A stretch of DNA of 61,952 nt, counting the filler, from Asterionella formosa (lineage: Eukaryota), in NCBI GenBank assembly GCA_002256025.1. It is 7 parts of 7 records of this genome, joined end to end, with 100 filler letters (N's around TTAATTAATTAA, not from the genome) between each part and the next. Parts side by side here need not be neighbours in the genome. Positions count along the whole stretch, not along the records: positions 35,498 to 44,260 come from NKIB01011678.1; 6 more parts are not named here. One strand, written 5' to 3'. Each line of letters starts with the position of its first letter. Positions within the stretch are counted from its first letter, which is position 1. The translations under genes were made by a program, and so were the position numbers. Positions 1 through 61,952 of the stretch are shown here, one piece after another. The notes below the pieces were generated by a model. That model had not been told where the DNA came from, did no database searches, and was given only the letters and a program-made list of their open reading frames with translations.

Positions 1-185
1 ACAATCGGATTTTTAAACTTGCCCTGCATAGGAATGGACAATTCTTTTGGTGGCATGGGAGCGTTGGGATCGCCTGCTTCATCGGGATTGTTGGACGACG
101 ATGAAGTTCGGCATGAGAAGGGTACAATTCGACGTTGACAAGTCCAACGAGTAACTTGCTGCACTTTCAATGAACCAGAGATCAT
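1..185 (-). CDS. 5' part of a protein-coding gene that runs off the contig start; possible mitochondrial presequence; product unknown
   Basis: My translation from the ATG at 185 stays open to the window edge: MISGSLKVQQVTRWTCQRRIVPFSCRTSSSSNNPDEAGDPNAPMPPKELSIPMQGKFKNPI. The N-terminus is R/S-rich and acid-free. It is not in the supplied ORF track because it is truncated. Confidence 0.5.
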   Translation of the reverse strand, partial: MISGSLKVQQVTRWTCQRRIVPFSCRTSSSSNNPDEAGDPNAPMPPKELSIPMQGKFKNPI

Positions 186-1802
186 TGTAATGGTGGCTGT
201 TGCGATTAAACGGAAAGTGATGATGAGCGAGCACAGTCTTCCCTGGTGAGGTACCACTGGTGCTGGTACGTGGTACCCTGGTACCTGGTAACATCAACTC
301 AGCAACCGAATTATATTCGCATACCGGTACATAGATGACGGTATGCTACTGGGAATAGATTCGTTTGTCTGCTTTTGCCTCCGCTTTCAAGTTGCGGTCA
401 TTTTGCTGAAATGGACAACGTCATGCAGGACAGGTGCTCAAAACGACTAAATAGAGAACGTCATCAACTCTCGCTTTGGTTGTGTCGACAGTGTCACAAC
501 TTGTTAGAGACTAAATAATTATTTCATCTAAACACGGAAACATCAAAACAAGGCAAATGGCTGAAAAAGACAATGACTGGGGCAAAAGAGGGGTATGGAT
601 GGCCTGAAGTTTTGCTCCTAACTCAAAATCATTCTCCTTTTCCAGCCAAAGTGATGAAAACAACCAATAATGAACAGTTCTAGATCAATTAGAATTTGAA
701 ATATTTGCATGCTAGTGTCATGATACATGACAGCTAGTAGTGGTACCCACTATAACTATTACACCATCATACCACCATATGCATGCTGATGGTTGGAATC
801 ATGCTGTTCAGGGAACCCAAGGTAGCACTCATAAGCGCTTGTATATAGTTACTTTGCTTAGATTACTTGATTCTTTTCTCTCTATATATAATATTTACCA
901 GTATAGCACTATGGAGTAAATGTGTAGTAGTTGTCATGAGCAGCTGGAGTATGCATGGTGCATCATGTCATTGCAGCCTTGACCATGATGAAATTAACAA
1001 ATATTTCCATGAACAAAGAAAATGACGCTTTGCTATTGGGTACTCCCTCTGTTTATGTATAGTTGCAACACACTCAGCAACTAACCCGGCTTGATCCACA
1101 GCATCCTTCAAAGAAGCCACATGTAGAAGCAATATACATTTTCTACGGGAGACAATGCAGGCTGTGGGTACATTGGTTAGATTAGAAAAACGAGGCGAGT
1201 AAAACGCTAAATAGTGATGCATGGGCGTTGTTTTGGGGCTTTTGATTTTCGTTAGCCAGCATACTGACCTGTGTATGTGTGTGTACATTCAGCAATTCTT
1301 GTTACCAAAATGATACAGCTAAATAAAGAAACAAGAATATGATTCCAGACAAAAAATATTTCGTTCTACAGACTTCGAAAAATATAGCAAACATTTTGTG
1401 CATGCCCGGACTTAGATGACAAGCTGGTAATGCATCATGTCAAAGGCCTCATCAGCCTCCCTTTTGAGGTTGCAAAACAAGCAATTCCTGGCGATGTACT
1501 GTTGCTGTTCTGGTGTTAATCTCTTCTACTTATGTCTATTGACTAACGAAGGGTCAACAAGAAAGGGGGTCCAGAGCAAGCATTCCGATCAGGGCGCAAT
1601 TTTGCGGAAAATGCGCAAAAAAAAAATGAAGTGAGGTTCACATACTTCTAGACTACTTAGAACATGATATATTCTATACATCATTCGGTTCGGAATACTT
1701 CTTAAATAGGAAGGGTCGTCTGTAAATAAAAAACCGTTAGGTCTAACAGTTTTGCTGTAAGACCCACTGCCACAAAAATTCTCAGTATGACGTATTATTT
1801 TT

Positions 1803-1915
1803 TGATTGATCATACAAACAAACTGATTGATCATACAGAACTACTGATTGATCATACAAAAAAACTGATTGATCATACAGAACTACTGATTGATCATACA
1901 AAAAAACTGATTGAT
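1803..1915 (+). repeat. 21-bp tandem repeat (about 5.4 copies) with a 42-bp higher-order period
   Basis: The core TGATTGATCATACA is followed alternately by AA(C/A)AAAC and GAACTAC. Units start at 1803, 1824, 1845, 1866, 1887 and 1908. Confidence 0.95.
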
Positions 1916-2099
1916 GTCAACTAACGTTTTGGTGTTCGATCTAAAGATAGTAACTGTGAGATCAAATCAGTTATTCATTTGGTCTAACCTTTGGAATGCT
2001 AATATCAAATAGAATTTTTATCTTTCAATCCAATGTTTATTACTACTGATCTATCTTATTTCTCTCATTGATCAAACTATTATCATGTTCGATCAATGA

Positions 2100-5000
2100 T
2101 GAACACAAATCGAATTCAATGGATTGCTATTTAATACTCAAATATTCTACTTCTGGTCACCCATACTTTCCACTGTGCATCCTCTATCAGAATGAGCACA
2201 CAGTGGTCTTCAATATCTTAATTTTCACTTCCGGTAGCTATGTTTAGATCATTGCCTTTTCAAAATTAAATGAGAGAGTAAACGAAATTGATGATGCTTT
2301 ATTCGAACCTCTACCATTGCGAATGGCAGCAAGTCACATTCTCCAATGTTCTTGTACGACTTTCCTGTAAGAGATAATAACAACAATGTCAGCAAAACTG
2401 TTGCATCAAGTAAGCTAGGCAGCCATCTATACGAAGATATGTGCAACGAAACGATCACATGAACAATCCATCTCTCCAATTTCCGTATGAACAGGCAATG
2501 TGCATATAACTTACGTGTGCTCTCATGCTGGTTGATTGTTGCTTCTATTAAGAATTGTAGCAAGCCACATTCTCCAAGGTTCCTGTATGATTTTGAGGAG
2601 ATAATATCAATGTTAGCAAAAGTGTTGCAACGATTAAAGCATCTCCAGCCACAAATGTGCCACTAACTGATGACATAAACAATCTATATCATAGTAAGAA
2701 CTTCACGTCGTTCCAATCGACATAACGAGCATCAAATGAGAGTATAGTAACTTACCTATGCTCTCACTGTTAATTGATGGGTGACAAGTCGCGTTGTTAA
2801 CCCTCACATCTGCATATATGGAAGGTAAAGATGTTATTAATGTCGAAATCTTAATTAATAGACACAGACAATACAAAAAATCGGCAGCATTGTGCACAAA
2901 CATTTTAAGTGCGGTTTCTTACCTCGTAAATAGGTTGATTTTTATCGTTCGTCCTGAGGAAGTGTAGAAGCTTTGAGTGGCAGCAGCGCACACAAACAGC
3001 GACACAATTTTATAGTTTGCTTCTGGTCTCACATGGTACCGATCATAAGCCCCTTGGTAGCAACAGTTGAGAAGCAAAACAATCATATAACTCTCCTCTT
3101 CTCACCGGTTGGTTTGATGCCAGTAGAAGGCTCTCTATCACCATTCACTCATCAGTTTGTGATGTGGAATAGAATGCACTACCGGTTTGAATTTTTTAAC
3201 GATATCTCAACATTTCCTCTTCTTCAAAAAGTGTGTATAACATACATCTCTGTATGTCTAGTTACTTTTTCGAAGGAGCTTTTAATACCCTACCAGTATG
3301 TATGATTAGATAAAATATACAAGACTTAACAGGAATTCGAATACCCGGTACTGTGAAACTGTACCTATTACTACGCTGGTAGTTTGCCCTACCAGCATTC
3401 CCTTCTTCCCCTTTTCTCAATACCCGGTCGGAACATGACGTGGTGGCTACGGTGAAACTGTACCTAGTACTACCGGTAAGCTGGTACTATGAAACTGAAG
3501 CTTTGCGCCACCAATCTAATGTCTATAACTGAGTATGTTGGTGCTGCATCGCTTCCAATCCAGCACTTGCCCACTGTCTAATCCTATAGTTGACAGACAA
3601 TTATCCCTTTCTGCTTCCTTGTTCTGTTACAGTCACGTTTCTCTTGACAACTTGCCATTTGCACGCTATCGATAGTGCCTTGTTATCTGGAATGGTAAAT
3701 GTTCCGATTGCTACAAATAATGGAATGATCTTGGTTGTGATGGGGTTACCGATCACAGATTTTTCAATCAGGAAAAACGTGTTTCTATGGCGTATTTTAT
3801 GTCTGTTCAAGAGACAACGGAAGAGCAAGGAATGACTCTTACCGGTTAGATACTTTGATCATGATGACAAAGGCAAGGAGAAGAGACTAGATGATGACAG
3901 TGTCCAGGATTCTGTTTTCAACAAATTCTATGTGGTCCTAGAGTCTGGCTTGTTTAACAAAACATCATTTGAAACTTCAAGGAAATTTCGGAATCATATA
4001 GGACCAGCGATGATTTTATGGAAAACTCACTTTCCTCGATATTTTAGACTACATCAGAAAGACAACAATATGCCACCAAGTATACCCATGAACTAATCCA
4101 GACTGGCGACCATGTCCTGTTTCAATTTTTCCAACTCCTTACTGGATAAATGGGACAAATCACTTTCCTCCTCGACCTGGCTGTTCTTTAGTTACTTTCC
4201 GATCACTCCTACAATTTCGGAACTCTTTCAAACAAGTCATGGACTGCTTCTTACGGATTGGCAACCACGCCTGGATTTGCCTTTAATTTTGCATTTTGTT
4301 TTGCTTTGGAAGGGGGAGATTTTATATCAAGTCTATCAGATTCGATAGACTTAATTAGACGCTTTGAGGAAGTAGAAACAAGATCTACCACAGGCATACA
4401 AGAAACACGATCTTTACTTCTTGGAATGGTATTGGGAGAAGATGAACTGGTATCAACTATTTCGTTTTCACTCGCCTGTGTCAATGCATAAACGGAGAAT
4501 ACACAACATCGGTGATATTTTTTGGAATGACAGGTATGACAAATTCCATCGGCTTTTCAGGAAAACAAATTTCCCAATTTTCGCAATGGTTCACAAATGC
4601 GGCCGTTATTGTGCACAGAAGCTCGTTCCTCTTTTCTTTTGTATCAATACCAGCACCAACAATATTAGTAAAAATACAGGGATCATTTGAAACGCCCCAA
4701 TAAAAGAGAAGTTTATCCACATCATTGGACTCATTTCGACAACCATTGTTGTCGTATGACATTGGAATCAGCTATTGATTGAATAATGGTTCTGGTACCC
4801 TCATAAATATTTTACACTTCTTCGGATTGGCGGGAACATATGTGTGGGACAAGCTACACTACGTCGTAGATATAAGCTATATAAATATAGCGGTCACTTT
4901 GTGGAAATTATGTGTGTGGCAATTGGGTAAGTCTGTCCTATTTATTGCCTCTGATGTTGCCGATAAAGAGATTTCTTAAAACAATGGGATAGTACAATGT

Positions 5001-5600
5001 TATTAAGCAAAGTTACAATTGTTATATCGAACCCCATGTTATTCAAGGTTCATGTGGTGCTATTTTTTCCTGAATGAAATGAAGCTCCTTCCTGATTAGT
5101 GATGTTGCGGCTCTAATTCTGCAGCATTCAAACTTGCTCGTCAATAGCTAGTCAATGAGAATGGAAGAACCATGATTAAGGCCATGAGCAACAAACTACG
5201 CCGCCATCTGGTCCATCTTTACTTTGATCCACCTCTCATCTTGAAGAACAGATTCGAAATACGGATCGATGTTCGCAAAGGGCGAATTATGATCAAAAGG
5301 TATTATCTTCTTGATTTCGGTTGGAATTAGAATCGGGTATGGCCTTCAATGCATTGTTCTCCAATTCTGTCATATAAATTGACCAAAGCTTTTGATTTCG
5401 AGTAACAAACAAACAATCAAACTTCGCCAGAATAATTCCCCATCAATATCGAGACCATATCATTTGTTATAAGACTGAGATCATCGTCGTCCCCACAAGA
5501 AGGTAGCTCCTAAGGGATTGTTCAACAAACGCACATGGCTTGTAAGAAATTCGATTACTGTTATGCAAATGGAGAGATAATGACGAATACTACCAGTACA
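2100..5600 (-). pseudogene. Highly degenerate coding remnants inside the TIR element; product not identified
   Basis: A chain of short protein-like minus-strand ORFs (4481-4762, 4251-4484, 3601-3828, 2249-2563) is broken by many stops. GTAAG donor-like sites occur near 2756 and 2922. A segment is internally duplicated (about 2330-2430 vs about 2561-2650). Confidence 0.35.
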
Positions 5601-5806
5601 AGAATTGGATCAAAGCATGTACCGGTAGAGCATTCAAATCGGAATGGCAACAAGGAACGCACCCTTGTTGCACAGAATTCATTCTAATAGCATCGTTGGG
5701 TACAAGGTTTATATACACGTAAGGTGATCTGTGTAAAGTCATAACCTTCGCAAAAACAATAATTGATCAAAGAGCAACAACAGCTATTGATCAATCAAAC
5801 AACGTA

Positions 5807-6161
5807 TCAATATATCAAAACATTTGGTCAGCATATAGTTTTTATAACTAATATATATGACTTCTATCTATGCATAAGCTGACGTGTGTGAGAAAATATT
5901 CTGACAATCAAATTTGATTGACCACACCGACACGGTCATTGATACATCAAAATTATCATCAACATAACACAACATTTGATCAATATATCAACAATTTGGA
6001 ATAACCAATTAGATTTGGTAACTAATATATACGAGTTCTTATATACGCATAACCTAGTAACATGGCTGTGTATGCTACTAACCTAATGTACAACTTTGAT
6101 TGATCATACAGACACGGCTGTTGATATATCAAAATTATCATCAACTTATCAAAATATTTGA
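5807..6161 (+). repeat. Diverged tandem duplication of about 175-180 bp (subterminal repeat)
   Basis: 5807-5979 and 5980-6161 share the ordered blocks TCAATATATCAA, TAACTAATATATA, TTTGATTGA, GACACGG and TCAAAATTATCATCAAC. Confidence 0.8.
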
Positions 6162-6756
6162 ATAATCAATCAGTTTTTTAACATATGCTGAGTAAATCGT
6201 TAGATCTAATGGAAAATCTATTCACAGACAGTTGTTAGCCGGGTAAGTATTGGAGGTTGCGCTTCATGGGAGGCAGTGACCTAACGTTTGGTTGCAACTA
6301 TACATGAACAGAGGGAGTACATATATTAAGCACAATTTAGTAAATAAAATTGTAAAAGAATAGTTTTAATAATTCTAATTGAAATTGCCAATAGCTCATT
6401 CAAACTCTGTTTCCTTAATTAAATAGTTATTATCAAAAAAATTAATTAATCGAAGCCATTTTATCAAGTGTATAGTACACATTGCAAAGATGTGCATTTT
6501 GCCAAATGCTAGTTCACATCGGCCGGCCAGTCAAATATTGAGGGATAACAAATATACATGTCACTATCATAATTATTAATGCAATAGCATAATTGTAGTA
6601 TCACATACATCCTACAGTAGGTGTACTAACATCGACCATTCTACCAAAATGAGCATACTGGTGTTTCTTTCCTTCCCACCATCTTCACCTGTGCAATACC
6701 TAATCAAAAGCAAGTTGTCATTTTTAAACTTTTCTATTGCTCCTCATATTTATGTT

Positions 6757-6990
6757 GAGGATAGATGGTTCGAAAAAGGGGGATCATGCATCTACATTTT
6801 GCTTGATATGGCCATACGCGAAAATCGAAAAAGCTGAAAAACATCTTTTGAAACCTGTTACCTGGTACCAGGCAGTTCTTGCTAATTTAAAATTTACCAC
6901 ATTTATGTTATCGGTATACAAAGATCTGTGACTTGTGTGCTTGCGCTCACCATTAGGGCAATTGAACAGGAGAAAGTCGTAGGAGTCAAA
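6757..6990 (+). repeat. Dispersed repeat (transposon end), homologous to 17445-17655 on the other strand
   Basis: GAGGATAGATGGTTCGAA...GAAAATCGAAAAA...TAGGGCAATTGAACAGGAGAAAGTCGTAGGAGTCAAA aligns with the reverse complement of 17445-17655 (GAGAATAGATGGTTCGAA...GAAAATCGAAAAA...TAGGGCGATTGAGCCGGAGAAAATCGTAGGAGTCAAA). Confidence 0.85.
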
Positions 6991-8448
6991 CTGCCAAAGG
7001 AGAAATTTTTAAAATCCCCGCAACTATTTCATACCAGTATTTTCAACCGGGAGTGCGTACCAGGCACTCCCTGGCACCTGGTGAATACCTGGTGAGTATC
7101 TTGTACTGGGTGCTGGTACCAGGTACAGGTACTAACCTTTATAATTGACAAGGGGAACAGGTTGAACCCAGAAATTACCGCCTTAGTACCTCGGTATAAC
7201 GAAATACCGGTACTGGTACTCGAAGTAGGTTCCGGTACTTGTTTGTAACTACCGGTAATTGCCTATGATAAACCGGAAAATGCACACATGAAACCATACA
7301 TACGATACAGCGATACAGGAACCTGTTATCTTGAAAGCACGACCAGGATCTTTCTTTCTATTAGCTACTACCAGCTCTACCGTTGTACCGATAGTTGGGC
7401 GAGGATTGTCCAACACTTGTCCAAAAATACAAATGTAAGATGTTTTGTGTCCGTATGGCTGTATCGGTAGTAGAGTGAGGGAGTGCTCCATACAGTTTAT
7501 AAATCAATCGAGGATGAAAAGATAAAAGAGATGCTCCACCATTTCTCGTTTCGGTGATAACCTGGTACCAGGTACTACAAACAAAGCCATCCAATTCGTT
7601 CTATTTGAATTCAAGTGGATGAGTACGGTACAAATAAACATGAAATTTAACTGTCGGCCGGCCGGAAGTGCCGGTGCGATTTCTCGCGTCTTGATCACTA
7701 TTGTATGTGCGCCAGCATGCGAGTAGCGTGCCACCTCGTCGTAACGTTCGTCTGTAAGATCCTACTGCATTTTCAATCCTAAATGCCTCCCGAAGTCGTT
7801 GACTAAACTGGTGTTTCCGCGACGACTGGATTACCGGTATCTCGTTGACGCACCGACATGCAACAAACTTTAAAAGCACTGCCATCACGAGAACTCCTTC
7901 GTTTAGGTTCCAGTAAGCGTTGCAAACTCCTTTGTAGGAAGCGAAACGGACGCAACGCTTGGCGATCAACGGAACAAAAGCAGTTGAGGCATTTGCTCTA
8001 TTGTTGGTTTATCAAATTACACTTGATCAACGGAAGCGTTGTCAATATCCATCTTTAATCGGTAGGTGCCAAACAAATACATGAAAATGACAACGTATTT
8101 CGATCGATGATGAGGCCGCAAGCAAATTCGAACGATGTCCCTCCATGTCATGGCGCTCCTTAACAACACTGACTGCATTGCACTGACTACGATACTATTG
8201 AGTACTGCAGCATTTGAATATTCGACTCGTTATGGGAAAATCGCATATCCCGGCACGTACATATTTTCTATGTATGCGTTGGACTACCGTTGTCGCTGCC
8301 TGATTTTCAAATGAATATACTTTTATTCGTGTACAGATAAAATTTTGTCCATTTTCTCGAAGACTCACTTTGTTCCCATCGTCTCATTGCTTGCCAATGT
8401 CAGTATTAAGGTAGAGTGTTGGCGTTACAGCTGTCTACTGATAATACC

Positions 8449-8780
8449 ATGGCGGCAACTGAAAGCAAACCGAAGGGGCTGGGACCAGACAAGAAGGAAG
8501 CGCCGGCAACTATCGTGACACTTGAATCAAAAGGGAAACAAAAACGGGAAGACAACGACGACGCCGGTTCGAAGAAGAGTGACTCGTCGGAGAAGCGAGA
8601 TGAAATCTCCTTCCGTCAGGCTCGAACGCCAAAGCATAACAACAAGTCCACGGCGCTGACAGACAAAGAGAAACAAGATGGTGTGGCAAAGCCCAGGGAG
8701 TTGCAGTACCCCCCGCGACATCCCGGCGCATATCTGACAAATTCGTTTACTGCTCGAGAGCAACCGCAGCACCAGCAGTA
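8449..8780 (+). CDS. 5' part of a hydrophilic protein, truncated by the contig end; product unknown
   Basis: ATG at 8449 in good context (ACCATGG). The frame MAATESKPKGLGPDKKEAP... is open to the gap and has coding-like composition. Confidence 0.55.
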
Positions 8781-8880
8781 NNNNNNNNNNNNNNNNNNNN
8801 NNNNNNNNNNNNNNNNNNNNNNNNTTAATTAATTAANNNNNNNNNNNNNNNNNNNNNNNNNNNNNNNNNNNNNNNNNNNN
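8781..8880. other. Artificial contig spacer N44-TTAATTAATTAA-N44
   Basis: The linker at 8825-8836 has stops in all six frames. The same 100-bp structure occurs six times in the window. Confidence 0.97.
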
Positions 8881-9118
8881 TGGTGCTCGCTCGTCTGCCA
8901 CAGCATCTGGCAGTTCATAGCTCTGGAAGCTGAGCAGCCATCGCTTGGCAGCAATAGTATCATTTTGTCGTTGAGAGGATCATTGGCTGTGTCGTTCATC
9001 GTTCAGGCTGTTGTTAAGATTATTACTATGATTCCATTTCATCCTTTTATCTATATAACGTACCGGTAGTTGCCGCTGTCTGCTCGAGTATCACATCATA
9101 ATACTGATACAAGGAATC

Positions 9119-11989
9119 ATGACCACAAGCGCTCAGAATCACCTGATTCGACCTTCGTCCCACGTCCCATGGGACGTACAAGTCACTGGCTCGATCCCCG
9201 AATCCTTGATGGATGAGTTTCAGATCTCTCAGCTGAACGCAGCAGCACCGCAAGGAGCTCTCGACGGAACGTGGGCTTGCTTGCTCTTGGGGACAAGGAT
9301 CCATCTGTGGAATACCAACGCAGACAGCAGTAGTGGCAGTGGTGGTGGTAGTGGTGGCACGCAAAAGACGTACTTGCTCTTTCATCCGGATCTCAAAAAC
9401 AAGGACGTACGACTCGCGATGCATGCCACAACGACATCCTCGGACACTGTCACTGTCTACGCAGCGGCACGTTCCTCACTCAAGGCACAGACGAAACTCA
9501 TTGTATGGCTGGTTCGGAAGGGACAACGAGTCACTGCGATTGGACAGAGTCCGTCCTGTCGGTCCTATGTAGAAGCAGATGATATAACCGCTATGCAGGC
9601 CATGGAAGGAGGGCTGCTGTTGGGTACAGCGACCAACAACGTGTACTGGGGACACTTGACTCCAAAGCCCATGTCGCTCACGATTCAGAAACTCACAAAG
9701 TCGAACACTTCTGGAATATTGGGGTATGTCTTCGGGACGCCTGCGGTAGAAGACCCTGTACAGGCGCTATTTATCATCGATAAGACGGCGGTTCTAGCAA
9801 TAACCACCACGGGACATGTAGAACGGTACACAGTCAGTAGAAAATCCGGGCAACTGTCGTCGGAACATGCCGAGGTGGGATCGTTGGGAGCGCTCTTGCA
9901 AGAACGCCACAAAATCCAAGTTTTGCAATCCGTAGCAACAAAAGACCAAATACACGCCATTTATTTAGCGGACAACAAGGTTTATTACATCCACGCTACT
10001 ATAAACGACAAAGGTTCATGCCTAACCTTGAATATCTCGGAATGGCTTTGTCGCTTTCACGTCACTGTACAATGTGTGGGATTGGTCGCCACAGAAAATG
10101 ACATGCTGTACGCCGTTATGAGTTACCCCAACGAAAGCGTTTCCTGTCTGGCACTCAATAAGAGCATGGAAGTGGATTTACCGACCAAACAAGTCCCGTC
10201 GGTAGTTTTGCTGGGCAAAGATGCTGTCACACATGGCTGTCACATGGTCACGTCGACGGGCCTCCTGGTACGAGCCCGTTGGATGCAACTTCAAAACCAC
10301 AACATACCCACAGCTGCACACTCAAATCCTGTATTGGTGTCGCACCTATCCGCAACGTTCTGGCATTCATACCGATCCGCGACAGGGGGTATGCCCATAC
10401 CGCCATCCTTACAGTCGGCCAAACCAGCGGATTTAGAACGGGCCATTCTTGTGGTGGCACAACAAATTCAACAAGAAGGAGATTCATCTAGCCTCAAAAA
10501 TCCTATGGAGTGGCACACGAGTTTCATTGAGTTTTTGAAACAAAACGGTCTCTACCGGAGTGTCTCCAATCAAGGACGTTGGAACCTGCTGGGCATTGGA
10601 CAAGAATTGGCTGTCTATGGAGCGCTCGGGAGAAATCAACATCCATTGGTGAAAGACCTATTGCCACACGGCGTGGCTACCAAACTACAACTCCTACAAC
10701 AGCATGTCCTACAATTTACATCCACGGAACAAAGAAGTTTTTGCGATGCCCTGTGTTTGGCTGTAGAAACGGCGCAGCAATATCGGGCAGATCTAGCAGT
10801 TGACACGTACGACGTATTGCTCGATGGTCATGCATGTCAACTTTGGACGCACCAAGCGATTTTACAGCATGTGTTTGTGAGCCAATTGGAATATTGGAGA
10901 GATTCTGGTTCCAAGTTAGATCCAACGCAAGTCACAGTTGTGGCCAAGGCAACCTTGACTTCCTTTTTCGAGTCGTCACATAAGCAATACGAACAAATCA
11001 AGGCTCTTGCGATTCCACTTGTTAGGGCTGTCGACGATGATTACTCGGCGTTTGATTTGTCACAAGAGTACCGTTGGTTTGAGGGTCTGTGTCAATTGTC
11101 TCTAGACCACCGGAAGGAAGATTACTTTCAAATTGATACATTATTACGAGAATGGGACGACTCGTTTGGAAAATTTGTCCTGCAGTGGGATATTGACCGT
11201 CATAAATATGGCCAACTTTTGAGACATGGAGAACATACCCCTACCTTGCTGACTGAATTCTTGGAACGAGATGATCGACTGCGCCCATATAGATGGATTC
11301 ATTCTGGACGCATGAACAAGTACAGCACAGCGACGTCTCAACTCATCGATGACGCTGCCAACGGCACCATCAACTTGCATGATACCAAATGGGCCTTGAG
11401 CATGGCTGTTTTGTCCAACAAGGCATCCGATCATCCCGACAAGCGCCAAGCCATCATTGAAGCCAAATTAGATTTGGTCAAAGCGCAAGAATTGCTATTA
11501 CTACACGATAATGGACCTTTAAGGACTCCTGAACAGTTAATGACATTGGCCATGGACCAGTTGAAGGGTTCGAAAACTTTAGAAGAATCCATTCAATTAT
11601 GTATGGTGGGTTTGTCTATCGCCAAGGGGGAAGAGAACTCAAACGCCAAAGCATCGTTGGTATGGAGGAACGCCATTGACAAGGACTGGGTCGACTGGGA
11701 AAAGTGGATAACGACTTCCGTGGATTTGACCGCAGCGACGCTTCGAGACACGATTTTAGATAGTACTGTATTTGGGGGACTATGGAAGGCCATGCAAGAG
11801 TCATCTTTGGAATATCATTCAGTCCAGTATGATACCCCATTAGAACGAAGTGTACTTGAAGCCTTGGGATTGGATGCCGTGGGGCAAACAGAGTTGAAGA
11901 GACTCTTGCGATCCATTACATCGATTCAACTAGTTACTCGAAGTACCAGGAGGAGCAAGTCGTTGATTATGTCAACGTATGAGAATTAA
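9119..11989 (+). CDS. NUP133: Nucleoporin Nup133-like protein (N-terminal beta-propeller plus C-terminal helical stack), 956 aa
   Basis: Long intronless ORF with a beta-rich N-half and a helical C-half. The C-terminal motifs LSQEYRWFEGLCQL, FGKFVLQW..GQLL..LTEFL..YRWIH and KWALSMAVLS follow the Nup133 C-terminal pattern. Confidence 0.75.
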   Translation: MTTSAQNHLIRPSSHVPWDVQVTGSIPESLMDEFQISQLNAAAPQGALDGTWACLLLGTRIHLWNTNADSSSGSGGGSGGTQKTYLLFHPDLKNKDVRLAMHATTTSSDTVTVYAAARSSLKAQTKLIVWLVRKGQRVTAIGQSPSCRSYVEADDITAMQAMEGGLLLGTATNNVYWGHLTPKPMSLTIQKLTKSNTSGILGYVFGTPAVEDPVQALFIIDKTAVLAITTTGHVERYTVSRKSGQLSSEHAEVGSLGALLQERHKIQVLQSVATKDQIHAIYLADNKVYYIHATINDKGSCLTLNISEWLCRFHVTVQCVGLVATENDMLYAVMSYPNESVSCLALNKSMEVDLPTKQVPSVVLLGKDAVTHGCHMVTSTGLLVRARWMQLQNHNIPTAAHSNPVLVSHLSATFWHSYRSATGGMPIPPSLQSAKPADLERAILVVAQQIQQEGDSSSLKNPMEWHTSFIEFLKQNGLYRSVSNQGRWNLLGIGQELAVYGALGRNQHPLVKDLLPHGVATKLQLLQQHVLQFTSTEQRSFCDALCLAVETAQQYRADLAVDTYDVLLDGHACQLWTHQAILQHVFVSQLEYWRDSGSKLDPTQVTVVAKATLTSFFESSHKQYEQIKALAIPLVRAVDDDYSAFDLSQEYRWFEGLCQLSLDHRKEDYFQIDTLLREWDDSFGKFVLQWDIDRHKYGQLLRHGEHTPTLLTEFLERDDRLRPYRWIHSGRMNKYSTATSQLIDDAANGTINLHDTKWALSMAVLSNKASDHPDKRQAIIEAKLDLVKAQELLLLHDNGPLRTPEQLMTLAMDQLKGSKTLEESIQLCMVGLSIAKGEENSNAKASLVWRNAIDKDWVDWEKWITTSVDLTAATLRDTILDSTVFGGLWKAMQESSLEYHSVQYDTPLERSVLEALGLDAVGQTELKRLLRSITSIQLVTRSTRRSKSLIMSTYEN

Positions 11990-12385
11990 GCTACAACGTT
12001 TACATCTTGGATTATTAGTGCATTCACCAATATAACAAGCGAACAGCGAACTGCAGTTAGAGTGGTCAAAATTTATTACAAATTGAGCTAGCGGTAGCGG
12101 AAACAAGTTATTCTTATTTGGCAGGCAGTCACCGATCAGGAAATTTATTATTTCACTTTTTGGCACTATGGTTAGATTGTCCCTGTGGTTTTCCGTTCCT
12201 TCAGCGCTGTCTCGCCTTGGACCTTACTAAATTGGTTGTAGTCATAACTGATGCCTCCGAGCACTTCCCTTGCAAACCATGACAATTATATCCTCCCACA
12301 ACACCATCCCTTCCTAACGATTCAACTCCTGTCGCAATCCGGTTCTCATCCTCACTGCCACTTAATGAGTCTTCAGCGGGGCTTA

Positions 12386-13660
12386 TCAGTAAATTTCTTG
12401 CTTTACCTTTTTGGATGGTGGAGGTTCGTCCTCTTCACTTTCCGTTCCTTCGGTTTCAGCATCAATGACGTCCTCATTGCAGTCATTGACTTTGACCTTT
12501 TTAAATTTGTCGTCGTCATCATTGATATCACCTAACATGGCTAGCTCATCCGGTTCCACAATGTGACCAATATCTTCATCCTCGCCATCGGACGATTCGT
12601 ATTCCTCAGGCACCTCCTCATCCTCGGAATCATCATCATCGTCGTCATTGTCTTCTTCTTCATCATCATCATCGTCATCACTCTCGTCAGGCAAATTGAA
12701 CAGCTGGCTTTTTATCGCTGCCCTCGCTTCTTGAATTCCCTTGCGTTTACTCCGTCGCTTGACTTGACCATTGTCGTCGTCGCCTTTCATGTCATCATTA
12801 TTTTCCTCTTTTACATTGATTGTAGAAACCACTCCATTTATATCCCGTTTCATAGCGGGAATCAAGGTTCCATGAATGTATTCATTCAATACAGAGACTT
12901 CGTCCCTTGAGATACTCGTAAACTCACATGACGCACCATCCAAATCACACACAAGATCCACATATTTCGAATTGTTCGATCCACGGCCACACGAGATGGA
13001 ATGCAATGTAGAACGAGGAAGAAATTTTGGAGGCTTGAAAAACAACAATCCTGATTCCAAGGGATACAATACTCCATCATGTACTCCATGATAACAATGA
13101 ACAAAGGGCATGGCCGCTGTTGTCGTGGACGAGTTCGGTTCGGCAAAGGAGGTAAACTTGTAACTATGGATTTTGGGCAACTTTGGGTGAGGGACAATAT
13201 CAACACTTTCCTTATCCAAATGTAAGACATTGCAAAGAAATTCAATCCAATTTCCCGCGGGGCAAATGTCTGATGGCAACTGGAAACACAATTGTAACTG
13301 AGGCTTGGCTTTAAACTTGACTTCTTCCTTTAACACTACCAATACCATATTTCGTACATCACTTGTCTTGCGACAATCTTCTGGTTTTGGGAAAAATATT
13401 ATACGGTTTACACGCGAATAATGAACTACAAGTCGCTCGTCCTTGTTTGTTTTGCACAGTACCCCATCGGTACAAAAGGTACAAGTGAACTTGGCTCTTG
13501 GTTGCATCATACTGATGTCCGAAGTGTGCAAGGCATTTCCACACTCTTCAACATGATTATGTTCCTCTACATTGGCGGCATCATTCATCATTTTCTCGCA
13601 CAACGTGTCGGAATCGGGCAAGTTGGAGGTGCACTCCAGTAGAAACGATGCTGTTGCCAT
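12386..13660 (-). CDS. Rtt106/SSRP1-type PH-domain histone chaperone with acidic C-terminal tail (about 424 aa)
   Basis: FVHCYHGVHDGVLYPLESGLLFFKPPKFLP...EFTSISRDEVSVLNEYI matches the Rtt106-like PH domain. It has a long D/E tail and an NLS-like PPPSKKVK. The start is placed at ATG 13660; the ORF track extends upstream to a GTG at 13786. Confidence 0.75.
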   Translation of the reverse strand: MATASFLLECTSNLPDSDTLCEKMMNDAANVEEHNHVEECGNALHTSDISMMQPRAKFTCTFCTDGVLCKTNKDERLVVHYSRVNRIIFFPKPEDCRKTSDVRNMVLVVLKEEVKFKAKPQLQLCFQLPSDICPAGNWIEFLCNVLHLDKESVDIVPHPKLPKIHSYKFTSFAEPNSSTTTAAMPFVHCYHGVHDGVLYPLESGLLFFKPPKFLPRSTLHSISCGRGSNNSKYVDLVCDLDGASCEFTSISRDEVSVLNEYIHGTLIPAMKRDINGVVSTINVKEENNDDMKGDDDNGQVKRRSKRKGIQEARAAIKSQLFNLPDESDDDDDDEEEDNDDDDDDSEDEEVPEEYESSDGEDEDIGHIVEPDELAMLGDINDDDDKFKKVKVNDCNEDVIDAETEGTESEEDEPPPSKKVKQEIY

Positions 13661-15159
13661 GGTGTCATTGTTAAAGCGGTAATGGAGCAGGTGACTGGCA
13701 AGGGCCTCGGCAGAGCAACAACTCAGATCCGGTGAAGTCATTTCGATGAGCATGCGGGAGAAGAGAGAAGACTCTGCGAGGACCACGAGGATGGGAGGAT
13801 GCTTGGGTCGAACAGATCAGGTGCCAAATACTTATGTTCTGATCAAATCTCTGTTCTCGCATCCAATCCTGTTAATAACCTCGTCTCGTGCGTTTGTTCT
13901 ACAAATGAGTTTTTTGGCGCGCAAAATTTGAACCAATCAAAATATTAGCATTAATAAACAAATACATATAAACACATACTCGCCGTCACTTCAGATATAA
14001 AGTCGTAGTCGACTAGTATGAGATTCCAGAGGTGCTTATGATTGGGACCAATATATGGATCAGCAGGTTAAGGTATTGACCATTTTAGATAGATCTATAT
14101 CGTTAGACAAAGAAGGCTATAGATAGAGACATTCGTTTTTCTTTCGTTTCTATATTCTTCATGTGAGTAACTAAAACTAGTTTGTTCAGCTTGAATAATC
14201 AAACAAACATATCTCCAAATGCTGTTTGTTTTTCTAGGAACATACATTCATAGAAAGATTCATGTCTATCTCACACTTACTGATCATAGGCTTAAAACCA
14301 TGGATCATTCAATTAAAAACTACCGGTCTTCCGAATATCTTATTGTCTGGCTCATTACTATGATTGGAGTAAAATGGTGGTTGATGAGAGCTTGGTACAT
14401 CAAATGTCGACTCACTCGACTGAGAGTCATAACTACGTACCCAGTAGATGACCTCAGTTTGACATCTGGTACCAGTACCTGTACATACATGGTGGTCCTG
14501 ATAGCACTAGATAAAACGGGAGTGAAACCTAGACAACAACATAAATTTATGAAAGGAAGTGTTGTAGGTATTGATGTCCTTCCTAATCGATGCCAATCCT
14601 TCGAGATGTAGTACTCTAGCAATTGCAGAATCGTCATCCAGACATGCTACTAGAACCAGCTAATAGCCAATGCTACAATACCTCTTTCATCCAAAGCCAC
14701 AACCATTGGCAACAGTACATGCCATAAATGCCTGGGCAGTGTTACCACATTTGAATTTCTGTTGTTACAAGAAGATTCAATTGTATTGATTCTGAATAGT
14801 ATTCTTTTGTTAATCAAATTACACATGACCTCGTCCTCATAAGATAATCATACAGTTGCTGCCGTTAGCCACGATGCTGTGTCTACTACATATGAATTCA
14901 TTGAACACATGACAAACGCTGCTGTAAATTTCGGGGATTGACTACTAGCTACTGGCTGGCAAGGTCAATTGCGAAGGTTCTCAAAGTTGCATTCAATTCA
15001 AACAAACTAGTCGAGGGACAGAATAAATAAACAAAATGAATGTTTAGTATTAGGCATGATAATTGAGAAATAAAAATACAAAAATGAGAATAGCCAAAGC
15101 GCGTCAATCAGTGATGCTCTGGACTACGAATAAAATTCGAAAATGGTTGACCCTGCCCA

Positions 15160-15975
15160 TTACCACGCTTCGTCTCCTTGACGATTTGCTTCGTGAAGGG
15201 CCGTCTTTAAGCCAAATTTACGTTCCAATAGCGGCTTAACATCTGGCTCGTCTTCCAATTCTCGTAACAAATCCAAGACAGCCAACAGTGTTTTGTCGGA
15301 ATCATCACTGTAATAGGACTGCACCAAAATGCCATTTTCTGGATTGGCCAAAAAGGAAAGTGGATTATTGTCCACTAACACCACCCGATCCAGATTCGGC
15401 TTGTTCAAAATATTCAAATCTTTGACATAGGCGTTGTCTCGAAAGACGCACGACTCTCGGTACCATCGACCTGCCAGCTGATCGGACGGATCCAAGTAAT
15501 CCAACACGGGCTTGGCATACACAGACATGGCAGCCGTGAAGATGTGTGTTTCGTAACGCTGTGTGACTTGTTCTAGAAAGTCTGTCAAGAAGGGACGCGG
15601 ATGAACGTGCACAACGTCACCATCCGGGAGTGTAATGTGGAATGAGTCGACATTACGCTTGTTGTTCCATTCCTTGTTGACGTCTGCAACTTGATACGCA
15701 AGTTTCGACGCCTGATGCGATAGGAATCGCGAATGCAGTAAACACTCGTCCATATCCAGGACTACCACGAGATCGGATTCATAGCGCGGTTCCACTTGTG
15801 GTGCTAATGACGCTGTCGCTCGTTGCCCCACCAAGAGGTTCCTGGGCGACGATGTTGCTATTGAAGTTGTGGTCCGCAACAGTTGTTGTCGTCCAATGGC
15901 ACTATGCTTCTGTGCGCATATCCTGCTGACACGCAGTACAGTCCCGTAATTCATGATCATCATGGTGGATTTCAT
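15160..15975 (-). CDS. FCP1/SCP-family (NLI-interacting factor, HAD) CTD small-phosphatase-like protein
   Basis: Motifs VVVLDMDECLLHS, RPFLTDFL, HIFTAAMSVYAKPVLDYLD, WYRESC, YVKDL and VLVDNNPLSF..NPENGI. Confidence 0.92.
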   Translation of the reverse strand: MKSTMMIMNYGTVLRVSRICAQKHSAIGRQQLLRTTTSIATSSPRNLLVGQRATASLAPQVEPRYESDLVVVLDMDECLLHSRFLSHQASKLAYQVADVNKEWNNKRNVDSFHITLPDGDVVHVHPRPFLTDFLEQVTQRYETHIFTAAMSVYAKPVLDYLDPSDQLAGRWYRESCVFRDNAYVKDLNILNKPNLDRVVLVDNNPLSFLANPENGILVQSYYSDDSDKTLLAVLDLLRELEDEPDVKPLLERKFGLKTALHEANRQGDEAW

Positions 15976-17391
15976 GGCAAGGAAATGAAGTAACTAAATT
16001 AGCGTTCTCGTATCTGATCAACGGGCAGCAAAAACAGAAATAACGGCAACTGTTTTGAGAATATGTCCTGTAAGTTTTCGACTTCTATATTGGCTTCGTC
16101 CCTGCGTCTTCTTGCTCCTCGCTGATGACGAATAGCTTAGATTGTCTGTCTGGATGATTCCTTTGCAATGTGGGGAACAGTGTTTTCTCACAGGGTGATA
16201 GTGGATTCACTGATGATTTGTGTTGTTCTGTCCTTGCGTTTATTTAATGCACTCTCCACTCGCTTCAGTTGACTCTGGTTGCATGGCTACGGCACGGAGT
16301 ACGACGTCCAGGTACCACCTCGATACACCAGAGTAGTACATTTTTGTTCAAAATCGTTCATGTACGACAGCTGAGCGATGCATACATAGAGCAACATTCG
16401 GATTCGATACTCCATAGAAACAAACAGCATGAAGTCTACAGGATGCACCTACAGTACTATTATATACTGAGTACCGGTAAATGTATCAGCTTTTTTAACA
16501 CTGTTCAACATGATTGTATCCTCGTCGGTGCATGTACCGGTATGTAGGAAACTGATCTAGGGATCGCCGAGTCTTGTACATAGGATCAGTGCTGCTGAGC
16601 CACTAGGAATCGGATAAAACATCAGTTGGCGTCACCAAATCAAACGATGATTGGTCCACAAACAAGAATGCAAGTTCAAAAATGTTCGAATTTAACGTCT
16701 GTGACAGTTACGACCTGCACACTATCGGTATGTGTTGTCAAATCATTCCAGGCAGGAGGACAACAGAGGTATGATGTGCACGTAGCTACGCATGTCCTCA
16801 TTTCGAAGCTACTGCATAATTCAGTGTCTTTGAGTGGTTCCCTGTGTTCCCTGCTACCTTTGAACTTCATCTTCGAATTTTTCGGCTAGACTGACTTAGC
16901 TCCCATGGTCGCTATCTCAATCTCAGCCGACCGTAAGTCTGTTCCTTCTGGGTTTCGAGTGCGCGCTTTGTGCACACTTCCTCTTTTTTCCCTCCTCTAT
17001 TATAAAAAAATGATTATCTCGAAGGATGTAGCACCTGGTACTTGGTCCCTGCTACTGGAATCTGGTACCAGGAATCCACTAAGGCCATTGCTAAAGGTGG
17101 ACCAAAATGCCAACCAATCAGTGTTTTGTTTTTGGCAACCCCAAAAAACGATGCTACCAGGAGTGAAAAACCCAATGCAAACGATTCCGTGCCCATATCC
17201 CAATAAGTTACCCAGATGCCTTATGTTTAGGTTTTTTTCCAAAGTTACCTAAATGTTGGATTCCATATTGACTACTTTGAATGTAGTCACTAGAAACCCA
17301 GTTATTATCATTGTAGAATCACTACATATAGGATGCATCATATGTGATATATATAACAACAAAAGCTATACTGTACTCTGGCAAAAGGGTA

Positions 17392-17655
17392 CTCCTTCTG
17401 TCCAACATCATTTGCATCGATAATTCAAATTTATCCGGGACCATTTTGACTCCTACGATTTTCTCCGGCTCAATCGCCCTATTGTGCGGCTTGCTCTAAG
17501 CTACAGAATTATGTATATATTATGTAAAGAAAGATTAAAATTGGCAACTACGTTTCAAAAAACGTTTTGGGGATTTTTCGATTTTCACTTGTAGCTACTA
17601 TCTCGAGCAAAATACAGATTCGGAGGACCCATTTTTCTTCGAACCATCTATTCTC
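17392..17655 (-). mobile_element. End of a Stowaway/mariner-like element, truncated by the contig end
   Basis: It begins TA-CTCCTTCTGTCC (17390-17403), similar to the TIR at 1043. The body is homologous to 6757-6990. Confidence 0.55.
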
Positions 17656-17755
17656 NNNNNNNNNNNNNNNNNNNNNNNNNNNNNNNNNNNNNNNNNNNNT
17701 TAATTAATTAANNNNNNNNNNNNNNNNNNNNNNNNNNNNNNNNNNNNNNNNNNNN
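17656..17755. other. Artificial contig spacer N44-TTAATTAATTAA-N44
   Basis: Linker at 17700-17711. Confidence 0.97.
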
Positions 17756-18140
17756 GAGCACTCCCGGTCTACGTTTACATGTTGTGCATATTTGAATTTT
17801 GTGTCAAGAAGAGATGCATTTATCCACGTACATTCTTTGAAGCATCACAATAATAGGTTCACCTATTGAGGCTTCTCGTATTGAGGTTCACCTCTGGTTT
17901 TACAAGATATTCTCATAATTTTCTGTTTGATGATGTATGCGATATGTATACCGGTATACCGGTAGACAGTCTTCTTCATCCATACACATTATAATCGCCG
18001 GCCGTTCCTCTCCTTTTCATGTGACCGGTAATTAAGACCAACCATTTTTAAACATATTTCCATGTTCACATATGAGGCGGTAAATCTTAATTCATTGGAG
18101 ATCACAAAAGAAAGTCAGAAGATAACAACAGTAATAGAGC

Positions 18141-19286
18141 ATGCCCATGAAGGCCCTCCGCCACTTGCTGTTGCCTCGTCGCCTTCGTCTGAATGCTGAA
18201 AAAGGTTCAGAGAGGGAGGTTGACCTCGGTCCTTTCCCTTCATGCGACAACGGTGACGCAGCTCTAACAGCTGAGGAGGAGGAAACTTTCATCAGGAATT
18301 ACATGATGTTGACAAGGAATACAAGCAGTTGCATACCCAATGAACATGAACGTTTAAAAGTATCAGAAGGGGGCTGGTTTTGTAACGACGATGGTACCTC
18401 GTCACAGGGGCCAAGAACTTGCACTTCTCCAATACTGGATACCACCAAGACTTGCGAAACTGTCAATCAAGACATGGAGCGACGATTTTCGCAAAGCAAG
18501 ACTCTCTTGCGCCTTCCTTCATCGGTTCCCAGAAGGAGGAACACTCCCCCACTTGCCATGCACCGATCATCCACTTCGGATTCAATGTCCTCGAAAAGTA
18601 GTATAAACACATCGCAAATTTCGCTAACCCAGGATGCTGTGACTGACGTAACGGTCGCATTACAAAAAATGCAAGAACAACTTCAAAGCTCTGTCAAACA
18701 TGGTAAACGCGTCTCGAAAGGGCAAGTATTGGGGGCATTGCTCTTGGTGGTGGGTAAGTTGGATATTGAAGACGATTGTTGCAACGAATCAATGCAGCCA
18801 TCTCTGGAAGGAACCATTTTTGGAACCACCGATTCGAAAACCACAAAAATTACTGTCAACAACAACCGTAACCAACTTACACTGGAAGAAGAGCTGAGTA
18901 TCAAAGCGGATGATTTGTCTTCGGGAGGAACGAGTTGGTCGCTGTCATGGACTGATACCTTTGACGATGACGGCAGCAGTTACTCGTCCGTTGTCTCAGA
19001 AAGCGCTAGCTTATCTCCATTCATCGAATGCTGTGCCAAGGACATACCTGATCGATACGATGCATACAAAGCTTCCACCTTGTATTCCTCGATACTCAAT
19101 TGGAGAAAGGAATCCAATGGAACACCAACTAATAGTCGATACTCGCCATCGTTGGACCAAGAAGGTTGGAATGCCTTATTCAAGGATTTAGTTCTTTATC
19201 CATTTGCATTCTTGGCTCCCACATTTCCTCATCAACTAAACAATTCTTGTCAACCAATGAAAATAACGAAACCGCAAGTGTCGTAG
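18141..19286 (+). CDS. Hypothetical Ser/Thr-rich low-complexity protein (381 aa), possibly the surviving 5' part of a longer decayed gene
   Basis: Long ATG-initiated ORF with no recognisable domain. Downstream sequence reads as coding in another frame with many TGA/TAG/TAA stops. Confidence 0.5.
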   Translation: MPMKALRHLLLPRRLRLNAEKGSEREVDLGPFPSCDNGDAALTAEEEETFIRNYMMLTRNTSSCIPNEHERLKVSEGGWFCNDDGTSSQGPRTCTSPILDTTKTCETVNQDMERRFSQSKTLLRLPSSVPRRRNTPPLAMHRSSTSDSMSSKSSINTSQISLTQDAVTDVTVALQKMQEQLQSSVKHGKRVSKGQVLGALLLVVGKLDIEDDCCNESMQPSLEGTIFGTTDSKTTKITVNNNRNQLTLEEELSIKADDLSSGGTSWSLSWTDTFDDDGSSYSSVVSESASLSPFIECCAKDIPDRYDAYKASTLYSSILNWRKESNGTPTNSRYSPSLDQEGWNALFKDLVLYPFAFLAPTFPHQLNNSCQPMKITKPQVS

Positions 19287-21589
19287 TTACAATCTCCATG
19301 GCGACAACGACCCAGGGGTGAGAGGATGCCACTATCACCAACAAGGAAGGATGAAACGTCAACAGATGATGGATGTGGCACTTTGTTTCATAACCCAGTG
19401 TCACCATTTGTTTGCATGGCTTCCAAAGCATCACCTCAGGTGAAGGAACAAGCAAAGCATAGGTCGCAAGAGGTGTCCAAGTAATTTGATACTCCAGGAG
19501 TGTTGTTGGTGAATGAGGTTCCCATGCCTCAATGGCCTTGTTTGAAGCAGATTTTGTTGAAAAAGGGCTTTTATAGTTTTTCGTTGTCAAGAAGAAATTC
19601 GAAGGAGTCCATCTATCTGGAATCAGACCAGTCATTAAGTCCCTGCTCTGTTGATAGAACAACACAGCTGGAACCTTCTGGAGGACCATCTGATCCAAAT
19701 ATGCAAGCAGTGCAGCAGCATCAAACAAAACCGGAAACAATAAAGTGAATTTCGATATAGCAAGTACACATGAGAAGGCCAGCAATGAAAAAAAGTATAT
19801 TTGCTGATCCTTGTGTGCTGTTGAGACCACGCTAGTACCATCCGAAGACAACGATGAGTCACTCCTTCAACTGGTTGACTTGAATAGACTAAGAAACAAG
19901 AATTTGGGATGGGACAACAACCAGAATCAAAAAAGTTGGTACAGGCGGATTGCAACCAAGTTCCACATCTCTATCAAAGTCACTGCAATATATGATGAGA
20001 GGTGAACACTGCAATTGACATACCTTGAGAGCACTACAATTATTTCGGAAGAGGAAGGAGGATGGAGAATGGTCAACACCCCGAAAATGGCATATTCATA
20101 CAAAGTATTAGACTACTCTCCCCAAAGAAACTGTGGCCTTCATTTCTAAAGTAATCGGCTGAGTTTGTCCCATCCAGAATCAATGATTCTTTCACCAATG
20201 TATAAGCTTACTCCACAAATAATTGATGCAGCACCCCAAGATCTGATGAAGCAGAACTTTAAAGAAATAATTCATAGTAGATTCAAGAAATCTNNNNNNN
20301 NNNNNNNNNNNNNNNNNNNNNNNNNNNNNNNNNNNNNNNNNNNNNNNNNNNNNNNNNNNNNNNNNNNNNNNNNNNNNNNNNNNNNNNNNNNNNNNNNNNN
20401 NNNNNNNNNNNNNNNNNNNNNNNNNNNNNNNNNNNNNNNNNNNNNNNNNNNNNNNNNNNNNNNNNNNNNNNNNNNNNNNNNNNNNNNNNNNNNNNNNNNN
20501 NNNNNNNNNNNNNNNNNNNNNNNNNNNNNNNNNNNNNNNNNNNNNNNNNNNNNNNNNNNNNNNNNNNNNNNNNNNNNNNNNNNNNNNNNNNNNNNNNNNN
20601 NNNNNNNNNNNNNNNNNNNNNNNNNNNNNNNNNNNNNNNNNNNNNNNNNNNNNNNNNNNNNNNNNNNNNNNNNNNNNNNNNNNNNNNNNNNNNNNNNNNN
20701 NNNNNNNNNNNNNNNNNNNNNNNNNNNNNNNNNNNNNNNNNNNNNNNNNNNNNNNNNNNNNNNNNNNNNNNNNNNNNNNNNNNNNNNNNNNNNNNNNNNN
20801 NNNNNNNNNNNNNNNNNNNNNNNNNCTTCTGAAATCAATGATCTCCAATGTCCATGTCTTCTTGTTCATAGTAGTAATTGCAAAGACAACTCTGATGCTT
20901 GTATTCATAGCCACAGGTGCAGATGATTTGGTAACCTAGGTTGTGCAAAACAATGAACACATGCACCTGGCATACTCCATTTTCCCCTGCCTCCCCCAAC
21001 TTGATTCATGTCACATGCTTGCAGCCCACCGTCTTTTTCGATTTCCGACATGCATTGGATGCCCAACCCTTTGGGACAATCAGCTCATGGGTATCCATAG
21101 TGAAGTTTCCTCTGGACAAATCCCCCTTATCCACATCACCAGGGACTTCTTTACCCCTCTAGACCCCCCTTCATGTTCCCACAGTCAAGGCCAGGGACAA
21201 AGCACGCATCAATTGGGCTCAAACTGGGGGGGGGGGGGCAGGCAAATTTAGTGTTCCCTTGTTACTGCCGCCAAAACGCCAATGTCCCCCCCCAGCAGAT
21301 CTGATGTGGTCAAAATAACTTATGACTGAAATTTTTTCCCAAAAACCAATCTTGGCAATTCCTTGCCACTTCGGAAACTTGAGTTTTCCGGGTTTTGATT
21401 TCCCGAATCTCAATTTTTTTCAGCCAGTCATGTTGGGAAATTCGTCGATTTCCCGAAAAGGGCAATTTTTGTCAGAAACTTTAGTCATGTTCAGGAAATT
21501 GATTTCACACCCAAAGCACTAGATAGAATAACATTAATAACAAAAATTTGACTAGACCGACTATTCATTTATATGTTATAACGAGTATA

Positions 21590-23230
21590 TGATTGCAATC
21601 AACAATCGCTCACTCATCCATCAAAGCCAACTTGTCCTCTTTGCTGTCCTCCCAGAGGGATTCTAATGATAGTTTTTGGCAAGATATTGTCTACAACGTT
21701 TATGATGTTGTAGTCAATAAGGTGTTGGACTTGATTGCTGAGGATAGCTCAGAAGATGAAGAAAAGACATCGGTGCTGACTGATGTTCCAAAGAAGAGGG
21801 CAAGGCATCAGTTTGGTCCTGAATCATCGAAGAGGTCATATTTCTAATCTCAATGCATTGTCAAGGCCAACGAATGCATCGACAGGAAATCTACGGTAAG
21901 CATATGGAACCTACTTTCAAGGCTACTAGGTGCAGTTCTCAGGAACAGATTTCGGGTCCCCTATGCACAAAGTCTTTGATTGCCTCTGCATGGAATATTC
22001 AAGTGAAGCTGATACCAGGCTTAAGAGTGATAATAAGGGAAAAGAGTCGTATGATTGTCAAATCCTTGTCTTAGCTACAATGCGAGTTCTGGCTTGGGAT
22101 GCACCTTTTGATTCATTTGATGAACTCACTGGAATCAGCAGAGAAAAACCCGGATTTGTTTTAATGTATTTGTTGAGTGGGTGACCTTGCAACAGAACAA
22201 ATGGATAGTATTTCCTGAATCAGTTGATTCCATTAAACATATTCAGGACCACTATCACACCATTGGATTCCCTGGTTGCATTGGATCTATTGATTGTGTT
22301 CATTTCTTTCGGAATTGCTATCCTTCTGGACTATTCACTCAATGAAAGGGAAAAGAGAAGACAACAACGCTTGCTTTTCAAGTCATTGTTTCACATACAA
22401 GCAAAGAAAGTTCTATCTGTTTCAAATGTCCATTTTGGTTGTGATAATAACAAAACCATAGCATGATTCGATGTCACAATCACAAACTTACGAAATCAGG
22501 CAAGAATTTGGAGTAACAGTGTCTGGGAGTACTATAAACATGATGGAAGCAACTGTTGGAATTGAGAAGGGTTTCTATTTTATTTGTGATGGAGGATATC
22601 TCCCTACAAGGATCAGCTCGATGATTCCGCTGAAGGGATTTGGAGAGATCATCTGGAATCGGCAAGAAAAGATAGATGTGGAATCATGTTTCTTTGGCAT
22701 TCTTGAGAAGAGGTTCATGATCCTCAAGAATCCAATGCGGCTACACAACAGTGAGCAAATTAGGAATGTNNNNNNNNNNNNNNNNNNNNNNNNNNNNNNN
22801 NNNNNNNNNNNNNNNNNNNNNNNNNNNNNNNNNNNNNNNNNNNNNNNNNNNNNNNNNNNNNNNNNNNNNNNNNNNNNNNNNNNNNNNNNNNNNNNNNNNN
22901 NNNNNNNNNNNNNNNNNNNNNNNNNNNNNNNNNNNNNNNNNNNNNNNNTGTTGAAAATGCATTTGATGGAGTGAATGATGAAGATGATCTCCCAAGAGGA
23001 ACAAATGAGGGTGGATCTGACAGATAACCAAGACATGAGCATTGCATGGCTCAAGCTTTAGAAAACAATAATACAGAGTTTGCTGTTGGCAATGATTTTG
23101 ATGTTGATAATGTGAACGATACTATTGATGCTCCAACTGCAAGTGAAAAGCAAGCATACATAAATAGTAGGAGAGTTAATTTAATTCATCATTAGAGACA
23201 GGCCATCGAAAGAAATGGCTTGTCTGTGAC
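21590..23230 (+). mobile_element. PIF/Harbinger transposase pseudogene (Plant_tran/DDE_Tnp_4 type)
   Basis: Across frameshifts it reads ILVLATMRVLAWDAPFDSFDELTGISRE, GFPGCIGSIDCVH, KGKEKTTTLAFQVIVSH, FGCDNNKTIA, YFICDGGY and DVESCFFGILEKRFMILKNP, which are the Harbinger DDE motifs in order. Internal N gap at 22770-22948. Confidence 0.88.
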
Positions 23231-24880
23231 TAATTAAATAAATAATAACTAAATCATTCACAAACACTCCCAGTCTTTTTATTTTACTCCTCATCAGATG
23301 ACAATTTTCTGTCATCAGGAGAGCATTAAACATCAGCATCCAATGGTTTGTTGATGAAAGATAATTCATCTGAGTGGCTGGTACTGGAAATGCTATTGTT
23401 TTCCACGTCGCAAGCAGTTCCATTCCAGTACTACTTGGAACAGCTGCAGGAAAAACATTTGCAATGTGATTCTTCTTCATTTGATTTGTCTAAGGGTTTG
23501 AATGCACCCACTCTCTGGTGGAACTCTGTCTCTATTTGCTTTCAAATGTCCTCAAGTTTGTCAGTTTGCGAGATGAAGTTGAGTTACAAGACTCGAAAAT
23601 AATTTTAAGACGAAAAGCTTAAATGAACTTCTTTTCTCTATCATGGAGAAGCTTGTTGCATGCTTCGATTTGATCTGCAAGCCTCGCTCCTTAAGTAGCA
23701 AGGATATCCATTGGTTCTTGGAAAGGCTGTTGATGATTTGTAATGTGAGTAAATTATATCAATGTAAATGACAATGACAGTGAATGTACAAATAATATCG
23801 CCACGCCAATACGCCGTCGCTTGTAGAGTAGCTGTGTCAGAATCCATGGGCGCGCCAGAATGTTAATAAATCAAGAAGTCAGCATGCATAGAAAGATCCA
23901 AAAGGTTGGTTGTTGATGATACAACATCATCATCAACAGAATCATCAATAGAATATTGAGGCTTTGCCAACAGCAATAGAACTCTCAATCTTCACCATTG
24001 TCAGTTTAACCATCTGACTGAATTCTGGTGCAGTAAGGAACAGCGTTTTCCAAAAAGTTTCTAACAACCCCAAAATTTCATTCCTTTGAGGTAGGAAACA
24101 ACTTTTTTGGTGTCGGAGAATCCCTGCTGGGTTCGAATTCCTCGGGAATTGAAATATCTAGCAAATTTCCCAAATAAAGGATGCTTGGCCTAACAACAGA
24201 CGCATGTCGTCGTTGTCAGGCATGTATAGTACTAGGACAAAGTATCCTGACTTTTGAGCAGAAACAACAATTGTGTTAAGGGCCCCCAACTGTCCAATTC
24301 CTTCCCGACCATGAATTTAAATTCGACTAGACTTGTTCTCTCTGACCATGCAAGCAGCTTCCCACATACATTGTTGGAGCATTATGCACTTGGCAGTGTT
24401 GTGAGCAGATAGTCACTATTCTTCCACCACGCAACCAGTTTTGTTGGCAATTAAATGAGCTGCAATAATGATAACTGCTGTTGATCCCTCCTCCAAAAAT
24501 TGGGTTTCAGTTGTTGCTGTTAGAGATAAAAGTGTCTTTGTTGATTTTTTTAATTATATGGCATAAATCAAATTTTTAAATTTAGTGTTGCTTAATGCTG
24601 TATCTGCAGGGATACACACAGATAAACATTTTGGGACAACAAATAATGTGTTTCTGGAAGTAACATACCACCCGGATGTTGGAGATACAAAAAATTGGGC
24701 CAAGCAACACTTTTTAAAATTTTTGTATTTCTGTTAAGACCTGCCCTTAGCTATAAGAAGATGGCACCAGTGCTGGAACAGGCACAATAATATATCAGTA
24801 GACTAGCTCCTTATCCACCTTTTCACCTGCTGGTACAGTGTAGCAGATGTTGGGTGCACTCCGAGATTTGGCAGGAAAAT

Positions 24881-25027
24881 GAGGTGCAATCAATTGTGAA
24901 TGGTCTACCAGGACACACCTGGGTTGACATCCCATTTCTGGAACACACATCAGTATGAGGTACAATCAATCTTGAATGGTCTACCAGTACACAGGGGTTG
25001 ACATCCCATTTCTGGACACATCAGTAC
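24881..25027 (+). repeat. Tandem duplication of about 76/71 bp
   Basis: GAGGT(G/A)CAATCAAT..TGAATGGTCTACCAG..ACAC..GGGTTGACATCCCATTTCTGGA..CACATCAGTA occurs at 24881-24956 and 24957-25027. Confidence 0.9.
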
Positions 25028-25107
25028 CAATCAGAAACTTTTCACAGTTGTTAAAGCATTTGTGTTGAATCCACCATGAATCTGGCATGAACCTGCAGTC
25101 AACCAGT

Positions 25108-25884
25108 TCAATCCCGTGTTGATTTCCTCTTCTTACTTACTCCTTCGGCACTATCCTTGACGATCTCAGAAAGCTTCTGCAACAGCATCGTCAAGTTCGA
25201 TTCACTCCATTGACCTGACAAAGGTCCAATCTGTTTTGACCGTTCCGACAAATCGCGGTCCAGAAACTCGTCACAATCATGGGCATTTCCTGGCCATACG
25301 TACATGCACAATTCCTCAGTCACCCCGCATGACCCTGTCGACAAAATATGTTGGGATCCCGAAGCTAACGACGCGATGCCAAAGTTGGCTCCTGCTCCAA
25401 ACATGCCTATACCCATGCGTAGTGCCATGTCGGATCCATCCAACAGCAACGATGTTCCTAGTTCTTCCATGTTTCTGTATTCCATTGGTGAAATGAGGGC
25501 CACAGAGAGGTGTGGTGTCTGTGTGATTTGAAGATGATGTCGAACATTATTGAGCCATTCGTTGACCATCGACGGGGGTAACGTGCCCTCGGTCCTGACT
25601 GTTTCATGCAAAGGTTGGTTCCGACTGCAAGTAATTTTTTGTGCTGTATCTTCCTCGTTGTGGTAGTAACCGGTATTTGTGTCGATGCACATTGCGTCAG
25701 AATGAGATCGTTTGTTGTCGCTGCAACAGCCTTGCTCTCCGTATATCATTTTGGTAGTAGTTTCTTCATCGTTGTCGTTACAGTGGAGGTCGCCCTTGGT
25801 ATTCTTTTGGCGAAATTCTTCTTGGCTGACTTCACAGAATTCAACAGTACTGTCACTTCGCTTCTTGTTATTACGCGGCTCCAT
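25108..25884 (-). CDS. Hypothetical protein (about 258 aa; alternative start at 25974)
   Basis: The ORF has coding-like composition, a disordered N-half, a globular-looking C-half and a basic C-terminal NLS-like KKRKS. No family recognised. Confidence 0.65.
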   Translation of the reverse strand: MEPRNNKKRSDSTVEFCEVSQEEFRQKNTKGDLHCNDNDEETTTKMIYGEQGCCSDNKRSHSDAMCIDTNTGYYHNEEDTAQKITCSRNQPLHETVRTEGTLPPSMVNEWLNNVRHHLQITQTPHLSVALISPMEYRNMEELGTSLLLDGSDMALRMGIGMFGAGANFGIASLASGSQHILSTGSCGVTEELCMYVWPGNAHDCDEFLDRDLSERSKQIGPLSGQWSESNLTMLLQKLSEIVKDSAEGVSKKRKSTRD

Positions 25885-26530
25885 CAATTGCTGGTGATGG
25901 TTATGCTTGTCACAGTGCGCCTTCGATAGATTGATGTGCAGACTAACTCCAGTGCGTTCAACGCGAGAGCACATGAGGCTTTCAATAACGGCGCTTCCTT
26001 CGTCAGCTCCTCTATTAAAGTAATAAATCCCGGAAGACTGGCACTCCTACAGGCACGAAGATTTCTGTGAGTCAAAAAGACGAGCGATGTCGATCACACC
26101 GGTGAAAAATCGAGACCAGGAGAGGCTGGAGGTATTCGTGATTTTCATAGACTGGAACCAGGGTACCTGGTACCGGTATTCCTGCGACAAGGGATTCCAA
26201 TCATAGCGCACAAGGGAAAAGAGAAAATGAATCAGTATTAGGAGATAGGGAAACTCCGTACGTCCTCGCCATGTGGAAAATTGCTTATGATGTGTGTACT
26301 GTACTGTATCATGCACAGACCTCGCTTTTTTTCAAATATGATCTCTTGCGAAATTCTAGTCGCGCGTCCTGCTGCAAAGTTCGTGTTCGTCTGCGAAGTT
26401 GGATTACTTTTAATCACGCGATCTTTTGAGAACACATGCAACATGTTGAGCTTCCAACTAGATGCGACTAAAAGGGCAATTGAATTTGCTGGTAAAAAGA
26501 ATTCTAATTTCTTCGAATTGTTTTCAGCTA

Positions 26531-26630
26531 NNNNNNNNNNNNNNNNNNNNNNNNNNNNNNNNNNNNNNNNNNNNTTAATTAATTAANNNNNNNNNNNNNN
26601 NNNNNNNNNNNNNNNNNNNNNNNNNNNNNN
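26531..26630. other. Artificial contig spacer N44-TTAATTAATTAA-N44
   Basis: Linker at 26575-26586. Confidence 0.97.
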
Positions 26631-29600
26631 TTGGGTGCCACTGGAGCGGCCATGAATAAGCCATGAGAAAGATCCATGGGGAGAGCGGACTGATCCATCA
26701 GTGGCAACTTCAAAATTATTGGTTTTGATATCTTGGAGGAGTGGTAGAATATCGGGCGGGAAGGTAACCTGGCCGATATAATAATTGTCATAAGAAGAGA
26801 GAGATGAAAGGTAGGTGGAGAAGGTTGGTGGGAGATGTGATTCAGGGAGAAGGGAGGGGAGAATTCGAATATGGTGGGATAGAGTTTGCGGGAAGGGGAG
26901 CCAGGAAGAGACCGAAATTGGAATGGCGGAAGAGGGAAGAGTGGAGGTAAGGTTATTTGGAGTGGGTGTGAAGCGGAGCTGATTGTTCCGACGATAAGGG
27001 GAGAAGAGGGAAGGATCAGAGGGGAGGCGACAATAGAAGGTAGAAGATGATGGATGCAAATATGTCGGCCAGTGTTGGTGAGAGGGTCCAGTGGGAAGCC
27101 ATTTGAGGAGACAGCTTTGAGGGCGAAGGTGAGGGGAGCGAGATTTGATGGTGAAGAGGTGTGAAAGTAGGCGTCTCCAAATTGTCCAGCTGGTGGGGCC
27201 AGGGCGGGTTTGTTTGGGCCAGGAGAGATTGGAGACTCTATTGTTTTATCAATGTTGCTGCCTATACTGTCGACAATGTCGGACAGAGTGAGCACCTGCA
27301 GATACAGACGACATCTATTGAATTTGATGATGTCTGAGGCAGTGATAGAAAAAGTGGCTGCCAATGAAATTAATCTAGGCATGAGGTGACAATCATTCTG
27401 CCTCTCAAGGGGAAGGATCCAGGGATCAGAGATGGTAAGGAGGGCAGAGGTTTCATCCATAAAATCCCAAGTGATGGTAAGCCAAGAAGGTTCAATATAT
27501 TGTGCAATAGAAGAGTAGGGGTAAGTGAGAGGAGGGAGTGGAAAGCCAAGGTGGAGTTGAACGGTATCCAGCGTGATTCGGAGTAGAACACCGACATTGT
27601 CCTCTGCATTAAGATGGCCCAGCAAATAAGTGAGGTGTGTTGTCCCCTGGCTCACCCATAGTTCCGGAAGGTTGAAACCGCTAGAGTGAGAGGAGCCAAA
27701 GATCAGCGCTCTTGAAGTGGTGCTTGCTATTCCCATATGAGATAGAAAAGTGCCAGTGTAGGCTTTTTGAAGGCGGAGACACTGGTCTCTTGTGAAGGAA
27801 GTGACTGCTAGGGGATACTCTATGGCAGGACGCCACATTGCGCTGAAGGCGGTATAGACTTCTGTACGTGTTAATGGGGATTTTGCAATATTGGTTGCCC
27901 ATCATTGTTTGGCCTGGGTGAGACGAAATTCAAATTCTTGATGGAACGACCCATCAGGAGCAGGTCTTACTCCTAGGGATCGATGGCCCGTTGTGCATTC
28001 AAGTCGGGGAATGGTGGAGAGGAGTTGCGAGCGAGCTGAGATCATAGTGATGTGCAGGTGTGCAGTAGAAGCATTGGGTAATAGGGTGGGACAACCGTGC
28101 TTATCCTAGTGCCAGTCCATAAGATAATAAAAACATTTCTTTAGAGCAAGAGCTCCCCCACTGGCAAATAGCAAGCGCTTCCAGTGTTGGGCGACCTTTT
28201 GCATAGATGCCGTGATTTCCTAGCTGGATTGTGTATCTGAAGTTAGCCAGAGGTCAGCATCATCTACAAAAGCTTCGCCAGGTCGGCGAGAGTAAAGAAT
28301 AAGGCGGGGGCAGTGTGCTTTGAAGCCATCAGTAAGAGTGGTAAGGGCTTGGAAAAGAACATTACTAACACACATCCATATGCAGGGAGCTGCTCCACTT
28401 CCTTGCAGGACCCCCAGAATGAGAAGATTGCTAGTGGTTGCAAAGTAAGTGGGTGAAACCCCATAGGCCGTGCGGACAAAGAAATGCATTTCTAAGATAA
28501 TTGCTAGCATACAGGTGGCTGCAGAAGGCGGAATCCCAAAACGCTCTGTGGCCATAAATCCCAAGGACGGAATAACCCGATCGTAGCAGGCCTTAGCATC
28601 ATTATTGAAAACAATAGCTGTGGTTTGGCGAGCGCGAATATAATCATAGGAGACCACTTTTAAGAGGAGTGCACTCAGGCAGCCGTCTCCAGGAAGATTA
28701 CCAAAATTCCATTTTGTAAGAACGTAATAGGAGAGGGCATGATTTACTAGTCGCCTGCCCCAGAGGAGTCAAAAGGCCAGGTTCATATCTGCCTCGAGTA
28801 GCTGGATGACTCGCAAACAGTGTATCTGGGGGTCCCCTGAATCTTTTTCTAGCATAATCTGAATAGCAGTGCGCCAGCGACTTGGTGCAAAGCCAATTCT
28901 AAAGGGGAGACTGATCATCGTGGCAATTAGACCAGACAGCCTTTCATCTCGAGCAAGAACTTTGTAGTGGGAAAGGTGACGGCCAGAGGGGCTGGACGCT
29001 GTGTGTTCAGGAATTTTCTTGAAGCTAGGTCGAAAATTCTCTCCAGTGATGGTGATATCAATGGAATCAATGCCATGGAGAGATGTGGGTTTAGCCATTG
29101 TTTGAAGAAAAAGGCTAACCTCCTCAATCGGCTCAATGCTGGGAGTGACGAAAGTGCCTGCCAATATTTCATCTGTGTACTTATTCCGGGAGAATGGGGG
29201 AATGAAAGTGCTCAGGCGGCCACTAGCTCCAGGGGAAGAGGTGGCCTGGCTGAAGTGTTCTTTGTTTTGATTGATAATCGCTGTGAACAGTTGTGAGGAT
29301 GTTGTTCAGAGCAATTTCTGCATTATGTGCGGTGCGCAGTGATTTCGAGTGGGCCTGACACTCATTAAGCTTTAGACGTGAAGCTTGAAGACAATTTGTC
29401 AGGTAATCTAGATACTGTCTATGGTCAAGAAGGGTGGGTAGGTCTGGAAATTTAAGAGTAGAGAGATTTGATAGGCTTGCCAGAGAATCACCAAAGCGGA
29501 TAAGATCGGCGCATCGCTTTTTCCAAAAAAGGTAGTCCTGTCCACAGCGCATCAGTTTGGGAGACCAGGGATAGCCATATGAAGCTCGGGCTGATCGTCG

Positions 29601-30788
29601 TTCAGCATTCAGAAGAGCTGCTGTGATATCTCTGTCGAGTGATTCATAAGCTGCTTGAATTTCCTGTAAGGAGTTGTTTGAAAGATTAAGATGGACAAGA
29701 AGGTTGAGTCGATCAAATACTTTGTGCGAGGTAAGGTATTCGTTGACTGCCCCTAGATATTTGGCACATTGGCCTGGGTTGCTAAGACGGAGCAGGCGGT
29801 GGCTGGGAGCAGTGGGGTCTGTCGAGCTATCCTGGAAGAGTAGTTTTTCGTCGAGATCTACATAGAGCGCTCGATGATTGCTATGGGGGCTTTGGTGAAA
29901 ACTCAGAATACCACCCCTTTGGACTGCTGAGAGGAGAAGTGGAGTGCCATGGATAAAGTCAATGTGGCGTCCTCTGGAAGAGGTTGATGCATGGGATGGA
30001 ATGCCGCGGGAGGATAGAAGATCAGTGAGAGAGCATGTACGCAGGAAGAGGGCGATATCAGAATCTGATGCAAGAGAGTTTGCATCCCACATCAAGAGAA
30101 CCTCATGATTTTTGGCTGTAAGGGAAATAATGAATGTTTGGAGAGATTGAAGCATTGAGAGCTGTGGATTGGGGTTATTGTCTTTGTAATGTTCAATTAA
30201 GTGGGAATGCTGATGCTCATATGCTGTTTGTGGGCCTGATCTTTGATTCTGACAGACTCGGTAAGCTGTTATAAATGTCAGGCGGTTATGAGAGTGTGAT
30301 CGGAGTGTCTGGTAGCTCCATCTGCCTAGAGGATCACTACCTGTGGCTAGAACTCTTCCGCTGCATCTGCCTGTGATGAATTGTAATGTGCCTCCAGCCT
30401 GGGATATAGTGGTCAAGGGAACAGCATTGGGGGTGTGAGCTGCCGCTAAATGACGGTGGGGCCATTGGGCCTTGATTGAATCGGTGATAGATTGACAAGT
30501 GGAGTGATGGGACCAGTTGATATTGGTTTCAGAGAGACCAACTACTGTCGGGTGAAGTGATGCTATCTGGTTGAGATAGGTGAATCGTTCATAGTAATCT
30601 CTGTTTAAAGTATTACAGTTCTGGAATAAGATGCGGATATGACAACAAGAGGAGGGCTCTTGTAGTGGATCTCTCCATGAGTTCTGTGGTTGAACAGTTG
30701 CACGACAAAGAGAAGTAAAGTCAGGGATGGGTTGAAAGTGTCTAGAAATTCTTTGTGTCCATGATGCTTGGGATGGAGGCGGCGCCAT
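26631..30788 (-). pseudogene. LINE ORF2 (APE-RT-RNase H), disrupted
   Basis: APE motifs: ILFQNCN, GLSETN, FITAYR, LMWDAN, IDFIHG, SNHRALYVD. RT motifs: SPSGRHLSHYK, LRVIQLLEADMN, NNDAKACYDR, GVLQGSGAAP, AFVDDADL, SLGV. RNase H start: VATDGSVRSPHGSFSW. Frameshift/deletions near 29300 and 27240; in-frame stops at 28769, 28220 and about 28107. Confidence 0.9.
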
Positions 30789-30822
30789 CTGCTCACCAAG
30801 AGGAGCAGAATTGCCAAGCCTA

Positions 30823-33051
30823 CTAATCTTCGCTGTCGTCTCCCCCAGTTATCATAGGTGTGGGTTGAGACGACTCTGCTGCTGAGATTTGTGAGACAGG
30901 GGGGTGGAAGTGAAAGACTAGTTGCTGGCGGATATTTTCAGAGATGGCATTGCCAAATTCAGAGGAATTGATTGTGCTTGATACCTCTCTTGTAATGAGT
31001 GCAGAAATTTGAGGGAGTACTTCTTCCTGCAGGGAAACTTTTATGGTGGCTTCAATGGCTGCGCGGAGAGCGGAGAGGGAAAAAGGCGGTGTTGAGTGCT
31101 CCAGGCTTATGACTAATGCTGCGATATCAGTGGTGTCAGAAGTGGGAGTGGGGGCAAGAGGAACTTGAGTAGCAATATGAGTGGTCAGGGTGTCAACTTG
31201 GGCTTGAAGCGTTAATAATGTAGTGGTCAGTGATTGGAGCTCAGAGTTTGTGGTGGTTTCAAATGCTGTGGATAGTGTGGTACTGGAAAGTGAAGGTGGA
31301 GAATTATACCATGGATTGGGGGTCAGGGCCGGATATGTTGTTTCAGAGGGATGAGGGTGATTGGATGAGTGGGCAGAGGGGGAAGGGACGGGTCCTCTAT
31401 GGTTTCGGCGCCCTCTGCTGCCTTTACCATAGCGTGAGACAGGTCGTGACCTATTGTGGGAGGTTGGGTTGGGGAGAGCCGGCGTGTCAGAAAGGTCATA
31501 GGGGGTGAAATCGAGAAGATGAGAGAGAGTTGTGTTGGAGTGAGAAAGGAGATCTTCCAATGTTTGAGTGGTGTGGTGGTGGTTGGGTGCCAGCCACACA
31601 TCTTCAGGGGTCAGGGTTGGATAGATTTGTCTCAGAGTTGGAAAGAGAGTTTCTATAAGAGATTCTAGGTAGCTAACATTAGAATAGTGAGTGCAAAAAA
31701 AGAGTACAGATGGATTGGCTGGATCTGTTTCAAGGCTACGGAGAAGACATTGGGAGCCAGGAGAGGGTTCAGGGAAGCTAAGAAGTGCGCCGCCTAAGGT
31801 TTCAAATGTGTCAGGAAAGACATGTGTGAGGGGAAGGAGACCAGTGATGCGGACTGCCTCTTCATTGGCTTGAAATTCTTGCTGCTCTTGCATCTTTTGA
31901 GCGTATGACTGGTCTGATAAACCTAAAAAGTGTGGTGAAAGGAAAATCATGGTGCGTTGGAATGGGTACCTGGTGGGGAACTTCGACTGTTCATCAGGTG
32001 ACAAGATTTCTTGGAGAAGACGATGTGCATTGGACTGATAGGGTGGGGAAGTGCAGATAACAATAGTATATGTGGAGATGGAGGTATAACAACCAGGGCC
32101 ATTGACTTGTCTCCAAAGGCAGACAAAAGGGATTGCAATCTGTAGCTCTGCCAAAGCCAGTGCTGTTAGTTGCGATTGTATAGCGCGACAATTCATCTTT
32201 TTGGACGAGTATAGTAGCCAACCACAGTCAACCGGGACATCTCCATGAAATTGGTCGCGCCGCAATGTCCATTGAGGGTGGGAAGTGGATACTGTAGTTA
32301 AAAGAGATTGAATGGGTTGACAGGTACGAAGATGAATTTGGCCTTTGACTACATGGTCTGGGAGTGTGCGACCACCACGGAGAAGAGACGAAAAATTGTT
32401 GAATCGGATAAATGATTGAAGCGAGGCAACTGAAGTGGGTATTGGGGAGTCCCAAGTGATCTGCTTGTCAAGTTTTCCAGTGACAGAGAGTAGGAGAGCA
32501 TAGCTATCATGGAAGAATATGGCAGTGAGGAGGGATCGGACTGTTGTTGCGATTTGATCAGAGGAATAATTGACTGGAAGTGGAGTGATCTGTGGGAGGG
32601 GAACACTGAAGAAGAGCCAGGCTTGAAGGAATGAGGCTTCGGGAGGAGAGTTGGCGGTGCTGGGTGGAGGGAGAATAGAAGGGGAAGTAGCAGTAAATAC
32701 AGTGCCACCAGTGGAGACAGCAGAGTTGCGCTTTGGAGCAGGATTGGGTGATGGATCAGTGGTGGTTCCGGCCGTTGCAGTGCGCTTCTTCGTGTTGCCA
32801 TGATCAGAACGAGAGGAGGAGGTAGGAGTGGGCTCTGGGCAAGAGGGGAGGGTCGATGATGGAAGCGGCTGGCGCTTAAAAAAAGTATTACATGTTGACT
32901 GAACCTTGTTTTTTGTCTTTGTGAGGTTGGTGAGGGAGAATTTCAATGGGGTTTTCTTCTGATTCACTGTGGGGGTGGGGGGAAGGTATACAGAGGGTAG
33001 CGGAGGGGGAGGGATAGGAGCAGCCGATGCGGCGTTGTCCGAAGTGGACAT
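30823..33051 (-). CDS. LINE ORF1 protein (742 aa)
   Basis: Uninterrupted ORF directly upstream of ORF2 on the same strand. It has Pro/Ser/Thr-rich ends, a central domain containing CGWLLYS and a coiled-coil-like C-terminal segment. Confidence 0.8.
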   Translation of the reverse strand: MSTSDNAASAAPIPPPPLPSVYLPPTPTVNQKKTPLKFSLTNLTKTKNKVQSTCNTFFKRQPLPSSTLPSCPEPTPTSSSRSDHGNTKKRTATAGTTTDPSPNPAPKRNSAVSTGGTVFTATSPSILPPPSTANSPPEASFLQAWLFFSVPLPQITPLPVNYSSDQIATTVRSLLTAIFFHDSYALLLSVTGKLDKQITWDSPIPTSVASLQSFIRFNNFSSLLRGGRTLPDHVVKGQIHLRTCQPIQSLLTTVSTSHPQWTLRRDQFHGDVPVDCGWLLYSSKKMNCRAIQSQLTALALAELQIAIPFVCLWRQVNGPGCYTSISTYTIVICTSPPYQSNAHRLLQEILSPDEQSKFPTRYPFQRTMIFLSPHFLGLSDQSYAQKMQEQQEFQANEEAVRITGLLPLTHVFPDTFETLGGALLSFPEPSPGSQCLLRSLETDPANPSVLFFCTHYSNVSYLESLIETLFPTLRQIYPTLTPEDVWLAPNHHHTTQTLEDLLSHSNTTLSHLLDFTPYDLSDTPALPNPTSHNRSRPVSRYGKGSRGRRNHRGPVPSPSAHSSNHPHPSETTYPALTPNPWYNSPPSLSSTTLSTAFETTTNSELQSLTTTLLTLQAQVDTLTTHIATQVPLAPTPTSDTTDIAALVISLEHSTPPFSLSALRAAIEATIKVSLQEEVLPQISALITREVSSTINSSEFGNAISENIRQQLVFHFHPPVSQISAAESSQPTPMITGGDDSED

Positions 33052-33262
33052 GATGGAGAGAGTTTTGGTCAGCGGCAGCGTGTAGCAGCGCCCGTAGACT
33101 GAGTACTGGAGTGAAATGTATGTTAGAGAAGTAGGGAACCCGGAGGTGAGTACGCAACTATGTTGAAACTAAAAAATTATTAGATGATATAACGAAAAAT
33201 TATGATCAGATGATCACAATCCTATGATGCATCATGGAAATATGATAGTTTTTATTTGCAGA

Positions 33263-33920
33263 CGACAGTTACGGATACCCTCACCTTCGTACTAGGTGGT
33301 ATACTGATACCATGTTTCCCAAGGACAAGGTGAAGTTGGTGAGGGGACACACATGTGCACAACTTTTCTGTAATGATCAGGGTTTGGCCAAGGTGTATCC
33401 AATGCGCTCTGAGGCAGATTGAGGGAATAGATTCAATGAAGCCATCCGGCAATATGGAATTCCAGAACTAGTTATCCACTCAGACAATGCAGCTGCGGAA
33501 ACGGGGGACTTCACAGAGTTCGAGAGAGTCCGGAAGACCCACTTAGTTCCTTTAGAGCGAGATCGAACAATTCAAGACGTATTGGCGTTGTATCATGAAT
33601 AGGTACAGATGTACAGACATGCTATGGTGTTTTGCAGCGGAATATACCTCCAACATCCGTGAGCTCATGTCTAGACCTGCACTTGAGGGTCGATCTCCAC
33701 ACGAAGTGATGACAGGTGAGACTCCTGATATTTCGGAGTATACAGATTTCGATTTCTATCAGTTTGTGATTTACTATGATCCCAATGATATGGACGAAAG
33801 TGGCCTGGCCCAACAGAAACTTGGGAGATGGCTCAGCCCATCCAAGAGCGTTGGGCAAGCGAATGGGCGGTACATCGCTTGGTCGACTGTGAGGCCGATT
33901 GTCGATGATGATTATTTATA
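33263..33920 (+). mobile_element. Ty1/Copia (diatom CoDi-type) integrase fragment
   Basis: Reads QLRYPHLRTRWYTDTMF...GHTCAQLF...VYPMRSE...QYGIPE..HSDNA..E, then LWCFAAEY...GRSPHEVMTGETPDISEYTDFDFYQFVIYYD...KLGRWL. One stop and a deletion/frameshift; no LTRs seen. Confidence 0.9.
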
Positions 33921-34039
33921 GAAGGAGATACGAAAATGTGCGTAACAGACTACTGTCCACATAGCTAGCTACAGTTATAGAATGATTCTGATTAAAATTA
34001 CTTTCATTTTCATATAGCTCACTCATTTTTGCATTTGGC

Positions 34040-34500
34040 ATACTGTACTTGAATTTACTATTGAACTTGTCCACATCTTTGATACCATCAAGAGAGCGAA
34101 AGCAAGTGGCTCTTTTCATTGTTGTTTGCTCATAGGAAGAATTTGATATCTGTATCGTCATTTGCTTGTTGGAATTGTCCATTGTCTCAAACCTGCTTGG
34201 CGTGTGCGTACACACACTGTCGACTTGTTTTCAATGGTATGTTGTTCTTGTATTCACTGTTGAACTTGTCCGCATCTTTGTTATCATCAATAGAGCGACA
34301 AGTGGGTTTCTTCATTGTTGTTTGCTCCTGGAAAAGTCGGTGTCCGTGTCCGTGTCCGTGTCCGTGTCATCCTCATCAATAGAGAGACAAGTTCTTTCGC
34401 TGGAAAAATTGGTACTCGTGGTATCATTATTCGCTCCTTGGAACCACTGTCCGTTGCCTCAAATCTGTTAAGCGTGAGGGTATGTGCACTTTCGACTTTA
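34040..34500 (+). repeat. Diverged direct repeats of about 190-270 bp containing a (TGTCCG)4 microsatellite
   Basis: TTGAACTTGTCC(A/G)CATCTTTG...TTCATTGTTGTTTGCTC at about 34061 and 34260. TTGGAA..TGTCC.TTG.CTCAAA..TG...TCGACTT at about 34169 and 34438. Microsatellite at 34341-34366. Confidence 0.8.
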
Positions 34501-35397
34501 GTACATTACAGGCGGAGTGACTTGTTAGCTACTAAATTGCGTGATATAATAATATACCCTGTAGCACGATGCATAATACAGTTGCTTCCCAATCATCTCA
34601 TCATGATTGATAAGATGATAATGTGATATCATGATAGGGTTACATCGATGCATACATTACCAAAGTATGATACGTAATATTGAATAAAGTACATCACATA
34701 GCTATGATGCAGCGATCATAGAACTGTGATGATTTTTTAAAATGTATATCATATAATATTGATCAAAATATGATTATGTAAAAATAGTACAATGACAATA
34801 AAGTACGATAAAATATGTACGCAAGTGATACCAAGACATCATAGAATATAAATCAAGCAATCATAAATTATGTTAATAAATAGATATGTTTGTCGTTTAA
34901 TGTATACAGTGAAAGTCAACACTTAATATGATAGTATTATACAGTGGATAGGATCTAAGTATACGGATGGGTTGATATGTTCATCACTATAATATGATTT
35001 GCGATATGGATTGATGCATATCACATACTGGTATCCTCAATAACCAGCCATCACGTTCATTGTCGTGTTGTATTTCATTGGTTTAGCTATATATATGCCG
35101 GCATTTGTATTGTGTAAACACTACGCTGGCGGAACATGCATATTACACTGCTGTGCTCTGTTCAACAATTACTACACTCGGTTACTACTATCACACCAGT
35201 TCCACCTTCACAAGCGCCGCAATAAGCTCCGCGAAAAGCTCCGCGTTTCCTTTCCACTGTTTTACTTCACAGTCTTCTGGCCCTTTGACAACTTTCCAAA
35301 TGGCATTTCATGGATTTCATGGAAAGGATCAGTCAAACAAGAAACGAGACTTACTTCCATTGTTTACAATACACGACTTTATGTTTTCGGAAAAGAA

Positions 35398-35497
35398 NNN
35401 NNNNNNNNNNNNNNNNNNNNNNNNNNNNNNNNNNNNNNNNNTTAATTAATTAANNNNNNNNNNNNNNNNNNNNNNNNNNNNNNNNNNNNNNNNNNNN
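35398..35497. other. Artificial contig spacer N44-TTAATTAATTAA-N44
   Basis: Linker at 35442-35453. Confidence 0.97.
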
Positions 35498-36229
35498 GAT
35501 TCTTCTTGAATTGAATTATTTTATGGCTGCTGTGAGCAATGATTCATGCAACAAAGAAATAAGAATAATAAAATAGGAAGTGCATCATCAATGGGATTGA
35601 TCACAATGCAATCACTACATACCTGTATGTACCAGTATACCGTAGTCTTTTATTATATTTGTAGAACAACACATGATATGCACCAGGTAGACTACCGCTA
35701 TACCGGTAGTAGAATCTAATATTGTATGTACTCTACCGCGGGTACCAGGCACCAGGTACCTACTCTAACTCAGTACTGAGTACTCCGTACTACCAGGTAC
35801 CCTGGTACCAGGTAGTAGCTAAATTGATGTTTTGGACTAAATATGCTAGTTATGAACATGATTATTCAAGCAATCACGTTGAAGTGATTCATTTACCTGT
35901 AAATGACCCATTTACCTGTAAACAAAACAATCACAAATGGCATAGCAGTTAGGAGTAGCTGTTTTCTCGTGTCTCCACAAACATGTGCATCACATCAGAC
36001 TCAGCAAAATTTAGCAGTGTGCACTTCAATCTCAAACAACAATGACAAATCGACATGAAGAACCCAACAGTTGGGCTGGCATTGACACACTTGATTCAGA
36101 ATAGGAGGTACAAGATTAACAGAGCATTCTGTTTCTTGCAGCAGTTTTATTTTCATTTGTGGATTCCTTTGGAAACTTGAAGCCATTGTGATTAGCATCA
36201 GCAAAATTGGAGCATCAATGACTTGACTG

Positions 36230-37410
36230 AAATGATCATGTCACAAAGCTTCTCCTTGAGCGAGAATAGGTTTCATTGTGAATATATTATGTACTTTCAA
36301 GTGTTCAATCACTGACTGGAATTACTTTGACATTCCATCACAGTTAATACTGTCAAATCAAATGCAAGTTCCAGTATATACAGCACAAATCAGCATATTT
36401 ATCTCAAGTTGATCCTCGCCATTGTCCTTTGCTTGCTTGTTAATGGGGACGATGCTTGTTAATGGGGACGAAAAGCCTCATTGACATTTGCCATGATGTT
36501 CATGGAATTTCTCATCAATCTGTTTCTGCAATCACTCAAATGTTCCTTGATGCTGTGAACTGCCTCCTGCAGAGAATTATCAATTAGATTCCCTGCAACA
36601 AACAACAAACAGGCAGAAACAAGCAGTGATGAATGAATTTCTTGAAAAAAGCGAGCAACAACTATTTTGCGGATGCATGCATTGGTGCTATATATGGGTA
36701 TTTACAGCCTATCAGCCACCAAACCAAGAAAAAGGGATTGTGATGGCTTCCCTCAAGCATATTGTTTGGTCTGGGCATTATATGTCATATGTATTAAATG
36801 TTCAAGCTATTTGTGACAGTAATTGTTGTTTCCCATACTTTGGTGTGGTGGCACCAGGAAAATGTTCAAATCAGAAGACATTTGAAAGAACATAGCTTTT
36901 TTCAGATTATATTCAACCTTCAATTAGGATAATTCATAGTAGCTGATCCTGCTTATACATCGACTAACGAACAAATCCTCTGTCCTTTTGTTGGAAGTCA
37001 AAGAGAATCATCAAACAAGCAAGGATTCATAGAACTATTTCCTTTTACAACGACGCAGTAGTATTATTGAGATGATGTTTGGGTTCTTGCTTACCAATAA
37101 ATGGAGAATCCTAAGGAAATCCTTGTCCTTTAGCCTGAAGAAATCAGTTGGTTTTCTTTGTGCTTGTGGCAGCTTACACAGATTTTTATTTACTCAGCAT
37201 GGATGATGATAAAAAGAAGGAATTTGGTAATGGTTTGAATTTTTGAATCTTTGGAGTTTTTTGATGCAATACCCAATCCTCCTCTTGGGTGGGCTACTAT
37301 CTTCCAACTGTCAGGAAATTGGATGTAGTACAAGGTACTTTACAAATTCGACAATCAAGATCTTAGGGTTGGACGAAGAACTATTTGCGCCAATGACATG
37401 AACTGACAGA
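36230..37410 (+). mobile_element. Second PIF/Harbinger (HARBI1-like, DDE_Tnp_4) transposase pseudogene
   Basis: Fragments read DICHDVHGIS, FCGC..A, SGHYMSYVLNVQAICD...FGVVAPGKCSNQKTF, IVADPAYT, ILCPFVGSQ, NYFL..R..IEMMFG and NKWRIL. Many stops, and a 19-bp internal duplication at 36434-36471. Confidence 0.85.
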
Positions 37411-38378
37411 AATAAGAGTAATGTAAAATAAGAAAAATAACAGAAAGAAATTTGATTCAAAAGTAGTAACAAATAAAAGCAGAAATATAATTGCTAACAT
37501 CATTTTTAGATGTATTCTCAGCTGTTTGTGTGAGAGCTATAGAATTCTTTGTCAGTTCATCCATGGCTTCAAAAATGATGCAGCATAACTGACATTCGCT
37601 TGATACTCTTTACCAAAACACTTTGTGACACTTCATTGCTTGCTAATTCAGCCTGAGATTCCTTTAACTTTTCTCAGTACATACTTACAACATCCATTAG
37701 TTTCTTCTTTTGTTTTACAGCAAGCATGGGTGTTTGTGATATTCCTCATTTGTGCTTTGAGAAGAAAGTTTCATTTTTGTACGGCATTCCTTTGCTTTTG
37801 AAAATTCTATCAAAACTTCGACAACTTGTTTTGTTCTTTCAAGCTCATGCCATGTTTTCTTGAATTTTTGGTGGGAGCTTGGCAAATTCAAGTTCATCCT
37901 CTTCATGAACATGTATTAGACTGTCTCTAGCAACACCATCACTCAAACTTGGCACTATGTAGGCCCATTAATGTGTCACCTCTTGAAGCCATAATTAATA
38001 TTAAAAACTATAAGACTGTTTTGAGTGTTTTGAGTGAAGGGGAAGTAAAATTGATAAAATTGTCATGTTGACCAGAAACTTGTTATTATTGAAACAGATC
38101 GAAAAATGCGCATTTAGAAGATCCATGAACTCTAGAAAATTTTTGCTATCGAACATAACAAAACTGAGGGGATAATTATCATCAATTCCATGGTATTCAA
38201 ACTGGTTGTGTTTGAAGGCCATGGATCCAATTGTATCATCATCTATGTTCATCATGTACTAGGTACTATCCAATAATTTGTCCCAAACTGTTTTATGGGG
38301 AATCATCCTTGCATCCAGCTCACTCAACAATAGTTGGTTTATTCCCAAGATCCAAATCATCTTGACGATGACCACGAA

Positions 38379-38775
38379 AATTGACAAGAAACTCATGGAG
38401 ATAGACAAAAATGACCGAAATCCATCACCCAACGCAAGGCATCATTAAATTGATAAAGGCTTTTTTGAAGATGTCCATGCATCCAAATCAGATCCAAACA
38501 GGCCTTTGTTGGCGCACCGCACAAACACAATATGTAAAAAACTATAAGCAGATGAAAGAACCACATTAATTGGCAAGAAACTCATGGAGATAGACCAAAA
38601 TGACCAATATCCATCCAACAGCATCATTGAATTGAGAACATAAGGCTTTTGACGATGTCCACGCATCCAAATCACATCCAAAAAGACCTTTTCCGTCCCA
38701 CCGTCCCTACAAAGTATACAAATCGCTACAAGCAGATGAAAGAACCACAAGAATTGACATTAAACTCATGGAGAT
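38379..38775 (+). repeat. Tandem repeat of about 187 bp, two copies plus a partial third
   Basis: AATTG(A/G)CA..AAACTCATGGAGAT recurs at about 38379, 38568 and 38752. Shared downstream blocks are GATGTCCA.GCATCCAAATCA.ATCCAAA and AAGCAGATGAAAGAACCACA. Confidence 0.88.
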
Positions 38776-39844
38776 CTTGCAAAACGTTTTTCCCAACTAA
38801 AGAGATGACACGCAGATGTTTGCTTGCCATTGCTACTGATATAGAATTGTTGGAAGCCAAAAACAGAGGAAATTTCGTTATGTCTCGCAATCACCAAAGC
38901 AGTCAATGAAATGAAGGGTATACTCCCATGGCTGACGGTTGTTAAAGTAAGTCAAGAACTACCAAATCAAGAAAACAAAAATGCGATTCCACAACTAGAT
39001 GTTGCTTTTGTTCATAATCCTAGCAGTCACCAGCATAATGAATCACAGATAAATGAAAAATCTGATTTTTCAATTGATGGAATTAATGAGGGGATAAATT
39101 GTTTACTGTGGCATCAGACTGGAGGCCACAAACTCTAAGTGCCCACCAAAAGGATGCTCATTTCACTATCCCCAGGGACTAGTGGTGAAATTAATAAGGG
39201 GAGTGCAGCATACAGGTTTTGAGAATATTCACATATTTGTTATCTTCTCTGCCATATAAGGTATTGGGACTACCGTAGATGTTTAATGCACTGTGAAAGT
39301 TGGATATCGACAAAATGTAAAGAAGAATGGAATTGGTCTAATTGATTTCAACGGTTGTAACTATTTCAGGTATTCAAAGATTGCTCACTATGCCATTCAG
39401 AAGGTAGAACATCCTCTGTCGCTCATATGCCACTTCTTCGGTGGCGCCTTTGGTGATCAGCTGCTGGTATAAATCTCCTTGCAGGATTTTTTGGTCTCGT
39501 TGCGATGATGGTGGCACAGATGGAGGACGAATGTGTTGTCGAGCCATCATTGTAGATACATAAGGTCGTCCTTTGGATTCGTGCATCTGTTCAAGGGACC
39601 TGTGTGACGACATAGTGGATCCTTGGGACATGCTTCCTAAAGATCTTGCGCCATCGAGGGTTGGGGTCGACTGATACGAAAAATGTTGATTTTCGCAGGA
39701 AGTTTGTGAATGAGACTGATTGCCGGATCGCTCCAGATGGCCAAGTGAGCTATCGGAGTTGCAATAAGATGAATTGGACATGATATTTGGACGATGTTAG
39801 ATAAGAGATGGGTCTGAAGTTGTTTGTCGGCAGTCTATGTTTCG

Positions 39845-40470
39845 TTCTTGTCGATTATTGTGAGATTTCTTCTGTACCGCCCGTGCTCGTAATATTGCTT
39901 CACCATTTTGATGCTCTGACGCTGGTTTTGCACGTGGTTTAAAACTATCGCGGTTATTAAATTTTTGTTAGCGAAACAGTCAAAGACTCTACCAGTAGCC
40001 TAGTCGTCTAGTGTACATAAATTATGTATGATCATACTATAACCCTAATTATGACTAAATACTTTGCTGGCGTTTGTCAAGAGAAAGCCTTCACTTTTCA
40101 TCTACTAAAAAAAAAATTTGAATGCAGTTTTCAGAATCCGTCTCAGATGCACCGGCACTTTTCTTTGTTGTCAATAATTGTGAGATCTTTCTTTTGTACC
40201 AGGTACCCTGGTACCGTACTACAGGTATTGCTTCCTCGCTCTGATGGTGTGATGCTGGTTTTGAACGTGGTCGTGGTTGAAAACTGCTCCTACCGGTAGC
40301 TATATACCGGTAATCGGTTTAACAATCGGATCACGATTATGCTATGACCATAATTATGACTACTTAATTTGTCGTATGTCATGAAATAGGATGACTAGGC
40401 TGTAGAAACGACATCTACTCAAATATATGTAAAGTATGCAGTTTTCAGAAAAGGCCCTCAGACACCAAGT
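39845..40470 (+). repeat. Diverged tandem duplication of about 320 bp
   Basis: The ordered blocks ATTGTGAGAT..TGTACC, TATTGCTTC, GCTGGTTTTG.ACGTGGT, TAATTATGACTA, ATCTACT and ATGCAGTTTTCAGAA occur in both 39845-40164 and 40165-40470. Confidence 0.85.
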
Positions 40471-40828
40471 ACTGATACTTGTATGACTAATTACTAGGGC
40501 TAAAACTTATCGTTGACACAAATACACAGCTTTTGGTCGGTTAGTCGTGCAATCTGATGTACAGTGTCGGCTATCTTAACACCAAATAGTTGTACCGGTA
40601 TTGTATTTCAAATACAAATACATTGGTATCGCTAGAATGGAAACCAAAAAATATTTCCCCCCTTTTCGAAGACAAATATACATTGTATATACATACTTTT
40701 CATCAGCACTCTCCTTGTCAATGAATACTCATCTTCATTGACAAAGATTACATTGCCTGTTCAAATCTCATTGTCTTGTCGCTTGCTTGTATGAACAACA
40801 CAAGAACTGATTTGAATTGTTAACAGGA

Positions 40829-43090
40829 TGGCTGTTCAAAGGGAATATTGTGCCAGCTGATCAATTCATGCTGTGCAACAGGCGCAACAATTGCATCAGA
40901 CACAACAGCCAGTGCAAGTGCCAAAATTCCCAATTTCCGAATAGGTTTCCCTTCGGCTTTTGTTGTTGTTGCAGCTCAGTTGAATGACATGTCCTCCATG
41001 TCTTCTTCTATGCTGTCAGACCAATTTCCATTGACGCTTAGTACTGTCCCAGCAGCCAAGCCTACTGAAAATGATTTCATTGATAAGTATGATTTGGATG
41101 GAAATGATAATGGCTACTCATTATCAGAATTTTTTCACTTCCTTGGTGGAAACATCGCCCCTGAACATTGGCTAGCCTGCAAAGCTGTTTTGGTCTTTCA
41201 TGCTGGCTCGAAAACCAGCAATCTTGCATCTATGAACAAAATAGCAAAAGAGATGGCTTGTCTATTGGCACCTTAAGCAGGCAATTGCAGCATTAGAATC
41301 TACGCATTTTTTGGTTGAATCCCGGAAATATTTTGCTTGCTCCTTTAAGAAAAAGGATGAACCAATGACCTCTGAAGCTCTTTACCAATACGATTTGGAT
41401 TCAAGGAGCAAGATGAGGTGTGCTGTTATCCCTTTGTTGGCAAGGGCTTCCATGACACATGTAATGACATGCTGATTAAGGAGTTCAGAAAGGAATTGAC
41501 CTTGAACAGCAAGTTGAGCGTCATCCCTCAGAAAATCGAAAACAAGCTCCCTCCCCAATTCTGGGAATACAAGAGCCCATGGTATCTTACATTGACAATT
41601 AAAAAATTTCGAAGGGACCCACAGTTGACACCCAATGTTGTAGAGGTGCTTGGCGATGCAAGCAACATTCCACTGTCTCGAGCACCAGCTCGAAAGTGTG
41701 AAGATCAGAAACTTCGTCAGCAGAAGTATGAAGATGATGAAGATAAATGTGTGGATCGCAAATCTAGGAAAATCAAGCATGAAAATACCTTGAGTAAACA
41801 AAGCATGTTGGGAAAGCTACATGCAGCAAAAGCTTTGTAGGAGACTGCTAATGTGTTGCGTCAACAGGGCCAACCCCTAAATTTTCTGGGGTAAAAATTA
41901 GGTTGCCCCAGGAAGCCAGTGTATCCTTTTGTGTTTCCTTCTTCGCCCAATATTCTATCCAGAATAATGGCATCACAAGTTCCGGTGACGCAGAAAATTG
42001 CATGGTGAGTCCGCAAGTCCTACTCAGCTGCAATCGATGCTGAAATGCAGCCAAAACAGCGTACCACTTCAGAATATCACCCCATTTGATCCTGGTGAAA
42101 CACATAAAAACGATTTTCTAGTTGCATTTCACCATCCTGAACATTATCTACATGTTCACTTCCTTCTCTCCATAAAGCTTCCTGGCTAGGTTGACTCTCC
42201 ATGAGTGACATATTCTTTGTGGAGCAAGTGAACCAGTTTCTCTCTGATTTCATGGATTTTAATTCCTGAAATGCTGGTGTGATGCAATATCGAGCAGCTG
42301 AGAAGATGGCTCCTCCACTATTGCAAGAGGATGCGTTATACAGTCCAAAAGTTCAGTATTGTGGCTTGATGTCATAATAACCAATGCTGGCTTGTTGTCA
42401 CTTTATATGTGTATTGGTGGAGGAGAAGAAATGAAGTGTGCCAAGCCCTCCTTTGAATCTTCGCTTTTCATCATTGGCTCAAAGGCAACTCCATTGCGGC
42501 CATGCTCATAGTCCTTCAGAGCGAATATTGACTTGATGCAAAGGTAAACCTTCCAGGATTGATAGGGAACAGGAATTCCGACGTTTTCTTTCTTGGCTTG
42601 GCAAAGGATGACTATCAGAATAGGGGTTCCATATTCAGTACTTCAGATCTCTCAGAGTAAAGGTTCCAATTTTAGTACTTTGGAGGCCACATGAACCTCT
42701 TTCATCAGGACATTCATTTTCGACGGGTTTTGAAAGGCAAGCTTGTAGCTGCAGCAGTGTGGCACAGCAAGCAGTAGTGTAATGAACAATGAATTATGAT
42801 AGGATTTTTTTGCTTCTTGGTGCTGTGCAATGGCGAGCCTCAGCCCTGAAATAGCCCATTCACACATGACACTTAGGTAATTTTCATCAAAGTGCATAAA
42901 TATAGATTCCATCAGGGTGATGACAATCTGTGTATAATGCCACGAGAAAACAACTACCAGGAAAAAATGGCTGTTTGTCCAATATTACCCTCAAATGATC
43001 AAACTTCACTCCAAGTTCAACCTAGAAGTGCTATGGCTGGATGCAATTTTTGGGGCCACCGGGTAGACCATGTAGGCCTAGCATTAGCAT
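40829..43090. pseudogene. Two convergent decayed coding remnants (+ about 40829-41900; - about 41900-43090), probably transposon-derived
   Basis: Protein-like ORF fragments 40848-41276 and 41418-41840 (+) and 42652-42912 (-) are broken by stops and frameshifts. The sequence is CpG-poor. No diagnostic motif recognised. Confidence 0.35.
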
Positions 43091-44260
43091 AAACCCTAAA
43101 CCTATGGTATATAATATTTTGCGCCTGGATTGGCATGTTATAATCACATCCACCATGTTGTTATTATTCTGTTGCTTTACTCAACAATAGAACATCCTCC
43201 CATGCCGCTTCAAATACCTTTCTTTCCTTCATGAGTAGCACTACTATTAAACACCGGAAGCGGCACGGGATGACACAATTGGAGTTGAAACTGTACAGGA
43301 ATGTCTCAAATAAGATCATATAGTAGTTGCAATGAAGATACAACAACAATTTCACTTCCATCGCTGTGCAATGGACTTCGATTTCATGTTCATCATGAAT
43401 GAATGTAACGACGACAACAACGAGATCCCGGATGCATGTGTACATAAACTTAATTCACATGTTTGTTATTTTTATAGAACATTTTACTTAAGCTAATATT
43501 ATGTTTTACTGGTAGCCAGAATTATTTTGTACCGGTAGCTACGATGGCTACCCTATGTAGTTTCATGATGTATCCAGCCATATGTAGGGATACCGTGTTA
43601 AATTATAAACTGGGAATGAGCTGAAATACCGGCCTACTGTCCGTAAATTTCTACGAAAATCAGCGTAAGTGTCCGGTAGTTATCTGATGTTGACGGCTCC
43701 AACCCACGAACCGTTATTATAAATCACGGTTCTCGTGTCTCCGTGTGAGCCAACGACGACTCGATATGGAGTCAAGCGGCCCGTTTACCTTGTTGTGGGG
43801 CAATAGCAAATTACATGCACGGGACTAATAACAATACCGGCATACTTGATGGCTCAACTCAGGCTTTCGCGACACCAAATGGGGGTCATGCAAAGAACGG
43901 CGTACGTTTAGAAATAGTTCTGTCACGCTGCACTTTAGGAAGCATTTTGAAAGAAACCCAAGAGGACTAAAGATACAGTATATATTTCATCAATGTACAT
44001 ACCGTTTATGTTTATGTACTATGGTACCTGGTACGTGGAAGCACAAACAACGGCGCATGGCTATGCTGCCATTGAAAATTCATTTAGCTGGCGGTAACTA
44101 GCGCTACCTGATGCTGGTACTTTGTGCACTGTACCTGCATCTACATTCTTCAACGGCCGATGACGAGGAGGGGAACACGGATTGCACGCTTACGTTCCCA
44201 TTGCTATCTCTTATGTATACGTCATATCAGCTATCAGGTGTCACACTTTACTCTCGTATA

Positions 44261-44360
44261 NNNNNNNNNNNNNNNNNNNNNNNNNNNNNNNNNNNNNNNN
44301 NNNNTTAATTAATTAANNNNNNNNNNNNNNNNNNNNNNNNNNNNNNNNNNNNNNNNNNNN
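44261..44360. other. Artificial contig spacer N44-TTAATTAATTAA-N44
   Basis: Linker at 44305-44316. Confidence 0.97.
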
Positions 44361-45206
44361 ATTGTAATGGATGGATGATGTGATGATACCGGTATATCGG
44401 GGATAGTAATCGTTCAAGCCGTGTTATCACGATAAAGTTACCTGTGTTCAGAGTTTTGTACCAGGTGTGCCTGTACCAGGTACCAGTAGGTGCATGATGG
44501 TAGTAAGCACAGCATGGCTGAGCGATGGAACAATAAAAGCAAAACAAACAACAGATTGGTCTCAATATTTTCAGCTAAATCGGATTAACGCTAAGAAATA
44601 AAATTCGGAACAACAAGCCGGCCGGGTTGGATTTTCGATCGGATATTAGAAAGAAACACATGTATCAAGTCAGCCGGGTTGGTTTATTGATACGAAATTA
44701 AAAAGAAGCACATGTATCCATTTGGACGAATTGCTTGGAATCAGAATTGCCGACACGAAGACGTTGGGAGTTGCACTACCCCAGTAGGTAGCTATGCCAA
44801 AATTCAAGCACCTTGCTGGTACTCAGGAGTCTCATATTGCACTGACGACGGCTCATGGGCTGTTCGTTACACACACATTTGACGATCATCAATTAGCGAT
44901 CTATGAAGACATACGATCGCTAGATTCCGTACATAGTAAATGTATTATATGTGCTAAGTTTATGACGATACCGAATTACACCAAGAGTAACAACACTCAA
45001 GACAAATGCAGCGGGTGTAGTGAACCGATGCCGACGCACCGCCTGCATTTACCTGCTGTGTAAGATAGTTGATATTGGTATCCGTTATTATAAAAGTCGC
45101 ATCCCACGATCAAAAAGGAGGCCACCAAAAAACCAAAATAGGAAATCATCACCTCATAATTTCACTTTGTCCACATATTTACGTCAACACACATTTAACG
45201 AAAGTC

Positions 45207-45884
45207 ATGTTTTCAAAGCTCGTGATTGCTTTTCTCATGGCGTATCTCGCCCGGGCAGATGATATGACACCATTGTCCGCCTGCCCTCTTGATCCTCCTA
45301 CCTCTTTCAATGTCACCTGTGCTGTCAATCTCACTTGCTCATGGACCCTCGAAGGTAACGGGGTCGAAACTTGTACCTGTGAAGAAGAAGGTACTATTCA
45401 ATGCTACGCCCTTGCTCCTCCCATTTCTGTCATTTCAGTATCGACATGTCCTCCTGATCCCATTTTCACAACCAGTGATGGTCCCATTCCTACTTGTTCC
45501 AACATGTCTCTCACTTGCGAATACGAGCGGGAAGTGGAAAACCCAGATGCAGTCGGTGGATACTCTTGCTATTGCAATGAAGAAGACATCTTTACATGTG
45601 GCATATGGGAGATTTTGGCGGCTACTGCTGTCCCTGACTACAGTGTTACACTTGCACCAGTCTCTGACGACACTGTTACACCACCACCAGTCCCAGACTA
45701 CACTGTTACATCTCCACCAGTCCCAGACTACACTGTTAAACCTCCACCAGTTGTCAAAATGGGTATGAAAAAGGGAAGTAAGAAGTCAACCAAGTCGATG
45801 AAGGCGAAGGGACATAAAAAGGGAACGAAGAAATCTAAGAAAGGAGGCAAAGAAGGCAAATATATCCGCGGTCGTGCGCTTTAG
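45207..45884 (+). CDS. Secreted protein with 2 six-Cys modules, Pro/Thr repeats and a Lys-rich tail (225 aa), paralog 1
   Basis: The true start is ATG 45207, supported by the signal peptide MFSKLVIAFLMAYLARA and its match to the paralog at 47132. Module pattern CP...C...LxCx(W/Y)...CxC...C. The tail ends KKGGKEGKYIRGRAL. Confidence 0.88.
   Translation: MFSKLVIAFLMAYLARADDMTPLSACPLDPPTSFNVTCAVNLTCSWTLEGNGVETCTCEEEGTIQCYALAPPISVISVSTCPPDPIFTTSDGPIPTCSNMSLTCEYEREVENPDAVGGYSCYCNEEDIFTCGIWEILAATAVPDYSVTLAPVSDDTVTPPPVPDYTVTSPPVPDYTVKPPPVVKMGMKKGSKKSTKSMKAKGHKKGTKKSKKGGKEGKYIRGRAL
45630..45749 (+). repeat. 30-bp coding tandem repeat x4 (VPDYTVTxPP)
   Basis: Units at 45630, 45660, 45690 and 45720; consensus GTCCCAGACTACACTGTTACAYCTCCACCA. 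Confidence 0.95.
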
Positions 45885-47131
45885 TGCTCTTCCCTTCCCT
45901 CAGCTTTTCAGTCAATTCTTATTGAATCAAACGAGTTTCATACCAAAAATAGAATTGATTTCACATATTATGTTTCAAAGTAGTAAGAAGAAATTTAAGG
46001 AGTATACTTGCAATTAAATTCAACAAAATATGTGCATACTTCTCACATGAAAAGCTTGGCGTGAAATGAACAGCATCCGTGTCTAATTCAAGCATGATTT
46101 TCTCATTAGTTTGGGATCAAACGCACAATTATATTCCACGACTCATTTTTAATTATTAAATACCGGTGGATGGCATTACTATGTAGCAACCCATCGTCCG
46201 GATGATAGGATAATATCTCGCTGGCTCGATTCAGGGATCGTCCAGACTTGCAATCAATCATCACTTTAAGTAGCTGAAGGACGCCGTTTGTGTTCTTAGA
46301 TTGTTGTACCCATGAATCTGGTACTCCGGGGTACCTGGTGAGCGATCTCGCTCAACTACAGACACACCTATAGGGATAGGTTTACATAGATATCTCAGAA
46401 CTCTATCAGGAGCGAGAAAACTCGACTAACACCTATTTGAATACTTTAGCGCCAACCTAGGAGATCGAGTTGCACACAAGCAAGGATTAACTAATAAGCT
46501 CATATATTCAACAAATAATAATACTTCTAGTTAGATACTTCACCTGGTAAATGGGGGCGGGAGGGGTCACGATTTTACGGGATATTTTCGTGTGAGAAAG
46601 TCCCGCTGTGGTATAAAAATTGGCAGAACAAAGGAGCGAAATCAGCCATCACGTCATAGTTTAGTAAGTACTATACCGGTAGTAGCGAGGAAATAAAAAT
46701 GGTACATGATACTGTACATGGTACCCTGGTACCAGGTACTAGACGATATGAAACACACAGGTTCATTCGTGTCACCTTATTTTTTTAGCAACGACCTGAA
46801 CGGCTGGCTCGAATCGAAAAATATAGCATCATATCAAAGCAGTGTACTTAGACCAACATTTTGCACGACCTATCAAACGTCACACCCACGAGCAAAAATG
46901 AAAGAAAGCGAGTTTTTCAACTTTTGCTTTATAAAGAATATAAATACCGGTATACTGTTTAAATATATTATTCTTGGAGACTACCGAACAAGAATATATG
47001 ATGGCTGTGTGTGGAACAACAATCACATGGTAAAGCAATGTCTTCAAAAATCAAGCAACGAAGTCAAAGCTCATAATTCTCACCAAATATTGTTCAACAT
47101 ATTTTTTAGTAAACACCAATCAACGAAAATC

Positions 47132-48079
47132 ATGTTTACGAAGCTCGTAATTGCTTTCCTAATGGTATCTCTCTCCCGGGCGGATCAAATGGCACCATGG
47201 TCCGCCTGCCCTCTTGACCCCCCTGTTGATCCGATGTCAAATATCACGTGTGAAGTGCCTCTCACTTGCACGTGGCCCATCGAAAATGACGGGGTCGAAA
47301 CTTGCACCTGCGAAGGACAAGGTCTACTTCAATGCATAGCCATGCTACCACCTCTTTTTGTTAACACAGTGTCTACTTGTCCCGAAACATCTCCAATCAA
47401 TGCAACGGATGTTGAGAGCTCCATCACAGTCACGATTTGCGACACACCTTTGGAATGCACCTGGCCCCTGGACATTGCGAATGGGGTTGGGACGCAGACT
47501 TGCAAGTGCGAAGCGAATGGCGAGTTCAAAGATTGTACCATGCAGGCCGTGGATGTACCTATTTATAGGGTGTCGGAGTGTCCTGACACACCTCCTTCAT
47601 ACAATAACACTTCGTCAACCCTCATTTGCGACAAACCTCTCAGTTGCTCGTGGGACATAAGCGGTGAGGACTGGGTTGGTGGCGAGACTTGCACATGTGA
47701 AGCAGCTGGTGATGGATTCACTCAATGCATTTCATTTGCCAATCCCGCGGTATTTGTTACTGAATGTCCTCCTGCTGCCATTTTCCCAGCCGCCGTTGAT
47801 CCCATTCCTGTTTGTACAAACATGTCTCTCAGTTGCGAGTACGAACGATTAGTGGAAACTCCAGATGCAGTTGGAGGGTATTCGTGCTCCTGCAATGACG
47901 AAAAAGTTTTTACTTGTTACATCTGGGAGGCGCTGGCGGCTACTGCTGCACCCGATGACAGTGCTGCTTCCACAGTTGATGGGTTGGGAATGGGTAAGGC
48001 AAGCAAGAAATCAAAAAAGACGAAGAAGTCTGTCGGAGGAAAGAAGAATGGCAAGCATATCCGCGGTCGTGCAGTGTAA
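47132..48079 (+). CDS. Secreted protein with 4 six-Cys modules and a Lys-rich tail (315 aa), paralog 2
   Basis: The true start is ATG 47132 (signal peptide MFTKLVIAFLMVSLSRA). The first and last modules match paralog 1. The tail ends GGKKNGKHIRGRAV. The 5' UTR is also similar to paralog 1. Confidence 0.9.
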   Translation: MFTKLVIAFLMVSLSRADQMAPWSACPLDPPVDPMSNITCEVPLTCTWPIENDGVETCTCEGQGLLQCIAMLPPLFVNTVSTCPETSPINATDVESSITVTICDTPLECTWPLDIANGVGTQTCKCEANGEFKDCTMQAVDVPIYRVSECPDTPPSYNNTSSTLICDKPLSCSWDISGEDWVGGETCTCEAAGDGFTQCISFANPAVFVTECPPAAIFPAAVDPIPVCTNMSLSCEYERLVETPDAVGGYSCSCNDEKVFTCYIWEALAATAAPDDSAASTVDGLGMGKASKKSKKTKKSVGGKKNGKHIRGRAV

Positions 48080-48432
48080 TTTCTTTTCTTTTCCTTTCCA
48101 CCCTGTTGCATATTTCAAAAACATTTTCTTTAACTAAACATGGCAGGAATCAAATATAGTTTAGAGTAATACAATGATGACTCAAAAATAAAAAGAGAAT
48201 AAATCTTGATGAGAAGATTCCTTGTCAAATTATTGAGGATAGGTGACATGAACCGATACCTTTAGATTCAGAGCGAATGGAATTGATAATCCATACATAT
48301 CAAGGGCAAACATATCAAGTCAACTATAAATGAAGGTTCGCGTATCGTTTTCCATCTATCTGCTGAGTCATCTTACAGTTGCTTGATGAAAACTTCCACC
48401 AACATGAAGAGTGCACCCAACTATAGAATATT

Positions 48433-49821
48433 TTATCTCGAAGCAAACCCACATTCTACAATTTCCCTCTCATATTCTGTTGTGGTTCCACTCCTTGCAT
48501 TGCACTGATAATTGATATTTAGAGAAACAATTGTGTGCATCCAATGTGTTGGTAAATACAAAACATCTCCGGCTTGTAGGACTACTTCATTTATTCGCCC
48601 CTGAGCAAAGGTGGGGAATTGTTTGACATCAATATTTGTCCAATCCACTGCAGTATGTCGACCACTTGGATGTGACTGAGGATACAGTTGCATGTTTTTG
48701 CAATACTTTGGATGGTTGAGGATATATCGTCGTTGTCCACCCATCAAGGCGATGAAATTCCTAGATGAATCAAAGTGAGTCTCGGCTATGACACCCTTCA
48801 TACCAAATCGACAATTCATCCCTCGTTGTTCCTTGGGATTCACCATGAAAAAGTTATTGTTACGTGGAACAAAGAGTGGCAATTCTTCATACAAGTAATG
48901 ATGACTACCTTTGTACTCCGCATTCAACCGAAAGTACCAACGCTCATGTTTGACTTGGTCATTCCGAAGTGTTTGAGCCTTGTGGAGCCAATCATTGTAG
49001 GTCAATTTTGTTTCGTCAGTGGGTGGCAACCAGCCTGGTGGCAGATGAGATCTCCGCTTCCAATACATGAAATGCTGATTGACAGAATGTTCTGTTTTTA
49101 ATTCTTCATCGCCAATAAGTAATTCAAGGTAATTTGGATACCGATGCCATCGTTCTGCTGCTCTCATGACATCTGGCACATTCGAAACAAGGAACGGGAC
49201 TTCTGCATTTCGATATTTTGTGGCTCGTTCCACATCGAGATCGTCGCTGTAATCAAAGACACATAGACCTTGAAACAGTCGTTCTGGTTCCGTAGTGTTT
49301 CCAGGATTCCAGTTGGTCACAACATGCAATGCCGGCCAGTCCCTTGGGTACCCAATCGGAGGATTTGCTGGACAATTGTAGATATCATACTCCATGTCCG
49401 CTTGTGTTTTGTATCGCTTTGTGTGCCGTAAATATTTGTCAACATAGGCTTTGATTCGTTGCAAATCGTCGGGCGGATATTTTTTTTCGTAATGCTCCAA
49501 CAGACTTTCACGATTCTGGTCAAAGTTGTCGAGATTATTAATATTATCATTATTATTATTATTCGCCTTCATGTTGAAAGCATTCCAATGGCCTATTCCT
49601 TTCTTTCCTTGCTTCATCATCACAGGAGGTATAATGATAGCATCATTACCGGTGGTTGCTGCTAGTATTGACCCCATAATCAGCTCTCGATTGTCCTTGG
49701 GTGTGGCATCTAATACTACCATGTAAATGACACATGTGGTAGTCATGAAAAAGACCGCTGCAGTTGAAACAACTGGTATGGCCCATTTGTAATAACAATT
49801 ATAATTTGGAGATCGTTTCAT
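48433..49821 (-). CDS. JmjC/Cupin_8 2-oxoglutarate-Fe(II) oxygenase with an N-terminal membrane anchor (462 aa)
   Basis: ETHFDSSRNF (HxD) and EVVLQAGDVLYLPTHWMHTIVSL (distal His). Hydrophobic segment WAIPVVSTAAVFFMTTTCVIYMVVL near the N-terminus. Confidence 0.92.
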   Translation of the reverse strand: MKRSPNYNCYYKWAIPVVSTAAVFFMTTTCVIYMVVLDATPKDNRELIMGSILAATTGNDAIIIPPVMMKQGKKGIGHWNAFNMKANNNNNDNINNLDNFDQNRESLLEHYEKKYPPDDLQRIKAYVDKYLRHTKRYKTQADMEYDIYNCPANPPIGYPRDWPALHVVTNWNPGNTTEPERLFQGLCVFDYSDDLDVERATKYRNAEVPFLVSNVPDVMRAAERWHRYPNYLELLIGDEELKTEHSVNQHFMYWKRRSHLPPGWLPPTDETKLTYNDWLHKAQTLRNDQVKHERWYFRLNAEYKGSHHYLYEELPLFVPRNNNFFMVNPKEQRGMNCRFGMKGVIAETHFDSSRNFIALMGGQRRYILNHPKYCKNMQLYPQSHPSGRHTAVDWTNIDVKQFPTFAQGRINEVVLQAGDVLYLPTHWMHTIVSLNINYQCNARSGTTTEYEREIVECGFASR

Positions 49822-50242
49822 TGTATGAATAAAAATGTTGCTAATAATACTCCACTGTCGGACTGTAATAAGTGAGAAGCTGATTGATTATTGAGTAATG
49901 ATAATCATGATCATTTTAAAGATAAAACATGCTGTCCGTCCCTGTGGTATTTTGCTTGCCCTGCTGCTGATGCAGCAGTACAGTACCGGTACTACCGGTA
50001 GTGTACCAACTGATGGGACCGGAAATTATGTTTGCATTCTGGAAATGTTTTATTAGTCTACCATCATTTACATGTCGTAGGAATACTGTATTCTGACACC
50101 GGTATTACCGGTTGTTGGATTATTTACTACCCCTACATCAAAACATGATGGGCTGCTTGCAAAAGAAAATCGTTCATCTATTTTCGTTATAACACTGCAT
50201 GCTAGGTTATTGTCACTTTCGAATAGAGTCTAGACTACTTTT

Positions 50243-50362
50243 CTTAGGACGCTGTTTTTGCCTTGAAGAGGGTTGACCTCATACTCATATGAAAAGGATA
50301 TGCTTAGGACGCTGTTTTTGCCTTGAAGAGGGTTGACCTCATACTCATGTGAAAAGCGTATG
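50243..50362 (+). repeat. 60-bp tandem duplication
   Basis: CTTAGGACGCTGTTTTTGCCTTGAAGAGGGTTGACCTCATACTCAT(A/G)TGAAAAG..TATG at 50243 and 50303; 3 mismatches. Confidence 0.97.
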
Positions 50363-50503
50363 TGTTACCACGTATTTACTGTCCGGCAGAAATCCGGAGC
50401 ATATGGAACAATGAAACAGATATATATATAGTTATGAAATTCGAAAGAAGTGCAAAGAGCATTTATGGCATGGAAGATAGGAAGAAAGGAGCCAAGTACA
50501 ATA

Positions 50504-52676
50504 TCACTGCATAGCCACCAACAAGCTCATTAACAAAGGCTTGGCAAGCCGCTCGCGTGGGCTGGTTTCCTTTCCTGAAGCTATTGGCTTCGCCTCCCGT
50601 TCTGTTGCCTTGGCAACAGCTGTTAATAACCCGTCATGACGAGCCATGATCTCTCGATTCGAGACTTCTGTTGCCAGGCGTTCCAAGGCAATAATGGCAG
50701 ACTCAGTAATCTCATTCGCCTTTACATCCATACTTGCTCCAACAACTAGAGCATTTAAAATGAATGTCTGACACATAATTTTGCAATTCTGATTGTCGTT
50801 CGTCAGGTGCATTATGGCTCTCATGGCGTGGTCACGGTCATTCAGCGGAAGATCTTCAGCGATGCAAATTCTTGCCAAGGCATCCAAGACACCAGGATGA
50901 CGGGCCATACTCTCGCGGTTCTCGGGATCACGTGCCTTGATTCGCAAGATAACACTAAGTGCGCTGGAGTGACTCGATGATGACGCCATCACAAGTGCAT
51001 CCAGGAGCACTCCATAGCATGACATTTTCACAGTGATATTGGTAGCCATCTTTTTAAGGGCCATGGAGGCTCTTGATTGGACCTCGGTACTCTCATCCTT
51101 TGAGGAAATAATGGCGAGCATGTCAAGTAATCCCCTGTGGTTTCCCAGTTTTTCTGCAGTCTGTTCACACGCAAGATTCGTGAGAGCTCCAGCTGCTCGT
51201 CGTCTTGCCTTGTCGTTCTTATCAGCAGATAAATTCTTTTTAAGTGCTTCCAATACAATACCCGAGGAAAACGAAACAAGTCGCATACGATTCTCTTGGC
51301 AGAATGCCAAGTTTTGAATTGCCGTAATTGCTGCCTCCCTCGTTTCTGGTGTACTTTCTGTCACCACCAACTTTACCAGCGTGCCTAACAACTTGTTATT
51401 ATTGCACATGGGTATTTGATTCTCACGACATTCTGCCAGGTCCATCAATGTGTTACTAGCATACTCACGTGCCGCGTCAGTGGAATCCAACGCAGCAATT
51501 CGGAGAATCGCTTCAATTAGTCCAGGTACTTCAAGGAAGTGCGGCTTATTATAGTCACAATTTGCCAAGTTTGCAGTCAATCTCATTCTACATGTTCGAG
51601 AATGTGGCGTCAGTTGTACTGTCGAAACTCGAGCAAGCGCTTCCATCATCCCAGCAAAATCGCCCAAAGAACTTCGTAGCTCTGGAATTCTCGAAAAGTA
51701 TGTCAATGTTTTTGTAATGTTCAAAATGTTTTTGTCTGGGAATTTCAACATTTTCTTTTCACACATAATTAGAATTTGCAGTAACCTTGGAATGAGTGAT
51801 GCAGCAACTTTATCAAAGGCCGAATGTATGTACGATGCTGATCCTCGAAAGATCATCTCCAGGGCAGCACACGTCATGCGAATATCGTCTTCATCATGCG
51901 ACATGACGACAATGAGGCACAATACATCTGCACCTCCAAAGCGAAGTTCCTCGTTATGCTTTGCTTCATCCCAATGGTCAAACTCGGAGCAAGCCACTGT
52001 TAATTTGACCTTTCTCTTTTCATCGTGTAAATACTTTCTCAAATCTTTTTATTCCCCAATGGGCAAAATAAGTGTTTCAGTTAGCTGCCTGTACAGTAAA
52101 ATTTCTCCGGGAACGTGCATTCATTCTCAATCATTACTTACCATCAATGGTCCTTTTAACTTGACGACACGAGTCCTTGTTGCGCAGCGTCGAATCCTTG
52201 CCCGTCACAGATGCTGTAGAATCTTCCCGCACCGACGCCGCCTTGTTCTCTCGAGTTTTGGCAGGCTCCCTCGCGTCTTGCTTTTCGAATGAATCCTGAA
52301 GCAAGGACGATGTTGTGTGTGCAAAACTAAGAAGAGATGATGCATCACTAACGTCGTCATGCCGACCTTGGAACTGCCCCTTGACTGGCATGTGCTGTTG
52401 GACAGCTCGAGATGTCCTTGGTAGACTGGATGAGTTTCGAGGCCAGGACGACGACGACGATGGCTGACTGCGAGGTTGGGCGCTTACGGATCGTCGCCGT
52501 CGATCTGGGTCTGCCAGTGGATGGAAAGCGCTCAAAATGCGTTCGCTGTTCATTGATGCTAGAATCATTGATTTAGTGGGCTGTGTGCTTTCTCGGTGAC
52601 TAGGGGGACGACTGGCGGTTCGTCTCGGCACATCAAAGCTCGCGTGACTCTGAGATCTTGTCACTTTATCCGTCAT
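50504..52676 (-). CDS. Armadillo-repeat protein, 2 exons (691 aa)
   Basis: Exon 1 is 52676-52142 and exon 2 is 52044-50504. The 97-nt intron 52141-52045 has a GTAAGT donor, a CTAAC branch and an AAG acceptor, and joins the two track ORFs in frame. ARM-type repeats include AREYASNTLMDLA, TREAAITAIQNLA and ARRRAAGALTNLA. Confidence 0.88.
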
Positions 52677-53106
52677 GGTGGGCTGGCTAGCTAGCTAGCG
52701 ATAGGTATACATGAAAGGGAAGAGCAGGTCTGGTCTGGTCTGGTCAATCGAGATGTTGTTGCCGGAATTGCAGATCATAGACTAATTGTCGTCGATGCAA
52801 GCTGCTATCATAGGATTGCACTGCAGACTCTAAAGCAATTATAATATACAGACATGTAGGAATTAAATGACAGTCCGGGAAAGAGCGAAGCCAACAGGTA
52901 CACGAATTAAATTGAAGTATCATACATATTGAGCAACGATCCGTCGGACGAATTACATGGAAAAAGGGTTGGCGATAGTGGTCGCTGTCCAGTAGCCGAC
53001 CCGGCGCTGGCTCACAGGACTTGAACATATACATGTGCTTACCAGTACGTGACTGATTAATTAGATGTTCAAGACCTGGATACACGTGCTTTCTGTTGGC
53101 AATTTA

Positions 53107-53206
53107 NNNNNNNNNNNNNNNNNNNNNNNNNNNNNNNNNNNNNNNNNNNNTTAATTAATTAANNNNNNNNNNNNNNNNNNNNNNNNNNNNNNNNNNNNNN
53201 NNNNNN
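53107..53206. other. Artificial contig spacer N44-TTAATTAATTAA-N44
   Basis: Linker at 53151-53162. Confidence 0.97.
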
Positions 53207-53360
53207 TATGTGGAAAAATTCTTAACATAATTTCACTCCACTTCAAAGTTACTGAATACCGGTACCTCAACACAGCAATCATACATTCAGAGGAAATCAA
53301 TCTCGCTCTGCTTTTCCATGTGTGCAAACTACCGGTAGTTACCGGTATAGTCGCTCCCTC

Positions 53361-54767
53361 ATGGCGTGGCCATCATCTCGTTCAACACCCAACGAACCCG
53401 TTAGAACTCCACTATATGATACCGGTATTAGTCTTCCATTACAGACCGAGCTAGTGCACATCGTGAGTCACAACCATGACACAAGTGCCGACAACGACGA
53501 TGGCAACGACGGCAATAACTATGCCTCCATATTACAGGTAAAGCTACAAGAACAAGTACCATTCGAACAAACCACTGAATCTCTGCTACAAAATCATGCG
53601 CGTCAGCAGCAAGGCACTTCCTCCATTCAAGCAAGCATTCACTTGATCAAGGGATACATTGGTCCCGGGTGTCTGTCCTTACCATGGGCCTTTTCTCAAC
53701 TTGGCGTGATCTGGGGGATTGTGGCATGTGTTGTGCTCAGCATCTGGACGTCTTTTTTGGCATGGACGATCGTTCGAGCTAAACTTCCTGGAGAAACCTA
53801 TCCCGACATTGTCACAAGGGTCTATGGTCCTTCCTTTGGTTCCTACCTAAGAAAATGTATTTGTTTTCAACAATTGGGGATTTGTACCGTCTTTGTAACC
53901 TTTGTGGGCCAGAACTTACTAGCCATACAGGCGGGCCATACTGCAGCATTCACCATGACTTGTGTCCTACCCATTTTACTAGGAATCACATGGTATGCCA
54001 CACCATCTCTTCAAATTATGGCACCCATGACAGCAGCAGCAACTGTCCTGTGGGGAATCGCACTGCTGTTGATGGCCGCTGTGATTTTCGACGAATGGTC
54101 CCAGAGACCACGTGACCATGACACCAAGATAATTACTGCTGATGCTACTCCTAATGGGCCACTCATGGCACTATGTGCCATTTTATACAGTTTTGAAGGA
54201 ATTTGTTTGATTCTTCCCATTGAATCTTCCATGACACAACCGAAGCACTTTCCAATTGTATTTTTCTCTAGTATGACAATTGTAACACTTGTCTTTTGTG
54301 TCATTGGCTCCATATGTGTCCTTTGTTATGGACCTGTCATAACCAACGGCAGCATTACTGCCTACATGTTGGAACAACCACATACATCATCCAATGGCTT
54401 GGTGCTGTTGTTTGCAAATACAGCTATTAGTATGTCAGTCCTACTTACCTATCCACTTCAACTCTTTCCTTGTTTGGAACAAATGCGGGGCTGCCCAAAA
54501 CAAATTGGACTTGTCCTCCTTACCTATAGTATTGCCATGGCAGTCCCTAACGTACAATCATTGATATCCTTAACTGGTGCTTTGACAGGGTCATCAACAG
54601 CCTTGATTGTTCCACCTTGTTTGATTCTCATGTCTCAGCAACGACAATCTGACGTAAACACAAATGTCATGATTTTGTACATGATAATGGTGGCTATCGG
54701 AAGTGCTTTTTTAGTGATTGGCACATTTGTATCTATTGTAACAATGTTTCGTGTGCCATTTGTCTAA
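53361..54767 (+). CDS. Amino-acid transporter, Aa_trans/AAAP family (SLC36/PAT-like)
   Basis: IHLIKGYIGPGCLSLPWAFSQLG, LYSFEGICLILPIESSM..P..F, GSITAY and LLTYPLQLFP, with about 11 hydrophobic segments. First ATG at 53361. Confidence 0.93.
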   Translation: MAWPSSRSTPNEPVRTPLYDTGISLPLQTELVHIVSHNHDTSADNDDGNDGNNYASILQVKLQEQVPFEQTTESLLQNHARQQQGTSSIQASIHLIKGYIGPGCLSLPWAFSQLGVIWGIVACVVLSIWTSFLAWTIVRAKLPGETYPDIVTRVYGPSFGSYLRKCICFQQLGICTVFVTFVGQNLLAIQAGHTAAFTMTCVLPILLGITWYATPSLQIMAPMTAAATVLWGIALLLMAAVIFDEWSQRPRDHDTKIITADATPNGPLMALCAILYSFEGICLILPIESSMTQPKHFPIVFFSSMTIVTLVFCVIGSICVLCYGPVITNGSITAYMLEQPHTSSNGLVLLFANTAISMSVLLTYPLQLFPCLEQMRGCPKQIGLVLLTYSIAMAVPNVQSLISLTGALTGSSTALIVPPCLILMSQQRQSDVNTNVMILYMIMVAIGSAFLVIGTFVSIVTMFRVPFV

Positions 54768-54932
54768 AGAATACTACCGGTACTACTACTAGTAGTTAAT
54801 ACAATAAAGCTGAATGTGACAATAGGATTATAAAATAATTCATACTCTGCCATATATCATTTGATGAAATTCATACTATTATAGATATATAGATACTAGA
54901 TTGTAAAATGACTTTCCCAGATCAATTCAATT

Positions 54933-56786
54933 TTAGTGTTCCCCATAGACAGGCAAGGCATCTGGTGCCATGGCAGCCCAAACACGCAATTCCAACATTT
55001 CCTGTTCGGTCACCTTCATTACCTTAGTCGTACCACGTCGACGTCCGAAAGATGGCAGCAACTCTTCAGTGGCACGAACATACACTCGTACTTCTGCCAA
55101 GGACGAAAATTGCAACGTCGGTCCAAAGGAAAATGTTGTTTTAGAAATGGTCATACCATGTTGACATAGTAGCATCTTGGCAGTATCGTCGTCCATCACT
55201 TCAACATGCTGCAACTTAATTCTAGATGTCGTGTCCTTGACAGGGACATGACAAAAAGTGATCCAACGATACAGTAAGGCTTCATTGTCAGAATTGAGTT
55301 TATCGGCATTGGGGATGCCATATTTGACCAAGTGCTGACGAAGCTCGTGAACGGTTGGAAAATGTTGTGCGTTCCCTGGAATCTGATAACTTCCATTCGA
55401 AAAAGTAAAATTTAGCTGAGTACTCAAAACGGAGAACCATAGTTTGAGGAAGTTAGGTAGGCTGTCCTTGTGGAACCATTCTCGTCGGAATGGCTTTTTG
55501 TCGAAAGAGGCAATATATGGTGGCGACATGGTAATCCGTCGACTCTCCAATTTGACTTGAAAGTCACTCTTTCCCTTAATTTTTCCATTGCCATTTCCTT
55601 GTTGTTCCATTTCCTTTTCATAGTTGATGACATCAGTAGTAGACATAAAGAAGTCCTCGCCCAAAATGCCAGTGGCTGGATTTTTGTTTGGTCTGACGTA
55701 GTAAAAATCATGAAGAGGATTGTATTGTGCAGCCGACTTGACTGTCCATCCAAAGCGCTGTAGACGAGGCCAGAGGACAGCCCAATGAAAGCGGTCCGGG
55801 CTATTTTTTATCTCCTCATTCTCGTTGATGATACGAGGGACAGAAGGATCTTGAGGCTTGGTCCTTGCATAATGTTTTGGTGTAGTAATAATAGTCAATC
55901 CCTGTTCATGACTACGATGCACGTTGTCGTTGTTGCTGCTGTCGTGTTGATCATTTTTTACTTGTCCCTTTAGATCAATTCGTTTGCAATAAGCCAATAC
56001 CTCATCCTCTGATACGAACATGTTTTCTCCCAAGATACCAGTATATTTATCCTTGCAATCTGGTGCCAACCAATACCATGAATGTAATGGATTTACAGCA
56101 CGAGTGTAGGTCCATCCCCGTTCCTTGAGAATGGACCAAACATGTGAAAAGACGTAGAAATCATCTTCTCTTGATGACTCTTTCACTGTTTTGCTACTTT
56201 TATTGATGTCTTTCTTCTTCTTCTTGTCCGATTTTTTGAAGCAAATGGCCTTTCTTGCTGGAACAGTGTTTGTTTTGGTATGCTGATGTTTCCGTTTTTT
56301 GAGTGCAACTGGAGGAGGAGGATGTTCAATAGAGGTAGTGTTATTCGTTTCTTCATTCATCAACTCCTTGGCCAAGATTTTGTCAACTTCTTCCATTCCA
56401 TGAAGCCAATTCTTGTATCTTGCGGAACCAACAGTTTCCTTGTTTGTTTGTTCCCAAACTTCTTGCAAATTCAAAAAGTATGGACGAGTCATGTTGTTAT
56501 TATTATTAGTAGTACTAGCATTTGCATTCAAAAGACAAAAAGTCCCATTTTCCAATACTTGTGCAACAGGACCAGCATTTCCGGTTGCCATTAACTGACG
56601 ACAAAGTGTGTATCGTTGATGTGGTGTCAACGACTGATGCAAGTCTTTCAATACAGCACCATAATTTGGAAACAATACTGCAGGAGTCCAATAGTTATCG
56701 TCGGGATCGATACAGATGAAAAAAAGTTGGTCACTGTAATTGATTCGAGTTGCGATTCCCAACGTTGTTGTTGCTGCTGCTGCCAT
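54933..56786 (-). CDS. Hypothetical nuclear protein with repeated W..L...GW...YY..P...G..G..F.S..EV modules (617 aa)
   Basis: Long ORF with two clear and two degenerate internal repeats and basic NLS-like patches (KKRK, KKKKK). Confidence 0.8.
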   Translation of the reverse strand: MAAAATTTLGIATRINYSDQLFFICIDPDDNYWTPAVLFPNYGAVLKDLHQSLTPHQRYTLCRQLMATGNAGPVAQVLENGTFCLLNANASTTNNNNNMTRPYFLNLQEVWEQTNKETVGSARYKNWLHGMEEVDKILAKELMNEETNNTTSIEHPPPPVALKKRKHQHTKTNTVPARKAICFKKSDKKKKKDINKSSKTVKESSREDDFYVFSHVWSILKERGWTYTRAVNPLHSWYWLAPDCKDKYTGILGENMFVSEDEVLAYCKRIDLKGQVKNDQHDSSNNDNVHRSHEQGLTIITTPKHYARTKPQDPSVPRIINENEEIKNSPDRFHWAVLWPRLQRFGWTVKSAAQYNPLHDFYYVRPNKNPATGILGEDFFMSTTDVINYEKEMEQQGNGNGKIKGKSDFQVKLESRRITMSPPYIASFDKKPFRREWFHKDSLPNFLKLWFSVLSTQLNFTFSNGSYQIPGNAQHFPTVHELRQHLVKYGIPNADKLNSDNEALLYRWITFCHVPVKDTTSRIKLQHVEVMDDDTAKMLLCQHGMTISKTTFSFGPTLQFSSLAEVRVYVRATEELLPSFGRRRGTTKVMKVTEQEMLELRVWAAMAPDALPVYGEH

Positions 56787-57725
56787 GGTTGTTGTTATTG
56801 TGGTTTACTGATGATGATGCGGTTTGAATAAATATGAACAAAATTTATAACAACATTGAAAGCAGCGCAAGATGACAATAGAAATGATTCATGTACCGTA
56901 TGTACTGGCACATATGTAGCGGTAGTCGACGTGATGATGCAATGCCCTGCTGCTGCGGCTGTGATTGAAAAAAGCGTCGTTGCTACATGCAACATCATTC
57001 TTCGATTCAAAAAAAGAAAATGGTGGGATTGCCTGTTTGAGATGCTTTTCATATTCTATCTATATTCTACATACGAGATCATCTGTATATGCTCTACTAT
57101 TTGGGACAAACCAGTAATGACATATTGACATGTGCAAAGGTCTACGTATTATTAATTGAAGATAATAGAGTACCGATATGTCATACTAAATACGTAGATG
57201 TAGTACAGTATAAAATACAAAATTCGTAGTACTGTGGTACTGCACACGAATATTTATGCTGGTCCAGNNNNNNNNNNNNNNNNNNNNNNNNNNNNNNNNN
57301 NNNNNNNNNNNNNNNNNNNNNNNNNNNNNNNNNNNNNNNNNNNNNNNNNNNNNNNNNNNNNNNNNNNNNNNNNNNNNNNNNNNNNNNNNNNNNNNNNNNN
57401 NNNNNNNNNNNNNNNNNNNNNNNNNNNNNNNNNNNNNNNNNNNNNNNNNNNNNNNNNNNNNNNNNNNNNNNNNNNNNNNNNNNNNNNNNNNNNNNNNNNN
57501 NNNNNNNNNNNNNNNNNNNNNNNNNNNNNNNNNNNNNNNNNNNNNNNNNNNNNNNNNNNNNNNNNNNNNNNNNNNNNNNNNNNNNNNNNNNNNNNNNNNN
57601 NNNNNNNNNNNNNNNNNNNNNNNNNNNNNNNNNNNNNNNNNNNNNNNNNNNNNNNNNNNNNNNNNNNNNNNNNNNNNNNNNNNNNNNNNNNNNNNNNNNN
57701 GACCAGGTACCATTCAATCGATACC

Positions 57726-58453
57726 ATGTCATCTACGACTGCCCTTCGTTTCCTTTCTCGCATTCCCGTTCCTGGCTTTGGCCATGCCGGTGTCGTTGCA
57801 ACCTACGCCAAGAATTGCACAAGAGCATTCCATTACAAAAAACTGGTTCCATGGGCGTTTCCAACCTTTGTTGGATTCTATTGGTTTATTTGGCCTGCCA
57901 TGGGGGATGATTTTAAAATTAGAATTGGTTGGATGAAGGCACCTCCATCAGAAGAAGATGGTGACGCTGCTGTCGTTGTGTTGGATGCCAAAGCGTTGGC
58001 TGCCATTGCAAAAGCACCAATTGTTGGGGCAAATACTGGGAGTCATGATGCTTCAGAAGCACAAGACGAAGCACAAGCGGCTGCGCAAATCTTAAAGGCT
58101 CTTCATGGAGATCAGTCAGGAATGGAAAATGAATGGGATAAGTTTTATGCCAAAAGTACTGTCCCTGGTGAAGAAGATGATGATGACGAGGAGGAAGAAG
58201 AGGAGGAGGAGGGTACGTGTTTGTATTTTGATTGAAACGCGGTATGATTCCCATCCACCAAAAAGGACTAACACATATTGTGCTCCTACTACTTCAAGAA
58301 GAGGAGGAAGCAGAAGAAGAGGGTAAGTTATCGAGACGATTCGTCCTGCAAACACAACAAATTATGTTATAATGCCCATCATTCACAAAACAAATCTTTT
58401 TTCATCCTGTCTCAGGAACAGAAGGGGAATTGGACGAAGACGACGACGAGTAA
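57726..58453 (+). CDS. Small single-pass membrane protein with acidic tail, 3 exons (182 aa)
   Basis: Exons 57726-58212, 58299-58322 and 58416-58453. Introns are GTACGT..CTAAC..CAAG and GTAAGT..CTCAG, both phase 1, giving ...EEEEEEEEAEEEGTEGELDEDDDE*. TM-like segment LVPWAFPTFVGFYWFIWPAM. Confidence 0.75.
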
Positions 58454-58669
58454 AACTCAGTTGGATACCGTAGAAGGCGGATTCCCATCATTGTCCATCT
58501 CTGAAAGTGCTGCGCACTATACATTTAACGATCCTTTTTTCCATTCGAATAACAACTAGTAATAAAATGAAACAAGTTCATGTCCACCTTTGTTTGTTTT
58601 ACCTAGCGGTGTATGTCTATCTATACTACCGTTAGATAGTTACATCCTGTTCATGTTTCAGTCATCACT

Positions 58670-60067
58670 TTATTTTGCAGCAAACAGGTCTGCTACATCC
58701 TTGACACTGATTTTCTTCTGGTCACCAGTAGCTTCATCGTGCCACAAAAGCACTTGCTGAAATGCCGTGGCGAGCTCATGTGCCGTCGGTCTGTCAGTAG
58801 GGTCCAATCGATAACATGACAGCGTACCAAAGAACAATCCCTGTGATGTTAAATCATTGGATTTGAGATATTTGCTTGGAACATGAGGCACGCCGCCCTC
58901 TAGTTTCTTACGTGCCACTTCGTCCAATGTCAACCTGCCATTTGGTTCCAACCATGTCCATGGTTGATGCTTCGTCAACACTTGAAACAATACATTGCCC
59001 AAAGCGTACAGGTCCGTCTTTTCTGACACGTACGTTGTGTTTGCGATCTCCTCGGGGGATCGCCACAGTTTGCTTTCAAATCTAACAGGATAGCCACAAG
59101 GTTGCGTCTTGTTCCATCTTAACATGGCGCCAATGTTAAAATCGTTGTACTTGATTACATGATCATGTGTGTTGACAATATTAGCAATATTAATATCATT
59201 GTGAACAAAGGTGGAATTCTTTCCCTCGACAAAGTCCAATGAATGAACATGGTTTAATCCAATCGCCAAATCCCTAGCCAGCACAAGTCTGTCTCTGGAC
59301 GACAACGATTTGTCTTTTATCAGTGATCGACCATCTTGTGGTGCCCACTCCGTCAGAACGGACTGCCCGCAAAAGCCAAATGATTCCACAATAAATTGAG
59401 ACCACGTGAGCTGTTCCATTATCCTGGCATCTACTTGATGATATCCAAACGATTCTTGGTCAAATGTACGATGGAGGTGGAGCATTTTAAGGACCAGCGG
59501 TTTCTCGTTGCGTGATACTTTCCACACCGACCTCCAAGATCCCGATAGTGATAGGAGAGACACATCGTTTGTTTCAATTTCATGTAGAATGTTGCAATTA
59601 GGATGATGCGTCCGCTGCCAATCTGCCATAGGAGTGCAGTCGTTAACAAATGGTCGTTCATAAGGTTTGATGTAGTGATTCGGGTCAATGGAAGGGGCGT
59701 GCGGTTGGGCGTGCCTCGTAGGAAGGACCGCCTTTCGCGTGAACGGAACATGGCGCGGCTCTAGTAGAACGATTCGGGGCCGGTCGTCGTGGTGAACGCT
59801 GGAGGTGGGTCTCACATCTTGCAGGTCTAAATGGCGAATCTTGGTGGAAGGAGTTGTCCGGAGCAGATAGCCGCTTCTGTAGCTGGGTCCTCCAGCGAGG
59901 AATTGGCTAACAAGCTCAGTTGTGGTAGCGGCAGGTGGATCAATAGTCAACAGGAGACCCAGTGAAGAAACAGCACCCACAAAACACACAATGGCCCATT
60001 GGCTCGACAGTCTCGCCTTGCGACACAGTGTCAGTCGTTCCATTCTTTTTATTTCTGTTGCGGGCAT
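58670..60067 (-). CDS. Protein kinase with an N-terminal membrane anchor and atypical motifs (465 aa)
   Basis: GSWRSVW (Gly loop), LVLKML, VHNDINIAN (catalytic loop), NDFN (for DFG), WRSPEE and TDLYALGN. TM segment WAIVCFVGAVSSLGLLLTI. Confidence 0.9.
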   Translation of the reverse strand: MPATEIKRMERLTLCRKARLSSQWAIVCFVGAVSSLGLLLTIDPPAATTTELVSQFLAGGPSYRSGYLLRTTPSTKIRHLDLQDVRPTSSVHHDDRPRIVLLEPRHVPFTRKAVLPTRHAQPHAPSIDPNHYIKPYERPFVNDCTPMADWQRTHHPNCNILHEIETNDVSLLSLSGSWRSVWKVSRNEKPLVLKMLHLHRTFDQESFGYHQVDARIMEQLTWSQFIVESFGFCGQSVLTEWAPQDGRSLIKDKSLSSRDRLVLARDLAIGLNHVHSLDFVEGKNSTFVHNDINIANIVNTHDHVIKYNDFNIGAMLRWNKTQPCGYPVRFESKLWRSPEEIANTTYVSEKTDLYALGNVLFQVLTKHQPWTWLEPNGRLTLDEVARKKLEGGVPHVPSKYLKSNDLTSQGLFFGTLSCYRLDPTDRPTAHELATAFQQVLLWHDEATGDQKKISVKDVADLFAAK

Positions 60068-61208
60068 TTACTCCGAAACGACTTGACCTCGCTTGGCTTG
60101 GCTTGGCTTGGCTTGTATCTTATGTTTAAATTTGTATGATGTATGCAAACTCTGCACAGATAAAATGCAAGGATGGCCTTGCTAACCACGGTGAATAAAG
60201 GCCCTTTGGGATTATTATCGCAGTTCGAGCGAAGATGGTAAGAAAGCATGATCCCAAAATTAATACCGGATCAAGGAATGAATCCGTTACCATTTTCGTC
60301 ATCAGGCTACCGGTACTAAATATCTACCGGTAGTTTTGAATTGAAGCGACCATCATAAATTCATTACCGGCACCAGGTACACTGATACAAGGGTACCAGG
60401 TACCAGGTACCTAGTGCCAGGTACAACCGGTATGTATAAAGTGCCTTGGCGGTACATGGTACCTGGTACTGGTACAACGTGTATAATGGTACACGCACGT
60501 AGAAGTAATTGTTACTGTATTCTTGTTTTTATATATGTCCTGTACATATGGGTCGGACATTTCTACATACTGGTAAAATAATACTCTACATACGACATGT
60601 ACAACAGCATTTGAGAGGGCGTTATACAGTAGGTAGACCACGACCGGCAGGCACGGTTAGTATGGAGGAGTGCTACATGGTAACCTACCAGGTATGTTTG
60701 GCGGCAAAATAAATACCGGTATATTCATTCATAGATATATAGTATGTATGTACCGTATACAACGAATGATAAAGCATGTTCGCTCGTCGCGCCATTTATC
60801 TTGATGCAAAGGCAGAATGCAACGACCGTACTAACTACCAGGTACCGGTAAGCCAAAAGAAAGATTTTTGTTATGATCATGGTAGATGGTAGGATGCTGA
60901 TTTTCCATTTGCTACGGTACGGGTACCAGGTACCAGTTATATCCGGTGCTCAGTAATCTACCGGTAAGCTGTCTGTATCAAATTACAAGTGGTCTCGCAT
61001 CAACCCTTTGTAACTAGCCTTGGGACGACATAGATATGACAAGCGTTGTTCAACTACCGGTAGCAGAATTGCTTTTCCAGTAGCTAGGTCTACCTGGTAC
61101 TCCGGGGTAACCTACGGTAGATACCGGAAGTAATCAACATCATGTGGATCATAACCACTGTATAAATAGTGTAATAATCCAGCAACTTTATGTGAGTTGT
61201 CTTGTCCT

Positions 61209-61952
61209 TTATACTGAATTTCTTTGTTGAACATGATTATAATACAATGCCACAGCAAACAATGATGAATCAAACCGATCTAATATTCCCCCATGTCCCG
61301 GTAACAATGCCGATGAATCTTTTTGATTTGATTGTCGTTTGATGGCACTTTCCACCAAATCTCCTCCAATGGCAAGAATCGAAAGTCCAATCCCCAATTT
61401 CCAAATACCAAACCCCGCTGCTGTAGCAACACCACAAAGTATTCCCCCGACTATCCCAGCCAAACTCTTGTTGGGTGAAATGTGTGTCAACCACTTTGGA
61501 TTTGAAACGATGCCAATAGTTTTCGACATTCTCCCAACCAGCAATGCCCCTGTATCACAATTCCAACAAGTCAAAAGGAGTGCTACTACTTGTCGTGTTG
61601 TGGCAATGGTAGCCAGTTGTATCCATATTGTCATTGGTATTGTCAAAAACAGCAATCCTTGGATGGCATGTTGTTGTTGTTGTGGAGTGGTAGATACGTG
61701 TCGTAAGAATAACAGTAGGAAGCAAAGTAGTAGCAGCAGCAGTTGTTGCTGTTGGTCGTTGTTGTTGCTGTTTTGACATGTTACTACAAACCCCATGCTG
61801 ACAAGGACAAAGCACCAATCAAAGTGCAACATCATATTGGCATATTCTATAGCGCAAAGCAAATGAACACCGTGAAAGAAAACGACAGGACATTTCGAAA
61901 GAAGGATCAAGACAAAGGGGATCCCAATGACAATGGTCCCAATTCGGCGAGG
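61209..61952 (-). CDS. cdsA: Phosphatidate cytidylyltransferase (CDP-diacylglycerol synthase), 5' end outside the window
   Basis: WNCDTGALLVGR, ISPNKSLAGIVGG and GDLVESAIKRQSNQKDSSALLPGHGGILDRFDS signature motifs. The frame is open to the window end (PRRIGTIVIGIPFVLIL). Confidence 0.93.
   Translation of the reverse strand, partial: PRRIGTIVIGIPFVLILLSKCPVVFFHGVHLLCAIEYANMMLHFDWCFVLVSMGFVVTCQNSNNNDQQQQLLLLLLCFLLLFLRHVSTTPQQQQHAIQGLLFLTIPMTIWIQLATIATTRQVVALLLTCWNCDTGALLVGRMSKTIGIVSNPKWLTHISPNKSLAGIVGGILCGVATAAGFGIWKLGIGLSILAIGGDLVESAIKRQSNQKDSSALLPGHGGILDRFDSSLFAVALYYNHVQQRNSV

Follow-up and report, generated by a model that had tools for sequence, protein, structure and literature searches.

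Why should a single eight-letter palindrome, TACCGGTA, recur throughout the non-coding DNA of a diatom? The window in which the question arises, 61,952 nucleotides from Asterionella formosa, consists of seven pieces of ~8.77 kb with N-TTAATTAATTAA-N linkers between them, and the closest protein relatives of its genes likewise point to a diatom. An initial, sequence-only reading proposed that the palindrome family may be generated by a methylation- or repair-linked process or, alternatively, may mark chromatin or promoters.

Abundance and form of the palindrome

TACCGGTA is the top canonical 8-mer across the window. At least 33 exact copies had been claimed where about one was expected; exactly 33 are present (those first listed, plus the copies at 40593, 46945 and 53420), against a computed expectation of 0.3–0.9. 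Dinucleotide shuffles contain a mean of 0.29 copies and a maximum of 2 (0 of 100 reach 33), while the sister form TACCWGGTA occurs 18 times (shuffle mean 0.23; 0 of 100 reach 18). Markov models of orders 0–3 predict 0.28–1.8 copies of TACCGGTA. Orders 4 and 5, trained on the same 60 kb, predict 7.8 and 22.5, because these models absorb the motif itself; with the 8-mer masked in training, the expectation for non-ORF DNA is 0.16–1.33 over orders 1–5. The excess survives this correction (32 observed copies versus 1.3 at order 5). Over-representation is ~80-fold, and the density in non-coding DNA is ~1 per kb.

As previously claimed, copies are spread over six of the seven pieces. The exception (26631–35397, minus strand) is a retroelement-like piece with a strong GC skew, containing 0 TACCGGTA, 0 TACCWGGTA and 1 GGTACC. 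It had been described as a LINE free of the motif; the absence is real, but the LINE identity is weakly supported, by one RVT_1 match (E=2.8e-4) that falls below the Pfam cut-off.

Enrichment is confined to the full 8-mer: among 128 CCGG in the window, TA flanks both ends of 33 and a single end of 21 (~18 by chance), and neither CCGG nor CCWGG is enriched where TA flanks are missing. The halves TACC and GGTA are separated by zero bases in 33 cases, one in 19, two in 5 and three in 1, with the single spacer base being A or T in 18 of 19. Relative to order-2 expectation, the TA-flanked variants number 33 versus 0.42 (CCGG), 18 versus 0.46 (CCWGG), 16 versus 2.1 (CCAG or CTGG, the CpG-transition neighbour TACCAGTA/TACTGGTA) and 4 versus 0.09 (CCCTGG). 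TACATGTA and TACGCGTA are both absent from the window and TACTAGTA occurs once; the CG-centred member is the only one that this organism uses.

The motif family has two parts: a sharp 8-mer, often paired 8–17 bp apart, and heptamer arrays of the form (GGTACCW)n. Five full-site pairs are spaced 8, 9, 10, 14 and 17 bp; none is spaced 6 bp with a common TA. The concatenated clusters noticed earlier are real, and are short arrays with a 7-bp period; Tandem Repeats Finder places arrays of 2–7 units at 263–290, 35791–35814, 60372–60424, 60451–60475 and 60922–60936. GGTA-to-GGTA direct repeats with a 7-bp period number 23, versus 0.76 expected, and a 28-nt W composite (family D4) is present eight times.

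Location of the copies relative to genes

Open reading frames contain one copy of TACCGGTA in 20.3 kb, and non-ORF DNA 32 copies in 31.2 kb. With ORFs called at a minimum of 100 aa, 31 of the 33 copies are non-ORF. Paralogue alignment sets the true start of one gene at 47132, placing the copy at 46945–46952 within a spurious 5' ORF extension, 187 bp upstream of that start, and leaving 32 of 33 copies non-coding. The claim of a single CDS copy is thus borne out: it lies at 53420–53427 (plus strand), and spans codons 20–23 (D-T-G-I) in the unconserved N-terminus of an amino-acid transporter.

The 300 bp preceding each of 14 confident starts make up 12% of non-ORF bases but hold thirteen of the 32 non-ORF copies (p=3.9e-5, from 14 genes with crude ORF-based starts and from clustered copies that are not independent). 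The density there, 3.5 per kb, is 3.4-fold above that of other non-coding DNA. Eight of the 14 confident genes have at least one upstream copy, 21–265 bp before the ATG; these genes are functionally unrelated, those with a Pfam match encoding, among others, a transporter, a kinase and a JmjC protein. The transporter gene is preceded by three copies (53257–53347), which lie 104, 31 and 21 bp before its ATG at 53361, the last two forming the pair TACCGGTAgtTACCGGTA. A second pair, TACCGGTAcTACCGGTA (49984–50000), precedes the JmjC/cupin gene, which starts at 49821 (minus strand), by 170 and 179 bp, and an abutting double copy, TACCGGTATACCGGTA (17949–17964), lies 192 and 184 bp before the ATG at 18141. 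A 956-aa ORF on the plus strand has its copy (9061–9068) 58 bp before the ATG at 9119. The composite GGTACCTGGTACCGGTA (26150–26178) sits ~200 bp upstream of a minus-strand start at 25974, and a segment at 250–329, consisting of a heptamer array (CTGGTAC x3.9, 263–290) and a TACCGGTA at 322, sits 65–144 bp upstream of an inferred minus-strand start at 185. Somewhat further out, two copies 63 bp apart (16472–16542) lie ~500–560 bp upstream of a NIF-phosphatase gene start at 15975 (minus strand), and a TACCGGTA at 46674 together with GGTACCCTGGTACCAGGTAC (46674–46742) lies ~400–460 bp upstream of the true start at 47132. The densest region of all (60308–61099) lies in the 1.1-kb spacer that precedes the kinase gene (start at 60067, minus strand), and contains six TACCGGTA, seven TACCWGGTA and three of the above heptamer arrays, the one at 60372–60424 comprising 7.3 units.

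The remaining sites include lone copies at 3471–3478 and 5620–5627, both within a 5.3-kb element with terminal inverted repeats (TIRs) and the former on a gene-poor piece, and further lone copies at 7832–7839, 40593–40600, 43530–43537 and 54775–54782, the last in the 165 bp that separate two convergent genes (3'-3'). A degenerate CCWGG/GGTAC cluster at 7050–7257 contains TACCAGGTA at 7117 and TACCGGTA at 7205 and 7250, and is followed at 7551–7578 by the composite CCTGGTACCAGGTAC, a member of family D4. Further clusters are found at 35680–35815 (TACCGGTA at 35701 and the heptamer array TACCAGGTACCCTGGTACCAGGTA at 35791–35814), at 40197–40312 (TACCAGGTACCCTGGTACC together with two TACCGGTA whose starts, 40291 and 40305, are 14 bp apart) and at 44387–44487 (TACCGGTA at 44387, then TACCAGG..TACCAGGTACCAGTA). 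Among 45 ORFs on the pieces at 1–8780 and 35498–44260, there are 0 Pfam matches.

The upstream bias is a property of the exact form. Neither the W-form (2 of 17 within the upstream region) nor the heptamer arrays are enriched before genes; with the same ORF set used for both, the difference between 13 of 31 exact copies and 2 of 17 W-forms gives a Fisher p=0.05. Distal and gene-poor DNA holds 19 exact copies and 13 CpG-transition variants. With that same ORF set (31 copies), 0 CpG-decayed copies are promoter-proximal beside 13 intact ones, and 13 are distal beside 18 intact (Fisher p=0.004). Since CpG observed/expected is 0.90 near promoters versus 0.66 in distal non-coding DNA, the lack of decayed promoter copies may be due to CpG being preserved generally in such DNA and not to selection acting on the motif. 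The distal CpG depletion, together with the CpG-transition variant, also indicates that CpG methylation probably exists in this genome.

Similar motifs in oomycetes and Drosophila

The same word has been described in another stramenopile lineage. Motif M94 of Phytophthora infestans, as given by Roy et al. 2013, is TACCGGTA, while their M93 is TACATGTA, with 4150 promoter copies (PMC3597505). Seidl et al. 2012 describe motif-9 as an inverted repeat that precedes 1,284 Phytophthora genes in three species and whose presence correlates with expression, and propose TALE/Irx-type homeodomain proteins as binders of TACATGTA (PMC3520976). In a report on Plasmopara halstedii, streme-5 (ATACCGGTAT) is equated with motif-9 (GTACCGGTA; PMC10031896). 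No CCGG or TACATGTA word turned up in a text search of the 2024 PBM study of P. infestans together with two supplements.

M94, motif-9 and streme-5 share with the diatom motif an identical 8-bp palindrome and over-representation upstream of start codons, and in oomycetes M94/motif-9 has been interpreted as a homodimer binding site, with no factor assigned. There, however, it is one of ~100 motifs and is tied to infection-stage and RXLR genes, whereas here it is the commonest 8-mer, stands before 8 of 14 unrelated genes, and has CCWGG variants and heptamer arrays alongside it. For the oomycete motifs, both conservation and a correlation with expression have been demonstrated. M93/motif-1 (TACATGTA) is very abundant and has the TAC-NN-GTA frame in common with TACCGGTA, differing in only the two central bases, but it occurs 0 times in this window.

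An analogy outside the stramenopiles is the Drosophila DRE, the sequence TATCGATA, which is bound by DREF with TRF2. It too is a palindrome of 8 bp framed by TA, its position is only loosely fixed, and it is not tied to one pathway; sequence, lineage and factor all differ, making this an analogy and not membership, and our analysis gave no evidence for a DREF/BED-type protein. The DRE is reported in 26% of Drosophila core promoters (PMC1635271).

A candidate binding site and alternative origins

Its density just upstream of genes, and the prediction of the identical word as a promoter motif in oomycetes, make TACCGGTA most likely a docking site for a protein. More specifically, we put at about an even chance that it is a general, promoter-proximal cis-acting site, a candidate target of an abundant symmetric-dimer DNA-binding protein that is not pathway-specific. 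The earlier suggestion of a chromatin or promoter mark fits with both the upstream density and the identity with the oomycete element. A putative homodimeric protein would read TACCGGTA, and selection would keep the promoter-proximal copies, in CpG-preserving and probably unmethylated DNA; distal copies would decay to TACCAGTA by CpG transition, and the (GGTACCW)n arrays may be slippage-expanded relatives, themselves not promoter-tied. Some observations sit less easily with a binding site. The 19 exact distal copies, along with the 13 CpG-transition variants, make a large number of sites for selection to maintain. Non-ORF DNA (upstream 300 bp plus distal) has 21 one-off variants at the six outer positions, where the ORF rate predicts ~6 as background, and a decay cloud of that size would also fit neutral copies of a recently generated family. 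The W-form is not enriched upstream, and one W-cluster acts as a discrete 20-bp indel.

The main rival, which we consider unlikely, holds that the copies are neutral excision scars of a TA-targeting, cut-and-paste transposon of the Tc1/mariner type, with ends that start 5'-CCAG(G). The TA..TA frame would then be the target-site duplication, with CCGG, CCWGG, CCWG or CCCTGG as leftover terminal bases; local re-hopping would build the clusters and 7-bp chains, and scars would accumulate where tolerated, preferentially in open promoter DNA. Every enriched variant can indeed be written as TA, then CCWGG either intact or changed by the loss or gain of one base, then TA, and Tc1/mariner footprints resemble the family in their few symmetric bases between TAs, the A/T-ambiguous centre of the odd-length form and the small insertions. 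Decay cloud, ORF exclusion and absence from the retroelement-like piece all suit neutral insertions. In one case, two ~75% identical repeat copies differ cleanly by a 20-bp indel that is a W-cluster: the block CTGTTACCTGGTACCAGGCA (6855–6874) is present in one copy of a ~290-bp dispersed repeat and missing from the other (17395–17655, reverse complement). Several other diatom-like contigs show the same TA..TA frame around a different centre (TACTAGTA, TATGCATA, TACATGTA), and Seidl et al., citing Eide & Anderson 1988, note taCATGta as a known rare Tc1 footprint; the same authors dismissed a footprint origin of TACATGTA because the motif is conserved and abundant (PMC3520976). The window holds a TA-flanked element with 28-nt TIRs (1041–6319), and therefore such transposons live in this genome. 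That element, however, ends CTCCCTC.., and it is the sole real TA-flanked TIR element in the 60 kb; candidate TA-CC...GG-TA elements proved to be the motif chains themselves, and no transposase family was found among the 93 window ORFs scanned. The footprint of Sleeping Beauty is TAC(A/T)GTA, and mariner typically leaves one-sided footprints (TACCATA/TATGGTA); the latter are not enriched here (4 versus 10 expected; TACCATGGTA 0). Closely spaced TACCGGTA never have a TA common to both. The promoter bias differs between the exact and the W-form, which argues against a single process, since that should distribute both alike. The most enriched palindromes in the pooled other loci, CTAGCTAG (17.7x) and AGCTAGCT (7x), are not TA-flanked, and the density of such footprints would be unprecedented.

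The other explanations fare less well. Cyanobacterial HIP1 occurs in coding and non-coding DNA alike. According to Elhai 2015 (PMC4390886), genomes with HIP1 (GCGATCGC) and alternate HIPs encode cognate methyltransferases for the inner sites. A comparable process, in which a methyltransferase, mismatch-repair or gene-conversion system drives CCGG/CCWGG palindromes independently of transcription, is improbable here, and the initial proposal to this effect finds poor support. TACCGGTA does resemble HIP1 as the most over-represented octamer, an 8-bp palindrome that holds a short methyltransferase-type site (CCGG) and has a CCWGG sister form, and the distal CpG depletion and the CpG-transition main variant are in its favour. 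Yet this is a eukaryote; ORFs, 20 kb in all, hold one copy of 33, even though the word is stop-free and can encode Thr-Gly; inner CCGG is not enriched alone; and no DNA methyltransferase or Vsr family was found among the 93 window ORFs scanned, a weak point as it covers the window only. The deamination product TACCAGTA is not corrected back; its enrichment with TACTGGTA argues against a Vsr-type T:G repair drive, which predicts depletion. Slightly less improbable is a functionless low-complexity feature, in which (GGTACCW)n microsatellites, as they decay, would give rise to the related words, and the promoter bias would merely follow from where simple repeats survive. This would account for the five 7-bp arrays, the excess of 7-bp-period repeats and the eight 28-nt composites, but most of the 33 TACCGGTA are isolated in unrelated sequence outside the arrays, each gap-free TACCGGTA would need its own precise deletion to arise from an array, half-words are no commoner than chance predicts, and the promoter enrichment belongs to the exact form rather than the array form. 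Finally, a single MITE or dispersed repeat family, or an assembly or adapter artefact, has nothing beyond high copy number to recommend it and is extremely improbable. The 40-bp flanks of the 33 copies have no common similarity, and therefore TACCGGTA is not a MITE family; the repeat finder groups the 28-nt W composite only. Copies stand in unique sequence beside diatom genes on six separate pieces, and recur in the independently assembled diatom-like contigs L012, L037 and L043.

Compared loci also included near-identical contig pairs, which gave no informative differences. Elsewhere, different palindromes of the same style are favoured: TACTAGTA has 5–6 copies versus 0.05–0.2 expected, TATGCATA 12 versus 0.27, and TACATGTA four in 5.3 kb of the diatom-like contig L023. 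Of the locally dominant palindromes on other diatom-like contigs, 24 of 29 copies lie outside ORFs; the 300 bp before long ORFs hold 12 of these 24, versus 7.0 expected. On L012, only two TACCGGTA are found in 13.6 kb, paired as TACCGGTA-5-TACCGGTA and preceding the estimated start of a homologous transporter by ~145 and 132 bp.

Abundance and anatomy of the palindrome

The 8-bp palindrome TACCGGTA occurs exactly 33 times in the window, in agreement with the strong excess (at least 33 copies) claimed by an earlier, sequence-only reading. In 100 dinucleotide shuffles the mean was 0.29 and the maximum 2; none reached 33. It is the top canonical 8-mer of the window, and its W-form relatives rank next, with 18 copies of TACCWGGTA against a shuffle mean of 0.23. 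Markov models of orders 0-3 predict 0.28-1.8 copies of TACCGGTA, while at orders 4-5 the prediction rises to 7.8 and 22.5, but only because models trained on these 60 kb pick up the motif. Once the 8-mer is hidden from training, orders 1-5 predict 0.16-1.33 copies for non-ORF DNA, against 32 observed. The TACCGGTA excess thus withstands Markov correction on the window, and is a real, very strong feature. Six of the seven pieces carry the palindrome, as had been claimed; the seventh, at 26631-35397, has none.

The word is sharply delimited. TA flanks 33 of the 128 CCGG tetramers in the window on both sides and a further 21 on just one (~18 by chance), indicating that the half-word is not enriched. 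Facing TACC and GGTA are separated by 0 bp in 33 cases, 1 bp in 19, 2 bp in five and 3 bp in one, the middle base being A or T in 18 of the 19 spacing-1 cases. The overlapping arrangement, GGTACC, is seen 38 times (6.2 expected), and direct repeats of GGTA with a 7-bp period 23 times (0.76 expected). The CpG transition TACCAGTA/TACTGGTA is the one single-base variant to stand out (16 copies vs 2.1 expected; seven for the next commonest, TACCTGTA/TACAGGTA), and the TAC-NN-GTA frame is otherwise filled by a single TACTAGTA, with zero copies of TACATGTA and TACGCGTA. Extension of the palindrome to 10 bp was ruled out, complementary flank pairs being present at 11 of 33 copies, about as expected by chance. 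Five close pairs of TACCGGTA occur (at 8, 9, 10, 14 and 17 bp), none with a common TA.

The W-forms are mostly short tandem heptamer arrays, (GGTACCW)n, of 2-7 units, with GGTACCCTGGTACCWGGTA as a recurrent composite. The family therefore has two components: (i) the isolated or paired 8-mer, and (ii) the heptamer arrays. An apparent second iterated palindrome, TTAATTAA (15 copies vs 0.6 expected), was rejected. The window consists of seven ~8.77 kb pieces and has three internal N gaps; the artificial linkers between the pieces (44 N, TTAATTAATTAA, 44 N; 8781-8880, 17656-17755, 26531-26630, 35398-35497, 44261-44360 and 53107-53206) supply 12 of the 15 TTAATTAA copies, so that this excess is not genomic.

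Genes of the window and the placement of copies

The long ORFs of the window are rarely interrupted, and their products are ordinary eukaryotic proteins. Pfam matches include an Aa_trans amino-acid transporter, a protein kinase, a JmjC/cupin protein, a NIF phosphatase, an Rtt106-like histone chaperone and a CTP_transf_1 (cytidylyltransferase family) protein. The best relatives of the transporter, the window's own protein aside, are ~50% identical to it, and all named ones are diatoms (including Seminavis, Epithemia, Thalassiosira and Cylindrotheca), which marks the DNA as that of an uncultured diatom. Two neighbouring paralogous genes (45207-45884 and 47132-48079) encode Cys-rich proteins with signal-peptide-like beginnings (MFSKLVIAFLM and MFTKLVIAFLM), the second of which has internal domain repeats. 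Comparison of the two places the true start of the second gene at 47132, residue 143 of an ORF from 46706 that over-extends it by 142 codons. None of the 45 ORFs in the two gene-poor pieces (1-8780 and 35498-44260) matched a Pfam family, yet about one motif-family member per kb is present there. No Rfam match and no tRNA was found near the motif clusters. Unrelated non-coding tandem repeats lie at 38371-38775 (184 bp period), 50243-50356 (60 bp) and 44614-44718 (52 bp).

The piece that lacks TACCGGTA, 26631-35397, is a frameshift-broken run of minus-strand ORFs with GC skew between +0.2 and +0.38 and a CpG observed/expected ratio of 0.59, the lowest in the window. Its only family match is a sub-threshold one to RVT_1 (E=2.8e-4, 28223-28768); neither a PDB sequence search nor the Atlas helped to identify it. 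We regard it as probably a diverged retroelement. The absence of TACCGGTA from the LINE named by the sequence-only reading thus stands, while the identification as a LINE finds no support beyond the RVT_1 match.

Outside ORFs of at least 100 aa lie 31 of the 33 copies. One of the remaining two, at 46945, falls in the spurious 5' extension of the Cys-rich gene. This leaves 53420 as the sole copy in a CDS, just as the sequence-only reading had stated; within the transporter's unconserved N-terminus, it reads D-T-G-I. With starts corrected, the 300 bp upstream of 14 confident starts hold 13 copies in 3.7 kb (3.5 per kb), the remaining non-ORF DNA 19 in 27.5 kb (0.69 per kb), ORFs one in 20.3 kb (0.05 per kb) and the retroelement-like piece none in 8.8 kb. 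The upstream excess (13 of 32, p=3.9e-5) is based on ORF-derived starts of 14 genes only, and clustered copies are not independent of each other. At least one copy precedes eight of the 14 genes, 21-265 bp from the ATG. Downstream of genes there are three copies vs 2.7 expected, the general non-coding level, and W-forms show no upstream excess (two of 17).

The CpG-transition variant is distributed differently from the intact word: none occurs in upstream windows and 13 in distal DNA, vs 13 and 18 intact copies in the ORF-call set (Fisher p=0.004). With the motif masked, CpG observed/expected is 0.90 in the 300-bp windows before starts and 0.66 in other non-coding DNA, so general preservation of CpG in promoters may explain the missing upstream variants. 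TG+CA is raised to 1.28 in non-coding DNA outside promoters, suggesting that this diatom methylates CpG away from its promoters. Copies with one change at any of the six outer positions number five upstream and 16 distally, above a background that ORFs put at ~0.2 per kb, indicating a modest cloud of decayed copies; such a cloud could come from functional sites turning over or from a recently generated family decaying neutrally.

Related palindromes in other diatom-like contigs and in oomycetes

For comparison, 52 loci around transporter homologues were taken from metagenome contigs (379 kb; 281 kb de-duplicated). They hold eight copies of TACCGGTA vs 1.85 expected, indicating that the extreme density is specific to the lineage of the window. 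Other palindromes dominate elsewhere: TACTAGTA in contigs L037, L041 and L046 (5-6 copies vs 0.05-0.2), TATGCATA in L025 (12 vs 0.27) and TACATGTA in L023 (four in 5.3 kb). In the pooled loci, CTAGCTAG is enriched 17.7-fold and AGCTAGCT 7-fold. Of the dominant palindromes, 24 of 29 are non-coding, and 12 of these 24 fall in the 300 bp that precede long ORFs (7.0 expected). Contig L012 has two TACCGGTA copies in 13.6 kb, paired 5 bp apart ~140 bp before the estimated start of its transporter homologue; the likeness to the window pair 53330/53340 is a post-hoc observation at one locus.

Taken contig by contig (L025, L037, L041, L046, L023, L040 and L020), the over-represented non-coding words are TATGCATA, TACTAGTA, TACATGTA, AGCTAGCT/CTAGCTAG and TGAGCCCA, often within GTAC-, CTAG- or GTAG-rich runs. 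In L037, a 287-bp TA-flanked MITE-like element with 29-nt terminal inverted repeats (1525-1811) adjoins a TACCTGGTACCGGTA composite (1819-1833). Among the listed indels of at least 3 bp between near-identical metagenome contigs, compared for filled and empty sites, there is no palindrome. Within the window, the homology of an internal duplication (40030/40335) stops before the motif cluster.

Our searches found no literature linking TACCGGTA to diatoms; the only diatom palindromic promoter motif they returned was ACACGTGC, from iron-regulated genes (PMC3491386). TACCGGTA itself, letter for letter, is a predicted promoter motif of oomycetes. The high-confidence promoter motifs of Phytophthora infestans include M94, which is TACCGGTA, and M93, which is TACATGTA and has 4150 promoter copies (Roy et al. 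2013, PMC3597505). For Seidl et al. (2012, PMC3520976), motif-1 (TACATGTA) is a conserved and abundant inverted repeat that hints at a homodimeric factor, and they propose Irx/TALE homeodomain proteins as binders; with reference to Eide & Anderson 1988, they expressly weighed Tc1 excision as its source and rejected it. Their motif-9 is an inverted repeat before 1,284 genes, with RXLR genes three-fold enriched, and streme-5 of Plasmopara halstedii (ATACCGGTAT) has been equated with motif-9, given as GTACCGGTA (PMC10031896). The text and two supplements of a 2024 P. infestans protein-binding-microarray study contain no CCGG or TACATGTA word (PMC11267843).

Candidate origins and roles

We predict, with about even confidence, that TACCGGTA is bound by an abundant symmetric DNA-binding protein and works as a general promoter-proximal element. 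The prediction is based on (i) the sharply defined palindrome and its side-by-side full sites, (ii) its exclusion from coding DNA and concentration before unrelated genes, and (iii) its identity with an oomycete promoter motif. The putative protein would read TACCGGTA, which would act in general promoter function somewhat like the Drosophila DRE, a loosely positioned element of 26% of core promoters (PMC1635271). TACCGGTA is most probably a cis-regulatory word that oomycetes share and that was amplified to unusual density in one diatom lineage.

A DNA-level generator of the family is a possibility. The main rival to a binding site, that the copies are footprints of a TA-targeting transposon, strikes us as unlikely. 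It would account for the make-up of every enriched variant (TA, then CCWGG with at most one base lost or gained, then TA) and for the several other lineages in which the TA frame is kept with a different centre; the top-enriched palindromes of other loci, however, lack TA flanks. Within the window, a ~290-bp dispersed repeat has two ~75% identical copies (6757-7045 and, as reverse complement, 17395-17655), whose sole sizeable difference is a clean 20-bp indel consisting of a W-cluster (6855-6874), as expected of footprints; one-sided footprints, on the other hand, show no excess, no close TACCGGTA pair has a common TA, and the promoter bias is unequal between the exact form and the W-form. TA-flanked elements with terminal inverted repeats do exist in this genome. 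One of 5,279 bp (1041-6319; 28-nt repeats CTCCCTCTGTTTATGTATAGTTGCAACA, ends that we take to be Stowaway-like) contains a 21-bp tandem array (1803-1915), two TACCGGTA copies and ORFs without a Pfam family match. Scans of the window for TACC..GGTA and for TA-flanked inverted repeats in general nonetheless returned only motif chains and this unrelated 5.3-kb element, and no donor with matching ends.

The methylation- or repair-generated system proposed by the sequence-only reading, after cyanobacterial HIP1, fits poorly and is highly improbable. HIP1 also occurs within coding DNA, from which TACCGGTA is nearly absent; the deamination product is in excess, although a repair drive should make it scarce; neither CCGG nor CCWGG is enriched when bare; and no methyltransferase or Vsr family was matched by the 93 ORFs scanned in the window. 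An origin from composition alone or from microsatellites is very unlikely, as it fails for the isolated 8-mers. That the copies belong to a single MITE family, which would have undone the earlier proposal, or are an artefact is barely credible: the 33 copies have unrelated 40-bp flanks, the only family that a repeat finder makes of motif sequence is a 28-nt W composite (D4, 8 copies) and not the 8-mer copies, and TACCGGTA is also present in metagenome contigs.

Under the binding-site reading, presence before more than half of the testable genes, together with identity to oomycete motifs, suggests that factor and site form an old stramenopile pair, which would have been amplified to extreme density in one diatom lineage. 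The shift of the palindrome centre between lineages may reflect either rapid factor-site co-evolution or a transposon signature mistaken for binding sites; if the latter is true, the oomycete motifs need re-reading too. It is conceivable, if rather doubtful, that TACCGGTA, TACTAGTA, TATGCATA, TACATGTA and oomycete M93/M94 are products of one active, sequence-specific DNA process, and not conventional binding sites. Candidate processes would be scarring by a TA-targeting transposase, or sites read by a domesticated transposase. Tens of thousands of palindrome copies per stramenopile lineage would then record that lineage's own transposon history, and might be co-opted at promoters.

To our knowledge, very few cis-regulatory elements are known in diatoms. 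As a predicted promoter element, TACCGGTA would help in finding promoters in assemblies of uncultured diatoms, in capturing the binding protein and in building synthetic diatom promoters.

What the first reader, a model, noticed from the sequence alone, without database searches (positions are those of the whole stretch)
39845..40470. Tandem duplicate in which one copy has palindromes at two sites
Seen: copy 1 has TCTGTACC-GCCCGTGCTCGTAA-TATTGCTT, while copy 2 has TTTGTACC-AGGTACCCTGGTACCGTACTACAGG-TATTGCTT (40201-40225). Copy 1 has AAAACTATCGCGGTTATT, while copy 2 has AAAACTGCTCC-TACCGGTAGCTATATACCGGTA-ATCGGTT (40291-40312). The first gain sits on a pre-existing GTACC. Inference: partial sites seed the addition of GGTA/TACC modules, as expected from fold-back or templated repair synthesis.
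Basis: partly seen in the sequence, partly recalled or inferred. Interest (0 to 1): 0.72.

Follow-up and report, generated by a model that had tools for sequence, protein, structure and literature searches.

The report
Transposon scars in an old duplicate
One copy of an old duplicated stretch of non-coding algal DNA has picked up short TA-bounded palindromes that are most likely scars left when two kinds of cut-and-paste jumping genes landed and left, and one kind tends to land beside such scars, so they pile up.

Summary
The ~320-bp tandem duplicate is real (77% identical, old), and copy 2 carries the quoted palindromes. Site 1 is aligned correctly. At site 2, TA versus TACCGGTA segregates among haplotypes, and a recent gain is the simpler reading. 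Fold-back repair fits both local sequences but fails for the class: 12 of 14 polarised TA>TACCGGTA gains in repeat families had no template within 50 bp, 11 of 14 had no partial seed, and flanks show no extra symmetry. The genome holds two TA-inserting pogo-type families. One has CCG tips (154 ends) and a flank profile like that of isolated TACCGGTA. The other has CCA tips (436 ends) and sits at GG|TA in 26 of 35 ends, often against a CC(A/T)GG unit. No excision was observed, and no clean CC(A/T)GG gain was caught. This scan noted the genome-wide scar idea many times on other DNA.

The parts
39828..40136 (+). Copy 1 of an old non-coding tandem duplicate
   Evidence: no third copy found in G000
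40153..40450 (+). Copy 2 of the duplicate, 77% identical to copy 1 in aligned columns
39874..39878 (.). GTACC in copy 1, the unexpanded counterpart of site 1
   Evidence: anchor posterior 0.78-0.97
40197..40227 (.). Site 1: chain of TA-bounded units (CCAGG, CCCTGG, CCG, C, CAGG), read as stacked scars; CCG and C may be ancestral bases
   Evidence: identical in L002; one substitution each in X5 (40204) and X17 (40225); aligns better to copy 1 with three units taken out; 8-bp-arm hairpin
40291..40298 (.). Site 2a: TACCGGTA; the 6 bases 40291-40296 are a segregating insertion at a TA
   Evidence: absent in L002 and X5 contig 25; present in X2 contig 11 and X3 contig 18
40305..40312 (.). Site 2b: older TACCGGTA, one substitution in L002, intact in X5
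39990..39997 (.).
40593..40600 (.). TACCGGTA inside the adjoining repeat; paralogues have a bare TA, so this one is a polarised gain
   Evidence: (table 4)
40492..41872 (+). Adjoining dispersed repeat (family A), used as an outgroup set; superfamily not identified
   Evidence: no Pfam match for its two long frames

Best explanation
The duplicate is an old, ordinary tandem duplication in a transposon-rich non-coding stretch. Afterwards copy 2 was hit several times by TA-inserting pogo-type DNA transposons that later excised. Inferred steps: insertion duplicates a TA; excision leaves 2-3 bases of each tip as 3' overhangs; end joining seals them between the two TAs. CCG tips give TA-CCGG-TA (the CG ends can anneal); this is the isolated class, as at site 2 and at 40593. 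CCA tips give TA-CCA-GG-TA or TA-CC-TGG-TA. This second family prefers G|TA|C and GG|TA|CC, which its own scar supplies, so scars stack into arrays as at site 1, begun at the GTACC that copy 1 retains. Shown: the duplicate, the polymorphism, the polarised gains, both element families, their tips and their flank preferences. Inferred: that these elements made these scars, the cut positions, and the order of events at site 1.
For: (1) In 140.5 kb of repeat copies aligned to family consensus, 14 sites went from TA to TA-CCGG-TA (10 exact, 4 with a later or adjacent change), with a fixed core in unrelated flanks. (2) No precise loss in 45 copy-sites at three consensus motifs. (3) Pogo elements (Pfam DDE_1, 93 matches) with TA|CCG...CGG|TA ends; 154 end matches against 2 for the control; nine copies 99.6-100% alike. 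(4) Flank profile of 285 TACCGGTA flanks against 35 pogo flanks: r=0.54, permutation p=0.0095 with local backgrounds; the TA-C(A/T)G-TA control gives r=0.04. (5) A second TA-flanked family with CCAC(C/T)TAAAAACT ends, 436 exact matches against 5 for the control; a 2.9-kb copy carries a broken DDE_1-like frame (ESM Atlas 0.95). Its outer flank is GG|TA in 26 of 35 ends against 13.6% of local TAs (p about 1e-14), and 14 of 35 abut a complete CC(A/T)GG-type unit; the CCG family shows 1 of 48 and 0 of 48. (6) TACCGGTA is mostly isolated (23 of 135 adjoin another unit), TACCAGGTA mostly arrayed (116 of 137), which matches the two preferences. (7) Other scar-like insertions dominate the same alignments: 112 of 141 3-bp insertions are a 2-bp duplication around C or G, 37 of 66 4-bp insertions a 2-bp duplication around GC. 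(8) Known chemistry: Tc1/mariner footprints are the terminal 2-4 bases between TAs (PMC6943129, passages); the pogo element Passer leaves 0-4 bp (PMC9976928, passages).
Against: No element was found at either site in any haplotype seen, and no excision was observed. No clean TA>TA-CC(A/T)GG-TA gain appeared in the family alignments (0 against 14), so the array class rests on tips and flanks only. CCAGG is 5 bases, longer than the canonical 2-4; CCAGGG (37-fold enriched) and CAGG need an added or lost base; the expected CCG scar is only 1.5-fold enriched and CCA 0.8-fold. The CAG-tipped pogo family leaves no enriched CAG scar (1.2-fold). CCA-tipped elements could be targeting arrays that arose otherwise, as an LTR element here does. 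Both local sites are also exact fold-back products. Pfam did not recognise the CCA-family frame and BLASTP to the CCG-family transposase found nothing. One consensus motif (family E) is split, absent in 8 of 18 copies, and cannot be polarised.
Confidence: 0.66

Rival explanations
1. Fold-back or short template switching: a nascent strand folds or changes strand at a partial site and copies GGTA/TACC units from nearby.
For: Site 1 has 8-bp arms around a 3-base loop and site 2 has 8-bp arms around a 6-base loop (both z -2.5). In X5 the template motif 2b is intact while 2a is missing, so one switch would give exactly the window allele. 24 of 60 oriented neighbour pairs in arrays are in opposite orientation. 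Such events are documented (PMC5453318, abstract).
Against: 12 of 14 polarised gains lack a CCGG within 50 bp. Flanks of 207 isolated CCGG and 103 isolated CCAGG units show no symmetry beyond shuffles (6 against 5.4 and 5 against 5.1 with 3 or more symmetric bases). The per-TA motif rate at 11-20 nt from a motif (0.028) is like that at 31-50 (0.032) and 51-100 nt (0.022). The centre base is A/T in 254 units and C/G in 20.
Confidence: 0.13
2. The motif-rich state is ancestral: both copies had the motifs, copy 1 decayed, and some haplotypes deleted 6 bases at site 2 between the two TAs.
For: Copy 1 has TACCAGTA followed by GC at about the right distance from the right-hand anchor; posterior up to 0.90 with the motif allele. 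A generic aligner pairs about 13 of the 14 interior bases of site 1 without calling a gain.
Against: The match vanishes with the motif-free allele (0.00-0.08). Two different haplotypes lack the 6 bases: L002 has 25 private differences, X5 has 7, and they share 7 against the window. No precise loss in 45 copy-sites against 14 gains. The site-1 units are intact while the copies differ by 23%.
Confidence: 0.11
3. The CC(A/T)GG arrays are protein-binding or promoter elements that grow by slippage and are kept by selection; mobile elements merely target them.
For: 36 of 60 oriented neighbour pairs share orientation, and 24 of 73 neighbour pairs are identical. Two near-identical contigs differ by three whole units in one array (L020/L021). 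An LTR element also inserts at CC(A/T)GG. Earlier notes e1-7577216 and e1-7570334 prefer this reading (not tested here genome-wide).
Against: Site 1 holds five unlike units in mixed orientation, lies among broken mobile-element remains with no recognised gene, and takes substitutions in two other haplotypes. It does not explain why the tips of the targeting element spell the unit.
Confidence: 0.1

Closest known systems
Tc1/mariner canonical excision footprints (Sleeping Beauty TACAGTA/TACTGTA, PMC6943129; Tc1 TACATA/TATGTA, PMC12632400; passages read)
   Same: TA on both sides, a fixed core that matches element tips, independence from flanking sequence.
   Different: Cores of 4-6 bases drawn from both tips; inferred from natural variation, not from an assay; very high density (264 and 254 distinct sites in about 668 kb held, a transposon-rich sample).
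Passer family of the pogo superfamily (PMC9976928, passages read)
   Same: DDE_1-type transposase, 0-4 bp footprints, reported bias to promoter chromatin.
   Different: The footprint letters are in a figure I could not see; no self-targeting of scars in the passages read.
Repeated Stowaway insertion and excision at one TA in Triticeae beta-amylase (PMC1925063, passages read)
   Same: Several footprint types at one site, and an element inserted next to an earlier footprint.
   Different: One locus there; here a measured family-wide preference (26 of 35 ends at GG|TA) and chains of several units.
Short template-switch mutations (PMC5453318, abstract and outline only)
   Same: Can make hairpins like those at both sites.
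   Different: Products depend on local sequence; here the core is constant and usually has no local template.

Membership tests
Tc1/mariner/pogo excision footprint | Empty site is a single TA; the filled site has TA on both sides of the core | tested here: met
   site 2a against L002 and X5; 14 polarised sites
Tc1/mariner/pogo excision footprint | Core equals the terminal 2-4 bases of a TA-inserting element in the same genome | tested here: inconclusive
   CCGG fits CCG or CCA tips and CCAGG fits CCA+GG, but CCAGG is 5 bases, CCAGGG and CAGG need an extra change, and CCG/CCA cores are hardly enriched
Tc1/mariner/pogo excision footprint | A cognate element with a DDE transposase and TA duplication exists | tested here: met
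   CCG family: Pfam DDE_1, both ends in TA. CCA family: TA-flanked inverted ends; transposase relic by ESM Atlas only, not by Pfam
Tc1/mariner/pogo excision footprint | Scar flanks share the element's target preference | tested here: met
   r=0.54, p=0.0095 for CCGG; G|TA in 67% of isolated CCAGG flanks and 31 of 35 CCA-family ends
Tc1/mariner/pogo excision footprint | An allele with the element at the same site | tested here: inconclusive
   none among the window, L002 and contigs of four runs; the tables were cut
Tc1/mariner/pogo excision footprint | Scar produced by transposase-driven excision | not testable with these tools
   needs an excision assay
Short template switch / fold-back | Inserted bases are the reverse complement of nearby sequence | tested here: not met
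   met at these two sites but not for 12 of 14 polarised gains
Short template switch / fold-back | Symmetry reaches into the flanks, or pairs cluster at hairpin spacing | tested here: not met

The most novel reading that the evidence does not exclude
A pogo-type transposon family whose preferred target (GG-TA-CC) is rebuilt by its own excision scar works as a ratchet that writes GGTACC/CC(A/T)GG arrays into non-coding and gene-upstream DNA, creating landing pads that a retrotransposon also uses. Together with three or more other scar types, excision is the main source of small insertions in this genome. Site 1 is one such array dated to after a duplication.
Probability: 0.45. Interest if true: 0.78.

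Novelty: new variant of a known kind. Interest (0 to 1): 0.58.

Why it matters
Excision scars are usually treated as rare local events. In the repeat copies examined, 3- and 4-base scar-like insertions (207 events) outnumber 1-base insertions (77), and two resident transposon families have the tips and target habits to account for the two most over-represented palindromes. If one family lands on its own scars, a purely mutational loop builds arrays that look like promoter elements, which matters for motif discovery and for reading regulatory evolution in diatoms. It also gives a countable record of past transposition. The duplicate itself is ordinary; its value is as a dated example.

Tried and rejected
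Third copy as outgroup: two DNA searches of G000 found only the window and C12645; the tool warns that no match does not show rarity. Pattern scan of metagenome contigs: 10 hits, none similar to the contig. C12645 as an allele is assumed from 95% identity over 5.2 kb; a recent segmental duplicate is not excluded. Searches with four other contigs of the window gave repeats but no long allelic partner. Pfam DDE_3 found nothing in G000. Family F (17 pieces) was left out of the insertion count because its consensus covered only 3857 of 6570 bases. My first reading that copy-1 TACCAGTA proves an ancestral motif was dropped. My note that the adjoining repeat is hAT-like was not borne out by the alignment of its ends. 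Only two longer CCA-family copies were fetched, so target sites with both flanks are known for four elements only. PDB sequence search of the CCA-family frame gave no significant match.

Full report
Setting. The window is a string of about 8.77-kb contigs separated by N spacers. The finding lies in G000:C11678 (window 35498-44260), a stretch of broken mobile-element remains with no recognised gene; the only Pfam hit among six frames tested is a weak DDE_Tnp_4 match below cut-off at 36551-36892. Earlier notes of this scan call the organism a freshwater diatom (unchecked); the runs that hold the stretch are mostly labelled freshwater or algal metagenomes.

Observation. The quoted strings are present. 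Copy 1 (39828-40136) and copy 2 (40153-40450) align with score 136 against a shuffle maximum of 36 and 202 of 261 identical columns. A second genome copy, C12645, differs from the window by 156 substitutions and 18 indels over about 5.2 kb, so the duplication is several times older than that split. Copy 1 has TACCAGTA at 39990, so it is not free of the motif family; its homology to site 2 depends on which allele of copy 2 is used (0.07-0.90 against 0.00-0.08) and stays open.

Site 2 is polymorphic. L002 lacks exactly the 6 bases at 40291-40296. Of four runs laid, a contig of X5 spanning 39700-40533 lacks them, contigs of X2 and X3 bridge the place without a gap, and X17 does not cover it. X5 is a third haplotype: 25 differences from the window are private to L002, 7 to X5, and 7 are shared (X5 positions read). 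One gain on the window lineage explains this; a loss needs two events or an L002+X5 clade (inference). A second exact indel of the same six bases lies at 35701. At 40593, in the adjoining repeat, paralogues have a bare TA, so that motif is a gain.

What the class does. I aligned copies of nine repeat families to their consensus (140,514 bases, 6,279 substitutions, 389 distinct insertions, 197 deletions; one further family dropped). From the 5-14-base insertions I picked by eye 14 sites where a consensus TA became TA-CCGG-TA (10 exact, 4 with a later or adjacent change). Three of the 14 were TAC/GTA sites, against 373 of 933 consensus TAs; none was TACC/GGTA, against 74 of 933. One further gain sat on an existing motif. 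Twelve of the 14 had no CCGG within 50 bases. There was no precise loss in 45 copy-sites at three consensus motifs; a fourth is absent from 8 of 18 copies and cannot be polarised. Flanks of 207 isolated CCGG and 103 isolated CCAGG units are no more symmetric than shuffled pairs, and motif pairs show broad clustering without a peak at 11-20 bases (the 6-10 bin is higher, 12 of 194). So seeding and fold-back are not how the isolated class arises.

Two candidate sources. G000 has 93 Pfam DDE_1 matches. Full elements end in TA|CCG...CGG|TA; one end pattern has 154 matches against 2 for the reversed control, and nine copies are 99.6-100% alike over 1.95 kb. The flank profile of TACCGGTA resembles that of these insertions (35 against 285 flanks, r=0.54, p=0.0095; control core C(A/T)G r=0.04; CC(A/T)GG r=0.33, p=0.07). 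A scan for TA-flanked inverted ends turned up a second family with CCAC(C/T)TAAAAACT tips: 436 exact ends against 5, short copies of 746-977 bases and a 2.9-kb copy with a broken frame that the ESM Atlas places with DDE_1 clusters (0.95) but that Pfam, BLASTP and a PDB search do not recognise. Its outer flank is GG|TA in 26 of 35 distinct ends held, against 87 of 639 TAs within 200 bases, and 14 of 35 abut a whole CC(A/T)GG-type unit; for the CCG family the figures are 1 of 48 and 0 of 48. These 35 are a small part of the 436 ends. This fits the split in the motifs: 23 of 135 TACCGGTA but 116 of 137 TACCAGGTA adjoin another unit (counted before the CCA loci were fetched). Neither family has an end in the window.

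Mechanism. Established: Tc1/mariner transposases cut the non-transferred strand a few bases inside the element, leaving 3' overhangs that end joining turns into footprints of terminal bases between two TAs (PMC6943129, passages; Tc1 in PMC12632400, passages; Passer 0-4 bp in PMC9976928, passages, figure not seen). Inferred: CCG overhangs anneal through CG and give CCGG; CCA tips give CCA+GG or CC+TGG; the extra G of CCAGGG would need slippage during fill-in. Because the CCA family favours GG|TA|CC, each scar offers new targets and arrays grow. At site 1, taking out three units (21 bases) makes copy 2 align to copy 1 with one 10-base gap and one mismatch in the core, score 32.3 against 25.0 (the choice of units was made after seeing the data). 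The array is identical in L002 and has one substitution each in X5 and X17. A rough check by hand: 2 scars per 156 substitutions or 14 per 6,279, with 4.77e-10 substitutions per site per generation measured in another diatom (PMC6604790, passages), needs about 1e-6 to 5e-6 excisions per element per generation for 77 elements, which is not a high rate (inference).

Against. No element at either site, no excision seen, and no clean CC(A/T)GG gain in the family alignments. CCG and CCA cores are hardly enriched (1.5 and 0.8-fold), nor is the CAG core of a third pogo family (1.2-fold) (this sample includes loci chosen by CCA ends). Arrays also change by whole blocks, as slippage would do (L020/L021; 36 same-orientation against 24 opposite neighbours). 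An LTR element inserts at CC(A/T)GG too, so the CCA family might only be using arrays that have another origin.

Known and new. Footprints are known, and so is re-insertion beside a footprint at one plant locus (PMC1925063, passages). I found no paper on these motifs as scars in diatoms, or on a family-wide scar-targeting loop, in searches (listings only; the library lacks most subscription papers, and no supplements were read). This scan has recorded the scar idea, a ratchet idea and the pogo elements on other pieces of this genome; a look-up with one CCA-family end and a word look-up returned nothing, though some notes mention a MITE with matching tips that may be the same family. Verdict: a real but ordinary duplicate that dates several insertions; new variant of a known kind; interest 0.58.

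Noticed in passing
Repeat families in G000 loci: 3-base insertions (141) outnumber 1-base insertions (77); 112 are a duplicated dinucleotide of any kind around C or G, and 37 of 66 4-base insertions are a duplicated dinucleotide around GC. They look like scars of an element with a 2-bp target duplication; source not sought. The GC form was noted earlier (e1-7565080).
   Followed up: partly
L033:5132-6651 (opposite window 40681): The second genome copy carries an insertion that starts with TG and holds a 419-aa open frame with a CxxCxxxxHxxxxC knuckle; LTR-retrotransposon-like, not searched against families.
   Followed up: partly
window 46337-46545: Solo LTR-like repeat flanked by CCTGG on both sides; many of 20 paralogues abut CC(A/T)GG in arrays.
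   Followed up: partly
L050, about 1480-1530 (family A copy in C5176): A chain of about six TA-bounded units lies at a position where the family consensus has one TA: a whole array gained after that copy inserted. It fell outside the filtered count.
   Followed up: no
L020/L021 (C11484, C11110): Two near-identical short contigs differ by three whole units (20 bases) in one array.
   Followed up: no
L266 right end; G000:C2608:1109-1136: CCA-family ends lie next to each other, separated by TA-TGG-TA in L266 and overlapping at a TA in C2608: elements inserted at the end of another copy.
   Followed up: no
window 38371-38775: A second, 184-bp tandem repeat (2.2 copies, 78% matches) in the same contig, present in both genome copies.
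   Followed up: no
window 36551-37206: Fragments of a probable PIF/Harbinger transposase (PF13359 E 0.019, below cut-off).
   Followed up: partly
window 39957-39967: 11-base insertion in copy 1 present in the window and, by the gap count, in an X3 contig; absent in L002, X2, X5 and X17.
   Followed up: no
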